A stretch of 64,000 nt of DNA from Eledone cirrhosa (Eukaryota), in the NCBI GenBank assembly GCA_964016885.1, contig OZ024741.1, forward strand, positions 210,304,001-210,368,000. Reading direction: 5' to 3'. A program made the translations under genes and the position numbers. The notes below the pieces were generated by a model. That model saw only the letters and a list, made by a program, of their open reading frames with translations, did no database searches and had not been told where the DNA came from. Shown in pieces: positions 1 through 64,000 of this stretch (positions are counted from its first letter, which is position 1; the number at the start of each line of letters is the position of its first letter).

Positions 1-2365
1 TTTCATAGATGGATCAATACTGGAAACAGCTCTACAGAAAATGTCGAATAGGAAATCACCAGGCCCAGACCTCATTACAGGATACTGGTTGATGAATTTC
101 ACTTTCTATTGACAAGATCTCATACGGCTGTTTACAGAAACCCTTAAAGGCACACAAGAACTGCACAGATGGTTATCAACTGCCACTACTCTCCTCATTC
201 CCCAAAATAGCCAAACCACCCTTGCTAAAAATTACCGCCCAATAGCCTGCCAGAACATCATGTATAAATTATCCACTGGGTGCCTTAACGTGTTCTTACA
301 GGATCACTGTGCTACCAACAACACCATAACACCTGAGCAAGCTGGTGGAAAGAGGGAGGTGTAGGGTTGCATAGATCACCTACTAACTAATAAAATGATT
401 CAAGAAAAAAACAACAAAGAATCGCAGAAACATGACTGTGGTGTGGTTGGACTATCAAAATGCATTTGATAGTGTACCTCATGGGTGGATTGTTAAGGCT
501 TTACAGTTAGCCAAAGTCCCACAACCACTGGTAGCTGCTGTTGAACACCTGACCAAGAACTGGTACACCAATTTGATCCTTAGAGGTGAGAAGGAGCAAG
601 TTAAGACTGATAAGATACATTACCAGAAGGGCACCTTTCAGGGTGATAGCTTGTCAGTGCTACTCTTCGTTCTCTCACTAAATCCACTATCTTACCTACT
701 CAGGAAACAAGGTGGGCAAAGAAGTGGGTCCAGAAGTATCTCCCATCTTTTCTTTGTCGATGACCTAAAGTTGTATGGGCCAAATATCAATGACACCAAG
801 AAACAATTGGATCTCATTTCACAATTTTCAACAGACATCAAAATGAAATTTGGTGAATCCAAGTGTGCATATTTGGCAGTAAAACGTGGAAGAGCTGTGC
901 CCTCCTCTAGAAATCTAGAGATGAACGGCCTGACAATACAACCTCTACAGTCAGGTGATAACTACAGATATCTTGGACAGGATGAGAATGTCAGATATGT
1001 TGGACCCATAAATAAGGAGATAGCAAGTCCTGAATACCTTAGAAGAGTTAAGAAAATATGGTCATCAGAACTGTCAGCTTACAATAAATAGATTGCCCAC
1101 AATACTTATGCTGTGCCAATTCTAATGCCAACATTTGGCCTGCTGAACTTGTCATTGCAAGAACTAAGTGAGATGGATGTTAGAACTCGCAAACTTCTCA
1201 GTATTACTGGGAACTTTAACATCAATGGTGATGTGGATAGGCTATACTTCTCACGCAAGGAAGGTGGCCGGGGTCTAAAATCCATATTAACATCATATGA
1301 GACCCGGATAGTAACACTGAAGCAACATCTTCAACAGAGGAAAAAGGTTGGCAGCCATCTTGCCCAGGTTTATGGGCATGAACAAAAAATCATTAGAATA
1401 ACTACTGATCTGGAGGAGAGATATGGAATAAAGCCTGATATAAATCTCTCACCCAAAGAAATCGGAAGATCCTATTCAATGTTCAAACAAGATGAAAAAA
1501 TTGACCAATTTACAGAAAAAGTTGTGCATGGATACTTGAGGCGTAAAACACAGACCACAGAGGGGATAAACCACTCAAAAAGCCTGGCATGGAGTTCCGA
1601 CAAGTTTATGACATCACACCTTGAGGGATATCTCTATGCAATACAGGAACAAGAAATCTCTACCAAATATCTGCTGCACAAAAGGGGAGGGCCATCAGCT
1701 GACAATAAATGTAGGCTATGTAAAACAAAGATCGAGGATGTAAGCCACATTGTTGCCAGCTGCGAAAGAATGTCATCACGCTACTACCTCCCCATGAGAC
1801 ACGATGGGACAGCTAGAACCATCTGGAATGCACTTCGGAAAACAAAATTAACAACAAACGAGGAAGAATATATTGAGACAGATGGCACTAAGGAATACTG
1901 GTGGAACCTGAAAATAAAAACTGCCACCAAATTAAAGCACAACCGACTTGATATTGTTGTTTGGGAGCACACATTGAAAACGTGTTCTGTTGTGGAGATG
2001 AGCTGCCCACTTGATGTAAACGTTGTCAGAAAAATACAGGAGAAGGAGGACATCTATGGACCATTGATAAGGAGTTTACAAATCCAGTATCCAAGATACA
2101 CCTTTAGCTTCATACCCGTCATTATTGGAGCTACTGGTTATATACCAACCCGTTTGGACCAAAGTATGACTGAACTTGGATTTGCGGACAAAGAGCGCAG
2201 CTCCCTAATTCATAGTCTACAAATGGCTGCGATAGCTGGCACCTTCAAAATTTGCAAAACATTCTTGCGATTCAAGGGATGACAATTTCTTTTCTTTTAC
2301 AACTTTGCCACCAGGAAGGTGGCCGGTCAAAAAAATATACTCGAAATTAAGAGAAAGAGATAACA
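1..2365 (+). mobile_element. Decayed RT-RLE non-LTR retrotransposon (R4/Dong-like, family C); 5' part lies outside the window
   Basis: RT motifs KSPGPD and NYRPI (1-431), LDYQNAFDSVPH, QGDSLS and FVDDLK. CCHC knuckle CRLCKTKIEDVSHIVASC, RHD, and RLE motif RLDIVV..VEMSCP..K. In-frame stops (e.g. 1089-1091). A short 3'UTR runs into CATA/(TA)n. Confidence 0.9.
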
Positions 2366-2369
2366 TACA

Positions 2370-2373
<4 letters not shown>

Positions 2374-2445
<72 letters not shown>

Positions 2446-2514
2446 TACATACATATATACTTACATACATTCAGACATACATACATTCATACATGCATTC
2501 ATACATTCATATAA

Positions 2515-2583
<69 letters not shown>

Positions 2584-2692
2584 TATACATGTATATATGT
2601 ATATATATGTATATACGGGTATATGTGCATATATATACATATATATATATTTAAATATATGTGTGTCAGTGTGTATTTATTTACCCCCCCCC

Positions 2693-2783
<91 letters not shown>

Positions 2784-3142
2784 CATGTATGTTTACATAT
2801 ATATACTTGCATGCATACACACACCAGCTACCAGAATTGCATATACTGAACATTGAACAGTGAACATTGAACGATTTTCACAAAGATCGATAAATACATT
2901 AGATGTTGACCAACACAATAGAAAGCTTTTAAATTTGAGTCCTTCTTGAAGAATACTCCGCTAAAGTGGAACTAATGTGGCTTGTCATATAGTTAAACAC
3001 TAACAAAATGGAGCGAACATCCATAGAAAAGTCTGGAAGAAAAACGGATACAAAAATATACTGAAAGGTACATGTGGTGAAAAGAGAGAGTGAGTTTGTG
3101 TGTGTGTGTGATAGAGAGAGAGAATGAGAGATAGATAGATAG

Positions 3143-3196
<54 letters not shown>

Positions 3197-3198
3197 TT

Positions 3199-3259
<61 letters not shown>

Positions 3260-3455
3260 TGGATAGATAGATAGATAGATAGATCGACAGATAGATATAT
3301 TGAGATAGAGAGAGCAAGAAAGAGAGGGATAGAATGAGAGAGAGTGAGAGAGGGGAAGAGGAAGGAAGAGAGAGAGAGGGGGAGATGATAGAAGGGTGAT
3401 AGAGAGAGGGGATAAAGTGAGAGAGAAAGAGAGAGAGTGAAGGAAATAGATATCT

Positions 3456-3496
<41 letters not shown>

Positions 3497-3520
3497 GTAG
3501 GGGTGAGATATCAGAGGAGA
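2374..3520. repeat. Compound (TA)n/(CATA)n/(CA)n/(GATA)n/(GA)n microsatellite tract
   Basis: Directly visible; source of the spurious YIYI and SLSL ORFs. Confidence 0.95.
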
Positions 3521-3744
3521 GAGAGATCGAGATCCGAGAAGGAATACTAACAATAATACTGAAGTAAAAATAAAAATAAATGAAATAATACAAAATACAT
3601 CTGTTTTGGTAAAAACAGGTTGACGTGTGCCACAAGTTGGTACATATGTCTTCCTGTATATATAGTATATTGGAGACATATATATATATATAGTAATAAC
3701 AATAAATTTGAAGACTAAAATCCAAAGATATATATATATATATA

Positions 3745-4104
3745 TGTTGTTATACTTGGGAAGGGTCATATTTGTGTAATAATATTGCCAGAATTAATAA
3801 TTAATAATTGTTTCTACTTTTGGCACAAGGCCAACAATTATTCCAGTGTATTACTGGTACTTTATTTTATCGACACCGTAAGGATGAAAGGCAAAGTTAA
3901 CCTCGGCGGGATTTGAACGCAATCTGTAAAGGGACGTAACTGTGCTGTAAAGCATGGCGTCCGACTCTCTACCGATACTGCCAATCCACCGAATAATTAA
4001 TAATATTGCCAGAATTACACAAATATGAGCCTCCCCAAGTATAACAATATTTGTTTCGACACACGATTTCATATCAAAAACCTCGCAAAACTAATTTATC
4101 GCTA

Positions 4105-4105
<1 letters not shown>
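3745..4105. mobile_element. Inverted pair of PLE terminal (pLTR) fragments of the 20388-22350 family, with a SINE between them
   Basis: ttatacttgggaagggtcatatttgtg..tattgccagaatta (3750-3795) and a reverse-complement copy (4000-4105) match 7008-7115, 20388-20435 and 22255-22350. Confidence 0.7.
3800..3990 (-). mobile_element. tRNA-derived SINE with Meta-domain-like core and ATT-rich tail
   Basis: The minus strand has an A box (tggcagtatcgg), a B box (gttcaaatc), the core gcctttcatccttacggtgtcgataaaataaagtaccag, and the 3' end ggccttgtgccaaaagtagaaacaattatt. Confidence 0.8.
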
Positions 4106-4135
<30 letters not shown>

Positions 4136-4444
4136 GTTCTGGTATCTCAAATTAATAGCATTGAACAACAAATGTATTATAGACACCCTATATATTTCCG
4201 TGGGTACTTAGTACCTGTGGAGATATTAATCTCATTTTATGTATATTCTCCCATGTGTGTAGATAAAAAAGCGTTGTACTTGTACCTAACTGCTATTTTT
4301 AGTAGCGTGGCAAACAACACGTCTATAATATTCCCGCTTTCGCTCACGACCAGTTTATGTGTGGGTCATTTTAACCTTACGCTAGCTGGCAGTAGGCGTT
4401 ATATTTACAAACTGTGAGACTTTACGTCCTATAGAATGGAAATA

Positions 4445-4523
4445 GCTTTCTGAAGAGCCGATCTTTCCATTGGAAGTCCTTTGGATTTACAATCTTTTGT
4501 GAGGCGAAACCGTCGGTAAAAGT
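4445..4523 (+). ncRNA. Type I hammerhead ribozyme fold in a ~470-bp non-coding element (4137-4610) flanked by (TA)n
   Basis: gcttt-CTGAAGA-gcc..ggc-GAAA-ccgtcgg-TA-aaagt: intact core, stems I and II pair, minimal stem III. Confidence 0.7.
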
Positions 4524-4607
4524 ATTTTGGATAGGTGAATATTTAAATCGTATTTTAATTTATTTAAAAGATTGTTTAATGTTTACTTGTTCCGCTCATC
4601 TCAATTA

Positions 4608-7750
<3,143 letters not shown>

Positions 7751-7761
7751 CTATAATTGGA

Positions 7762-7813
7762 CTGAATTAGCCGTCGAAACGGCTTGAGCTCAGCCGTCGG
7801 GGCCCTACTTGTT

Positions 7814-7882
<69 letters not shown>

Positions 7883-7914
7883 ACATACCTGCATACATAC
7901 ATACATATATATAC

Positions 7915-7973
<59 letters not shown>

Positions 7974-8055
7974 CCAGTAAGACCCCGACGGCTGAGCTCA
8001 AGCCGTTTCGACGGTGCGTTATGGTCCACCTGGTTCCTTACCACATTTCCTTCGT

Positions 8056-8056
<1 letters not shown>
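7762..8056. mobile_element. Inverted pLTR fragments of PLE family 3 around (TA)n
   Basis: gccgtcgaaacggcttgagctcagccgtcgggg (7769-7803) and its reverse complement (7982-8013) match 28473-28606 and 27212-27394. Confidence 0.7.
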
Positions 8057-8077
<21 letters not shown>

Positions 8078-8087
<10 letters not shown>

Positions 8088-8477
8088 TAAACGGAATAGA
8101 AAATGCTGACAAATTGTTCACAGTTGAAAAATGGTTTAATTAGGAATAAAAGAGTATTAGTGATTGTATGGGTTAGTATTCAGTTGTGGTTTTAAGTTTT
8201 TAAGTTTTTACCGGTTGCGCATTTCTAAATGCTTTTCAAAAATAATTTTGAGATAGAGTGTCCGTGCTGTTTGCTCTAGAGCAAACAGCACGGACACTCT
8301 ATCTCAAAATTATTTTTGAAAAGCATTTAGAAATGCGCAACCGGTAAAAACTTAAAAACTTAAAACCACAACTGAATACTAACCCATACAATCACTAATA
8401 CTCTTTTATTCCTAATTAAACCATTTTTCAACTGTGAACAATTTGTCAGCATTTTCTATTCCGTTTACCAATATATA
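8078..8477. repeat. ~400-bp spacerless palindrome (two ~200-bp arms, centre tct|aga at 8277/8278)
   Basis: The arms read as exact reverse complements by eye; the end is partly duplicated again at 8491-8540. Confidence 0.9.
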
Positions 8478-8557
8478 ATAACTTGTGTACAATTTGTCAG
8501 CATTTTCTATTCCGTTTACCAATATATAATAACTTGTGTGTTACACCTCTATTCTTT

Positions 8558-8595
<38 letters not shown>

Positions 8596-8600
8596 TATGA

Positions 8601-8761
8601 CCTGCTTGTCAAGACTGGGGGGGGGGGGGCGAGAAAGAGATCGAGGGTGGGGTACAAAGGAAGAAATCAAATCATTTCCCAAATATGATGATTTGATTTC
8701 TTCCTTTGTACCCCACCCTATATCTCTTTCTCTCGCCCCCACCACAGTCTTGACAAGCTGG
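8601..8761. repeat. ~160-bp imperfect hairpin (foldback element)
   Basis: gcttgtcaagactg..gggtggggtacaaaggaagaaatcaaatcat pairs with atgatttgatttcttcctttgtaccccaccc..cagtcttgacaagc. Confidence 0.8.
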
Positions 8762-9059
8762 TCAGTGGTGAAACTACTGCTATCAATAGCTACCTCTCTG
8801 TATCAGAACATTAACAATAACACCTATCCATCAATATATCAATCTATTTCACAGCCTACATTTCTATCTATATGTCTGTTTTTCTGGCTGTCAATCTATA
8901 GTTATGTATTTATGTATATTTACCAATGTATCTATTTTTGGACAAACACAATAGTAAAAACAAGAAAGTAGAAATCCCAATAGAAGTTTAAAGATAGATA
9001 AATAAATAGAGAAAGATAGATAGATAAATAGGTAGATAAGTAGTAGATAGACAGAAACA

Positions 9060-9101
<42 letters not shown>

Positions 9102-9102
<1 letters not shown>

Positions 9103-9778
9103 AAGAAAATTTAGCTCTACGTGGCTGAATACAATAAATGTAATCTGAGTTTTTCGAATATTAATAATAACATTCGATTCGTTTGCAATTATGCAAACGA
9201 GCCTCAATTTTATAGCCATGTCAGTAGAATGAACACTTCATTCTTGCTCTTGTGTTGGCATGCGAACAGAACTGCAGATACTAATGTTTCTGGGTATCAC
9301 CCTTCATCAGTACAGCTCTCTGTTCACCTGCCAAACTGTCAGAGCTAGTGAAAATATATGCTATTTTCAAAAATACACAGTGACTGATCGGCCTGATTTG
9401 CATATTAGCAGACTGGCTGATCAGTCAGATCTGCATTTTAGCAGATCCACTGATCAGCCAGATCTGTATATCAGCAGACTGGCCAGTCAGTTTCCTGTAT
9501 ACGAGCGATAAATGGCCGGCTTTGCAAAATTCAAATAAAAAAAAGAAAATTTCGCTCTACATGGCTGAATACAATAAATGTAATCTGTTAGTGATCGGGC
9601 TGATGATGGGTGATACCCAGAAACATTAGTGTCTGCAGTTCTGTTCGCATGCCAAAACAAGAACAAGAATGAAGTGTTCATTCTACTGACATAGCTATAC
9701 AATTGAGGCTTGTTTGCATAATTGCAAACGAATCGAATGTTATTATTAATATTCGAAAAACTCAGATTACATTTATTA
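9102..9778. mobile_element. Non-coding PLE-type element with inverted arms (9133-9310 and 9600-9778), each carrying a hammerhead core
   Basis: Inverted repeat, plus a direct repeat (9102-9147 and 9542-9587) and three internal 33-bp repeats; flanked by (TA)n. Confidence 0.7.
9272..9315 (-). ncRNA. Minimal type I hammerhead ribozyme fold; second copy at 9600-9638 (+)
   Basis: ctgta-CTGATGA-agggt gat accca-GAAA-cattagta-TC-tgcag. The + copy has perfect stem II (tgggt/accca) and stem III cattagtg but lacks the 5' strand of stem I. Confidence 0.75.
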
Positions 9779-9806
9779 AATATATATATATACATATATA
9801 TATATA

Positions 9807-9886
<80 letters not shown>

Positions 9887-9889
9887 TAT

Positions 9890-10955
9890 ATTTCTTTATT
9901 TGTCACAAAGGCGCACAAGAAAAGGGTACAATTCAAAGACACATGACGGGGATTTTACATGCAGTCGTGTAAAAATATTATTAAAACAAACAAATTTAAC
10001 AATCGAAATCCCCAATAGAGGGGAGGCGTTACAAATCGGTTGTTTAATACCCCGTCGATAGAACAACCCTCAACTTCAGGAGCGTATTGTACAAGTGCTC
10101 CTTTCTTCCGTTTGCTCTCTTCTTCAAACTACAAGTTTAAGTACAGGGAAGGCCCAATCACTCGGGCCATTTTCACTACATTCACCGACCTTTCAGTAAA
10201 TTTACTGGGGTGCAGTGCCTCTCTCTCCACTCTGATTCTCCTTCTAAAGTTGTACTCAAAGAAGGGAATGAGTTGTTGTCCGGAGAGAAAGGCATCTGTC
10301 CTCAGTCCTCTCAATCTCGTCAACCATATAACCTCTTTCACCATAGCCACTATGCAGAGGAAAACCGCCTCTCTTTCGTTTTTGAAAAAGTTGGCGGTTT
10401 GATCCTTACTATGAACTCGGCAGTCAACTGGATTTGTCCCATACGCGACAGCAGTTGTTCTGCGTAGTTCCGCAGGTCAGTTACGCCCGGGCAGTGTACA
10501 ATTGCGTGCAAGGCGGTTTCAATATCCTGCTCGCATCTTGGACACGTCCTCTTGGAAGGATCCCTGCCGGGGCGTCCGTGCCTGTAGATCTTGTCTCGAA
10601 CTGGTAGAACTCTTCGGTAGCACTGCCAGGCCAGGGACCTCTGGAAGTTGTCCATAGGTCCCGGGCGGAAAGTCCTACCAAACAGCCTGGTGAGCTCGTC
10701 GTCTTCGACTACCAGAGTCTCTCCGAGCACGTTGTCACACTTGTAATGTACTAAACCTCTATAGAATGTCGAAGTGGAGTCTACACTGATTGTTGTGCCC
10801 GCCTGACAGAGGAATGTGAGCGTCTGAACGCATTCAATGTGCCAGGCGCCCATCTTCTTCGGTCTCCGCTTGATTCAGGACTGCAGCTCCATCAGCGAGA
10901 CAAGTTGCGGGAAGGCTTGTCTCACAAACGGTGTCTACACCGGTTGTTCGGTGAG
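9890..10955 (-). mobile_element. 5'-truncated Tx1-like LINE (zf-RVT region plus 3'UTR)
   Basis: GPMDNFQRSLAWQCYR..CPRCEQDIETALHAIVHC is homologous to 40024-40809; 3' end cctttgtgacaaataaagaaa. Confidence 0.88.
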
Positions 10956-11199
10956 GAATACCTGGACAGCTAGATCAATCGAGTGATAGCTAGATATATA
11001 TGAAGAAAATACATTGTAATTTCCTTCTGTTTAAGATGACAGTAGAACTAACATGGCCGCCAATCGCAATCTAGAATAACATACCAATATATACCATGAT
11101 TTCTCTGAGGGCTTTAGGTGTTCATGCAGTGCCGAGTAGATATAGACACCGGCTTGACTCTCTCTCCCTTGATCCAACAAAACATCCATCATGTGAAAC

Positions 11200-11290
11200 A
11201 GGTACTACGCTGGTCATTTTCTTATCGATCCCGAAAGGATAAAGGACAAAGTGGACCTCGGCCAGAGTAGAACTGAAATGGTCGTAACAA
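11200..11290 (-). mobile_element. Degenerate fragment of the Meta-like SINE core
   Basis: ttatcgatcccgaaaggataaaggacaaagtggacctcggc resembles 3865-3910. Confidence 0.55.
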
Positions 11291-12107
11291 ATATCCAACT
11301 CCCCAAAGATTCTGACCTTTTGGATGGTAGAATTAAACACAGCAACAATATATTTTATAGGGGTAGATAACTCTACTTTTGAATCGGGGTTGTAAAATGA
11401 AATTATACAAACATACATATGTAATATACTGACACAATGAACGAAACAAATAAAATATGTGTATGTGTGCGTATGTGCGAGAGTGGGTTTGTTGATTTTG
11501 ATTTTTGTTTATGTATTATATTTCGAAATATATTTTATTTATTTACATATTTATGTGATCATTTTATTTGTTTTTGTTTTCAAGAAACATTCATTAAACC
11601 GAAGTATTTTATAGATTTAAGCATATATAGAGTTTCTTTGACATAATGGGCATAGATAAGAGAAAAGCCAATTTCTGGACCATTAAACTTCGTCAGGTTC
11701 AGCTTAAACCCACTGCACCGCTGAGCATTAGCAGCTTATAGCTCAATAGACATTGGGTGTTTATCATACAAGTGGGGAGGCTAATTAGCATAAAGGCGAT
11801 AGTTTGACAGCTATTAAAACATTACTTGCTAAGGCAATCACAGCAGGAAAAGAAAAAGAAAAAAAAACAAGCAAAAACTATTGCTAAAACCGTTATAGCA
11901 AAGAAAATCCTGTTTCAAACATATTATTTTGTAACATGGTAACATGTTGAATCCGAGGGAAACTTGTAGATGGTGTAGGGTGGTGTGTGGTGGGTGGTGT
12001 GTGATGGTGGGAAGGATGGCATCGGTAAATATCTATCAGTCCGTTAAATGGAAGGATTACTGTCAATAGATATATATAGAGAGAGAGATAGATAGATAGA
12101 TAGATAG

Positions 12108-12408
12108 ATTTCTTTATTAGCCACAGGGGCACAAAAGAAGGGGACAAATACAAAGGGGGAAGTTTACATACAATAAAAACGTGTAAAATGTTATCACAGA
12201 TGGAATTTAAAAGTTAGTCGATTTTCCCCAATAGAGGGAGACAGTTTATATGGGTAACACAGACCCCCGAAAAAAATGTGCAACCCTCATCTCCAGGAGT
12301 ACGAAGAGCTTGTACTCCTTTCCTCTCCTCCTCCTTTTCCTCAACCTACAGGCTGATATAGAGAGAAGGCCCATTCACTCGGGCCATTCTCGCCACTTTC
12401 ACCCACCT
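12108..12408 (-). mobile_element. Tx1-like LINE 3' end embedded in (GATA)n
   Basis: Encodes RWVKVARMARVNGPSL (compare RWVREASMARMNGPSL); ends cccctgtggctaataaagaaa; (GATA)n on both sides. Confidence 0.8.
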
Positions 12409-12929
12409 TATAGATAGATAGATAGATATAGATAAACGTATGTATGTATGTGTGTATGTATGTATGTATGTATGTATGTATGTATGTATGTATGTATGTA
12501 TGTATGTATGTATGTATGTATGTGTAACAAATTTAATATAGAAATGGCTTCTACCGTACTAGAACTGTTTCATTCGAAGGACATCATGTGGAAAGCCAAC
12601 TGGCATTGTAATAAGGTGTTTTTTTTTCTATATTTTCTGGTGGCTGGGTAAACTGGTGATTTTGAGGATGCTATATTCTGGTCTCATCAATTGAAAATAT
12701 TTTTTTTTTGTGCGCAAACCCCCAAAATTTAGAGCCTTTTGGATAATAATTCAAGGCGTGCTCTAATCCGTGTGCAATTATGCTGAACATTTCACATCAG
12801 CAGTATCCTCTTTAGACATGTTTAGCCATCAATTTTGTACCTATGACTAATTGACCGTAGATTTGCTTCCCCTGAGACACAAGACTGGGCAGATTATTTT
12901 GTGAAAGACCGACAATCACCCAGTCACGA

Positions 12930-13160
12930 CGGTTTCCCCCCTTTCCCATAGCGATGTTGTCCAAAATACAAATACAGGGCAATGCAGCTTAACCCCAGTG
13001 TCAACACAAGCAAAATATTTTCTAAGTAGGCTGGAGAAACGTGAAATATAGAGACTTTCTCGTAGATACAAAGTGCTACCCGGTCCGAGAATCGAACTCA
13101 TAACCTCCCCACATGATTGAGAGCCTAGCCCTCTAACTCCTAAGCCACACTCTTTCACAA
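12930..13160 (-). mobile_element. Degenerate tRNA-derived CORE-type SINE
   Basis: Similar to 13430-13580; minus strand has gtggcttaggagttag (A-box-like) and gagttcgattctc (B box). Confidence 0.55.
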
Positions 13161-13429
13161 TATCTAATCTCATCTATCTAATGTGGCCGCGTTTACAATC
13201 GCAAATAAGAAGCACCAGGGCTGCCCTTAGGAGCATTGGATTTGGTGTACTTCATATTTGTTTCGGTTGCTGAATACAATCAGAGGTCGCTGCTTCTCCT
13301 GAAGGTCAATAGTTCTCCTCTAACTCGAGCAAGAGCGCCTTTCCATTGACAATTTGCATTGAACATCTGCAAAGCCACATTGTTCTCAGAACCACTACAC
13401 CAGTCTTTCGATGCGTGCAGCTGGAACTA

Positions 13430-13580
13430 CTGCCACCCATTTCTACAGCAGAGTAAACTGGAGCAACGTGAAATAAAGTGTCTTGCTCAAGGACACAACA
13501 CATCACCCGGTCCGAGAATCAAACTCACAACCTTTCGATTTCAAGCTCTAACTAACCACTAAGCCATGCGCCTCTCACAA
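13430..13580 (-). mobile_element. tRNA-derived CORE-type SINE
   Basis: Minus strand: tggcttagtggtt (A box), gtttgattctc (B-box-like), then gtgtccttgagcaagacacttta..ctgtagaaatggg, resembling the MIR CORE domain. Confidence 0.7.
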
Positions 13581-13953
13581 TAAGGCGCTGTTAAAAGTAC
13601 TTAAGCTCATATTATAGAATTAGTAATATTCTCAGTTCACAAAGCTCATAAACAGTACAGTCGCGCAGCTGTGAATGTAACCAATTCATATAATGTATCA
13701 AGGTAGAAATATATAAATGTATAACTATATAAATGTATGACTGCATGCTGTTGACTAATAGCACTAAATTATCCTGTCTTCTACGTGATTCTTCTATTTA
13801 GCTTCATTAAATATTTAAAATGTACACACGTCATTATAGCCGCTTTATCTTCTTCGTAATTTGTATTTTTTTTTAAAGATTTTCTTTTCACCGTTCTAGT
13901 ATACAACTACGGGCCACCAATCATCTCACACCGACACTAATTCTCATGCACCA

Positions 13954-13985
<32 letters not shown>

Positions 13986-14051
13986 CTTCTTCTTCTTCTT
14001 CTTCTTCTTCTTCTTCGTCGTCGTCGTCGTCGTCGTCGTCACCGTCATCAC

Positions 14052-14121
<70 letters not shown>

Positions 14122-14689
14122 TTTCTTTTCTTTTTCTCCATCATCATAATCATCATCAGCATCTTCTTCTTCTTCTTCTTCTTCTTCTTCTTCTTCTTCT
14201 TCTTCTTCTTCTTCTTCTTCTTCTTCTTCTTCTCCCCCCCTCCACACCATCTCCTTCCTGTTACACATTAACACAAAGCCCATCAGTCAGAAAGTGAACA
14301 ATTATACGTTTGACTGGTGTGAAAACAAAGTGAAAAAAGAAAAAAAAATTCAGCCAACAACAATAACAACTACAATAACAACAATAACAGCAACAACAAT
14401 AATAACAACAACAATAACAAAATCAACAACAACGATAACAACTATACAATAAAATTAACAACAACAACAATAACAACAACAATAACAACAACGATAACAA
14501 CAACAATAACAACAACAATAACAACAACAATAACAACAACAACAAGGATAAGAACAACAACAATAACATCAACACCAATAACCACAATAACAACAACGAT
14601 AACAACAACAACAACGATAAGCGCAATGACAACAACAACAACAATAACAACAACAATAACAACAACAACAATAACAACAATAATATTTT

Positions 14690-14800
14690 TTTCTCTTGGC
14701 ACAAAGCCAACAATTTGATGGGAATGTAAAAGTCGATTAAATCGACACCAGTCCATTACTGATACTTTATTTTATCGACCCCGTAATGGATGAAAGGCAA
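14690..14800 (-). mobile_element. 5'-truncated Meta-like SINE
   Basis: ggcacaaagccaacaattt..tactttattttatcgaccccgtaatggatgaaaggcaa matches 3822-3895 and 24420-24520. Confidence 0.75.
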
Positions 14801-14805
14801 TGTTA

Positions 14806-14878
<73 letters not shown>

Positions 14879-14894
14879 ACTACTACTACTACTG

Positions 14895-14943
<49 letters not shown>

Positions 14944-15049
14944 TACTACTACTACTACTAAAACTGTTTCTGCTGCTACTACTACTACTATTACTACTAC
15001 TACCGCTGCTGCTACTACTACTACTACTACTACTACTACTAGATAATAA

Positions 15050-15148
15050 TAGTTTCATTTATTGGCCACAAGGGCCGACATACAGGGGACAATACAATAG
15101 ATGGGGACAGTGGGGTGGGTGGGTTTGTGGGTACACAAAAATCAGGTA
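15050..15148 (-). mobile_element. Tx1-like LINE 3' tip next to (TAG)n
   Basis: Minus strand reads ctattgtattgtcccctgtatgtcggcccttgtggccaataaatgaaa, then ctattatc(tag)n; resembles the Tx1 terminus at 40990-41053. Confidence 0.6.
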
Positions 15149-16085
15149 AAATTATATGAAAACAATAACAATAAACAATGAAAAAATATAAAGTATAAAA
15201 TATAAAAAGTACAACATATATAAAGTATAAAATATATAAAGTACAAAATATATAAAGTATAAAATATATAAAGTATAAAATATATAAACATATAACAATA
15301 ATAATGCTTTATTTATTATAGTCATTATGGTGATGATGATCATGGCGTTTTTTGTTGTTGATGATGATGATGATGATGATTGTGATGACGATGAAGACGA
15401 ACACAGTTATTGTAATAATAACAATGATGATAACAATGATAATATAATATAATATAGTATAATAATATAATGAATAACGGCAACAATAACGAGGAAGAAC
15501 AATACTGAAATATAAAGAAAACCTCGCTTCGTCTCCTCTGAAAATGAAAATTATTTCGACATTTGTATTACTGATGAGTTATGTTGACAGTTTGAGATAC
15601 AATGGTGTCTTGATAGAGAGATAGGTGGTGGTGGTGGTGGTGGTAGTGGTGGTGGTGGTGATGATGGGTGTTGGGGGGGTGATGGTGGTAGTGGTGTTGG
15701 TAGTGGTGGTGGTGGTGGTGGTAGTGGTGGTGGTAGTGGTGGTAGTGGTGGTTGTGGTGGTGGGTGGTGGTGATGGTGGTAGTGGTGGTGGTGGTGGAGG
15801 TGATGGTGGCGGTGGTAGTGGTGGTGGTGGCGGTGGCGGTGGTGGTGGTGGTGGTGATGGTGGTGATAGAGACATAGATGGTAGTTGTAGTCGTGGTGGT
15901 GGTGGCTGTCTTGAGAGGGACATGGGTGGTGGTGGGGGAAGAAGAAGAAGGAGGAGGAGGAGAAGAAGATGATGAAGAAGAAGAAAGAAGAAAAATAAGA
16001 ATAAGAAGAAGAGGAGAAGAAGAAGAAGAAGAAGAAGAAGAAGAAGAAGAAGAAGAAGAAGAAGAAGAAGAAGAAGAAGAAGAAG

Positions 16086-16120
<35 letters not shown>

Positions 16121-16331
16121 CTACATCAACATCATCAACAAGAACAACATGAATAAAAAGTACAATAATCGGCTTTAATATTTTGAAGTGCTGAAGCAAA
16201 CAAAACGTGGTAGGAGAGAAAGAAGAAAGAATGGAAGATTAATAATAAACGTAATTATTATAAAGAAATTGAGAAAAATGATTTCTTTGATAAAAAGATT
16301 TGAAATTAAACAGAAAAAAAAGAGATTAAGT

Positions 16332-16386
<55 letters not shown>

Positions 16387-17829
16387 GTATATATGTATGT
16401 ATGTATATATATGTATATAATATATATATATATTTATATATATGTATATATATATATATACACATACATATATATAAATATATATATTATATATATATAA
16501 ATACACACACATATATATATATATTAAATAGAAAGCAGAAGAGAATTAAAAAAACAACAACGAAAATTAAACAACGAAAGGAACGACAAAAATAGAAACG
16601 AAAACCACGAAAACTACAACGACAATCACACCTGACCACAACAACAACAACACCAACCACAACCACTACTCCACCACAACAACCACCACCATCACAACCA
16701 CCACCACCACCACCACTACACCACCACGACCATGACCACCACCACGACCATGACCACCACCATCACAACGACGATAACACCAACCATACCCACAACACCA
16801 CCATCACCACCACCACCACCGCCACCACCACGACCACCACCACGACCACCACCACAACAACAACAACCACAACAACAATACCAACAACAGCAGCAACCAT
16901 AACCACTGCACCTTCACAACAACAACGACAACTCCAACCACCACCACCACCACCACCACCACCGCCACCACGCTCACAACCACCACCCCACCACCACAAC
17001 AACAACAACAACAACCACAACGACGACAACAACGACAACAGCCACAGTAATAACAACAACGGTGACGACAATAACAACAACAACAATGACAACACACAAA
17101 ACAACCACAACAACGACTATAACTACAAGAAAAGCAACAACGGCACATACAACAACCACAATAAGAAGAACGACGACGACGACAACAACAACAAAAACAA
17201 CAACACCACCACCACCAACAACAACAACAGCAACAACAGCTACCACAACCACAACAATAACAACCACAACAATGGCGGCAATAATAACGAAAGCACACGA
17301 AATCGGCATCTTTAAGAGCTTAACGCTCACACATATTAAGATGGCGGTTGTTATAAGATGGGAATTTTTAAGTCAGTAATTCGGGATAGAAATGTTTGAA
17401 TGATTTTTGCATTAGGAAAAGTAAAGTATTAGAGTATTAAGGGATTTCACAAAATGGACAATCTCTTTTGAAAGTGTAAAACGTCGTCTCGTGTGTAATA
17501 CTGGCGTTATAGAACAAATTACTTTAAATACAAACACATTTTACTAATATGTTTATATAAGCGTGAAATGGTGGAAAATGTGCGTTTTAATGTAATGTTT
17601 CTGTATACACTTTTTATATTCCTTTATACATTAAATGCTTTCACTTACTAGACTGCGGCCATGCTCGAGCATTACATTAAAGAGATTTAGTTGATTGTAT
17701 ATAAGGTAGTTTTTTTTTGTTTTTTTTTCAAGTCTGGTAAATATTTTATTTACATATTTTCTTTGTCGAACCGCAAGTTTACCCGATATAAAAGAACTGC
17801 ATACACATACATGATGTATATGGATATAT

Positions 17830-18402
<573 letters not shown>

Positions 18403-20244
18403 GGATACTATTTATGGTTATGTATATACTAAAACTTTTATAGTTATATATATTTTAAACCCTAAACAGTGAAGGTCAGTAATTTATTACTACCTTATTA
18501 CTAGTAAGATAAATAGCTCAATGTAATAACATCAGTTGTTCTACAGAGCAGTTATATAGAATTTACAAGAATCAAAGCTATGTTCAAAGCATTTATTCAC
18601 TTACAATCGTTTCATCCAAACCTAGGCTTGGAGTCTTCGGACCATTTTTCAATGTTTGTACACATAATTGACCTCCTTTCCAACGCAAGAGACATATAGA
18701 TACATATGTATATATTGATGTACAGTGGAGTGACATATATTATATTATATTATTTCTGTATAGCAATTCAAATTCAAAATCAAAATCAAAATTAAAATTA
18801 AAACAAAATTAAAACAAAATTAAAATACATTCGGCAGTTAACATAGATAATGCAAGAGGATAGTTTGTTAGTCAGATGTAGTAGTTATTGTATGAGTTAG
18901 TTACACGTCGGGCATGCACGTGTGTCTCATTTATATATGATTATTGTGTGGCAGGGTGTTACATGTAATACAAGCACATTAAGTGGGTAAGTAAGAGTAT
19001 TATGGAGGTTGTAGTGGTAAGGTATTTTTTGTATATAATAAAAAGTATGTGTGCAAAAAATAAAAATAAAAAGGAGAAGCAAAAGAAAGTTATGGTTTTC
19101 GTATCCACCACCATTTTCACATTCAGGAAATGTAATATATAGTTTATACATCCATCACATAATTAACGATGATTGCGTATTGGATGTTTGATGCATTAAA
19201 TTAAATTATTTTAGCTTATTGCGGCTCAGTGTTCTTTAATCCAATTTTATAGAGTAGGTTGTTTCTGCTGCGATAATTTACATCGGTTTATTATCCGGAA
19301 GTATGTGTGTAATTAAGGGGAGTTAATGTGTAAGGAGAGGTAACTAGCTGATTTCCATAACTAAATTTATTGTTCTAACATACATTATAAGGTGTCTCAA
19401 TTGAGTCCCCTATATAGACGGTTATATATTTATATTCAGTTTCCAATTTTAAATACAGTCTACTATATCATGATGTACTAAAGGTATTTATATTAGGATG
19501 ATACTCCATATCATAGAGTGCTACAACTGAATATTCCATACAAGGAGCCATATCTTTATATCAAAGTTCTTTGCAAATGTAGTCTACTCACAGAACATGT
19601 CAGGGGACCTATTAGATCTATGTCTACATAACCCCTGGTAAGTTCTGGAGCAGTGTATGGCTGTTTGCATGGCAAAGCTAAATACATCTCTAGGGCAGAC
19701 AAGAACATCCCACATTTACAATGTCATTAATCTATCCATCAAGTTTTACTTGCATATATAACTCACATACCATTCATACATAATTTATTGCACTCAACAT
19801 ATAGGTTATACAGATCTCTTATGTTAATAAATTAATCTTATATATATCCAATGTTATCACTCCATACATACACATACATTTGCATAAATAATTCATTGTC
19901 GGGACTGGTATTTAAAGCTTACATAGACTGTATTGTATCACTATATAATTATAAGTAATTGAAAGTATTTATACTAAAAGTGTGTATGGTTATTATTCTT
20001 ATTACTATTTTTACTCATGGATATATTGTGCGAAATAATGATGTAACTATGTGTTTTTGTAGGTAGGAACTCGATCTCATTATTTTTCGTCATGAGATAG
20101 ATTACAGATTCTATTGGATATTCTCTTAGAGATAGAGTTTAATATTGATCTAGGGTTTAATATTGATCTAGACTTGGTATCTACGTAAATCAGTTTTTCG
20201 TTATTATTATCAGTAAGAAAATTTTGGATAAACATATTTGGATA

Positions 20245-20325
20245 AATATATTTGAACTCAGACCGTAAAGGGAAGTAACTATGGTGGAAAGCATAGCGTC
20301 CGACCCTCTACCGATACTGCCAATG
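20245..20325 (-). mobile_element. tRNA-like head of the Meta-like SINE
   Basis: atttgaactcaga..gcatagcgtccgaccctctaccgatactgcca matches 3911-3983 and 24537-24611. Confidence 0.7.
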
Positions 20326-20387
20326 CAAATAATGTTTGTCCATATGCTGCAACACTGACCACGACTATATATATATATATATATATA

Positions 20388-22347
20388 TTATACTTGGGGA
20401 GGGTCATATTTGTGTAATATTGCCAGAATTAATAACAGAACACACTCACTGTTTGGTTGGTTTTCGCTTCTCGCTTCTGTGTCTTTTATATCGGTAATCT
20501 AATATACTCGGTCCTCAATGTTGCCATTGACTGACCGGCGGTCAAAAATAATACAGATACAATATAGACACAAACACATATATATAGTTTATCATAAATC
20601 TTTCGTTGCACATCTGCAACATCGTCAGTGGTGCTATATTTTCCTCCTGTTGTATTGTATGTCTACGCCATTTTTATTCAGTCTGTCTATATATTTATTT
20701 ATTTATTTGCTTGTTTGTTTATTTTATTTTGTCTTCTTTGCGCATGCGTTTGCGTGTGTGTGTAGTGTTTTGTTTGCTGTGTGATGGGTGACTAGTGTGT
20801 GTTTATGTGCTTGTTGTTATTGTGCTTGTGTATGTATTTATTTATTTATTTATTTATTTTATTTTATTTACTTATTTATACTTCTCTTAGGTCAGTGTTG
20901 TTTGTTTGGGTGTGTTCCATTCATTCTTTCTGTTTAGCCTTGGTCTTCTAATTTCTATTTCACTGGCCTCTCTGATTTGCCTATCTGCTGGGTCATTTCT
21001 ATGTTTAGATATTATTCTAATTTCTATGTTGTCTATGTTACCGTCATGTTGTTGTCTAGCATGTTCGTATAGTACTGACCCGTTTTTTCGTCCTTTTAGT
21101 TCCCCCCAGTGTTGGTCTATCCGTTCACCTATGCTACGAACTGTTTCACCTATCTATGTTGTTGTCATGTTTCTGCAAGTACCCTCTGTACATCTTATGC
21201 TATAGACTACGTTTCTAGTTTTACAGTTTATCCGGGGGTTCACCTTACATATGATACATTTCCTATTGGTACAGTGGGTTTTCTTAAAAGGGTAGGTTTT
21301 GCTGATCAGGGATTTTATGGTGGTTCCTGGCTTTTCTACCACCTTTATTTTTAAGTGGGTCTTTCTCAGGGCTTTTCTACACTGGTTAGCTAATTTCCCT
21401 CCAGGGGTAGCGTCCACAAACATGACACTCTGGTATCTCTGGTTGTCGTACCATGAGGTGGCTTTCCCTATCTTATGTCTAGCCCTATCTAAGCTATTCC
21501 ATGATTTGCTCCTGTATAATGGGCAAATTCCTTTCATGTCCAGTTTTATGAGGGTCTTATACTTCTCCATGGCCCCTTCGTATACTCTGATTCTGTCTCT
21601 TTGGTCGTAGCCAGAGAACTGCATGCGGTTGATGAAGTGTTGGATGTGTCTTTCCATTTCTGTTGGGTCGCACATGCGGGACACATTCTTCATCACTCGT
21701 ACCAAATCTGCGATCAGAATATTAAACTTAGCACTACTGGACATTGCTGAGTTTTTGAGTATCAGGTATTTGGAGGCCATGGGTTTAGCATAGTGTGAGT
21801 GGAGAATTTGGGCTCTCTCGTCTATAGTATTAATCCAGAGTTCTGTGTCTAATACAGGTAGTCTATTGTTAGGGTGTTTGGAAGGGAAGTCGATAGTTAC
21901 AGTTATACTCTGGTGTATGGAATTAGCTATCTGCTGGATGCTTTCCATCGTGCTACGTTCTAAATCAAACTTGTTAGTGCTCTCTAGTGGGGGTGTTCTT
22001 ATAACTATATTGATATCGTCTACATAACGAGAGTACATGATGAGTTCTATGGAGCTCTCATTAAGGAGATCTTTAAGTCTCCTTTCCCACCATACCATGA
22101 AAAGGTTGGCAACATCACCAGCTATGCTGACGCCGATGGCTGCTCCCGGTCAGTCAATGGCAACATTGAGGACCGAGTATATTAGATTACCGATATAAAA
22201 GACACAGAAGCGAGAAGCGAGAAGCGAAAACCAACCAAACAGTGAGTGTGTTCTGTTATTAATTCTGGCAATATTACACAAATATGACCCTCCCCAAGTA
22301 TAACAATATTTGTTTCGACACACGATTTCATATAAAAAACCTCGCAA

Positions 22348-22350
<3 letters not shown>
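20388..22350 (-). mobile_element. 5'-truncated Penelope-like element (family 2) with an inverted pLTR fragment (22147-22350) at the 5' junction
   Basis: RT motifs GAAIGVSIAGDVANLFM, YSRYVDD, LPVLD and thumb; Cys-rich linker; GIY-YIG NVVYSIRC..IGETVRSIGERIDQH..RQIREA..LNRKNEW with one stop at 21154. Hammerhead-like core at 20593-20630. Confidence 0.9.
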
Positions 22351-22414
<64 letters not shown>

Positions 22415-22417
<3 letters not shown>

Positions 22418-23127
22418 TTAAGAATTATCCAGTTGAAGGTTTTTCCCACAAGTGAGATCCCCCTGTAGTTGTTATTAGAGAGATCTCCCTCCTTCATTGG
22501 CACAGGGCAACTCTTTTCTCCAGTGCCTGGTTACAGAACTCCAGGATGATATCATCAAAATCCTACCTCTTCATCACCTCTGGTGCCATTCCATCTCCTC
22601 CATGGGCCTTGCCCTCCTTGATCTTCTTCTTGGCTCTTTGAAGTTCCTCTCTAGCGAAGCACCCTGTCTCAATATCCATATCCTCAAACAACTGTCTCTC
22701 TCCCCAGTGTTCTGGGTTGTGGGTGGCGGCTCTCCTAGTAGGGTCTTAAAATGGTTCAGCCATTTCCTCTTCGTATCTTCGGGCTCTGTTCCCTGGATCT
22801 GACTCGAACTCCCTCTCCTCCCCCTTGTGTTCTCGTTGTTGATTATCCAGCTCTCTTTACACTCACAACTGTCGACCACATTTCTGATCTACTCTACAGC
22901 GCCTCCGCGCTGGCCTCAGTGTAAGTGGTACATAGTTCTTCCTTCACCACCTCCACATTCTCCTTCCTCTCATCGGGAGGATCAGCATGGAATTGGTCCT
23001 TGGCAGCTTTCAGGAGTTCTCTGACTACGCACACATCTGGCCCTGCAGAGCTGACATTCTTCCACTTCACCTCCAGCAAGGTGTCCCTCAGTAGTCTCCC
23101 GTTTCGTTCATTTTTACTTAATACTGG

Positions 23128-23128
<1 letters not shown>
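22415..23128 (-). pseudogene. Decayed RTE-clade LINE fragment
   Basis: SWIINNENTRGR, KRKWLNHFKTLLG and ..KEGDLSNNNYRGISL resemble the RTE linker and RT N-terminus; multiple frameshifts. Confidence 0.6.
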
Positions 23129-23175
<47 letters not shown>

Positions 23176-23772
23176 TTTTTCCTCTGCTGCTACACCGTCT
23201 TTTTCGTTTTATGTATCTTTACCCTTTCTAGCAGTCTCTCTCTCTGTTAGCCTCTTCCTCACCCTTCACTCACTCATTCTCTGTCACTACCTCTCCTCCT
23301 CCTCTTTCTTCCCGTTTGACCTGTGAGTAATTCTTTTCTCTCACATTCTCGGCCAAGCTGGTCGGAATTTTTTCTCTCTCGTCTACGATTTCACAGAACT
23401 TATGTTTACCGAATTTGCAGACCAGACCCCTTCTTCCTCCCGTTAGACCTGTGCGAAATTCCTTCCTTGCTCACATTTCAACCAGGTTTGATGGTCTTTA
23501 TTCTCTCGTTCACGATTTCACCGAACTTAAATTCATAGAAATCTGGGACTTGTCTCTTTCTTCCTCACTTTCTGTTGCTTCACCATTTTGTTTGTTTACC
23601 CTCGCGTCCCCTTTATTTACGTGTCCCAACGACTTTTTTTAGCCGTTGCTCGCACCAACCGGAGGTATATGGTCTTTAAAGCGATGAAATTCCTATGATG
23701 GTTGGAAGATCACTGATGAAGGACAAACTTTTTTTATATGTAACCCATTTGCAACTCCGCAGCGCCCTTATT

Positions 23773-23819
<47 letters not shown>

Positions 23820-23822
<3 letters not shown>

Positions 23823-24208
23823 ATATTAATAAATGGAAACTATATTTATAAAACCATAATTATTTTATTATATATATTTGAAGGGCAGCCAAGGAAAATT
23901 ATTATTCGCTACCCAGCGAATCTCAACCGTTAAGGTTGTCTTTATGTGGGTATGTCAATATTTATTTATAAAACAAATTTGTATTTTATTTATTTATAAA
24001 ACAAATTTGTATTTTATCTGATGAAAGCGCACCATAATTTGCCTTGGTTGCCCTTGAAATATATATATAATAAAATAATTATGGTTTTATAAATATAGTT
24101 TCCATTTATTAATATATTGAATATTTAATCCACTAATTTGTTGAGTGCTTTATATCAGTTATAAAACTTTAAGCTTGTTGAATTCCAACAAATTAAATAT
24201 AACCTCTG
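23820..24208. mobile_element. Short non-coding PLE-type element with inverted arms (23820-23895 and 24042-24119) in (TA)n
   Basis: Inverted repeat visible; downstream sequence shared with 27951-28417. Confidence 0.7.
24010..24077 (+). ncRNA. Minimal type I hammerhead ribozyme fold
   Basis: tattttat-CTGATGA-aagcgcacc..ggttgccctt-GAAA-tatatata-TA-ataaaata: 8-bp stem I and palindromic stem III. Confidence 0.75.
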
Positions 24209-24209
24209 C

Positions 24210-24259
<50 letters not shown>

Positions 24260-24404
24260 CTGTGTTTGTTTGTATATACATAAATATCCAGCCCCCACCT
24301 CATTCCCCTAACCGATACATATAAGCCTGTTCTGTGTGGGGTATTTAGCTATGTATGTACATCTTCATGCACATCAATTCATTCTACATTGGCTTGATAA
24401 AAAT

Positions 24405-24613
24405 AATGATTCTACTATAGGCACAAGGCCAGCAATCTGGAGAGAGGAGAAAGTCTATTAAATCGACCCCAGTGCGTGACTGGTACTTTATTTTATCGAC
24501 CCTGTAAGGATGAAAGGCAAAACTAGCCTCGTCGAGATTTGAACTCAGAACGTAATGGGCCGTAACTCTATGTTGCAAAGCATGGTGTCCGACGCTCTAC
24601 CGATACTGCCACC
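24405..24613 (-). mobile_element. Near full-length tRNA-derived Meta-like SINE
   Basis: A box tggcagtatcgg, B box gttcaaatc, core gcctttcatcct..gtcgataaaataaagtaccag, 3' end gctggccttgtgcc..gtagaatcattatt. Confidence 0.85.
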
Positions 24614-25159
24614 AACCTTGGCTTGAAAAAAAAATGTTTTACCAGTAATATACTGATGTAAATATAACTGATTAATCTCTCTCTCTCTCTCACTATCTCT
24701 CTCGCTCTCTCCCCCTCTCTCTCTCTATCTCTCTCTCTCTTCATCTCTTCACTAATATTTCGTCGCCTTCGCTCATTTTTACCTAATGCTAGAAATCAAT
24801 ATTAATAGATCGATAAGCTGTGTCTGTCAATCTTACTCTCCTCTCCGTATGACAACAGACCTTCCAAGTGTGGACTTGCTTCAACACGCAAATATTTGCG
24901 AAAAGGATTACAGTTGTGATATAGAGAGCAGCCCAGGAGTGTGTCACTAATCGCTTTAATGTAGTCTGCTAAACATAATAAACAAACATTAATCTTTGAA
25001 ACTTCAATCTTTCAGACGGTTAATCTTAGAGAGAAATGGTAGATGTAGAGGAGGAGGTAGAGGGGGAAGTAGAGGCGGAGGTAGAGGAGGAAGTAGAGGA
25101 GGAGGTAGAGGAGGAGGTAGGGATAGGGTGGGAGGAGAAGGAAAAATAGAACAGAGTGG

Positions 25160-25555
25160 ACCCCAGTTAGTTACGACGATGACCAGTGTTCCAGTTGTTG
25201 AATCAAGCGAGCCAATAGAGCCTACTTATGGAATTTATACGTAAGGGGATATGTATTCCGTAGACACGTGTACTCTTAAAGTGATTCATAGGTCGATTTG
25301 GCGCATCACAATGTGTGTCAGGGCTGGCCCTGAAATTACAGATACATTGTAGTGAGAGTCTCTGAGCATTCTACAGATAAGTGGACACTTAACGTTATTT
25401 GCGGGGAGAGGCAGCGTGTTTCAGTGTGTGCCAAAGCTGGTCTTTAAATTATAGGCAGTCCAGGTTCAATTGTAGAGTATTCCACAGGCATGTGAACACT
25501 TCAGGTAATTCTCAGGGAGATCCAGCATTACATAGTGTGTACCAAGGCTGGGCAG
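25160..25555. repeat. Three diverged ~112-bp tandem units, probably SINE-derived
   Basis: Units at about 25257, 25369 and 25480 share ttc(c/t)(a/g)cag..gtg..ac(a/t)ctt..gtgtg..ca..gctgg. Confidence 0.6.
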
Positions 25556-25898
25556 TTACGAGGATAGACTGAACATTTCATATGCTGACTTTGAACGAGT
25601 GATGCTAAAGCTGAGGTATCTTGCATGTTTTAATTTCAACTCTTCTCATGAATAAATGCATTTTTTCTTTCCAGGGTCTATGTGAAAAATAAACCTCATT
25701 TGGTCATTACATGAGAGTATCTTGGTCAGCTAATGAACGTTTCAGCCTATCCTCGTGTGTTACACACACTCAATGATTCATTGTATTGTATATAAACCAT
25801 ACACGATGTTTTTATATAAAATAGAAATGAGAACTTCGCTACCACAACATTATTACCCCTACTATTTATGATTAACGGTGTTTTAGTGCTACTGCTAA

Positions 25899-25950
<52 letters not shown>

Positions 25951-26239
25951 AACACAGACACACAGACGGATAGACACACACACAGACACAGACACGCACA
26001 CGCACACACGCACACGCACACGCACACACATATATATATATACACATATACGCATTGTTTACCCTAGCTTGGCAGAAAACCATTTGGCAATTACATAATA
26101 ATTAAAAGCACACTGTTAATGTAAAAGACAACAAACATTAATTGATTATGGCTATTAATATCAAAGGCTGACCTTTCATTATGAAGGTCTAATTACGTAA
26201 ATATTACCTAATAATGTTGCAAAAAAAAAATATATATAT

Positions 26240-26270
<31 letters not shown>

Positions 26271-26274
26271 TATG

Positions 26275-27096
<822 letters not shown>

Positions 27097-27115
27097 CATA
27101 CATACATACTTACAT

Positions 27116-27193
<78 letters not shown>

Positions 27194-27211
27194 TATATAT
27201 ATATATATATA

Positions 27212-27394
27212 TAGGAGAAAGTATAACCCCGACGGCAGAGCTCAATCCTTTTCGACAGCTATTTCAGCCGTCTAAACGGCTTGAGCTCTGCCGTTGGGGG
27301 TCATACTTTCTCCTATTACCCACTCTACTACCCTAAGTATTGAGTACCCTGGTGCGTTATAGTCCATCTGGTTACTTACCACAACTCCTTCGTT
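27212..27394. mobile_element. Foldback pLTR fragment of PLE family 3
   Basis: taggagaaagtataaccccgacggcagagctcaa pairs with ttgagctctgccgttgggggtcatactttctccta; the remainder is the reverse complement of 28473-28550. Confidence 0.7.
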
Positions 27395-27493
27395 ATATAT
27401 ATATATATATATATCATAATCTATAATATATATATATATAGTGAAAGGGTGAAGAATAACATGGTTGGTTGTACAAAAAGGGTTTTATTTACA

Positions 27494-27556
27494 GTATTAA
27501 CAATTGTTTCTTTAATCAGGTGAGTCTAAAGTCCTCTGATCAAATCATCGGAATAC
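27494..27556 (-). ncRNA. Type I hammerhead fold with CCGATGA (U4C) core, in an element with inverted arms (27440-27535 and 27620-27724)
   Basis: gtatt-CCGATGA-tttgatcag..ctgattaaa-GAAA-caattg-TT-aatac. Confidence 0.7.
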
Positions 27557-27890
27557 TCTATTACAATGATTTGATCCGAGACGTACACTGTAATTAAGGT
27601 TGAAAAAAGCAATTTTGATTGATTAGGTGCCTTTAGACTCATCTGATTAATGAAACAATTGTTAATATTGTAAATAAACACTTTTTGTAGAGCCGACCAC
27701 ATTATTCTTCACTCTTTCACTACTATTTCTCCAAGAACGACCTGCATGAGAATTCTCGCAAACTAGCCACCTAACTAAGGAAAACTCTTGTTGAGTCAAA
27801 CAACGCCGTACATAAAACTATCCATAGTACAGAGTACTCACAACCTCTAACTGGATTACCTGAAAGGATAACACTTGTTATCCCATATAC

Positions 27891-27950
<60 letters not shown>

Positions 27951-27952
<2 letters not shown>

Positions 27953-28410
27953 AAAGTTATATTTAAATTGTTGGGTTAACAACGAGTAAATATTTATAAC
28001 TGATATAAAAGCACTCAACAAGTATTTGGAGTATATTTATGATATTAAATAAATGGAAACTATATTTATAAAACCATATTTATTTCGTTATATATATTTC
28101 AGGGATATCATATTAACAATATGTTATGCCATCTTCAGACAAAATACAATATAAACAGTCTTATAAATAAATATATACGACATACCTTTCAATCACCTTG
28201 CATTTGGGAGGTTGATTTGGCAGCATCAACCTCCCAAATCAACCTCCCAAATGCAAGGTGATTGAAAGGTATGTCGTATATATTTATTTATAAGACTGTT
28301 TATATTGTATTTTGTCTGAAGATGGCATAACATATTGTTAATATGATATCCCTGAAATATATATAACGAAATAAATATGGTTTTATAAATATAGTTTCCA
28401 TTTATTTAAT

Positions 28411-28417
<7 letters not shown>
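27951..28417. mobile_element. Palindromic PLE-type element (arms about 28038-28220 and 28235-28417) with a hammerhead on each strand
   Basis: tattttgt-CTGAAGA-..-GAAA-tatata-TA-acgaaata at 28308-28373 (+), mirrored at about 28081-28146 (-). Confidence 0.75.
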
Positions 28418-28472
<55 letters not shown>

Positions 28473-28475
<3 letters not shown>

Positions 28476-30331
28476 CGAAGGAAATGTGGTAAGGAACCAG
28501 GTGGGGCATAACGCACCAAAGTACTCAATACTTAGGGTAGTAGAGTGGGTTACAGGAACGAGTAGGACCCCGACGGCTGAGCTCAAGCCGTTTCGACGGT
28601 TAATTCTGGACTAAATAAAAATTTTATCCTGGTATTTGAATAGCCGAGCTTCTCAGGGGTAATTCCATATATGGTAAAAGTGATTGTCACAAGGATTGGT
28701 CAAAAGTTTGTTGTTGAGACATAATAATTCTATCATGGCAATAGAAGAAAGAGGGAGAGGGGGTGGAGGAAACCCAGTCGTGGTGCGTTGATAGTGCCAA
28801 CTACAGCTGGGCATGAGGTCAAAGAAGATACTAGGGGGGAGGGGGAGGGGGAGGAAGTCGAAACAATAAGTAAAACAATATGGGGTAAATATATAGAGAA
28901 ATACCGAGAGTGTTAAAAAACAATTAAATGTAAAAAAACAACAATTTCTGGTTATTATAACCTAAGGACAGCTATCAAGTCTCTCACTGGTACTGCTAGA
29001 GAAAGAAAGGTTTACTAGGTGGGACGGAATTATAATGAGACCCTTTTAAGAGGTATAAGTAAACAACCGAATATATCTTACGGTGACGGGTCAACAAGTG
29101 GGGGGCCAAAATACTAAAGAAACTACCACGAAATAATAATTCAGAGTCCCGAGACCAGTACGAAATAAAGGTTTCTACCCCAGGCACAAGGCCAGCAACC
29201 ACCCAGTGCAAAAAAAACCAAAAAACTAATACGAAATAATAATTCAGAATCCCGAAAAAGATAACTAATACTATCTCTATGGGTGCCGCCACGATACAAA
29301 AATTCTAGTGCAAACTACATAAATGCTCGTACGAAGTATATGTAAAATTTGATACGGAAAATTAATTCAGAGTCACCCCCCCCCCCAAAAAAAAAAAATA
29401 ATAAATACTGATATACGAGAAATTAAAGTAAAGATACCACTAAGAAATATAGAAAGCACGGAAAAGGGGCAGCCATCGGATAAGAAGGCAAGTATCCGTG
29501 GTCTAACACATCTGCTATAAAAAGCGGCGTCGGCCAAATCTATCATAGAATAGGGGAAGGGGGTGGGGTATTGAGGCTACAAAGGACCGAGGGGCTGCCT
29601 CGGGTGGGCGAGAAGTAAAAGGCCGACGACAAAGAAAGAGGACTGGGTGGAAGGACTAGGGATGGATGGGGGGAAGAAGGAAATATAGAGGAAGTGATAA
29701 AAAGATATAAAAGAAGATCTTACGTCTACCTTTGCAAGCAGGGGTTACCCATTACAAAATCGGTAAGTGGGGTGTTATAGCCCTAGTCTACCCTCGGGTC
29801 ATTATGGGGTTTGAGGGCGAGGTAAGTCCTACGCAATCTGTGTTTACATGCAGTTCATCTTTCTTGTTTAAGAGTTGGTCCGTCGAAAACAGCATTTGTA
29901 AAGTTTCCTCCGAGCATAAATTGCACGGACGGCGTCCTCCCGTGTAAGCTCCAAGTGAGATCATAGGTAATATTGTTATCCTTGAGATCCCATATGTGGC
30001 CCGAAAGTGTAGTGGCGTGACGCCGGGCCGGGTTTCGGAAGGTATATCTGTGTTGGTATAGCCGGGTCTTGAAGTCACATGCGGTTAATCCTATATAGGC
30101 TTTGTTGGAGGTGTCCGTCCTCACGTTGCACTGGTAGATCACATTACGATCTCTGCATCTGTTGTCGAGGGGGCAAAGGATGGTTTGACCGGCGGTGGAT
30201 GTAGTGCAGGTTGCCATGATAGAATTATTATGTCTCAACAACAAGCTTTTGACCAATCCCTGTGACAATCACTTTTACCATATATGGTAAATAACTCGGC
30301 TATTCAAATACCAGGATAAAATTTTTTATTT
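28473..30331 (-). mobile_element. 5'-truncated Penelope-like element (family 3, Naiad-like GIY-YIG) with long 3' region and inverted 5' fragment (30259-30331)
   Basis: CPLDNRCRDRNVIYQC..AYIGLTACDFKTRLYQH..TTLSGHIW..CNLCSEE. 30259-30331 is the reverse complement of 28612-28695. Degenerate hammerhead at 28567-28660. Confidence 0.85.
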
Positions 30332-30351
30332 ATATATATATATATATATAT

Positions 30352-31033
30352 ATTAAAATAACAGATTAAAGTTTAAGCAAAGAATCGCTGCTTTCACACT
30401 TAACGGGATCTTCTGAAACTAAAAAAGTCAATCTGTGAACTCAGAAGTGAATATTTAAAAAAACGTTGCAACCGAAGGAAGACAGGAAGACGATACTTTT
30501 GTTCGTGGAAACGTTCCCTGGCAAAGAACGAAAAAAAAACGAAGATAATGCGTCATTATTTGGAGCGGTGAAATCAATTACACGCAAAGACAAAACCACG
30601 TTTATGGTATAACTGAAGTCGTAGACTGATATTCTATTAGGTGGTTCATGGAGACATTCTCTGGCAATGAACGGAAAAGACGAAGATAATACGTCACTAT
30701 GTGGAGCGGTGAGAACAATTACACGCAAAGACAAAACCACGTAAATGGTATAACTGAAGTCGTAGACTAAAATTCTATCTAGGAAACCGAATGATTCTCG
30801 GCTTCAGAGTTAAGAATAAAGTAAATAAAATACAGAGGTAATCGAAATTAAATATATACATACACGCATCCATATACGTACATACACAAGCATACGCGAA
30901 AACACTCGCCATGTGTATACAAATACAAGCAAAAAATCATACAAAAAAAAATCCCCAAAACTCAAGCCCATACAGAACCCACGCAGCGCCTGTATCCGCA
31001 CACATACGTACGTATACTCCAAATACACATAAA

Positions 31034-31077
<44 letters not shown>

Positions 31078-33473
31078 CGCGTATATACATATAATGAAAT
31101 GAACGTATATAAATAAATAAATACGTATATAACGCGCGCACCTACATGTAAAACACCTATTTTCGCAAACTACGTCAACCAAAACACACAATACACAAAT
31201 ACACACACCCTACATACGTACGAACCCGCATACTCACACAGACGCAAAACTCACGTATACACATAACCAAATGCACATGTACCAGAATATATAATATATT
31301 ATATACGTCATAACATATGCATGCAAATATACATACGAGAAAGTATAGGTACTTTCACAAAACATACAGGTAAAATATACTTACCTATACAAATAAGTAA
31401 TGGTATAAACATAACATACTTAGCTACCACATCAAGACGTAAAATATCCGCGTATAGTTCGTACTATCCGTTAGGGTATAATGTGAGGCTGTAATACAGG
31501 AACGTTTTGTGCAATTTATGTTTACAAGCCGAAATTGCCTCAGATTTTTTGTTTAAGATGTGGTCTTAGGCGCAGAATATTTCCAGGGCCTCATGGGCGC
31601 AGAGGTCACATGGTCTTTTATTTCCGTTATACAATCTAGCCTCAGCTATGATCACCCAGTGTAACTTATATTGGGTGTGGTTGTCTTTTAGACTCCAGAT
31701 ATAAGCTGAAATTGACGTCATATCCCTTTCGTAAAGGGGTAAGAAAAGAATGGGTATGCATGTAAAGACGCTGCTTGAATCTATTGGCGGTTAACCCTAT
31801 GTAGGCCCTACTGGACGTGGGTGTTTCAACCTTACATTTGTAGACAATGTTACTAGAGAGGCATTTCCCGGATAGGGGAAAGTCAACCCGGTTCCTACAA
31901 TTACAGTTAGTACTAGCTACAGGGTTGCACGTGTTCCTACGGCTAGCTGATTTAGCTAAATTTGAAGCTGTGATGTTATGTGCAAGGTTAGGAGTCGTAG
32001 AGTAAGATATTTTAATGGTATTTCTATTAAACATTTTACTATATTTATGTGCTGGGGGGAAAGGCTTCATAATAAGGGAGAGAAAAATCTTAGCCATATT
32101 ATATGGTGGGTTATACCATATAATGCGCCGGGATCTATTTTTCCTAGGTCTATTCTCGTAATCAGTATAGTTTACCTTATTGACAAATCCACTCCGAGCA
32201 AGAGCTTCATTGTAATAAGTGGAATGGTCGTTGAAAATGTGCTCGTTAGTAGATAGACGGGAAAGCCTCAAAGAAACGTTTCTTACCAGATTCTTGGTTA
32301 TGCTGGTAGGTTGGCTGGAATTCTTACTTATGTAATTAAGCGTATCATTCGGCTTTCTATACGGGTAGTGTAAGCCATTCGACAAATTGAGGGTAACATC
32401 GAGGTAATTAACGACCGAGAGGTTAGCTTTAACCTGTATGGAGAGGTTGAAGCCTTTAAAAAAGGCTGTGAATTCTTTAATGAACCTATAGCAAGCACGT
32501 GGGCCGCACTTTGTTATGGTTAAAAGACCATCATCACGGTACAAACCACCGCCCACGTTGGGGAATTCTTCCTTAATAGAGAAAAGAAGGGAAAGGCCGA
32601 TAAGATCAGTAACCTCCTCAGAATCGCTGGCGCCCATACTCACGTCGAATTAGATTTTTTAATCCAAATAGAGTCGTCGAAATTAATCATCGACTTACGG
32701 GTATTGAGGATGACATCAACTTCGAAATCCTTAACCACTGTGAGTGTTTTGGCGAAATTGATAGCTCTAAGAAGAAGAGGTAAAGTGATGGAGGAGTAGT
32801 AATTATTGATGTCGAATTGGATAAAACGGCAATGTTCCTTGTTGCATATACCGTTGAACCAATCAATCACCGCGAAAGAATTGTTCCACAGTGCAAGAGG
32901 GGCCAAACTTCTAATTTCAGGTATAATTCTATCTAAAACCCTTTTACTAAGTCTACCTAAATCGGACTTCGTGGGGTTAATAAGCTGAATAGAGGGGTTG
33001 TTTGGGAAATTGGATTTGTGATCCTTCAGGGTAAAGTGGGGAGAAATAAGGTCCAGAGGTTCAGTCCGATCCAGGATGTTGAGATCAGAGGTGATTTTAA
33101 ACCCAGCATCGTTAATTTCATTAATGACGCCCCGAGAAGTTTTACGGGAATCCTTAGTTACAGCATTATGTAGCAATTGATGGTAAGTACTGCGCTCCAC
33201 TGGATATAGATTGCCAGTTTTGTCGGAATTCACGTGCACGACATTAGAATCCTTAATAGAACGAATTATATTCTTCAGGTCCTGCTGGAAGGAATTGCTC
33301 CTTTTCCGAAATTTGATACTCCGTATGAGTTCCAATACATCAATTTCGAAGGGTAGCAATGCTGGGTTACTCGGAGGGTTATTATAGGTTTTAAACCCAA
33401 ATTTATCCTGTTTGTTTTCTGCTTTTCCCTGAAATAAAAGGCACGCCAAAACAACCTTTTAAGAACGCGTCTG
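30352..33473 (-). mobile_element. Near full-length Penelope-like element (Naiad-like family 1), RT plus GIY-YIG, frameshifted
   Basis: KRLFWRAFYF, FGFKT..PP, SDKTGN, FDINNYY, GGLYRDDGL, YLDVTL, WYNPPY, CNC..C, IVYKC..YIGLT. The pLTR carries ~120-bp repeats (30530-30780) and the CAGAAGA hammerhead (30362-30435). Confidence 0.92.
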
Positions 33474-35100
33474 TTTCCTAGGGAGATATATTCTATCTGT
33501 ATCGCCTTAAGGTGATGCATTCTGTGCATGGTTAAGAATTTTCTAATTTTTGTATCGAGCCTACGGATCTCTGTGCTTGACCAGTTGATGACATTATAAC
33601 TGTAGTTTACTACTGGTATGGCAAGCGTGTTTATGGAATCGATCTTCTTCCTTGCATTCAATTCCGTTCTTAAGATTGCTTCTACTCTGCGGTAACATTC
33701 CTTCCTTATGCTTTCCCTCATTGTCGAGTGCTTGATTCCGTCTCCTTCACAAACACCTAGATATTTGTAAGTTTCCTCTTTATCAAGTTCTCTTATCACA
33801 TTCCCCCGATCAAGATTAATGTCTGAACTTTTCAGCAGCTTTCTTCTGGTGAACGTTGCTTTGGCGCATTTATCTAATCCAAACTCCATTTTAATGTCAT
33901 CACTGAACTGCTTCACAGTGGATAATAGTCCTTGCAATTGTTCATCATTTTTTGCAAATAGTTTCAGGTCATCCATGTAGAACAAGTGATTAATGGTTTT
34001 GTCATAGACTTTATATCCATGTTTTGTTTCATTGAGCATTTTACTTAATGGTATAAGCGCGATGCAGAATAAAAGCGGTGATAAAGAGTCACCCTGAAAA
34101 ATTCCACAATTAATATTAACTTCTCCAGCTTCCAGTGATTTTTTTTCACTATTCAAAAGGAGTATCGTTTTCCATGTCTTCATACTGAATGACAGGAACC
34201 TCCTGACAACGGGAGATATTTTGAAAACATCTAACCATTTTTCAATCCAACTGTGTGGCACGCTATCGAATGCTTTTTTATAATCTATCCAAGCAATTGA
34301 TAGATTTTTGTGTCTATTATGACAATCTTCCAGTATCATTTTGTTAACCAAAGCTGATCTTTACAGCCATATGAGCCTCGTTTACACCCTTTCTGCTCAA
34401 TGGGAAATAGGTCATTTGTTATCAGGTGGTCATATGTGTATTCAGTTAGGACTGATGTTAAAATTTTATACATTGTGGTCAAGCAAGTTATCGGTCTGTA
34501 ATTTTTGGGATTGTTTGTCTCATCATTCTTCGGAAGCAGGAATGTAATGCCGTTAACTAGCCATGATGGTATCTTTTCTGGCTCCTTAACTATTTCATTG
34601 TAAAGTTGGGCTAACAGCTCATGAGACTCTGTGAAGGCATTTATCCAAAAATTTGGTAATTTGTCTTTTCCTGGGGATTTCCATTTGCTGGTTTTTCTAA
34701 GAGCCAAACGCAACTGTTCAAATGTTATATTTTCCCATATTTGTTTCTCAACGTGAGCTGTATCTTTCATTTGTCTGTCTATCCATGGGGCATGTATACT
34801 ATGAACTTTTTCTTCGGCCCAGTTCTTTTCCCAGAATTCTTGCACTTCGTCCTTGGGTGGTATTGATTTAGCAGTTACTGTTGACTTACCAATTTTTCTG
34901 TAGAAGTTTCTTTGGTTGTTTTTGAACATATTATTGTCATTATAGAAACTAGATCGTTTTTCAAAGCGCCTTATACGAGCAGCTTTGGCCGACACTTTTT
35001 GTTTGATTATTTCTATCAGCATGTCTATGTTACTTGTTGATTTTATACTGTATTTTCTTTTCAATTTTCTAAGTTTAGTTTGTTTAACATGTTCACCTAC
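33474..35100 (-). mobile_element. Internal fragment of R4/Dong-like RLE LINE family A
   Basis: RT motifs IDYKKAFDSVPH, QGDSLSP and YMDDLK; colinear with 50498-52126. 5' end abuts (TAA)n and 3' end is fused to the PLE. Confidence 0.9.
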
Positions 35101-35103
35101 ATT

Positions 35104-35104
<1 letters not shown>

Positions 35105-35165
<61 letters not shown>
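35105..35165 (+). repeat. (TTA)n linker; equivalent linkers at 41054-41104, 47060-47077, 49256-49309, 54253-54281, 58737-58799, 58996-59048 and 63760-63841
   Basis: Every element boundary from 35 to 64 kb is a (TTA)n run on the + strand. Confidence 0.95.
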
Positions 35166-35373
35166 GGCGACCTACTTAGTAAATCGTATCATCGTGAGCT
35201 CCGCAAAGGTTTGTTATTTCCGTTTGTTAAAAATTGTCATTTATGGAAAATTTTATTGTTAACTGTTTATAAGCGCACATACATTGTTTTCCGAAAAGGA
35301 CACCCAAAAAGATTGGGGCCTTGTGCCCAAAATTTTAACTTTTATTATTATCCAAAAGTTTCTTTGAAAAAAA

Positions 35374-37365
35374 ATGGCTAATTCCCCTCTGCACGAAGCA
35401 GCTGAAAGCCTTCCTCACAAAATAACACCTCACACCGACACCACCATTGTAAATGTTACTATGTTTGCCAACACAAAAAAAAATATAAGCAGTAGCAATA
35501 TTTTAAATTTGTCTCAGGCAGACATACATTTCCCGCCATTACCAATGACTGCAGGTGTTAAAGCCTCCACCACCACCACCACCGCGACAACCCCCACCCC
35601 CACCACCACCGCGACAACAGAAACAAAAGAATAAAAAAATAAATTAACTCGTGATGTCGAAATGAAATCAAGCAAAATGGACTCTTCCGCACCAAAGACG
35701 AATGACGTCACCACCACCACAACTGAAACAAAAATTAAGATTAACACAAATAACGATAGCAACAACAACAACAATGACATTATAAAACCGACCCTCAGTT
35801 TCGCCATCGTAGCAAAACAATTCGAAGCGTTCACGGTAACTCAAGAAGATTTAGAAAATGCCAAACAAATGGTAAAGAAAGATGGGTACAGGGTCAGCCT
35901 CACCCCCCACCTAATAAAATGGAGCATCGGCGCCTGTGCACCGTGTCGTATAGAACAATAAATGTAAAAGCGCGCCGAGTGGAACGGGCATCCGAGTCCC
36001 AAATCCAAAAAGCTTTGGGACATGTGTGGGCAAGAAAGACCCACATCAGACGTGGGCAAAAGTATGGAACCGTGGATGTGTTCTTTGAAACACCAGAGGA
36101 GGCTAGAGAACACTCCATGGCCCCATTAAAAAGTGACGACCTCACACTCGTCCCAAGCTATTGTGGCCAGAGACTCGTAAAGATCAGGGTGACCCACGTT
36201 CCACCGGCCATCGAAATTCCCTGGCTAATAGCGGCTGTCCTCGCCGGCATCGAAGCCAACACGAAAATAATAGCAGTAGCAAAAGAAAAGCAGGAAAACT
36301 GGTCCGGATCTGGGATGGAGCTCCTGATCCAAGCGGACCAAAAAAGCATTGAGGAGATCCCAGAGGTAATAGACCTCACTGACGGCAGCCACCTCAAGGT
36401 AATTGTCGAGGGCAGAAGACCTAGGTGTGTCGTTTGTGGTGAAGGAACCCACCTAAGGGCTTTCTGCCCTCAGGCTAAAAGGTTGAGGCCACCTCTCCTA
36501 CCCACCCCAGTGACACAACCATCAACACCACCAGTAGCAGAGATGGCAGCAACAACTGTAGCAGCAACAACAGAAGCAACTATAACAGCAACAGCCCCAG
36601 CAACAGTAGCAAAACCAACACCACTACAACCACCAGCAAAACCAACACCACCACCACCCAACGCTTCAGAACTAGCACCAGCGCCTACACCATCCACCAC
36701 ACCACAACCAAAACTAACGGCTGTGGAGGATTTTCCACTCCCCGGCCTATCACAACTGGAGACAGATTGTGACGACGAGGAGTGGGAAACGATATCCGGA
36801 AAAAAAAGGAAACCAAAAAAGAAAAAATTCTCTTCCTTCCCCCTCCAAAAACAAAATACAGAGGGAAACAAATAAACTAAGAAACAAAAAAGTTAGAACA
36901 GATATGCCACCATCCACACCAGCATCACCAACCCCATCAACCCAAACACCAACACCATCACCATCATTAACTCCAACACCACCATCACCTACACCACAAA
37001 AGTCACCAAAATGCGAAACAGAAACAAACCCACAACAAACGCAAACAAAACAAAACAACCAAAACGATACACACTACACAGCATTAAATTTGAACAACAA
37101 GCAATTATTACACTACATCCAACACAACACCAGCATCACAGAAAAAGACTACACAACAACCCCAAAATTCACACCACCTCCACACATACAAATCACTCGC
37201 ATCACACAGAAAACGTACATGACACTAAAACAAAAATTCCCCAAAGACATCGGAGACTTCCGACAAGCACTCTCCAGGAGGATTTATAAGGACATCCTTC
37301 CTGAGGAGGCCACAAGCAGTGAAAAGGATGGAAAAGCCGTCCTTCCCCTACGAGAAGTAAGGTAA
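35374..37365 (+). pseudogene. Tx1 ORF1 (gag-like), disrupted
   Basis: SFAIVAK motif, RRM-like region, zinc knuckle CVVCGEGTHLRAFC and Pro/Thr-rich tail; split over four ORFs. Confidence 0.8.
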
Positions 37366-37399
37366 GTGGTCTTTCCCATCTTTTCCACTCCTTTTCAAC

Positions 37400-40159
37400 A
37401 TGACCTCACTCAGAATAGGCAGCATAAATGCGCGTGGCTTGGGGTCGTCATGGAAGCAGGGCCACCTGCTCAACGACCTCAGGTCACTAAACATAGATGT
37501 AGTGGCCATCAGCGAGACCAGAATCTCCGAAGCACAGGCTTTCGCACCGATCTTCGGCGGCTACGATGTGTACGCATCTCCCAGCCGTCCGGGATCGGGG
37601 GGAGGAGTTGCTGTGCTTTTTCGGAGAGGTTTGGATCTTGCCATACGGGACATCTTCCGGGACCCAGAAGGTAAGTTGGTGGTGCTGGACGTGACCAGCG
37701 GAGACGGGCAAGCTTTCAGGTTAGTGGCCGTCTATGCCCCGACAGGAGCAGGGCGGCCTGATTTCTTCCGGCGTCTGGAGACCTTTCTTGGAACGTCCCG
37801 CTCTTTAGTGTTAGTGGGCGACTGGAACGGGATCTTAGATGCACGCTGGGATTGTGTGGGATTAGTGGATAGGGAAGGAGGGTGCAAGAGTCTCACCAAC
37901 CTGCTCAGACGTTTTGAACTGTCTGACAGGTACCGAATGGATTTCCTGAATGTACCAATATGGACTTGGACAAATCGCATAGGGTCATCCAGATCATATC
38001 TAGATAGAGTATTTTGTAGGGAAATAGATAGGTCTAGCATAGGCTGTCCACAATTCAAGATAGTCAGCTACACGGACCACAAATTCGTGATCTGTGTGCT
38101 TGACTTAGATAGGCTTCATAGACGAGGACCCGGCTACTGGAAGCTAAACGCGTCCTTACCAGCGCGCAAGGCCTACAGAGACCGGATTAGCGAACTAGTT
38201 AAGCGGGCGTTGACGGGGGCCATCGTCAACAACAAGTGGTGGTTTGCTCTGAAAAGAGCAATTAGAATAGAGTCCATTAGGTTTAGTAAGACTTTAGCAA
38301 TAGAGAAAAATAGAGCAGAGGGAGAATTAGTTACAAAATTAGATGAGGCGCTTAGCAAAGGCATCGCGACCGACGTACTTGCCGCGAAATTGGCCCTTGA
38401 CCAATTCTTCAATGCAAAGCACGAAGGCTGCGTTATCAGAGCTAGGATGCGTGCTCTCAGACACGAGGGGACGAAAGCCGTTCAATGGGCCCGAGTGGCG
38501 GAGGCGCGTCGTGGCAACAAAGCCACGATCCGGTCTTTGGTGGACCACGACGGGCGCATGCTACTCGATCCCGGGCAAATGTGTGAAGCTTTTCAGCGAC
38601 ACTTCGCTCAACTGTTCGGGGGCAGTGGCGGGCCGGATCGAGGGATGGACTTTAGTGTCTACCTCGACGGACTGCCGCGGCTTTCGGCCACTGAGGCGGA
38701 GTGTTGCGAAAAGCCGATAACAACCGCTGAAGTACGGGATGCAATGACTAGTTGCACAAGGGGTAAATCACCTGGTTTGGATGGTCTGCCCTATGAACTT
38801 TACGTACAAATGCCACACTTGTTCGGAGGCCTCTTGGCGGACGTCTACTGCAACTGGCAACAGAACAGGAGAATTCCCAGCTCTGTGAGCCGAGGAGCGA
38901 TGGCGCTGCTGAGAAAGGATCCGAACAAGGGGGATAACATAGATAATTTTAGGCCCATAACTCTGCTAAACACAGAGTTCAAGATTTTGGCCAAGGTGCT
39001 AGTAAAGAGGTTGGCGCTTGTCGTTGGTGGTCTGGTGGGAGAGGCACAGACATGCGCCATTCCCGACAGATCCATCCACGACAACCTCCACCTCATGCGA
39101 TACATCGTAGAGAGGGTAGCTAGGGAAGCTGGCACAAGTGGGTCTTTGATCAATTTAGATCAGTCGAAAGCCTTCGATAGGGTCGACCATCGTTACCTAA
39201 CGGCAGTCCTGAAGGCGGCTGGCTTTGGGCCCGTCTTCAGAGGCTGGATCGCTGCCATGCACAGCGACATCTGCTCTGTAGTGAGAGTGAACGGTCACCT
39301 TTCGGAACCGTTCAACATCATGCGCTCGGTCCGCCAAGGATGTCCCCTCTCGTCCCTATTGTACGTATTGACTCTCGAGCCATTACTGCACAAACTGGAG
39401 ACGTTGAGGGGGGTCCCGCGCGAACTAGGATGCGGAAGATCCGTGTCAGCATATGCCGACGATGTCACCGTAGTGGTGTCGAACGCCAAACACATCGAGG
39501 CGATCGGCACTACACTAAGAGAATACGAAGCGGTGACAGGAGCAATGATCAACCAGGAAAAGTCAGTGGGCCTGCAGCTCGGCACCCGGAGAGGCAGGTC
39601 CATGCCGTCCAACAGCGTCGTCGGGCGCTGGACGGACGGACCGGTTAAATTGCTAGGGGTCTGGTTCGGTCCAGACCTCCAGACGGACAAAAACTGGGAC
39701 GAGGTGACGAGCAGGGTGGCTTCTCTCACCCAGAAATGGGCCGAGAGGAAGCTATCCCTGAAAGGTCGAGCGGAGGTGGCGAATGCGTACATCGCATCCG
39801 TCATCTACTACCGCCTGACCGTCGTACCTTGTCCTAAGCCCCGCCTGACTGCGCTGGAGCGTTTGCTCTTTCGCTTCTTGTGGAAGGGACGCGCTCCGAT
39901 GGTCAGGCGGTCCATCTGCTGCCAACACCCGCTACGTGGAGGGCTGGGCATGCCGTGGCTGATGATGCGCAGACACGCGGTCAGGCTACGACATCTCCAC
40001 CTCTTCCTCGACGGTGATCAGGTGTGGTCGCCGTTTGCAAGACACGTTTTTCCCCAGCTCGTCTCCTTGACGGAGCTGCAGTCCTGGGTCAAGCGAAGAC
40101 CGAGAGGGAGCGCTTGGAGACTGGAATGTCTTCAGGCGCTCACCAATCGGGCAATGTGA
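37400..40159 (+). CDS. Tx1 ORF2, APE endonuclease plus reverse transcriptase (919 aa; C-terminus continues in another frame)
   Basis: SINARGL, SETR, GDWN, SYLDRVF and TDHK (APE); KSPGLDGL, NFRPITLLN, DQSKAFDRV, RQGCPLS and YADD (RT). Confidence 0.9.
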   Translation: MTSLRIGSINARGLGSSWKQGHLLNDLRSLNIDVVAISETRISEAQAFAPIFGGYDVYASPSRPGSGGGVAVLFRRGLDLAIRDIFRDPEGKLVVLDVTSGDGQAFRLVAVYAPTGAGRPDFFRRLETFLGTSRSLVLVGDWNGILDARWDCVGLVDREGGCKSLTNLLRRFELSDRYRMDFLNVPIWTWTNRIGSSRSYLDRVFCREIDRSSIGCPQFKIVSYTDHKFVICVLDLDRLHRRGPGYWKLNASLPARKAYRDRISELVKRALTGAIVNNKWWFALKRAIRIESIRFSKTLAIEKNRAEGELVTKLDEALSKGIATDVLAAKLALDQFFNAKHEGCVIRARMRALRHEGTKAVQWARVAEARRGNKATIRSLVDHDGRMLLDPGQMCEAFQRHFAQLFGGSGGPDRGMDFSVYLDGLPRLSATEAECCEKPITTAEVRDAMTSCTRGKSPGLDGLPYELYVQMPHLFGGLLADVYCNWQQNRRIPSSVSRGAMALLRKDPNKGDNIDNFRPITLLNTEFKILAKVLVKRLALVVGGLVGEAQTCAIPDRSIHDNLHLMRYIVERVAREAGTSGSLINLDQSKAFDRVDHRYLTAVLKAAGFGPVFRGWIAAMHSDICSVVRVNGHLSEPFNIMRSVRQGCPLSSLLYVLTLEPLLHKLETLRGVPRELGCGRSVSAYADDVTVVVSNAKHIEAIGTTLREYEAVTGAMINQEKSVGLQLGTRRGRSMPSNSVVGRWTDGPVKLLGVWFGPDLQTDKNWDEVTSRVASLTQKWAERKLSLKGRAEVANAYIASVIYYRLTVVPCPKPRLTALERLLFRFLWKGRAPMVRRSICCQHPLRGGLGMPWLMMRRHAVRLRHLHLFLDGDQVWSPFARHVFPQLVSLTELQSWVKRRPRGSAWRLECLQALTNRAM

Positions 40160-40809
40160 TCGGTGGAAACTCCACCTTGGCGTTCTATAGGGGATTAGTG
40201 GAGGGGAAGAGCGACGACGTACTTGGAGAAACTCTAGGCGTCGACGAAAATAAACTAGCCAATCTCTTCGGAAGGACTTTCGGGCCGGGGCCTATGGACA
40301 ACTTCCAGAAATCCCTGGCCTGGCAGTGCTACCGAGGAGCTTTGCCAGTTCGGGATAAACTCTACAGGCATGGAGGTGCCGTCAGCCGGGCATGTCCGAG
40401 ATGCGCGCAGGGCGACGAAACCGTCCTGCACGCACTCATCCAGTGTCCGAGCATTGCTGACTTGTGGGTTTATGTCGAACACCTGCTGTCACGTGTAGGA
40501 CGGATCCAGCTATCAGCTGAGTCCATCGTGAGGATTGCCCCGCCACCTTCCTTTAGCCGGGAAGGGCAGGCAGTTTTTATCTGTCTGGTGGCCATGGCGA
40601 AAGAGATAGTATGGTGGACACGTTTGAAAGGGCTGAAGACGAGCACTTACCTCTTCGGTGATGCCCTGATTAACTTTTTCAAATTTCATTTGAAAAGGAA
40701 AATCAGGGTAGAGAGGAAAGTGCTCTCTTCCCAGCATTTTGTTGAAAGATGGGTGAGAGAAGCAAGTATGGCCCGAATGAATGGGCCTTCTCTGAGTATG
40801 TGTCTGTAA
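40140..40809 (+). CDS. Tx1 ORF2 C-terminal zf-RVT segment, out of frame with the RT
   Basis: LPVRDKL..CPRCAQGDETVLHALIQC. Confidence 0.8.
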
Positions 40810-41052
40810 ATTAAAGGTGGAAAACTGGGAGAGGGCACTTGCCCTGGTGGTCAGGGCCACTGTGGTCTTTTAATGGGCTTTCTCCACAAATGTCCATCGG
40901 AAGTCTCCCCCCTATTGGGGAATTTTTCTTTGTTATTTTATTTCAAACTCTGTTTTTTTTACACACAGAAATGCCCATTTGTACCGTCCTCTATTGTCCT
41001 GTACTGTCCTTAATGTCTACTTTATGTAAACCCTTGTGGTTAATAAAGAAAA

Positions 41053-41104
<52 letters not shown>

Positions 41105-44100
41105 GAATGCTATGTTTGACGGAGGCTCGGCTCTGTAAGGTATTGTAAATTTTGAACGCTATAACAACTGTATACTGTTTAAAACTTTTACCAACTTGTA
41201 GACAAAAACACCCTCCTCCTCGTGAGAGGGGTCTTTCTGCCCGTTATTTGGCCCTTCGTGGTTAAATAACTGCTTATTGGGGTTTTGTACTCAATATTTA
41301 TTTTAAACACAAAAAAAACAACATGGCTACGAAAAATAAATTTCATAGGTCACTCCCACTCATTCCGTCTTCTTCTTCCTCAATCATCACTACAGCAGAG
41401 AGAAGATTGTCTCTCTCCCTCCCTTCTTTAAATGTGTCTCTTTCCCTCCCTTCTCTTTCGCAAGCGACGAAAGAAAAGAAAAGTCTCGTGCAAAGCGTGC
41501 AAGGGTTCTCCACGACGACGACGACAGCGACGAAACAGGTGTGCGGAAAATACGAAAACCCAGTTCATTCGTCTGACGTCAGGAATAATAGCAGTCGCAG
41601 CCGTAATAACAACAGCAACAGTGACAATGAAAACAACAGTAGCAGCCGAAACAGCATCACCAGCAGAATAAACAACAACAGCATTAGCAGCAGCAACACC
41701 AACAACAACCACAGCAACAGCGGCGGAGGCAGTAGTCGTAGTACCTGCAGCAACAACAAAAGTAACAGCAGCTCTGACGACAACAACAACAACAGCAGCA
41801 AAGAAAAACCAATCTCATTTGCAGGTATTGCGAAAAACTTGGAAACAATCCTCATAACAAATGAGGAATTAGAGGAAGCGAAGAAGATGGTGACAAAGAA
41901 TGGACACCGAGCAATCTGCAAGGCAGCGGAAAAATGTTTCGAAACCCAACAGCACTGTACGGTCACGTACCGCACAGTAAGTACAAAATCCCGTAGGGTG
42001 GAAAGAGCCACAGAGGCTCAAATACAAAAAGCCTTGGGGTCTGTGTGGCAGCGGAAAACGCACATCACCCGAGGCAAAAAATATGCCACCGTAGACGTAC
42101 TTTTTGCCACACCCCAGGAGGCAAAGGCCCAATCCGTAGTGACCCTAAGGAGCGAGGAAATGGTGTTGGTGCCCTCCTACTGCGGGCAAAAAATTGTGAG
42201 GGTCAAACTGACCCACGTCCCCCCCGGAATGGCCCCTTCTTGGCTGGCCGCGTCTGTCCTCGTCGGAATCGAGGACAAAACAACTGTACTGCAAGTACAG
42301 AAAAAAGTAAGAGAAGATTGGGTCGGCACCTCCATTGAGATGCTAATCCAAACCAACCAGGAGTGCATCGAAGCTATCCCGGATGTGATAGACTTCGATA
42401 ACGGCACTCAACTGCCCATAAGTGTTGAGGGCAAACGCCCGAAATGCTTTCGCTGTGGATCGAAGACTCACCTCAGGGCCTTCTGCAACGAGAAGACCCT
42501 GAGAAAGGAGAAAACCCCCTCCTTCCGAAACCGGCTCCACGGCTACCAGCAACAGGACAAGCGGCAACCAGAAACGATAGGTCCGTGGTACCCATACCCA
42601 CGCCACGGAAATTAAAAACAGCAGCAGCAGTGGAAATATTTACAACAACAACAGCAATACCAAATGCAGCTGCAACAGAGACTCCAGTGCAAACATCACC
42701 AACAACAAGTGAAAGAGTGGAGCTGGTACCCCTCCCCGACCTCATAGAATCAGACATGGAGTGTGAGGTGGGAGAGGGATGGCAAAAGGTCGTAAGAAGG
42801 CACAAACGCAGAAGCAGCGCATCGTCGCCTTTGCAAAGAGACCCACAGCAGCAACACCACCAACACCATCACCACCCACACTAGCACCACCATCACCACC
42901 GGCGACAACCACACCGCCAACAACACCTACAACACCACCACCACAAGCACCAACATCGCAAACACAACAACAAAACACACACACCCAGCAACAACAACAA
43001 GAAAATAGCAGAACCACACCACACCCCCAGAAAGACAAATGCACGGCAATAAATACACACAACAAGAAACTAATGACTTACATAATTGAACACACAGACA
43101 TTTCACAACACGACTACATAATACCAGCACCAATCAAAACGCCAACTAACATAAGACTGCTAAAAATAGCACAGAAACAATACACAAACATTAAAACGAA
43201 ATTCCCCAACGCAGTTGGTGATTTCAGGGACCTAGGAGGAACTATCAATCGAAGAGTATATTCAGACATTCTCTTAGAAGAGCCGCGGACCAGATTAAGG
43301 GACGATTCAACGGTCCCTTCACCAGACGATCAAGTGAAAAGGGATGTAAAAACCATCCCCCCTCTACGAAAAGTACGGTAAGTGGTCTTTCCCATCTTTT
43401 CCACTCTATTTTAAACATGACCCCACTCAGAATAGGCAGCATAAATGAGCGTGGCTTGGGGTCGTCATGGAAGCAGGGCCACCTGCTCAACGACCTCAGG
43501 TCACTAAACATAGATGTAGTGGCCATCAGCGAGACCAGAATCTCCGAAGCACGGTCCTTCGCACCGATCTTTGGCGGCTACGATGTGTACGCATCTCCCA
43601 GCCGTCCTGGATCGGGGGGAGGAGTTGCTGTGCTTTTTCGGAGAGGTTTGGATCTCGCCATACGGGCCATCTTCCTGGACCCAGAGGGTAAGCTGGTGGT
43701 ACTGGACGAGACCAGCGGAGACGGGCAAGCTTTCAGGCTAGTGGCCGTCTATGCCCCGACAGGAGCAGGGCGGTCTGATTTCTTCCGGCGTCTGGAGACC
43801 TTTCTTGGAACGTCCCGCTCTTTAGTGTTAGTGGGCGACTGGAACGGGATCTTAGATGCACGCTGGGACTGTGTGGGATTAGCGGATAGGGGTGGAGGGT
43901 GCAAGAGCCTCACCAAACTGCTCAGGCGTTTTGAAGTGTTACCGATTGGATTTCCCGAATGTGCCAATGTGGACTTGGACAAATCGTATAGGGTCATCCA
44001 GATCATATCTAGATAGAGTATTTTGTAGGGAAATAGATAGGTCTAGCATAGGCTGTCCACAATTCAAGATAGTCAGCTACACGGACCACAAATTCGTGAT

Positions 44101-47059
44101 CTGTGTGCTTGACTTAGATAGGCTTCATAGACGAGGACCCGGCTACTGGAAGCTAAACGCGTCCTTACCAGCGCGCAAGGCCTACAGAGACCGGATTAGC
44201 GAACTAGTTAAGCGGGTGTTGACGGGGGCCATCGTCAACAACAAGTGGTGGTTTGCTCTGAAAAGAGCGATTAGAATAGAATCCATTAGGTTTAGTAAGA
44301 CTTTAGCAATAGAGAAAAATAGAGCAGAGGGAGAACTAGTTAGAAAATTAGACGAGGCGCTTAGTAAAGGCATTGCGACCGACGTGCTTGCGGCGAAATT
44401 GGCCCTTGACCAATTCTTCAATGCAAAGCACGAAGGCTGCGTTGTCAGAGCAAGGGTGCGTGCTCTCAGACACGAGGGGACGAAAGCCGTTCAATGGGCC
44501 CGAGTGACGGAGGCGCGTCGTGGCAACAAAGCCACGATCCGGTGGTTGGTGGACCACGACGGGCGCATGCTACTCGATCCCGGGTAAATGTGTGAAGCTT
44601 TTCAGCGACACTTCGCTCAGCTGTTCGGGGGCAGCGGTGGGCCGGGTCGAGGGATGGACTTTAGTGTCTACCTCGACGGACTGCCGCAGCTCTCGGCCAC
44701 TGAGGCGAAGTGTTGCGAAAAGCCGATAACAGCCGCTGAAGTAAGGGAGGCAATGACTGGCTGCACAAGGGGTAAATCGCCTGGTTTGGATGGTCTGCCC
44801 TATGAACTTTACGTACATATGCCAGACTTGTTCGGAGGCCTCTTGGCGGACGTCTACTGCAACTGGCAACAGAACGGGAGAATTCCCAGTTCTGTGAGCC
44901 GAGGAGCGGTGGCACTGCTGAGAAAGAATCCGAACAAGGGGGATAACAGATAATTTCCGGCCCATAACTCTGCTAAACACAGAGTTCAAGATTTTGGCCA
45001 AGGTGCTAGCAAAGAGGTTGGCGCTTGTCGTTGGTGGTCTGGTAGGAGAGGCGCAGACATGCGCCATTCCCGACAGATCCATCCACGACAACCTCCACCT
45101 CATGCGATACATCGTAGAGAGGGTAGCTAGGGAACCTGGCACGGGTGGGTCCTTGATCAATTTAGATCAGTCGAAAGCTTTCGATAGGGTCGACCATCGC
45201 TACCTAGCGGCAGTCCTGAGCGCGGCTGGCTTTGGGCCCATCTTCAGAGGCTGGATCGCTGCCATGCACAGCGACATCTGCTCTGTGGTGAGAGTGAACG
45301 GTCACCTGTCGGAACCGTTCAACATCATGCGCTCGGTCCGCCAAGGATGTCCTCTCTCGTCCCTCTTGTACGTATTGACTCTCGAGCCATTACTGCACAA
45401 ACTGGATACGTTGAGGGGCGTCCCGCGCGAACTAGGATGCGGAAGATCCGTGTCAGCATATGCGGACGATGTCACCGTAGTGGTGTCGAACGCCAAACAC
45501 ATCGAGGCGATCGGCACTACACTAAGAGAATACGAAGCGGTGACAGGAGCAATGATCAACCAGGAAAAGTCAGTGGGCCTGCAGCTCGGCACCTGGAGAG
45601 GCAGGTCCATGCCGTCCAACAGCGTCGTCGGACGCTGGACAGACGGACCGGTTAAATTGCTAGGGGTCTGGTTCGGTCCAGACCTCCAGACGGACAAAAA
45701 CTGGGACGAGGTGACGAGCAGGGTGGCTTCTCTCACCCAGAAATGGGCCGAGAGGAAGCTATCCCTGAAAGGTCGAGCGGAGGTGGCGAATGCGTACATC
45801 GCATCCGTCATCTACTACCGCCTGACCGTCGTACCTTGTCCTAAGCCCCGCCTGACTGCGCTGGAGCGTTTGCTCTTTCGCTTCTTGTGGAAGGGACGCG
45901 CTCCGATGGTTAGGCGGTCCATCTGCTGTCAACACCCGCTACGTGGAGGGCTGGGCATGCCGTGGCTGATGATGCGCAGACACGCGGTCAGGCTACGACA
46001 TCTCCACCTCTTCCTCGACGGTGATCAGGTGTGGTCGCCGTTTGCAAGACACGTTTTTCCCCAGCTCGTCTCCTTGACGGAGCTGCAGTCCTGGGTCAAG
46101 CGAAGACCGAGAGGGAGCGCTTGGAGACTGGAATGTCTTCAGGCGCTCACCAATCGGGCAATGTGATCGGTGGAAACTCCACCTTGGCGTTCTATAGGGG
46201 ATTAGTGGAGGGGAAGAGCGACGACGTACTTGGAGAAACTCTAGGCGTCGACGAAAATAAACTAGCCAATCTCTTCGGAAGGACTTTCGGACCAGGGCCT
46301 ATGGACAACTTCCAGAAATCCCTGGCCTGGCAGTGCTACCGAGGATCTTTGCCAGTTCGGGATAAACTCTACAGGCATGGAGGTGCCGTCAGCCGGGTAT
46401 GTCCGAGATGCGCGCAGGGCGACGAAACCGTTCTGCACGCACTCGTCCAGTGTCCGAGCATTGCTGACTTGTGGGTTTATGTCGAACACCTGCTGTCACG
46501 TGTAGGACCTATCCAGCTATCAGCTGAGTCCATCGTGAGGATGGCCCCGCCCCCTTCCTTTAGCCTGGAAGGGCAGGCAGTTTTTATCTGTCTGGTGGCC
46601 ATGGCGAAAGAGATAGTATGGTGGACACGTTTGAAAGGGCTGAAGACGAGCACTTACCTCTTCGGTGATGCCCTGATTAACTTTTTCAAATTTCATTTGA
46701 AAAGGAAAATCAGGGTAGAGAGGGAAGTGCTCTCTTCCCAGCATTTTGTTGAAAGATGGGTGAGAGAAGCAAGTATGGCCCGAATGAATGGGCCTTCTCT
46801 GAGTATGTGTCTGTAAATTAAAGGTGGAAAACTGGGAGAGGGCACTTGCCCTGGTGGTCAGGGCCACTGTGGTCTTTTAATGGGCTTTCTCCACAAATGT
46901 CCCTTGGAAGTCTCCCCCCTATTGGGGAATTTTTCTTTGTTATTTTATTTCAACCTCTGTTTTTTTACACGCAGAAATGCCCATTTGTACCGTCCTGTAT
47001 TGTCCTGTACTGTCCTTAGTGTCTACTTTATGTGAACCCTTGTGGTTAATAAAGAAAAC
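41105..47059 (+). mobile_element. Full-length Tx1/L1-clade retrotransposon, copy 2 (different 5'UTR and ORF1; disrupted ORF2)
   Basis: ORF1 at 41323-43381 with CFRCGSKTHLRAFC. ORF2 at 43417-46816 is near-identical to copy 1 but has frameshifts near 43935 and 44945 and a stop at 44585-44587. Confidence 0.92.
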
Positions 47060-47071
47060 ATTATTGTTATT

Positions 47072-49254
47072 GTTATTCCTTGAATCTCAGTCATTGATGT
47101 TGGTTAACTGGAAAGTCCGTTGGATTGAATATCAAGCCACTACCTGCAGCCTCAGATATTCAGGACGTATCGGAGGGTTCTTGCTGTTCCAAGCAAGCAT
47201 GCCTTTTGAAGCGTTCCAAAAAGCGTGAAGGGGCCGATTTTCTTTAACCATCCCTGGAAACTTTTGGAGATAGTCCCCAGTGCGCCTATGACAATCGGGA
47301 TCACTTTGACTTCATGGCAGTTCCAAATCCTTTTCACCTCCCACTTTAGGTCCTGGTATCGGTTAATTTTCTCCCTCTCCTTCTCTTGCACTCTCGTGTC
47401 GAACGGGCAGGCCACATCCACAATCAGGCACGATCTTTTTTCTTTGTCCACAACCACCAGGTCAGGTCTATTGTGTTCCAGTTTTTTGTCCGTCTGTATC
47501 CTAAAATCCCACAGCACCTTCACCTGATTGTTCTCCATCACCGCCTCTGGCCTATGCTCATACCATTTCTCAGAATGTGGTAGATTGTTTACTTTGCACA
47601 GGTGCCAGTGGATCACCCTGCCCATCACATCGTGTCTCCAGCCCTTATAGTGGGTCTGGGCTAGGTGTTTACACTCGGACACAATGTGAGCCACAGTCTC
47701 CTCTCTCTCTCCACAGATCCTGCACAGTGGGCTAGCCTCCTCCTTGTAGATATGGTGCTTCAACCACTTCGTTTTGAGGGCCTGCTCCTGCGCAGCCATT
47801 AGCATTCCTTCTGTAGCCTTTTTGAGGTCTCCTCTTCTCAACCAGTTCCATGTCTGTGGATCTCTAAATTCAGTTTTCTCAAAGAAGGTACTATGAAGCG
47901 ATTTTCCCTTAAGGCTGCTCTTTCTCCTTGATGTTATTTCCTCCCTGGACATCCCCTGGCCTACTGTCCCCTCCTTCAGTACAGTTCTGAGCATTGGCTC
48001 CTTACTATAGGTCACGTATTTGTATAGGTTGTTTTTCTCCATCTGAACACAGTCCTCTATGCTGATAAGACCTCTTCCACCCTCAGATCTCCTTAGGTAG
48101 AGTCTATCGACATCACTCCTCTTGTGGAACATGTTGTAGATAGTCAATAGCTTCCTAGTCTTCCTATCCATTTCTTTTTGTTCAGCAACATTCCATCTCA
48201 GAATTCCCGCAGTGTACCTAATAATAGACACAGCTCGGGAATTTACTGCGCTTATGGCGTTTCTGCTGTTCAGATGTGACTTCAATACGCTCCTTACTCT
48301 CCGAATGTATTCAGTTCTTAACAATTCCTTCATTTTTTTGTTCTTTATGCCATCAGCCTCCAGAACGCCCAAATACTTGTATCCTTCCTCCGAGTCAATT
48401 TCCTTTATCATCTCACCTGTTGGTATCTGGATCCCGTTACTTCTGCTCAACCTACCCCTCTTCATCACAATGACTCCACATTTACCAATACCAAACTGCA
48501 TACATATATCACTGCTGAATATACGGACAGTGTCAACAAGCACATCCAACTCCTTCTCACTTTTCCCGAAGAGCTTAAGATCGTCCACGAAGAGGAGGTA
48601 ATTGATGGTAAGCTCTCCCCTTCCCAACTTGTATCCTGCTCTCACTTTTCGCAGCATAATAGTCAAGGGCACCAGGGCAAGGACAAACAACAGAGGGGAC
48701 AGGCTATCTCCCTGGAAGATACCTCTCTTGATCTTCACGCTTCCCAAGGATACTCCAGTTGATGTCAACTCTGTCTCCCAGGACCCCATACTCCTGCCTA
48801 GCAACTGTCTGATGTTATCTGCCACCCTGAAGATCTCCAGGCTTTTGGTGATCCAGGAATGAGGCACCATGTCAAATGCCTTTCTGTAGTCTATCCATCC
48901 CATGGCAAGATCAGTGTGTCTCCTCCTGCAATTCCCCATTACCATCTTATCAATAAGCAACTGGTCCTTTGTACCACGTGACTTCTTTCGGCATCCTTTC
49001 TGTTCGTCCGGTAACAAGTTGTTTGTGTGGAGGTGATGGTAGATTTCCTCAGACACAATGCTCGTCAACAGTTTCCACATTACGGGCAGACATGTGATAG
49101 GTCTATAGTTGGTAGCATCATTACCCTTGATTCGGTCTTTCATTATCAGAACTGTGGTACCTTTTGTCAACCACTCTGGCACCTCACCCGACACCAAGCA
49201 GTCATTGAACATGGCCGTCAGCTTCGGGTGGAGGGATGTTAAATGTTTAATCCA

Positions 49255-49256
<2 letters not shown>
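47072..49256 (-). mobile_element. 5'-truncated R4/Dong-like RLE LINE family B, copy 1
   Basis: Open RT-CCHC-RLE frame near-identical to 54282-56466; truncated at tccaat|tatt, with microhomology to the (TAA)n tract. Confidence 0.92.
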
Positions 49257-49309
<53 letters not shown>

Positions 49310-49310
<1 letters not shown>

Positions 49311-52300
49311 TGTTGCATTTATCTTGCTTTGTGTTCATACGAGTTATCACCAAGTCACAACCAGTGACCTCAAGAGACAACAAGGTCCGCCATGTTCAAG
49401 AAAGAACATACATATTCACACATGCATCTTTAGTGTTTAGACTTGTGATGTACTTATATTGACAGAATCTTCCTTAGTATATGGGCAGTTCCCATTAGTA
49501 CTATCTTTTGTATTTCTCCTATACGCGGGTTTCCTGGGATTTGCGATTAGTAATCATTAGACCCCTTAGGTATCATTCCCAGAGCGCCTACAACCACTGG
49601 TATTGTTTTAGTTCTCAATTTCCACATTTTTCCAATTTCTATCTCCAGGTCCTTATACTTGCTCAATTTTTCAAATGTTTTTATAGATACATTCTTGTCT
49701 ATTGGAACAGACATATCAATTAGCAGGCATACCCTCTTTTGAAAGTCTTTCAATATTATATCAGGTCTGTTTGCATCTATTTTTCGGTCTGTTTGGATGC
49801 TAAAGTTCCACAAGATTGAGATGTGATCTCTTTCAAGTATGGGAGGTGGTTGATGCTCCCACCAATTCTTTTGATGGGGCAGGTCAAAATGCTTACACAT
49901 TATCCAATGTATGTATTGTGCAGTTCTGTCATGCCTGTTTAGGTATTCGGTTGGAGTTATAGGACTGCACATTGAAATTATATGGTCAATGGTCTCTGGT
50001 TGTTTTTTGCATACACGGAATAATGGGCTGCACCCATTTTTTATTATGTTGGCTTGGTAATTTTTTGTTGGCAGACACTGACCTTGTGCCGATATAATCA
50101 GTCCTTCAGTCTCCGATTTCAGTCCAGAGGATGCCAACCACTGATGGGTTAAAGTTTTGTCAACATCAGGATTGTTAGCTCGCTCTGGGTATTTTCCATA
50201 CAGAGGCTTTTCTTGCCATTTCTTAGCCAGTTTCTGTAGCAGTTCATTCTTTGCAGTTACTTTTACCTGCTTTGCTTTTTCTGTGTTTTCCATTTCAGCA
50301 GTAAATGGGACTTCTGAAATTTGTAGTCCATTACTGTATCTTTGTGCATCTTTTGTAATGGAATATGATCTTTTGATGCTTTCGTGTTTCAAAACGAGTT
50401 TGATCATCAAATCATGTGATTCCCTTAGATATGTAGATAATCCAATTGTTACAGTTTTCAACGCAATGTCTAACTGGATTAACCCACGTCCTCCTTCTTT
50501 CCTAGGGAGATATATTCTATCTATATCTGCCTTAGGGTGATGCATTCTGTGCATGGTTAAGAATTTTCGAATTTTTGTATCGAGCCTACGGATCTCTGTG
50601 CTTGACCAGTTGATGACATTGTAACTGTAGGTTACTACTGGTATGGCAAGCGTGTTTATAGCATCGATCCTATTCCTTGCATTCAATTCCGTTCCTAAGA
50701 TTGCTCTTACTCTGCGGTAACATTCCTTCCTTATCCTTTCCCTCATTGTCGAGTGCTTGATTCCGTCTCCTTCGCAAACACCTAGATATTTGTAAGTTTT
50801 TTCTTGATCAAGTTCACTTATCACGTTCCCCCGATCAAGATTAATGTCTGAACTCTTCAGCAGCTTTCCTCTGGTGAACGTTGCTTTGGCGCATTTATCT
50901 AGTCCAAACTCCACTTTAATGTCATCACTGAACTGCTTCACAGTGGATAATAGCCCTTGCAATTGTTCATCATTTTTTGCAAATAGTTTCAGGTCATCCA
51001 TGTAGAACAGGTGATTAATGGTTTTGTCATAGACTTTATATCCATGTTTTGTTTCATTGAGCATTTTACTTAATGGTATAAGTGCGATGCAGAATAAAAG
51101 CGGTGATAAAGAGTCACCCTGAAAAATTCCACAATTAATATTAACTTCTCCAGCTTCCAGTGATTTTGTTTCACTATTCAAAAGGAGTGTCGTTTTCCAT
51201 GTCTTCATACTGAATGACAAAAACCTCCTGACAACGGGGGATACTTTGAAAATCTCTAAACATTTTTCAATCCAACTGTGTGGCAAACTATCAAATGCTT
51301 TTTTATAATCTATCCAAGCAATCGATAGATTTTTGTGTCTATTATGACAATCTTCCAGTATCATTTTGTTAACCAGAAGCTGATCTTTACAGCCATATGA
51401 GCCTCGTTTACACCTTTTCTGCTCAATGGGAAATAGGTCATTTGTTATCAGGTGGTCATATGTGTATTCAGTTAGGACTGATGTTAAAATTTTATACATT
51501 GTGGTCAAGCAAGTTATCGTTCTGTAATTTTTGGGATTGTTTGTCTCATCATTCTTCGGAAGCAGGAATGTAATGCCGTTATCTAGCCATGAAGGTATCT
51601 TTTCTGGCTCCTTAACTATCTCATTGTAAAGTTGGGCTAACAGCTCATGAGACTCTGTGAAGGCATTTATCCAAACGTTTTGTATTTTGTCTTTTCCTGG
51701 GGATTTCCATTTGCTGGTTTTTCTTAGAGCCAAGCGCAACTGTTCAACTGTTATATTTTCCCATGTTTGTTCCTCAAGGTGAGCTGTATCTTTCATTTGT
51801 CTGTCTATCCATGGGGCATTATGTTATGAACTTTTTCTTCGGCCCATATCTTTTCCCAGAATTCTTGCACTTCGTCCTTGGGTGGTATTGATTTAGCAGT
51901 TACTGTTGACTTACCAATTTTTCTGTAGAAGTTTCTTTGATTGTTTTTGAACATATTATTGTCATTATAGAATCTAGATCGTTTTTCAAAGCGCCTTATA
52001 CGAGCAGCTTTGGCCGACACTTTTTGTTTGATTATTTCTATCAGCATGTCTATGTCACTTGTTGATTTTATACTGTACTTTTTTTTCAATTTTCTAAGTT
52101 TAGTTTGTTTAACATGTTCACCTACCTTATAGTTTGTTAAAATTTCTATGTCAGATCGGAGAAGGTTTATTTGGCGATTGATGTTCTCTCGCCAAGTAGA
52201 TTTCTTGTGGGAATTCCTTTGTTTTTTCATCTTCACTCCACATAAGTGAGTGGTGACTTTAGCCGATGCATAATAGAGATGATTTAAATCAGTAATGTTT

Positions 52301-54250
52301 AGTTTGTTTGTGATGATAATGTTTTTGAGAATTATGTTAGTCTTGTGTATTATCTTTTGGTTCTGTTTGGAGTTCTGGATCTTAGGGAGGGTGTCTCGTT
52401 GCCCCATGTCAGATTCTTTCATCTTCATCCATTCGATCATAATTTCATCCTTCAAGTTGGCAAGTTCATTCTCATTCATTTCTTTATCATATACGATCTC
52501 ATTATTTTCATTTGGAGTTTCATCCTGAGCATGCACTCCCTCCACTTTTTCAATCCTTTCTTTAATTTGTTCTGTTGCCAGTGATTCCGCCCCAACCCTG
52601 GGATTCGAAGTGTTACAATTTACCTCGTTTTCACTGACACATGTTTCATTTTCCCTTCGCTGACTTTGTGCTAATAGCTTGATCTGATCAATTTCTATAT
52701 CAGCTAGTAACTTTTTTCTTACAATATTTCTTCGTATATTGGCTAGTTTGTTGCTGTCAATATAGCCTCTGTTTTCGGGATGTTTCTTTTTCCAGTTGAT
52801 ATATGTCTGTTCTGTATTCGATGTATTTGATGGGTAGTACATGGCAGTGTAGAAAGCCTCAAAGACTTCTTTATTATCTTCCCTTGACCATTTTTCTCTC
52901 TTTTTCTTTGGATTTCTTTGTGGTGAGCATGGAGGGCCAACAGTAGGAGTATTCCGGTTATGGGAGGTCTCCAGCTCCGAAGTGATGGGAAGGTTTGAAC
53001 CATTAGCTGATTTTTCGACCCCAGTCTGGTTCCTCTCTGAGGGACGCAGCCCTTTTTTACCCGGGTGACGGCCGATCCGGTATGAGATTTTATTATTAGA
53101 CATTTACTTTATTTTGTCGCGTTTTATCCTTATCCGCTAAGGGGTAATCATTTCGTGTTACCACTTCTAGAACGAGTGTCAACCAAGACTAGAGGGTCGT
53201 TCTCCCCTAGAGACACGGCTATTCCCCGCCGGCCGCCATCCCTGTATTTCTTTGTCACGGGGTTTTCTTTTTGTTGTTTTTTTTTTAAATTGTTATTATC
53301 ATGAGTGGTTCCTTAATGTGAGCATTGCGTGGCTTAAGAATGAAATTATTAATAATTGACTCCACTCCAGGCACAAGGCCAGCAATCATCCAGTACATTA
53401 CAATAATATAATATACTGTTTGTTGTAGTTGGCTGTTATTGTTGTTGGCTATGTCGGTGGTGGTGCCGGGGCTTTTTATATTGTTGGTGAGGAAGGGGTG
53501 AGCCAGCAGTCGCATAGTTGTTGATGTTGACGTTCGGCCGTGGCTAGGTCACTAAGTCAATCTATTTATATCTTTTGCTAGCCTCTCCCTTGTCTAGTGA
53601 TACCGCCACCTTCCCCTTTCTCTCTCAAGTTATCAGGGAAATAGTGGTGGTAGCATTGGAGGAGTGGTGGTGGCGGGGAGATGTGGGAGACGGTAGCGGC
53701 GGTATCGATACTGAGACAGTGGTGGTGGTGATGTCGATACCGAGGCAGTGGTGGCGGTGATGTGATCGTATTACTGTAGTGATGGTGTTGTAGCGGTGGT
53801 AGCAATGAAGTAGTGGTGGCGGCGGTGATGGGATAGTGGTGGTAATGATGGCAGTAGTGAGTTGTGGTGGTGAAATTGCCGTTATCTGGCTGTTGTGTTT
53901 AGTGTACACAGAGAGGTGATGGGGTAGGTGTTGTATCTAGTTTCTGGTGTTGGTGAGATTGGTGTTGTTTGGCTGTTCTATATAGCGTAGACAGAGGAGG
54001 GGGGGGGTTCTTCTTCCATTTATAGCCATTTTCTTTTTTGAATATACAATGTACAATACAAAGTTGAATATTTGAATATGTGAGTCTTATAACAATATAT
54101 TTTGGGTTCGAATTCTTTGGGGCTCAAGCTGGATGCTTTACGTAGCATTTGTACTAAGAGTTGTTATTTCACAAATGATTTAAATATGTTAAAAATTCAA
54201 AACTTACGGGAGCGATTTCATGACCTTCCGCCACCTCGTGCGTCTTCTTC
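49310..54250 (-). mobile_element. Full-length R4/Dong-like RLE LINE family A with long 5' leader
   Basis: ORF from 53103 to about 49455, with frameshifts near 51820 and 49550. Motifs REKWSREDN, YMDDLK, RHD, RPDIIL..IDMSVP and GTAHILRKILSI; 3'UTR followed by (TAA)n. 53555-54250 is homologous to the family B leader. Confidence 0.88.
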
Positions 54251-54281
54251 CCTTATTATTATTATTATTATTATTGTTGTT

Positions 54282-57200
54282 GTTATTCCTTGAATCTCAG
54301 TCATTGATGTTGGTTAACTGGAAAGTCCGTTGGATTGAATATCAAGCCACTACCTGCAGCCTCAGATATTCAGGACGTATCGGAGGGTTCTTGCTGTTCC
54401 AAGCAAGCATGCCTTTTGAAGCGTTCCAAAAAGCGTGAAGGGGCCGATTTTCTTTAACCATCCCTGGAAACTTTTGGAGATAGTCCCCAGTGCGCCTATG
54501 ACAATCGGGATCACTTTGACTTCATGGCAGTTCCAAATCCTTTTCACCTCCCACTTTAGGTCCTGGTATCGGTTAATTTTCTCCCTCTCCTTCTCTTGCA
54601 CTCTCGTGTCGAACGGGCAGGCCACATCCACAATCAGACACGATCTTTTTTCTTTGTCCACAACCACCAGGTCAGGTCTATTGTGTTCCAGTTTTTTGTC
54701 CGTCTGTATCCTAAAATCCCACAGCACCTTCACCTGATTGTTCTCCATCACCGCCTCTGGCCTATGCTCATACCATTTCTCAGAATGTGGTAAATTGTTT
54801 ACTTTGCACAGGTGCCAGTGGATCACCCTGCCCATCACATCGTGTCTCCAGCCCTTATAGTGGGTCTGGGCTAGGTGTTTACACTCGGACACAATGTGAG
54901 CCACAGTCTCCTCTCTCTCTCCACAGATCCTGCACAGTGGGCTAGCCTCCTCCTTGTAGATATGGTGCTTCAACCACTTCGTTTTGAGGGCCTGCTCCTG
55001 CGCAGCCATTAGCATTCCTTCTGTAGCCTTTTTGAGGTCTCCTCTTCTCAACCAGTTCCATGTCTGTGGATCTCTAAATTCAGTTTTCTCAAAGAAGGTA
55101 CTATGAAGGGATTTTCCCTTAAGGCTGCTCTTCCTCCTTGATGTTATTTCCTCCTTGGTCATCCCCTGGCCTACTGTCCCCTCCTTCAGTACAGTTCTGA
55201 GCATTGGCTCCTTACTATAGGTCACGTATTTGTATAGGTTGTTTTTCTCCATCTGAACACAGTCCTCTATGCTGATAAGACCTCTTCCACCCTCAGATCT
55301 CCTTAGGTAGAGTCTATCGACATCACTCCTCTTGTGGAACATGTTGTAGATAGTCAATAGCTTCCTAGTGTTCCTATCCATTTCTTTTTGTTCAGCAACA
55401 TGCCATCTCAGAATTCCCGCACTGTACCTAATAATAGACACAGCTCGGGAATTTACTGCGCTTATGGCATTTCTGCTGTTCAGATGTGACTTCAATACGC
55501 TCCTTACTCTCCGAATGTATTCAGTTCTTAACAATTCCTTCATTTTTTTGTTCTTTATGCCATCAGCCTCCAGAACGCCCAAATACTTGTATCCTTCCTC
55601 AGAGTCAATTTCCTTTATCATCTCACCTGTTGGTATCTGGATCCCGTTACTTCTGCTCAACCTACCCCTCTTCATCACAATGACTCCACATTTACCAATA
55701 CCAAACTGCATATATATATCACTGCTGAAAATACGGACAGTGTCAACAAGCACATCCAACTCCTTCTCACTTTTCCCGAAGAGCTTAAGATCGTCCATGA
55801 AGAGGAGGTGATTGATGGTATGCTCTCCCCTTCCCAACTTGTATCCTGCTCTCACTTTTCGCAGCATAATGGTCAAGGGCATCAGGGCAAGGACAAACAA
55901 CAGAGGGGACAGGCTATCTCCCTGGAAGATACCTCTCTTGATCTTCACGCTTCCCAAGGATACTCCAGTTGATGTCAACTCTGTCTCCCAGGACCCCATA
56001 CTCCTGCCTAGCAACTGTCTGATGTTATCTGCCACCTTGAAGATCTCCAGGCTTTTGGTGATCCAGGAATGGGGCACCATGTCAAATGCCTTTCTGTAGT
56101 CTATCCATCCCATGGCAAGATCAGTGTGTCTCCTCCTGCAATTCCCCATTACCATCTTATCAATAAGTAACTGGTCCTTTGTACCACGTGACTTCTTTCG
56201 GCATCCTTTCTGTTCGTCCGGTAACAAGTTGTTTGTGTGGAGGTGATGGTAGATTTCCTCAGACACAATGCTCGTCAACAGTTTCCACATTACGGACAGA
56301 CATGTAATAGGTCTATAGTTGGTAACATCATTACCCTTGATTCGGTCTTTCATTATGAGAACTGTGGTACCTTTTGTCAACCACTCTGGCACCTCACCCG
56401 ACACCAAGCAGTCATTGAACATGGCCGTCAGCTTCGGGTGGAGGGATGTTAAATGTTTAATCCAATACCCCTGCACACCATCTGGGCCTGGTGATTTCCA
56501 GTTGGTTAGTTTTTTGGCCTGCCCCTTAAGAGTTTCAACTGTGATACTCAACTCAGTTTGTTGTTGTGCCTGCTCACCGATCTCCCTCTGTACTGTCTCA
56601 ATCCACCCTGCCTGGGCATTGTGTCTAACATCCTGCTCCCATATTCCTCTCCAGAATGTTTTAGTTTGCTCCGCCCCAGGCATCAAGTCGTTGCCTCTTT
56701 CTTTGCCCTCAAGCTGTCCAAACAGCATCTTCTGGTTGTTGTCGAACATGCGGTTCTGTTTATACTGACTGACTCTGTTCTCGTATCGCCTGATTTTTGC
56801 ACTCTTTGCTACAATGCGTTGCTTCAATTCCTCTATGATAATATTTAGCTTTTTACTCCTAGTTTTGTATTTTATTTCCAGTCTATTTTTAGTGCCTATG
56901 TTTTTTAGTGTCCCATTCAGTAGTGACTCAAGCTTTCCTATGTCATTTCTCATTTCCCCGATTTGCCCACTCAGTCGCTTCTTCCACCACGGCTCTGCTC
57001 TTTCTTGTCTGTTGTTTCCTCTCGCTTTTATACCAAGTAGTTTCCTCACCGTATTTGCTGTTGCTTTGAGGATATTGTTGCACTGGTGAAGGCTCCTCGC
57101 CTCAAGGTATGGGATGACTTTGTTTACCTTAGCTGTTGTTTCTTTTAACTTTTTCCTGTCTACAAATCTTAGGTTCATAGGTCTCCCACTATCATTGTTC

Positions 57201-58733
57201 AATTCATCTACCACTAAATTTAGGATGTCAACCGAATCTTGTCCTAGCCCGTCAGCATTCATCTCCTCAGTGGCCGTATCTCTGTTCCAGGTATTATTTA
57301 TCTCAGTATTCAGATCATTGTCTGCTTCGGGTGGTTCCTCCGTTCTCAGGACCTCTTCACCTTCATTTCCCACTGGCTCGCTTGTCTTGCATACTACACC
57401 CGCCATCTCCAAGCCATTCTCTCTGCTCAGTTCCTCCAGTTCCAGCTCGCTTATCCATCCATTAGTTCTTATTACCCGAGCCTGCCCGGCCAATTTTTGT
57501 TCATCTAATTTAAATAAACCAATCTCGTTCCAGATGTTATGCATCCGTCTCCTGTAGCCCCTCTCCTTGGGGTTACTTTTCAGGTAACATTGCATAACAG
57601 TTCTATTCAATTCTTTCGTCCAGTTGGTTCTGGCCCCTTTCCTTCTTCTCCTTCCTCCAACATCAGCAGTATTTGGTTGACAGTCAGGTTCCTGCTGCTG
57701 AGCCAGCGGGCACCTGTTGGGTGAGAGTCTGTCACATGACGTTCTAGACTCCATTTCACCGTTATTCGAACTGTTTATGTTCGATATTTAAACACTCTTA
57801 TCGAGGATTGGCGAATGTATGGTTACATATCCATCTGTGGATCCGCCATTCCACTTGGCCCTTGTGTGGCATTATCACCACGCTGTATACGAACACACAT
57901 AAACAAACAAACACACGGGCAGAAAGGGCCCCAAAAATGAATAAGCATAAGTTTCATTGTAATGTAGTGTTCGAATGTCTGACTTAGTTTTTGTTTTTTA
58001 AGTTTTAGTTTTTCCCCCCTCTTCTCTGTCCGTCCGCCTGCTTCTCTCTTCATTCTTATTTTCTTTACGTTTTGGGGGTTTCTTTTTTTGTTTTTGTTTT
58101 TCTCTGTTTGTTTTTCTCGTTTTTGCTGTTGTTGCTGTGCTGCTTTGGTTTTGTTGTTTGTTTTTTCTTTTTTCTTTTGAGTCTATCTATATATTTTGAT
58201 GCCTTCCTCTTTGTTAGTAGTAGGAATTCTATAATGTGGAAGTAGCAGCCAGCAGGGAGAAGTGGGAGACTGGCGGCGGTAGCGATACTGAGACAGTGGT
58301 GGTGGTGATGTCGATAGCGAGGCAGTGGTGGCGGAGATGTGACCGTATTACTGTAGTGATGGTGCTGTAGCGGTGGCAGCAGTGAAGGAGTGAAGGGGTG
58401 GTGGCGGCGATGATGGGATAATGGTGGTAATGATGGCCGTAGTGAGCGGTTGAAAATGCCGTTATCTGGCTGTTGTGTTTAGTGTACACAGATGATGGGG
58501 TGGGTGGTGTATCTAGTTTCTGGTGTTGGTGAGTTTGGCTGTCCTATATAGTGTAGACAGAGGAGAGGAGGGGGGGGGGTTCTTCTTCCATTTATAGCCA
58601 TTTTCTTTTTTGGATATACAGTGTACAATACAAAGTTGAATATTTGAATATTTGAGCCTTATAACAATATATTTTGGGTCTGAATTTTTTGGGGGCTCAA
58701 GCCGGGTGCGTTACGTAGCATTTGTACTAAGAG

Positions 58734-58738
<5 letters not shown>
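54282..58738 (-). mobile_element. Near full-length R4/Dong-like RLE LINE family B, copy 2
   Basis: Single ORF and a ~1-kb leader lacking the outermost ~80 nt seen in copy 3; (TAA)n on both sides. Confidence 0.93.
54362..57754 (-). CDS. Uninterrupted 1130-aa RT plus CCHC plus restriction-like endonuclease protein
   Basis: RTNWTKELN N-terminus, KSPGPDG, IDYRKAFD, QGDSLSP, FMDDLK, CRICGEREETVAHIVSEC, RHD, RPDLVVVD..IVDVACP..EKINRY. Confidence 0.93.
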   Translation of the reverse strand: MESRTSCDRLSPNRCPLAQQQEPDCQPNTADVGGRRRRKGARTNWTKELNRTVMQCYLKSNPKERGYRRRMHNIWNEIGLFKLDEQKLAGQARVIRTNGWISELELEELSRENGLEMAGVVCKTSEPVGNEGEEVLRTEEPPEADNDLNTEINNTWNRDTATEEMNADGLGQDSVDILNLVVDELNNDSGRPMNLRFVDRKKLKETTAKVNKVIPYLEARSLHQCNNILKATANTVRKLLGIKARGNNRQERAEPWWKKRLSGQIGEMRNDIGKLESLLNGTLKNIGTKNRLEIKYKTRSKKLNIIIEELKQRIVAKSAKIRRYENRVSQYKQNRMFDNNQKMLFGQLEGKERGNDLMPGAEQTKTFWRGIWEQDVRHNAQAGWIETVQREIGEQAQQQTELSITVETLKGQAKKLTNWKSPGPDGVQGYWIKHLTSLHPKLTAMFNDCLVSGEVPEWLTKGTTVLIMKDRIKGNDVTNYRPITCLSVMWKLLTSIVSEEIYHHLHTNNLLPDEQKGCRKKSRGTKDQLLIDKMVMGNCRRRHTDLAMGWIDYRKAFDMVPHSWITKSLEIFKVADNIRQLLGRSMGSWETELTSTGVSLGSVKIKRGIFQGDSLSPLLFVLALMPLTIMLRKVRAGYKLGRGEHTINHLLFMDDLKLFGKSEKELDVLVDTVRIFSSDIYMQFGIGKCGVIVMKRGRLSRSNGIQIPTGEMIKEIDSEEGYKYLGVLEADGIKNKKMKELLRTEYIRRVRSVLKSHLNSRNAISAVNSRAVSIIRYSAGILRWHVAEQKEMDRNTRKLLTIYNMFHKRSDVDRLYLRRSEGGRGLISIEDCVQMEKNNLYKYVTYSKEPMLRTVLKEGTVGQGMTKEEITSRRKSSLKGKSLHSTFFEKTEFRDPQTWNWLRRGDLKKATEGMLMAAQEQALKTKWLKHHIYKEEASPLCRICGEREETVAHIVSECKHLAQTHYKGWRHDVMGRVIHWHLCKVNNLPHSEKWYEHRPEAVMENNQVKVLWDFRIQTDKKLEHNRPDLVVVDKEKRSCLIVDVACPFDTRVQEKEREKINRYQDLKWEVKRIWNCHEVKVIPIVIGALGTISKSFQGWLKKIGPFTLFGTLQKACLLGTARTLRYVLNI

Positions 58739-58800
<62 letters not shown>

Positions 58801-58995
58801 TGATTCTTGTTAAATAATCTTCAGCACGTAGTTATCACTATCACTATAATCACCATTATCTTAACACCATTGTCATTTTCATTTCTTCACATCAATAACA
58901 TCATCATCTTCATTGTTATTTTTTTGTCCATAGCCATTTTCATTGTTGTCGTCATTAGAACCATCATCATTATCACCATTATCACCAGCATCGTC

Positions 58996-59047
<52 letters not shown>

Positions 59048-59048
59048 G

Positions 59049-62000
59049 TTATTCCTTGAATCTCAGTCATTGATGTTAGTTAACTGGAAAGTCCGTTGGA
59101 ATGAATATCAAGCCACTACCTGCAGCCTCAGATATTCAGGACGTATCGGAGGGTTCTTGCTGTTCCCAGCAAGCATGCCTTTTGAAGCGTTCCAAAAAGC
59201 GTGAAGGGGCCGATTTTCTTTAACCATCCCTGGAAACTTTTGGAGATAGTCCCCAGTGCGCCTATGACAATCGGGATCACTTTGACTTCATAGCAGTTCC
59301 AAATCCTTTTTACCTCCCACTTTAAGTCCTGGTATCGGTTAATATTCTCCCTCTCCTTCTCTTGCACTCTCGTGCCGAATGGGCAGGCCACATCCACAAT
59401 CAGACACGATCTTTTTTCTTTGTCCACAACCATCAGGTCAGGTCTATTGTGTTCCCGTTTCTTGTCCGTCTATATCCTAAAAGCCCACAGCACCTTCACC
59501 TGATCGTTCTCCATCACCGCCTCTGGCTTATGCTCATACCATTTCTCAGAATGTGGTAAATTGTTTACTTTGCACAGGTGCCAATGGATCACCCTGCCCA
59601 TCACATCATGTCTCCAGCCCTTATAGTGTGTCTGGGCTAGGTGTTTACACTCGGATACAATGTGTGCCACAGTCTCCTCTCTCTCTCTCCACAGATCCTG
59701 CACAGTAGGCTAGCCTCCTCCTTGTAAATATGGTGCTTCAACCACTTCGTTTTAAGGGCCTGCTCCTGCGCAGCCATTAACATTCCTTTTGTAGCCTTTT
59801 TAAGGTCTCCTCTTCTCAGCCAGTTCCATGTCTGTGGATCTCTAAATTCAGTTTTCTCAAAGAAGGTACTATGAAGGAATTTTTCCTGAAGGCTGCTCTT
59901 TCTGCTTGATGTTATTTCCTCCTTGGACATCCCCTGGCCTATTGTCCCCTCCTTCAGTACAGTTCTGAGCATTGGCTCCTTACTATCAGTCACGTATTTG
60001 TGTAGGTTGTTTTTCTCCATCTAAACACAGTCCTCTATGCTGATAAGACCTCTTCCACCCTCAGATCTCCTTAGGTAGAGTCTATCGACATCACTCCTCT
60101 TGTGGAACATGTTGTAGATAGTCAATAGCTTCCTAGTCTTCCTATCCATCTCTTTTTGTTCAGCAACATTCCATCTCAGAATTCCCGCACTGTACCTAAT
60201 AATAGACACAGCTCGGGAATTTACTGCGCTTGTGGCATTTCTGCTGTTCAGATGTGACTTCAATACGCTCCTTACTCTCCGAATGTATTCAGTTCTTAAC
60301 AATTCCTTCATTTTTTTGTTCTTTATGCCATCAGCCTCCAGAACGCCCAAATACTTGTATCCTTCCTCAGAGTCAATTTCCTTTATCATCTCTCCTGTTG
60401 GTATCTGGATTCCGTTACTTCTGCTCAACCTACCCCTCCTCATCATAATGACTCCACACTTACTAATACCAAACTGCATACATATATCACTGCTGAAAAT
60501 ACGGACAGTGTCAACAAGCACATCCAACTCCTTCTCACTCTTCCCGAAGAGCTTAAGATCGTCCATGAAGAGGAGGTGATTGATGGTAAGCCCTCCCTTT
60601 CCCAACCCGTATCCTGCTCTCACTTTTCGCAGTACACTGGTCAGGGGCATCAGGGCAAGGACAAACAACAGAGGGGACAGGCTATCTCCCTGGAAGATAC
60701 CTCTCTTGATCTTCACGCTTCCCAAGGATTCTCCAGTTGATGTCAATTCTGTTTCCCAGGACCTCATACTCTTGCCCAACAACTGTCTGATGTTATCTGC
60801 CACCTTGAAGATCTCCAGGCTTTTGGTGATCAAAGAATGAGGCACCATGTAAATGCCTTTCTGTAGTCTATCCATCCCATGGCAAGATCAGTCTGTCTCC
60901 TCCTGCAATTCCCCATTACCATCTTATCAATAAGTAACTGGTCCTTTGTACCACGTGACTTCTTTCGGCATCCTTTCTGTTCGTCCGGTAACAAGTTGTT
61001 TGTGTGGAGGTGATGGTAGATTTCCTCAGACACAATGTTCGTCAACAGTTTCCACATTACGGACAGACATGTGATAGGTCTATATTTGGTAACATCATTA
61101 CTCTTGATTCGGTCTTTCATTATCAGAACTGTGGTACCTTTTGTCAACCACTCTGGTACCTCACCTGACATCAAGCAGTCATTGAACATGGTTGTCAGTT
61201 TCGGGTGGAGGGATGTTATATTTTTAATCCAATACCCCTGCACACCATCTGGGCCTGGTGATTTCCAGTTGGTTAGTTTTTTGGCCTGCCCCTTAAGAGT
61301 TTCAACTGTGATACTCAAATCAGTTTGTTGGTGTGCCTGCTCACCGATCTCCCTCTGTACTGTCTCAATCCACCCTGCCTGGTCATTATGTCTAACATCC
61401 TGCTCCCATATTCCTCTCCAGAATGTTTTAGTTTGTTCCGCCTCAGGGATCAAGTCGTTGCCTCTTTCTTTCCCCTCAAGCTGTCCAAACAGCATCTTCT
61501 GGTTGTTGTCGAACATGCGGGTCTGTTTATACTGACTGACTCTGTTCTCGTATCTCCTGATTTTTGCACTCTTTGCTACAATGCGTTGCTTCAATTCCTC
61601 TATGATAATATTTAGCTTTTTCCTCCTAGTTTTGTACTTTATTTCCAGTCTATTTTTAGTGCCTATGTTTTTTAGTGTCCCATTCAGTAGTGACTCAAGC
61701 TTTCCAATGTCATTTCTCATTTCCCTGATTTGTCCACTCAGTCGTTTCTTCCACCAAGGCTCTGCTCTTTCTTGTCTGTTGTTTCCTCTCGCTTTTATAC
61801 CAAGTAGTTTCCTCACCGTATTTGCTGTGGTTTTGAGGATATTGTTGCACTGGTGAAGGCTCCTCGCCTCAAGGTATGGGATGACTTTGTTTACCTTAGC
61901 TGTTGTTTCTTCTAACTTTTTCCTGTCTACAAATCTTAGGTTCATAGGTCTCCCATTATCATTGTTCAATTCATCTACCACTAAATTGAGGATGTCAACC

Positions 62001-63760
62001 GAATCTTGTCCTAGCCCGTCAGCATTCATCTCCTCAGTGGCCGTATCTCTGTTCCAGGTATTATTTATCTCAGTATTCAGATCATTGTCTGCTTCGGGTG
62101 GTTCCTCCGTTCTCTCGACCTCTTCACCTTCATTTCCCACTGGCTCGTTTGCCTGGCATACTCCACCCTCCATCTCCAAGCTAATCTCTCTGCTCAGTTC
62201 CTCCATTTCCAGCTCGCTTATCCACCCATTAGTTCTTATTACCCGAGCCTGCCCGGCCAATTTTTGTTCATCTAATTCAAATAGACCAATATCGTTCCAG
62301 ATGTTATGCATCCGTCTCCTATAGCCCCTCTCCTTGGGGTTACTTTTCAGGTAACATTGCATAACAGTTCTATTCAATTCTTTCGTCCAGTTGGTTCTGG
62401 TCCCTTTCCTTCTTCTTCTTCCTCCGACACCAGCAGTATTTGGTTGACAGCCAGGTTCCTGCTGCTGAGCCAGGGAGCACCTGTTGGGTGAGACCCTGTC
62501 ACATGACGTTCTAGTCTCCATTTCACCGTTATTCGAACTGTTTAGGTTCGATATTTAAACACTCTTATCGAGGATTGGCGAATGTATGGTTACATAACCA
62601 TCTGTGGATTCACCATCTCCGGTGGTTGCGTCGCTCCACTTGGCTCTTGTGTGGCATTATCACCACGCTGTAGACGAACACAAATAAACAAACAAACAAA
62701 CAGGCAGAAAAAACCCCCCAAAATGAATAAGCATAAGTTTCATTGTAATGTAGTGTTCGAATGTCTGACTTAGTTTTTCCCTTCTCTTCTCTGTCCGTCC
62801 GCTTGTTTCTCTCTTCATTCTTATTTTCTTTACGTTTTTTTGTTTTTTTGTTTTTCTCTGTTTGTTTGTTTTTTTTTGTTTTTTTTTGTTGTTGTTGCTG
62901 TGCTGCTTGGGTTTTGATTTTTGTTTTTTCTCTTTTGAGTCTATCTATATATTTTGATGCCTTCCTCTTTTTTAGTAGGAATTCTATAATGTGGTGGCAG
63001 TGCTGTGCTAGCAGCAACTAGCAGGAGGCAATGGGAGAGAATAGCGGCGGTAGCGATACTGAGACAGTGGTGGTGGTGATGTCGATACTGAGGCAGTGGT
63101 GGTGGTGATGTGATCGTATTACTGTAGTGATGGTGTTGTAGCGGTGGTAGCAATGAAGGAGTGGTGGTGGCGGTGATGGGATAGTGGTAGTAATGGTGGA
63201 TGGGCGGCGTTGTCGTTACTGATGTCCGTTCGGTGAATCTATGGGGTTAGTCGCGTACATGTGTTGACATAAATTCCCTTAATGTTGGAATTAAACATTT
63301 TGTTAAAACTTGGGACAATAATAATAGTATTTATTATTATCATTATTATGTTGAGATTGGTTGTGGTGGTGGTGGTGAAGTTGCCGTTATCTGGCTGTTG
63401 TGTTTAGTGTACACAGAGAGGTGATGGGGTAGGTGGTGTATCTAGTTTCTGGTGTTGGTGAGATTGGTGTTGTTTGGCTGTTCTATATAGTGTAGACAGA
63501 GGAGGGGGGGGGGGTTCTTCTTCTTCCATTTATAGCCATTTTCTTTTTTGAATATACAATGTACAATACAAAGTTGAATATTTGAATATTTGAGCCTTAT
63601 AACAATATATTTTGGGTCCGAATTTTTTTTGGGCTCAAGCCGGATGCTTTACGTAACATTTGTACTAAGAGTTGTTATTTCACAAATGATTTAAATATGT
63701 TAAAAATTCAAAACTTACGGGAGCGATTTCATGACCTTCTACCACCTCGTGCGTCTTCTT
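59049..63760 (-). mobile_element. Full-length family B copy 3, disrupted
   Basis: ORF 62521-59128 has stops and frameshifts. Complete leader with an extra ~170-bp insert at about 63195-63360. Confidence 0.92.
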
Positions 63761-63778
63761 TATTATTATTCTTTATTA

Positions 63779-63806
63779 TTTGGCCTTGTGCCAAAAGTAG
63801 AAACAA
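63779..63806 (+). mobile_element. 3' tip of the Meta-like SINE within the (TTA)n linker
   Basis: ttggccttgtgccaaaagtagaaacaattatt is the exact reverse complement of 3803-3834. Confidence 0.7.
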
Positions 63807-63841
63807 TTATTATTATTATTATTATTATTATTATTGTTATT

Positions 63842-64000
63842 GTTATTCCTTGAATCTCAGTCATTGATGTTGGTTAACTGGAAAGTCCGTTGGATTGAAT
63901 ATCAAGCCACTACCTGCAGCCTCAGATATTCAGGACGTATCGGAGGGTTCTTGCTGTTCCAAGCAAGCATGCCTTTTGAAGCGTTCCAAAAAGCGTGAAG
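63842..64000 (-). mobile_element. 3' end of family B copy 4 (continues beyond the window)
   Basis: Matches 54282-54440 by eye. Confidence 0.9.

Follow-up and report, generated by a model that had tools for sequence, protein, structure and literature searches.

Our data suggest that a 35.5-kb LINE array in Eledone cirrhosa (33474 to ~69015, its right end lying outside the window, that is, the whole 64,000-nt stretch of DNA analyzed) was very probably built by separate insertions stacking in one TTA/TAA microsatellite, its polarity likely arising from nicking of opposite strands. The array contains two Tx1-type LINEs with APE endonucleases on the plus strand and six Dong/R4-type copies with restriction-like endonucleases (RLE) on the minus strand. 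Repeat polarity is fixed, and opposite between the clades, both at the 3' ends of copies and at their 5' ends, whether these are full-length or truncated. This target-sharing is genome-wide across many sampled sites, and the array locus is not special.

Structure of the array

The following features were delimited in the window:

9892..10941, minus strand: sister Tx1 family copy, 5'-truncated, 69% DNA identity to Tx1a
31051..33473, minus strand: Penelope-like RT/GIY-YIG element, left border of the array, without TTA at the junction
33474..35106, minus strand: RLE-A (Dong/R4-type) internal fragment, 95.8% identical to 50498-52131; RVT_1
35105..35165: head-to-head (TTA)20 (19 units counted from 35107), the tail of neither neighbor
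35166..41054, plus strand: Tx1a, full length; 5'UTR, ORF1 with CCHC knuckle, ORF2 with APE-RT-zf
41055..41104: (TTA)16-TT, Tx1a/Tx1b boundary
41105..47059, plus strand: Tx1b, full length, broken ORF2
47060..49255, minus strand: RLE-B copy 1, 5'-truncated, tail-to-tail with Tx1b via a short degenerate repeat
49256..49309: (TTA)18
49310..54252, minus strand: RLE-A, full length, carrying head X; one frameshift near 51810
53673..54252, minus strand: head X, ~580-nt 5' module common to RLE-A and RLE-B
54253..58736, minus strand: (TTA)7 and RLE-B copy 2, with a 1141-aa open frame at 54362-57787
58737..59045: (TTA)21, 198-bp low-complexity spacer (58800-58997), (TTA)16 from 58998
59046..63760, minus strand: RLE-B copy 3, frameshifted, head X split (63032-63199, 63366-63760)
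63770..63833, plus strand: TTA-tailed SINE 3' stub (63770-63806), then (TTA)9 from 63807
63834..64000, minus strand: RLE-B copy 4, 3' end in the window, continuing to ~69001 outside it, then (TTA)5

The preliminary description had proposed eight LINE pieces, whose order and orientation were borne out by Pfam, ORF and sequence comparison: APE and RT domains (Pfam Exo_endo_phos, RVT_1 and zf-RVT) lie on the plus strand and RT, CCHC and PD-(D/E)xK-type domains on the minus strand, all repeat runs in the array read TTA, and both the head-to-head meeting at 35.1 kb and the tail-to-tail meeting at 47.06 kb were seen. The (TTA)n said to bound each element is mostly present but is missing on the left side of the first RLE-A fragment, which meets the Penelope-like GIY-YIG element at 33473/33474, while the junction at 47060 has no pure run, only TTA-TTG-TTA-TTG-TTA, the degenerate tail of RLE-B itself. 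The elements are less strictly consecutive than described, being interrupted by the spacer (58800-58997), the split RLE head (63032-63760) and the SINE stub (63770-63806); the length given, more than 30 kb, stands, but the window end is no boundary and the array ends with (TTA)5 before host DNA at ~69015. In neighboring non-array DNA, no perfect TTA run of at least 14 nt occurred in 251,250 background positions.

The RLE-A fragment (33474..35106) is 5'-truncated at a TTA run and lacks ~1.2 kb at its 3' end, where it is cut at the Penelope-like element. Tx1a has a frameshifted ORF2, with AATAAA adjoining its 3' end; Tx1b is 96.4% identical to it over the 3' 3.76 kb and differs in 5'UTR/ORF1. 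The RLE-B copies within the array are 94-99% identical, with distinct truncation points, and head X of copy 2 is short by ~85 nt. Frameshifts are common among the array copies.

Identity of the elements

ORF1 of Tx1a and of Tx1b encodes a CX2CX4HX4C knuckle, in a two-ORF layout as in the Tx1 clade, and ORF2 combines APE, RT and a C-terminal zinc motif (Pfam). The best PDB matches of ORF2 were to human L1 ORF2p (E 5e-52, versus 3e-20 for R2), and the APE catalytic residues line up with those of human L1. An intact Tx1 ORF2 is present at L110. The sole named relative was a coral "Transposon TX1" protein (32%), the RT tree holding no reference Tx1 or L1 rows. The flanks are (TTA)n, not the (TTC)n or (TC)n targets of Koshi and Kibi. 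TTC runs occasionally adjoin them (L045, L059, L249).

Dong/R4 elements have a single ORF with RT, CCHC and restriction-like endonuclease domains, the architecture on which we base our presumed R4-type label for the RLE copies. RLE-B has a single 1141-aa frame with RT, CCHC and a PD-(D/E)xK endonuclease, and no Pfam match to an APE domain was obtained in the RLE copies. Its structure model (pLDDT 85.5) best matched R2 proteins (E 3e-36), and the RLE copies share the Dong/R4 trait of insertion in (TAA)n. A search yielded 1,314 homologues, with no informative name among the 120 matches listed, and protein atlas and representative searches returned unnamed RT families only.

RLE-A and RLE-B have only 40% protein identity, yet their common 5' head X is 84-95% identical over ~580 nt, so the exchange looks recent. 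Capture of a Tx1 5' end was rejected as the origin of head X: comparison with four Tx1 heads gave low-complexity similarity only, and none of 30 older X variants was followed by Tx1 ORFs, 24 occurring with RLE-B protein matches. A search for ribozymes or known RNAs in the array or head X yielded 11 weak Rfam matches, none near the gathering score. The layout of head X resembles Tx1 heads, with an ATG near nt 224.

The sister Tx1 copy at 9892..10941 belongs to a family flanked by (TCTA)n, and (TA)n was consequently rejected as its target. Relative to Tx1a, its endonuclease is at 54-63% (in the cleaner alignments) and its RT at about 65-75%, and the hairpin loop of the endonuclease is changed; Tx1c, which keeps TTA, is at ~70% and ~75-78%, respectively. 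No opposed RLE partner was evident in TCTA arrays at 50 loci.

Repeat polarity across the genome

Every full-length Tx1 head followed a TTA run (30/30 for Tx1b and 30/30 for Tx1a, 60/60 together; both sets are best-scoring matches and include the window copy), and the run had the same ATT ending in 58 of 59 parsed cases. At 5'-truncated Tx1 junctions, TTA was present in 37/58, TAA in 0 and neither in 21, against a TTA background of 1.4%. RLE 3' ends carried TAA in 69/69 (RLE-A) and 90/94 (RLE-B) cases, as did 28/35 truncated RLE-A junctions (TTA in 0) and 43/49 truncated RLE-B junctions (TTA in 1), or 71/84 pooled with a single TTA (background 0.45%). The expected repeat is missing at 21/58 truncated Tx1 and 13/84 truncated RLE junctions, and the pooled fractions are inflated because many loci were found via another TTA element; in less biased sets inspected by eye, the expected repeat adjoined 13/16 Tx1c junctions (two internal deletions dropped) and 13/14 RLE-B junctions. 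The 5' flanks of copies elsewhere in the genome are non-random, and across the sampled sites each clade keeps, as had been claimed, one orientation to the repeat, opposite to that of the other clade; the proposal of a target repeat thus withstood both of these possible refutations.

Among the first 30 by position of 3,699 exact RLE-B matches, the adjacent element was an opposed Tx1 in 9, a same-sense RLE in 10 and an opposed SINE in 1; 10 had no recognized element and none had the contrary orientation. An RLE lay next, tail-to-tail, at 12/30 Tx1 3' ends. Insertion sites are interstitial and on many contigs. In a few cases an RLE shares the orientation of Tx1; there, either the repeat itself changes direction or the copy contains an internal inversion (L077, L078).

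Different paralogues of a TTA tract in the 5'UTR of an RTE-like LINE hold Tx1a, Tx1b, Tx1c, RLE-A or RLE-B, and the two halves of the host element could both be recognized on either side of Tx1a (L403, with a 48-bp duplication), Tx1c (L264) and RLE-B (L205); retrieval yielded no empty paralogue of the tract. Since both clades entered this pre-existing tract, each facing the other way, the repeat serves as a target and not only as a tail. Target-site duplications support the earlier suggestion that each insertion renews the target.

Target selection and alternative explanations

Target duplications of the TTA-tailed SINE measured 12-19 bp in 16/20 parsed copies, and 15 begin A|TTAT; the insertions are mostly in unique DNA at this 5-nt motif. 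Of the terminal 24 bases of the SINE, 11-17 match Tx1 ends and 8-9 match RLE ends, and Tx1 protein likely mobilizes it. An RTE-like LINE was rejected as partner, the 3' end of the one family screened being unrelated. Because the SINE is found mostly at a 5-nt motif in unique DNA, the preference of the LINE for long repeats may require more than its endonuclease; the SINE insertions suggest a short Tx1 nick motif (A|TTAT), with the long repeat chosen partly by RNA-tail pairing. The SINE is very abundant.

From the geometry of target-primed reverse transcription, the Tx1 APE endonuclease would nick the TAA strand and the RLE endonuclease the TTA strand, and the opposed facing would likely reflect two different enzymes nicking opposite strands. 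The Tx1 enzyme may recognize a short motif around A|TTAT, and its RNA may carry a few UUA units beyond the poly(A) signal that pair with the nicked strand, which would favor long repeats and explain the absence of poly(A) (125 Tx1 ends had no A6 run in the nearest 30 nt). With a second cut placed ~12-19 bp from the first, about five units would be duplicated, leaving repeat on both sides of every insertion for use next by either clade or the SINE, and the SINE mobilized by Tx1 protein may seed further targets.

Alternatively, targeting could be almost all RNA-DNA pairing: each endonuclease would nick loosely in AT-rich DNA, priming would be confined to nicked strands able to pair with the UUA or UAA tail, and polarity would be set by that tail rather than by enzyme strand choice. 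The sufficiency of A|TTAT for SINE copies, the missing poly(A) at Tx1 ends and a self-encoded fixed TAA/CAA stretch in RLE-B are consistent with this, as are a discussion of pairing between the SART1 3'UTR and its target (in PMC7265360) and a description of L1-EN nicking as less defined in vitro than integration in vivo (in PMC1950540). We nevertheless consider it rather unlikely, given that the endonuclease of the TCTA sister is more diverged than its RT and has a changed loop while Tx1c keeps TTA, and that the ATT phase is fixed at 58/59 heads.

It is very improbable that only the Dong-type RLE elements are site-specific and merely exploit a TTA tail made by Tx1 itself. Although RLEs follow tail-to-tail after 12/30 Tx1 3' ends and Dong is described as a TAA specialist (PMC3812793), TTA abuts 60/60 full-length and 37/58 truncated Tx1 5' junctions, where it does not come from the tail, and Tx1 copies lie inside the RTE 5'UTR tract; this reading is largely refuted. 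Frameshifts are frequent in the copies, and only short contigs were recovered, with no read or contig across the whole junction stretch. Misassembly and tandem or segmental duplication are nevertheless very unlikely sources of the array, since copies are 1-6% apart with different truncation points and heads, the same junction types occur on many contigs and unique DNA lies at both array sides.

Stacked insertion by both clades may be part of a wider, undescribed community of retroelements centered on microsatellites in an octopus-like genome, an account we offer tentatively and rate somewhat short of probable: a Tx1 lineage specific for (TTA)n, an abundant SINE mobilized by it and a pair of Dong lineages would use and renew a single target from opposite strands and swap 5' heads, and the (TCTA)n-specific sister would have arisen via an altered endonuclease hairpin loop. 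The two Tx1 families would then form a natural matched pair showing how such endonucleases acquire a different target.

Comparison with known systems

Precedents are known (Dong, Koshi, Keno/Utopia, TRAS/SART), and the arrangement here, with an APE and an RLE element opposed on (TTA)n, is a variation on them. TRAS and SART belong to the R1 clade. In Bombyx, they are described as occupying (TTAGG)n in opposite directions and on opposite strands (PMC7265360), and the two clades here are likewise opposed in one simple repeat; however, TRAS and SART are both APE elements and telomere-confined, whereas here APE faces RLE at interstitial sites genome-wide. Keno (Tx1, APE) and Utopia (RLE), reported as parallel evolution of a U2 snRNA gene target (PMC4640811), also place an APE and an RLE element on one target, but with identical 3' flanks, in the same orientation and in a low-copy gene, in contrast to the opposite orientation and dispersed, self-renewing microsatellite seen here.

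Dong of the R4 clade, including DongBg of the snail Biomphalaria, is described as targeting TAA microsatellites (PMC3812793). The RLE copies have this target and the RT/CCHC/RLE layout in common with Dong, but comprise two families 40% identical, with one shared 5' head, in a repeat co-occupied with Tx1. An annotation of Octopus vulgaris, whose text as far as accessible contains no target analysis, credits Dong-R4 with the most copies of any recently active LINE group (PMC13282606). Koshi (TTC)n, Kibi (TC)n and crocodilian Tx1 (TTCC/TTTC)n are described as pyrimidine-rich microsatellite-specific APE elements of the Tx1 clade (PMC4494074); compared by description, ours differ in using (TTA)n, with (TCTA)n in the sister family, and in having an invertebrate host. 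The polarity of each clade fits its known habit (TAA for Dong, pyrimidine-rich TTC/TC for Koshi and Kibi). The searchable literature, to which our search was confined rather than Repbase/Dfam, yielded no (TTA)n-specific Tx1, and the supplement or figure 3 of PMC4494074 may list a TTA/ATT family.

SINEU is described as having a target in common with Tx1-Mar, with weaker specificity (PMC4494074); for the SINE described here, resemblance extends to the 3' tail of Tx1. The head shared by RLE-A and RLE-B recalls ingi and L1Tc, reported as unrelated LINEs with only a 5' module in common (PMC4758252), the module here being ~580 nt and 84-95% identical.

Implications

If our reading is true, (TTA)n and (TCTA)n join the list of Tx1-type targets, and APE and RLE enzymes share one microsatellite from opposite strands. 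What sets target specificity is left open for L1-EN in one account (PMC1950540); the TTA and TCTA families are similar enough (RT about 65-75%, EN 54-63%) for APE specificity to be probed by swapping loops and tails. Repeat annotation in such arrays can be expected to merge families through shared heads and nested copies, and should be read with this in mind. The very abundant SINE gains Tx1 as a candidate partner, and the self-renewing target could explain how hotspots of LINE insertion arise in the genomes of cephalopods.

Two LINE types, one repeat

The opposed insertion of Tx1-type and restriction-like endonuclease (RLE) LINEs into TTA repeats is well supported as a real, genome-wide feature. 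A TTA run preceded 60/60 full-length Tx1 heads (30 Tx1a and 30 Tx1b, the best-scoring matches, two being the window's own copies), with a perfect run of at least 12 nt in 57/59 parsed heads and an ATT phase at the run end in 58/59. Among 58 distinct 5'-truncated Tx1 junctions, a TTA 7-mer lay within 25 nt in 37 (background 1.4%), TAA in none and neither in 21, and TAA marked truncated junctions of RLE-A (28/35) and RLE-B (43/49; TTA at one), with identical RLE junctions collapsed to one; these pooled fractions, like those for 3' ends below, are biased upward, since a TTA element next door led to many of the loci. Sets with less bias agreed by eye at 13/16 truncated junctions for the older subfamily Tx1c (two internal deletions excluded) and 13/14 for RLE-B loci taken in genome order. 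At 3' ends, likewise collapsed, TTA followed 131/143 Tx1 copies (TAA one), and TAA followed 69/69 RLE-A and 90/94 RLE-B copies. Non-random 5' flanks and a fixed, opposite orientation relative to the repeat, both implied by the preliminary description, are thus borne out, and since a 3' tail cannot account for 5' flanks, the repeat is a target and not only a tail.

TAA/TTA runs frequently shade into GAA/TTC runs beside RLE heads or Tx1 ends (L142, L152, L162, L163, L165, L113, L249). Two further loci (L078, L077) showed a twin-priming-like internal inversion of an RLE copy and a switch of the repeat itself from TAA to TTA.

Composition of the array

The labels Tx1 and, for the RLE elements, Dong/R4 are provisional, assigned by architecture and target. 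The + strand elements encode an ORF1 with a CCHC knuckle and an ORF2 with APE, RT and zf-RVT; an intact 1152-aa frame at L110 had human L1 ORF2p as its top match, with catalytic residues aligned, and a coral 'Transposon TX1' protein (32%) as its sole named homologue. The - strand elements have a single ORF that combines RT and CCHC with a restriction-like C-terminus. The predicted RLE-B model (pLDDT 85.5) most closely matched R2 proteins, and RLE-A and RLE-B proteins share 40% identity over 761 residues.

In this 3.0-Gb assembly, the first description holds for the eight LINE pieces, the direction of each and the shared TTA polarity, but not for four structural details. No repeat marks the left end, which directly adjoins a Penelope-like element; the 47060 junction is not a full TTA run but a degenerate stretch of five units; the elements are not strictly consecutive, being interrupted by a SINE stub, a 198-bp spacer and a head in two pieces; and the array, indeed longer than 30 kb, does not end at 64000 but extends to about 69015 (35.5 kb in total), beyond which the DNA is unique. 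Judged by sequence, the copies are not duplicates of one another, because RLE-B copies (94-99% mutual identity) differ in their 5' ends and Tx1a and Tx1b are similar only in the 3' 3.76 kb (96.4% identical).

Other elements in the window are:
1-2372 (+), element of a third RLE family that is 26-38% identical in protein to RLE-A/B and stops right before a (TA)n tract of 430 bp
4628-6906, 21154-22149 and 30327-33473, Penelope-like GIY-YIG elements, two closely related (85-88%) and inverted
9892-10941 (-), member of a sister Tx1 family
63770-63806, TTA-tailed SINE

The combined Dong-R4, Tx1, RTE, Penelope and SINE content resembles the listing for O. vulgaris in the accessible part of PMC13282606 and, with the genome size, makes an octopus host likely.

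Mixed arrays are common: the RLE-B end 30-mer has 3,699 exact genomic matches, and the first 30 neighboured an opposed Tx1 (9), a same-sense RLE (10), an opposed SINE (1) or unrecognised sequence (10). In different paralogues of an RTE-like LINE, the 5'UTR TTA tract is occupied by Tx1a, Tx1b, Tx1c, RLE-A or RLE-B, Tx1 copies facing one way and RLE copies the other. Both host halves were found around three inserted elements, and one Tx1a copy carries a 48-bp duplication regenerating the entire tract; no empty paralogue occurred among those retrieved. The 3'UTR of the same LINE (L411-L419, L205, L403, L264) adds a degenerate TTA/TTG tract, and both tracts serve as landing sites.

Shared heads and the SINE

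RLE-A and RLE-B have in common a 5' head of ~580 nt (head X) and no further DNA similarity:
53673-54252, head X
58252-58736, head X
63032-63760, head X
L141-L170 and L311-L340, head X at genomic loci

Variants at 70% identity retain an ATG at about nt 224 in A-rich surroundings, and head X is likely a promoter. Because older variants precede older RLE-B copies, the RLE-B lineage is its likely source in RLE-A, which perhaps acquired it on two occasions (L280 has a 77% variant).

The abundant 184-bp, tRNA-like SINE (also L281-L310) has a TTA tail in Tx1 polarity, and its terminal bases match Tx1 ends at 11-17/24 versus 8-9 for RLE ends. Its head 27-mer has 27,528 matches, some within a 45-bp tandem satellite that it builds (G000:C1, around 1.98 Mb and 10.32-10.36 Mb). 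Among 20/30 parsable loci, 16 copies had 12-19-bp duplications, 15 of which started at A|TTAT, mostly in unique DNA; if Tx1 mobilises this SINE, its nick motif would be short, with a stagger of about five repeat units. SINE-tail-like remnants inside the 5'UTRs of Tx1a (35315-35350), RLE-A (near 53340-53400) and an older RLE-B variant (L312) suggest that heads are assembled from neighbours in such arrays.

Priming and target choice

Target-primed reverse transcription nicks the strand complementary to an element's 3' flank; by that rule the TAA strand would serve as primer for Tx1 and the TTA strand for RLE. Tx1 has AATAAA immediately ahead of the repeat and an A6 run at 0/125 ends, which suggests priming through pairing of UUA units; priming by tail pairing is discussed for SART1 in the accessible text of PMC7265360. 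Tail pairing alone is the main rival explanation of targeting, and we favour a short enzyme motif acting together with it.

In the parts available of each source, Dong targets TAA (PMC3812793), Kibi TC and Koshi TTC (PMC4494074); these, Keno/Utopia (PMC4640811) and TRAS/SART (PMC7265360) each anticipate one feature, and Dong-R4 and L1-Tx1 are listed for coleoids with no targets given there (PMC8967140). Neither unrelated enzymes opposed in one dispersed, self-renewing microsatellite nor TTA or TCTA Tx1 targets were found in the searchable literature; because Repbase and Dfam lie outside it, prior description is possible. The feature is a variation on known site-specific LINE biology, in which the enzyme combination and the TTA/TCTA Tx1 targets may be new.

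Copies of the sister Tx1 family (L341-L390) are flanked by (TCTA)n: parsed 3' ends had TCTA polarity in 22/29 (background 0.6%), with TAGA and (TTA)3 at 0, and by eye the same repeat adjoins many truncated junctions. The family makes its own tandems (L375, L390). In an RT tree (midpoint root, one search, possible mosaics), TCTA copies, together with their tandem neighbours, form the sister group of Tx1c (98/94) and lie within the TTA families. Their endonuclease has diverged more than the RT, with an altered hairpin loop, and loop grafts changed L1-EN specificity in the accessible text of PMC1950540. Together, the TTA and TCTA Tx1 families offer a well-suited natural system in which to test how targets switch.

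What the first reader, a model, noticed from the sequence alone, without database searches (positions are those of the whole stretch)
53410..54250. RLE families A and B share a 5' leader that looks like a captured Tx1 5'UTR plus ORF1 start
Seen: the proteins of families A and B are clearly divergent, yet the same leader sits upstream of A (53555-54250), B2 (58180-58738) and B3 (62935-63760). Its layout mirrors the Tx1 5' ends: about 220 nt, then an A-rich run and ATGGCT (54029, 58601, 63539 on -), versus 208 and 218 nt before ATGGCT in Tx1 (35374, 41323). The motif gctcccgtaagttttgaatttttaac..ataacaact resembles gctctgtaaggtattgtaaattttgaac..ataacaact (41130) and gctccgcaaaggtttg (35198) at similar offsets. 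Decayed CA-rich (Thr/Pro/His-coding) sequence follows, like the Tx1 ORF1 N-termini. Inference: an internal promoter module moved between APE and RLE clades that share a target site.
Basis: partly seen in the sequence, partly recalled or inferred. Interest (0 to 1): 0.75.

Follow-up and report, generated by a model that had tools for sequence, protein, structure and literature searches.

The report
Shared swappable leader of two LINEs
Two distantly related jumping-gene families that both insert into TAA repeats carry nearly the same 5' leader, which has moved between them at least twice and is likely their internal promoter; the proposed origin from a neighbouring Tx1 element is not supported.

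Summary
The family A copy in the window (49310-54252, minus strand) shares its first ~580 nt with B2 (87% identity) and B3 (94-95%). Nothing else in the elements aligns as DNA. The proteins are 25-43% identical and third codon positions are 32% identical.

The sharing is genome-wide. 30 of 30 best leader hits continue into an A body, and 26 of 30 copies found with an A-specific probe carry a leader.

A bodies carry three leader forms:
- an older A-own form, 73-89% identical to B leaders beyond the first 108 nt;
- a composite with a B3-like leader fused onto the rest of the A-own leader;
- the window's form, which is that composite with a ~215-nt deletion.

The AU test rejects a single origin of A-borne leaders (p 1e-12). 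The first 108 nt are 92-99% identical in all forms. Full-length copies of both families start at the same nucleotide. 17 of 60 sampled copies carry tandem ~325-nt leader units. These features suggest an exchangeable promoter and 5'UTR module, but that function is inferred, not shown.

The Tx1 resemblance reduces to an A-run plus ATGGCTA at a similar offset. Profile searches give E of 1.6 or worse. None of 100 sampled leaders heads a Tx1 element, and Tx1 elements insert in the opposite orientation.

The parts
49310..54252 (-). Family A copy 'A2': an RLE-type non-LTR retrotransposon, full length at its 5' end. Its ORF is split into two frames (49547-51823 and 51805-53103).
   Evidence: (RVT_1 E 4.5e-28). 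The 3' end lies next to the (ATT)n tract at 49255-49309.
54145..54252 (-). 5' core of the leader (first 108 nt, starting GGGAAGAAGACG). It is nearly invariant in all leader forms of A and B and is the likely core promoter or 5'-end recognition part (inferred).
   Evidence: 92-99% identity in all pairs, against 73-77% in the next 130 nt for A-own versus B forms. Fisher p 3e-4 to 6e-4. Same first nucleotide after (TAA)n.
53674..54252 (-). B3-like leader module carried by A2 (579 nt).
   Evidence: 95.2% and 94.0% to B3; 86.9% to B2. The alignment shows its lower end is a deletion junction relative to the type II composite.
53590..53673 (-). Remnant of family A's older own leader. This tail is also shared at about 79% with a divergent B subfamily.
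   Evidence: L192 604-699 matches A2 574-663 at 79.2%.
53937..54029 (-). Short upstream ORF (MAINGRR..., 30 codons in this copy) opening at the A-run plus ATGGCT. Its length and frame differ between copies because of a variable C-run.
54253..54287 (.). (TAA)n target tract between the 3' end of B2 and the 5' end of A2, in a head-to-tail array.
54288..58741 (-). Family B copy 'B2', with an open 1141-codon frame (54362-57787). Its 5' end is truncated by 84 nt, so its leader starts at ATAACAACT. The shared leader spans 58252-58741.
   Evidence: PDB sequence search: best hits are R2 proteins at E 3e-31.
62992..63762 (-). Leader of family B copy 'B3'. It includes an AT-rich ~170-nt segment (about 63200-63365) that B2 and A2 lack but A's older leader has.
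35166..35373 (+). 5'UTR of Tx1-type element 1 (APE + RT), 208 nt before ATGGCT. Not significantly similar to the leader.
41104..41322 (+). 5'UTR of Tx1-type element 2, 219 nt before ATGGCT. Only weak, collinear, non-significant matches to the leader.

Best explanation
The 580-700-nt leader is a shared 5' module of two (TAA)n-specific, R2-like (restriction-like-endonuclease) LINE families, and it has been exchanged between them at least twice; it is likely their internal promoter plus 5'UTR. Shown: A and B share only this module. A bodies carry two leader lineages, and B bodies occur in both lineages too. The window's A copy descends from a composite in which a B3-like leader replaced the first ~415 nt of A's older leader, after which ~215 nt were deleted. 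Inferred: the first 108 nt, which are nearly invariant and start at one fixed nucleotide, are the core that drives or marks transcription. Also inferred: the exchange happens by recombination or reverse-transcriptase template switching between elements or their RNAs, helped by their lying head to tail in the same TAA arrays. The Tx1 elements next door are not the source as far as the sequence can tell.
For: 1. Mosaic structure. The leader is 87-95% identical between A2 and B. No other DNA similarity is found at E<=1e-5. The proteins are 25-43% identical, and third codon positions are 31.6% identical over 709 codons.

2. Genome-wide.
- 30 of 30 loci from the 40 scored leader hits (3762 candidates) run on into an A body.
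- With a B-specific probe, 26 of 30 loci carry the leader and 4 are truncated at its end.
- With an A-specific probe, 26 of 30 loci carry a leader and 4 are truncated at A2 positions 578-620. The 26 comprise 8 of type I (the window's form), 7 of type II and 11 of type III.

3. Composite anatomy. Type II is a B3-like leader, running through B-specific sequence, followed by the type III leader from its AT-rich segment onward. Type I is type II minus ~215 nt. This gives the direction B to A for the recent event.

4. Older layer. The type III leader is about 80% identical over ~700 nt to the leader of a divergent B subfamily. That is about as close as the B3 leader is to that subfamily's leader (79%).

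5. Leader tree (61 rows). A starred clade holds 19 B and 3 A rows. The AU test rejects all A-borne leaders forming one clade (p 1.1e-12, delta lnL 161). In the sample of the type III core word, 33 of 40 copies have A bodies, 6 have B-like bodies and 1 is unclassified.

6. Function leads.
- The first 108 nt are 92-99% identical in all forms, against 73-77% just downstream (Fisher p about 3e-4).
- The exact 19-nt start GGGAAGAAGACGCACGAGG directly after the repeat is found in 24 of 30 A loci, 14 of 30 B loci and 47 of 60 sampled copies.
- 17 of 60 sampled copies have 2-3 tandem ~325-nt leader units.
- There is no excess RNA structure (z +0.6 and +2.1) and no Rfam match.

7. Co-residence. The window holds a head-to-tail run B4-B3-B2-A2-B1, and many loci show the same arrangement.
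Against: - No transcription data. No RNA run was listed for this sequence, so promoter activity and the transcription start are inferred only.
- The genome searches score only the best 40 candidates. The two less biased samples are the first 60 and first 40 listed exact word matches, all on contig C1, and bodies were typed from about 1.4 kb downstream.
- The A group for the AU test was named after a first tree had been seen. Rows are decayed copies, not master elements.
- DNA-level gene conversion between neighbours cannot be told apart from RNA-level template switching.
- The direction of the older exchange is unknown. Strong constraint on a vertically inherited leader cannot be strictly excluded for the first 108 nt alone.
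- A weak collinear likeness to the Tx1-2 5'UTR exists (leader profile positions 40-84 against Tx1-2 26-70, and 192-233 against 182-229; E 1.6-5). A reversed database gave no hits at E<=100.
Confidence: 0.75

Rival explanations
1. One reading: the leader is a captured Tx1 (APE clade) 5'UTR plus the start of ORF1, now decayed, that moved into the RLE families.
For: - The architecture is similar: 208-223 nt, then an A-run and ATGGCTA.
- With one permissive scoring scheme and the start context included, Smith-Waterman scores exceed shuffles (z 3.2-4.2).
- There are weak collinear nhmmer matches to Tx1-2 at matching offsets (E 1.6-5).
- The Tx1 pair in the window is itself a 5'-module mosaic, so module exchange does occur at this target.
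Against: - Without the start context, p is 0.03-0.57 and reversed controls score as high.
- Profile bit scores are about 0.
- The five-way alignment has 32 scattered invariant columns, and the only contiguous block is the A-run plus ATGGCT.
- The two Tx1 5'UTRs are not similar to each other.
- The older A-own leader has ATGGTT.
- No conserved frame follows the ATG.
- 0 of 100 sampled leaders head a Tx1 body.
- 40 of 40 Tx1 copies are preceded by (ATT)n on their sense strand, whereas the RLE elements are preceded by (TAA)n. The two kinds therefore lie in opposite orientations.
Confidence: 0.08
2. Vertical inheritance: the leader descends from the common ancestor of A and B and is kept similar by strong selection, with no exchange.
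For: The first 108 nt are nearly invariant in every form, which shows that selection can hold part of the leader constant.
Against: - Coding third positions are saturated (31.6% identity), while 580-700 nt of non-coding leader, including low-complexity CA-rich and AT-rich parts, are 80-97% identical.
- A bodies carry two leader lineages, and a composite of both exists.
- The AU test rejects one clade of A-borne leaders.
Confidence: 0.03
3. The leader's conserved role is at the RNA level rather than as a promoter. It could be a 5' processing ribozyme, as in R2 and L1Tc, or an RNA bound by the element's protein during integration.
For: - Full-length copies have a precise common 5' end.
- The elements lie in head-to-tail arrays where read-through transcripts would need processing.
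- HDV-like ribozymes are reported at the 5' ends of R2 and L1Tc (abstracts of PMC3774820 and PMC3185411, seen in the listings).
Against: - No Rfam family matches at E<=1 in 30000-64000.
- The first 110 nt and 238 nt fold no better than shuffles (z +0.61 and +2.07).
- Proteins only 25-43% identical would have to recognise the same RNA.
- Tandem multiplication of a ~325-nt unit fits promoter units better; the parallel with mouse L1 monomers is recalled, not tested.
Confidence: 0.12
4. The leader is, or began as, a separate short TAA-targeting element or 5' fragment that merely sits upstream of A and B bodies and is co-mobilised by read-through.
For: - In B3, type III and divergent B leaders, the first ~415 nt are followed by a TAA/ATT-like tract and an AT-rich segment. 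This looks like a relic of two units joined at a target repeat.
- 5'-truncated A copies start exactly in that segment (L181).
Against: - In the current copies the leader is contiguous with the bodies, with fixed junctions across many loci.
- No separate leader-only family was seen among 100 sampled leaders.
- The one mini-element found (5' core plus B 3' tail, L143) is single-copy.
Confidence: 0.07

Closest known systems
Pr77 hallmark of trypanosomatid L1Tc/ingi-clade retroelements
   Same: A short conserved sequence at the extreme 5' end is shared by several different retroelement families and acts as an internal promoter. (Abstracts of PMC1874656, PMC3383444 and PMC8190864, seen in the listing.) Here a 108-nt nearly invariant 5' core is shared by two families.
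   Different: Pr77 elements belong to one APE clade and include non-autonomous derivatives. Pr77 also encodes an HDV-like ribozyme, for which no sign was found here. Here the shared part is far longer (580-700 nt), the carriers are RLE elements with 25-43% identical proteins, and promoter activity is untested.
Mammalian L1 5'UTR turnover and mouse L1 monomer promoters
   Same: LINE lineages replace their 5'UTR or promoter module while keeping the coding body. Mosaic lineages arise by recombination between subfamilies, and promoters can be tandem monomers. Here 17 of 60 copies have 2-3 tandem ~325-nt leader units, and a composite leader exists.
   Different: In L1 the exchange is between subfamilies of one family, or is recruitment of non-L1 sequence. 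Here the same module sits on two families whose coding DNA no longer aligns, both restricted to one microsatellite target.
Dong / R4-type (TAA)n-specific non-LTR retrotransposons
   Same: They share the (TAA)n target; Dong elements are listed as TAA-specific in a passage of PMC3812793. A and B have a single ORF with RT, a C-terminal Cys/His motif and a PD...D-type nuclease region, and R2 proteins are the best solved relatives. Target-specific RLE clades are described in passages of PMC4640811.
   Different: Clade membership (R4 versus other RLE clades) was not tested by phylogeny here. I found no report of a leader shared between Dong-like families in my searches.
Tx1-clade target-specific elements (Kibi, Koshi, Keno)
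   Same: The plus-strand neighbours have APE plus RT, a separate ORF1, precise 5' ends and strict insertion into a repeat (40 of 40).
   Different: The microsatellite targets listed for Tx1-clade elements in the passage read are TC and TTC (PMC3812793). Here the target is the TTA strand of the TAA repeat. Their 5'UTRs are not significantly similar to the RLE leader.

Membership tests
RLE-bearing non-LTR retrotransposons (R2 group) | Reverse transcriptase domain | tested here: met
   Pfam RVT_1: B2 E 1.2e-23, A2 E 4.5e-28. The best solved relatives are R2 proteins at E 3e-31, against L1 ORF2p at E 1e-13.
RLE-bearing non-LTR retrotransposons (R2 group) | C-terminal Cys/His motif followed by a PD-(D/E)xK-type nuclease, and no APE domain | tested here: met
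   No Exo_endo_phos hit in A or B, whereas the Tx1 ORF2 has one. The A/B alignment shows CRICGEREETVAHIVSEC and NRPDLVVVD...LIVDV in B. The motif definition is recalled, and no profile for the RLE domain was run.
R4 / Dong clade | Insertion into (TAA)n | tested here: met
   5' ends abut (TAA)n in the listed flanks, and 3' ends run into TAA repeats.
R4 / Dong clade | Placement inside the R4 clade in an RT phylogeny with reference elements | not tested
   No named reference sequences were available.
   Only the A-run plus ATGGCTA carries signal.
   0 of 100 sampled leader copies. First 60: 2 A, 56 B, 2 interrupted. Next 40: 33 A, 6 B-like, 1 unclassified. The sample covers contig C1 only.
Shared 5' promoter hallmark (Pr77-like) | A conserved extreme 5' sequence shared by distinct element families | tested here: met
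   The first 108 nt are 92-99% identical across all A and B leader forms, with a common first nucleotide.
Shared 5' promoter hallmark (Pr77-like) | Promoter activity of that sequence | not testable with these tools
   Needs CAGE, 5'RACE or reporter assays.
Shared 5' promoter hallmark (Pr77-like) | HDV-like ribozyme in the same nucleotides | tested here: not met
   No Rfam hit at E<=1. Fold z-scores are +0.61 and +2.07. A dedicated HDV-descriptor search was not run.
Monomer-type LINE 5'UTR (mouse L1-like) | Tandem repeats of a 5'UTR unit upstream of the ORF | tested here: met
   17 of 60 sampled copies, all B2-type, have 2 units (16 copies) or 3 units (1 copy) spaced 320-342 nt apart. One further copy has a 712-nt duplication. 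The window's own copies have one unit.

The most novel reading that the evidence does not exclude
The leader is a circulating promoter cassette, a shared resource that competing site-specific LINE families in one microsatellite niche repeatedly take from each other. Its invariant 108-nt core is tuned to one host transcription or integration factor. The faint collinear likeness to the Tx1-2 5'UTR would then be the trace of a still older passage across the APE/RLE divide.
Probability: 0.12. Interest if true: 0.75.

Novelty: new variant of a known kind. Interest (0 to 1): 0.5.

Why it matters
Replacement of the 5' end is thought to be how LINEs escape host repression of their promoters, but it is mostly documented within one family (mammalian L1). 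Here two RLE families with saturated coding divergence share one leader, and it has been swapped at least twice. A datable composite intermediate survives, along with hundreds of young copies of each form. This gives a natural system for three questions: which part of a LINE 5' end is needed in cis, how recombinant LINEs arise when elements pile up head to tail at one target, and whether families that compete for a target also share regulation.

Tried and rejected
- Rfam scan of 30000-64000 at E<=1 found no ribozyme or other relevant family.
- RNA folds of the first 110 and 238 nt show no excess structure.
- Expression evidence: no RNA holder was listed for 53100-54330.
- A possible SINE-like derivative (92-nt 5' core joined to about 40 nt of the B 3' tail, locus L143) has a junction that occurs once in the genome, so it is a one-off.
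- A conserved ORF in the leader is rejected. Frames are open only because the region is CA-rich, they lack ATGs and they differ between copies.
- Earlier-findings look-ups by place, sequence and words returned nothing.
- The homologue search gave 1043 unnamed relatives at E<=0.001 and no help with clade naming.
- Literature searches for a shared leader between non-LTR families found nothing directly comparable. Subscription papers are not covered.
- A DPE-like word (GGTCA at +28 to +32 from the first G) fits a recalled consensus, but I give it no weight.
Full report
SETTING

The window is G000:C2:210304001-210368000 of a 3.0-Gb animal genome. From 31 kb to 64 kb it is a pile of target-specific non-LTR retrotransposons, each separated from the next by (ATT)n/(TAA)n tracts.

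On the minus strand lie RLE-type elements:
- A1: 31.6-35.1 kb, 5'-truncated.
- B1: 47036-49255, 5'-truncated.
- A2: 49310-54252.
- B2: about 54288-58741.
- B3: about 59019-63762.
- The 3' end of a further B copy, from 63806.

On the plus strand lie two Tx1-type elements, at 35166-41056 and 41104-47060.

Pfam finds RVT_1 in A and B, and Exo_endo_phos plus RVT_1 in the Tx1 ORF2. The B ORF is open for 1141 codons, and its best solved relatives are R2 proteins (E 3e-31; L1 ORF2p E 1e-13). The A/B protein alignment shows a Cys/His motif and a PD...D nuclease-like region at the C-terminus. "RLE family" is therefore a fair label. Assignment to the R4/Dong clade was not tested.

THE OBSERVATION

The shared leader is real.
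- blastn of 53300-54330 against the window matches 58252-58741 (86.9%) and 63032-63199 / 63366-63890 (94.0% / 86.7% with a gap).
- Element against element, A2 and B3 align only at A2 4-392 (95.2%) and 402-569 (94.0%). A2 and B2 align only at A2 85-580 (86.9%). No other HSP reaches E<=1e-5.
- The proteins are 40% identical over 761 residues (RT to C-terminus) and 25% over 407 residues (N-terminal part).
- Over 709 aligned codons, nucleotide identity is 50.9% and third-position identity is 31.6%.

A and B are thus old families that share a young 5' end.

IS IT A ONE-OFF?

No.
- The 696-nt A2 leader has 3762 first-look candidates in the genome. 40 were scored, all at E of 1e-8 or lower, and 38 of them cover most of the query at 93-100%. 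All 30 loci returned continue into the A body.
- A B-specific 5'UTR probe (1688 candidates, 40 scored) gave 30 loci. 23 reach the first base of the B2 reference (B2 itself lacks the first 84 nt). 3 more hold part of the leader. 4 are truncated at its end.
- A 38-nt word of the core occurs 959 times exactly, and 0 times when read backwards.
- Of the first 60 places listed (all on contig C1), 2 have A bodies, 56 have B bodies (49 B2-like, 6 B3-like, and one B copy with a long internal duplication), and 2 are interrupted after about 100 nt. None heads a Tx1 element.

THREE LEADER FORMS ON A BODIES

An A-specific probe (53110-53540; 2227 candidates, 40 scored) returned 30 loci.
- Type I, 8 loci (one 5'-truncated): the window's form.
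- Type II, 7 loci (three truncated): the same first 580 nt, then about 215 extra nt before the A-specific part.
- Type III, 11 loci (one truncated): a different leader, only 76-82% identical to A2 positions 1-390.
- 4 loci are truncated at A2 positions 578-620.

The alignment of representatives explains these forms. Type III is an A-own leader, collinear with the B3 leader. It has about 415 nt with the core and the uORF, then an AT-rich ~170-nt segment that B3 has and B2 lacks, then a CA-rich part, then A-specific sequence. Type II is a B3-like leader that runs on through B-specific sequence and is then joined to type III from its AT-rich segment onward. The CA-rich part therefore occurs twice. 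Type I, the window's A2, is type II with an internal deletion whose junction lies at A2 position about 579 (window 53674). So a B-type leader was put onto an A element that already had a leader of its own. This fixes the direction of the recent event as B to A.

AN OLDER LAYER OF SHARING

The type III variant of the 38-nt word occurs 319 times exactly. Of the first 40 places, 33 have A bodies, 6 have B-like bodies and 1 is unclassified.

Four of the six B-like copies belong to a divergent B subfamily whose 5'UTR tail is 80-84% identical to B3. Their leader is about 80% identical to type III over ~700 nt and about 79% identical to B3 over ~640 nt. It also contains the stretch I had taken to be A-specific (A2 574-663, 79%). 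In leader space, A's own leader is therefore no further from B leaders than B leaders are from each other, while the coding DNA of A and B is saturated. The older sharing is thus most simply an earlier transfer too. That step assumes roughly clock-like change and is inferred.

LEADER TREE

The tree used the first 400 nt of the leader in 61 rows: 36 on A bodies and 25 on B bodies. B2-like rows were thinned at random from 49 to 12, and 4 unclassified rows were left out. A bodies fall in both main leader clades. One branch with 100% SH-aLRT support encloses 19 B and 3 A rows. The AU test rejects holding all A rows together (delta lnL 160.9, p 1.1e-12). The group was defined after a first FastTree had been seen, so the p-value is descriptive.

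WHAT THE LEADER LIKELY DOES

Several features bear on function.
- The first 108 nt are 92-99% identical in every pair of forms. The next 130 nt are 73-77% identical between type III and the others (Fisher p 3e-4 to 6e-4 for single pairs).
- Full-length copies of both families begin at the same nucleotide directly after the repeat. The exact 19-nt start is present in 24 of 30 A-leader loci, 14 of 30 B-probe loci and 47 of 60 sampled copies.
- In the type III sample only 8 of 40 copies have the exact word, because many read CACGTGG. The listing still shows most of them starting at GGGAAGAAGA.
- 17 of 60 sampled copies, all B2-like, carry two or three tandem units of 320-342 nt that include the uORF start.
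- The RNA is not unusually structured (z +0.61 for 110 nt, +2.07 for 238 nt), and Rfam finds nothing.
- The ATG opens only an 18-40 codon uORF, whose frame depends on a C-run of variable length.

Elements that land in microsatellites cannot rely on a host promoter. I therefore read the leader as an internal promoter plus 5'UTR, with the 108-nt core as the essential part. This is inference, and no RNA data could be had.

The closest described parallel is the Pr77 hallmark shared by trypanosomatid retroelements (abstracts in the listing). The tandem units recall mouse L1 monomers (recalled, not read here).

HOW THE EXCHANGE MAY HAPPEN (INFERRED)

A and B lie head to tail in the same arrays in the window and in many loci. 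Three routes are open: read-through transcripts, template switching of the reverse transcriptase between A and B RNAs, and DNA-level recombination between neighbours. The type II junction lies in a short repeated AT-rich word, which fits a homology-guided switch but does not say at which level it occurred.

In B3, type III and the divergent B leaders, a TAA/ATT-like tract follows the first ~415 nt. This hints that the leader itself was once assembled from two units joined at a target repeat.

THE TX1 CLAIM

- blastn gives no hit at E<=1e-3.
- An nhmmer profile of 30 leader copies against the window gives no Tx1 hit at E<=10. The Tx1-2 profile touches the three leaders only at the A-run plus ATG, at E 2.2-3.4.
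- A profile of diverse leader forms against 40 Tx1 5' ends (17,045 nt, one strand) gives a best E of 1.6 at about 0 bits. The weak hits are collinear with Tx1-2, and a reversed database gives none at E<=100.
- Smith-Waterman against 1000 dinucleotide shuffles gives z 3.2-4.2 with the +5/-4 scoring scheme when the start context is included, but p 0.05-0.18 with +2/-3.
- With the last 14 nt before the ATG and everything after it removed, p is 0.03-0.57 over three scoring schemes. Block shuffles give p 0.05-0.72, and reversed sequences score 91-113 against the observed 100-119.
- The five-way alignment has 32 invariant columns. The only contiguous block is the A-run plus ATGGCT.

Further points count against a Tx1 origin. 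The two Tx1 5'UTRs do not resemble each other. Type III leaders read ATGGTT. All 40 Tx1 copies examined are preceded by (ATT)n on their own strand, while the RLE elements are preceded by (TAA)n. The two kinds therefore sit in opposite orientations, and where they meet they lie head to head (for example L181). I put the Tx1 origin at about 8%.

VERDICT

The observation of a shared leader is confirmed and is stronger than stated. The module-exchange idea is supported for the two RLE families. The Tx1 origin is not supported.

The phenomenon is a new variant of a known kind, namely LINE 5'-end turnover and shared 5' hallmarks. It is notable for recurrent exchange between families with saturated coding divergence, and for a surviving composite intermediate.

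Noticed in passing
window 35166-41056 and 41104-47060 (+): The two Tx1-type elements are themselves a mosaic. From about 2.15-2.23 kb to the 3' end they are 96.4% identical in one HSP. The first ~2.2 kb (5'UTR plus ORF1) do not align as DNA, and the ORF1 proteins are 54% identical over 196 residues. A 5' module has been swapped here too.
   Followed up: partly
loci L101, L107, L112, L117, L122, L124, L128, L130, L132-L134, L138, L145, L149, L150, L156, L158: A B2-like subfamily carries two tandem copies (three in L145) of a ~325-nt leader unit that includes the uORF start. L110 has a 712-nt duplication. This resembles monomer-type LINE promoters.
   Followed up: partly
window 35107-35165, 41055-41103; loci L061-L100: The Tx1-type elements insert strictly into the repeat with (ATT)n on their sense strand (40 of 40) and have precise 5' ends. 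The microsatellite targets listed for Tx1-clade elements in the review passage I read are TC and TTC, so a TTA/TAA target may be an unlisted specificity.
   Followed up: partly
loci L002, L007, L009, L024, L029, L193, L194, L198, L202, L206, L229: Many copies have a (GAA)n tract between the (TAA)n target and the element's 5' end, which itself begins GGGAAGAAGA. In some copies the tract replaces the first 10-25 nt. It looks like slippage or repeat growth seeded by the 5' end.
   Followed up: no
locus L143 (G000:C1:95273214-95274814): A mini-element made of the first 92 nt of the leader joined to about 40 nt of the B 3' tail, flanked by TAA repeats. Its junction occurs once in the genome.
   Followed up: yes
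window 58806-59000 (-): About 190 nt of G/A/T-rich sequence of unknown origin lies between two TAA tracts, separating B3's 3' end from B2's 5' end.
   Followed up: no
window 63200-63365 (-) and type III / divergent B leaders: The AT-rich ~170-nt segment inside the leader begins with a TAA/ATT-like tract. It is present in B3, type III and divergent B leaders but absent from B2-like and type I leaders. It may be a relic of how the leader was first assembled.
   Followed up: partly
window 15612-15773 and 16671-16816: CA-rich stretches elsewhere in the window give weak blastn matches (68-70%) to the leader's CA-rich part. This is probably low-complexity likeness only.
   Followed up: no
window 31500-33470 (-): A1 aligns to A2 only over its first 1633 nt (A2 2122-3755, 95.8%). 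The rest of the stretch taken for A1 did not align, so A1 is rearranged or the stretch holds something else.
   Followed up: no
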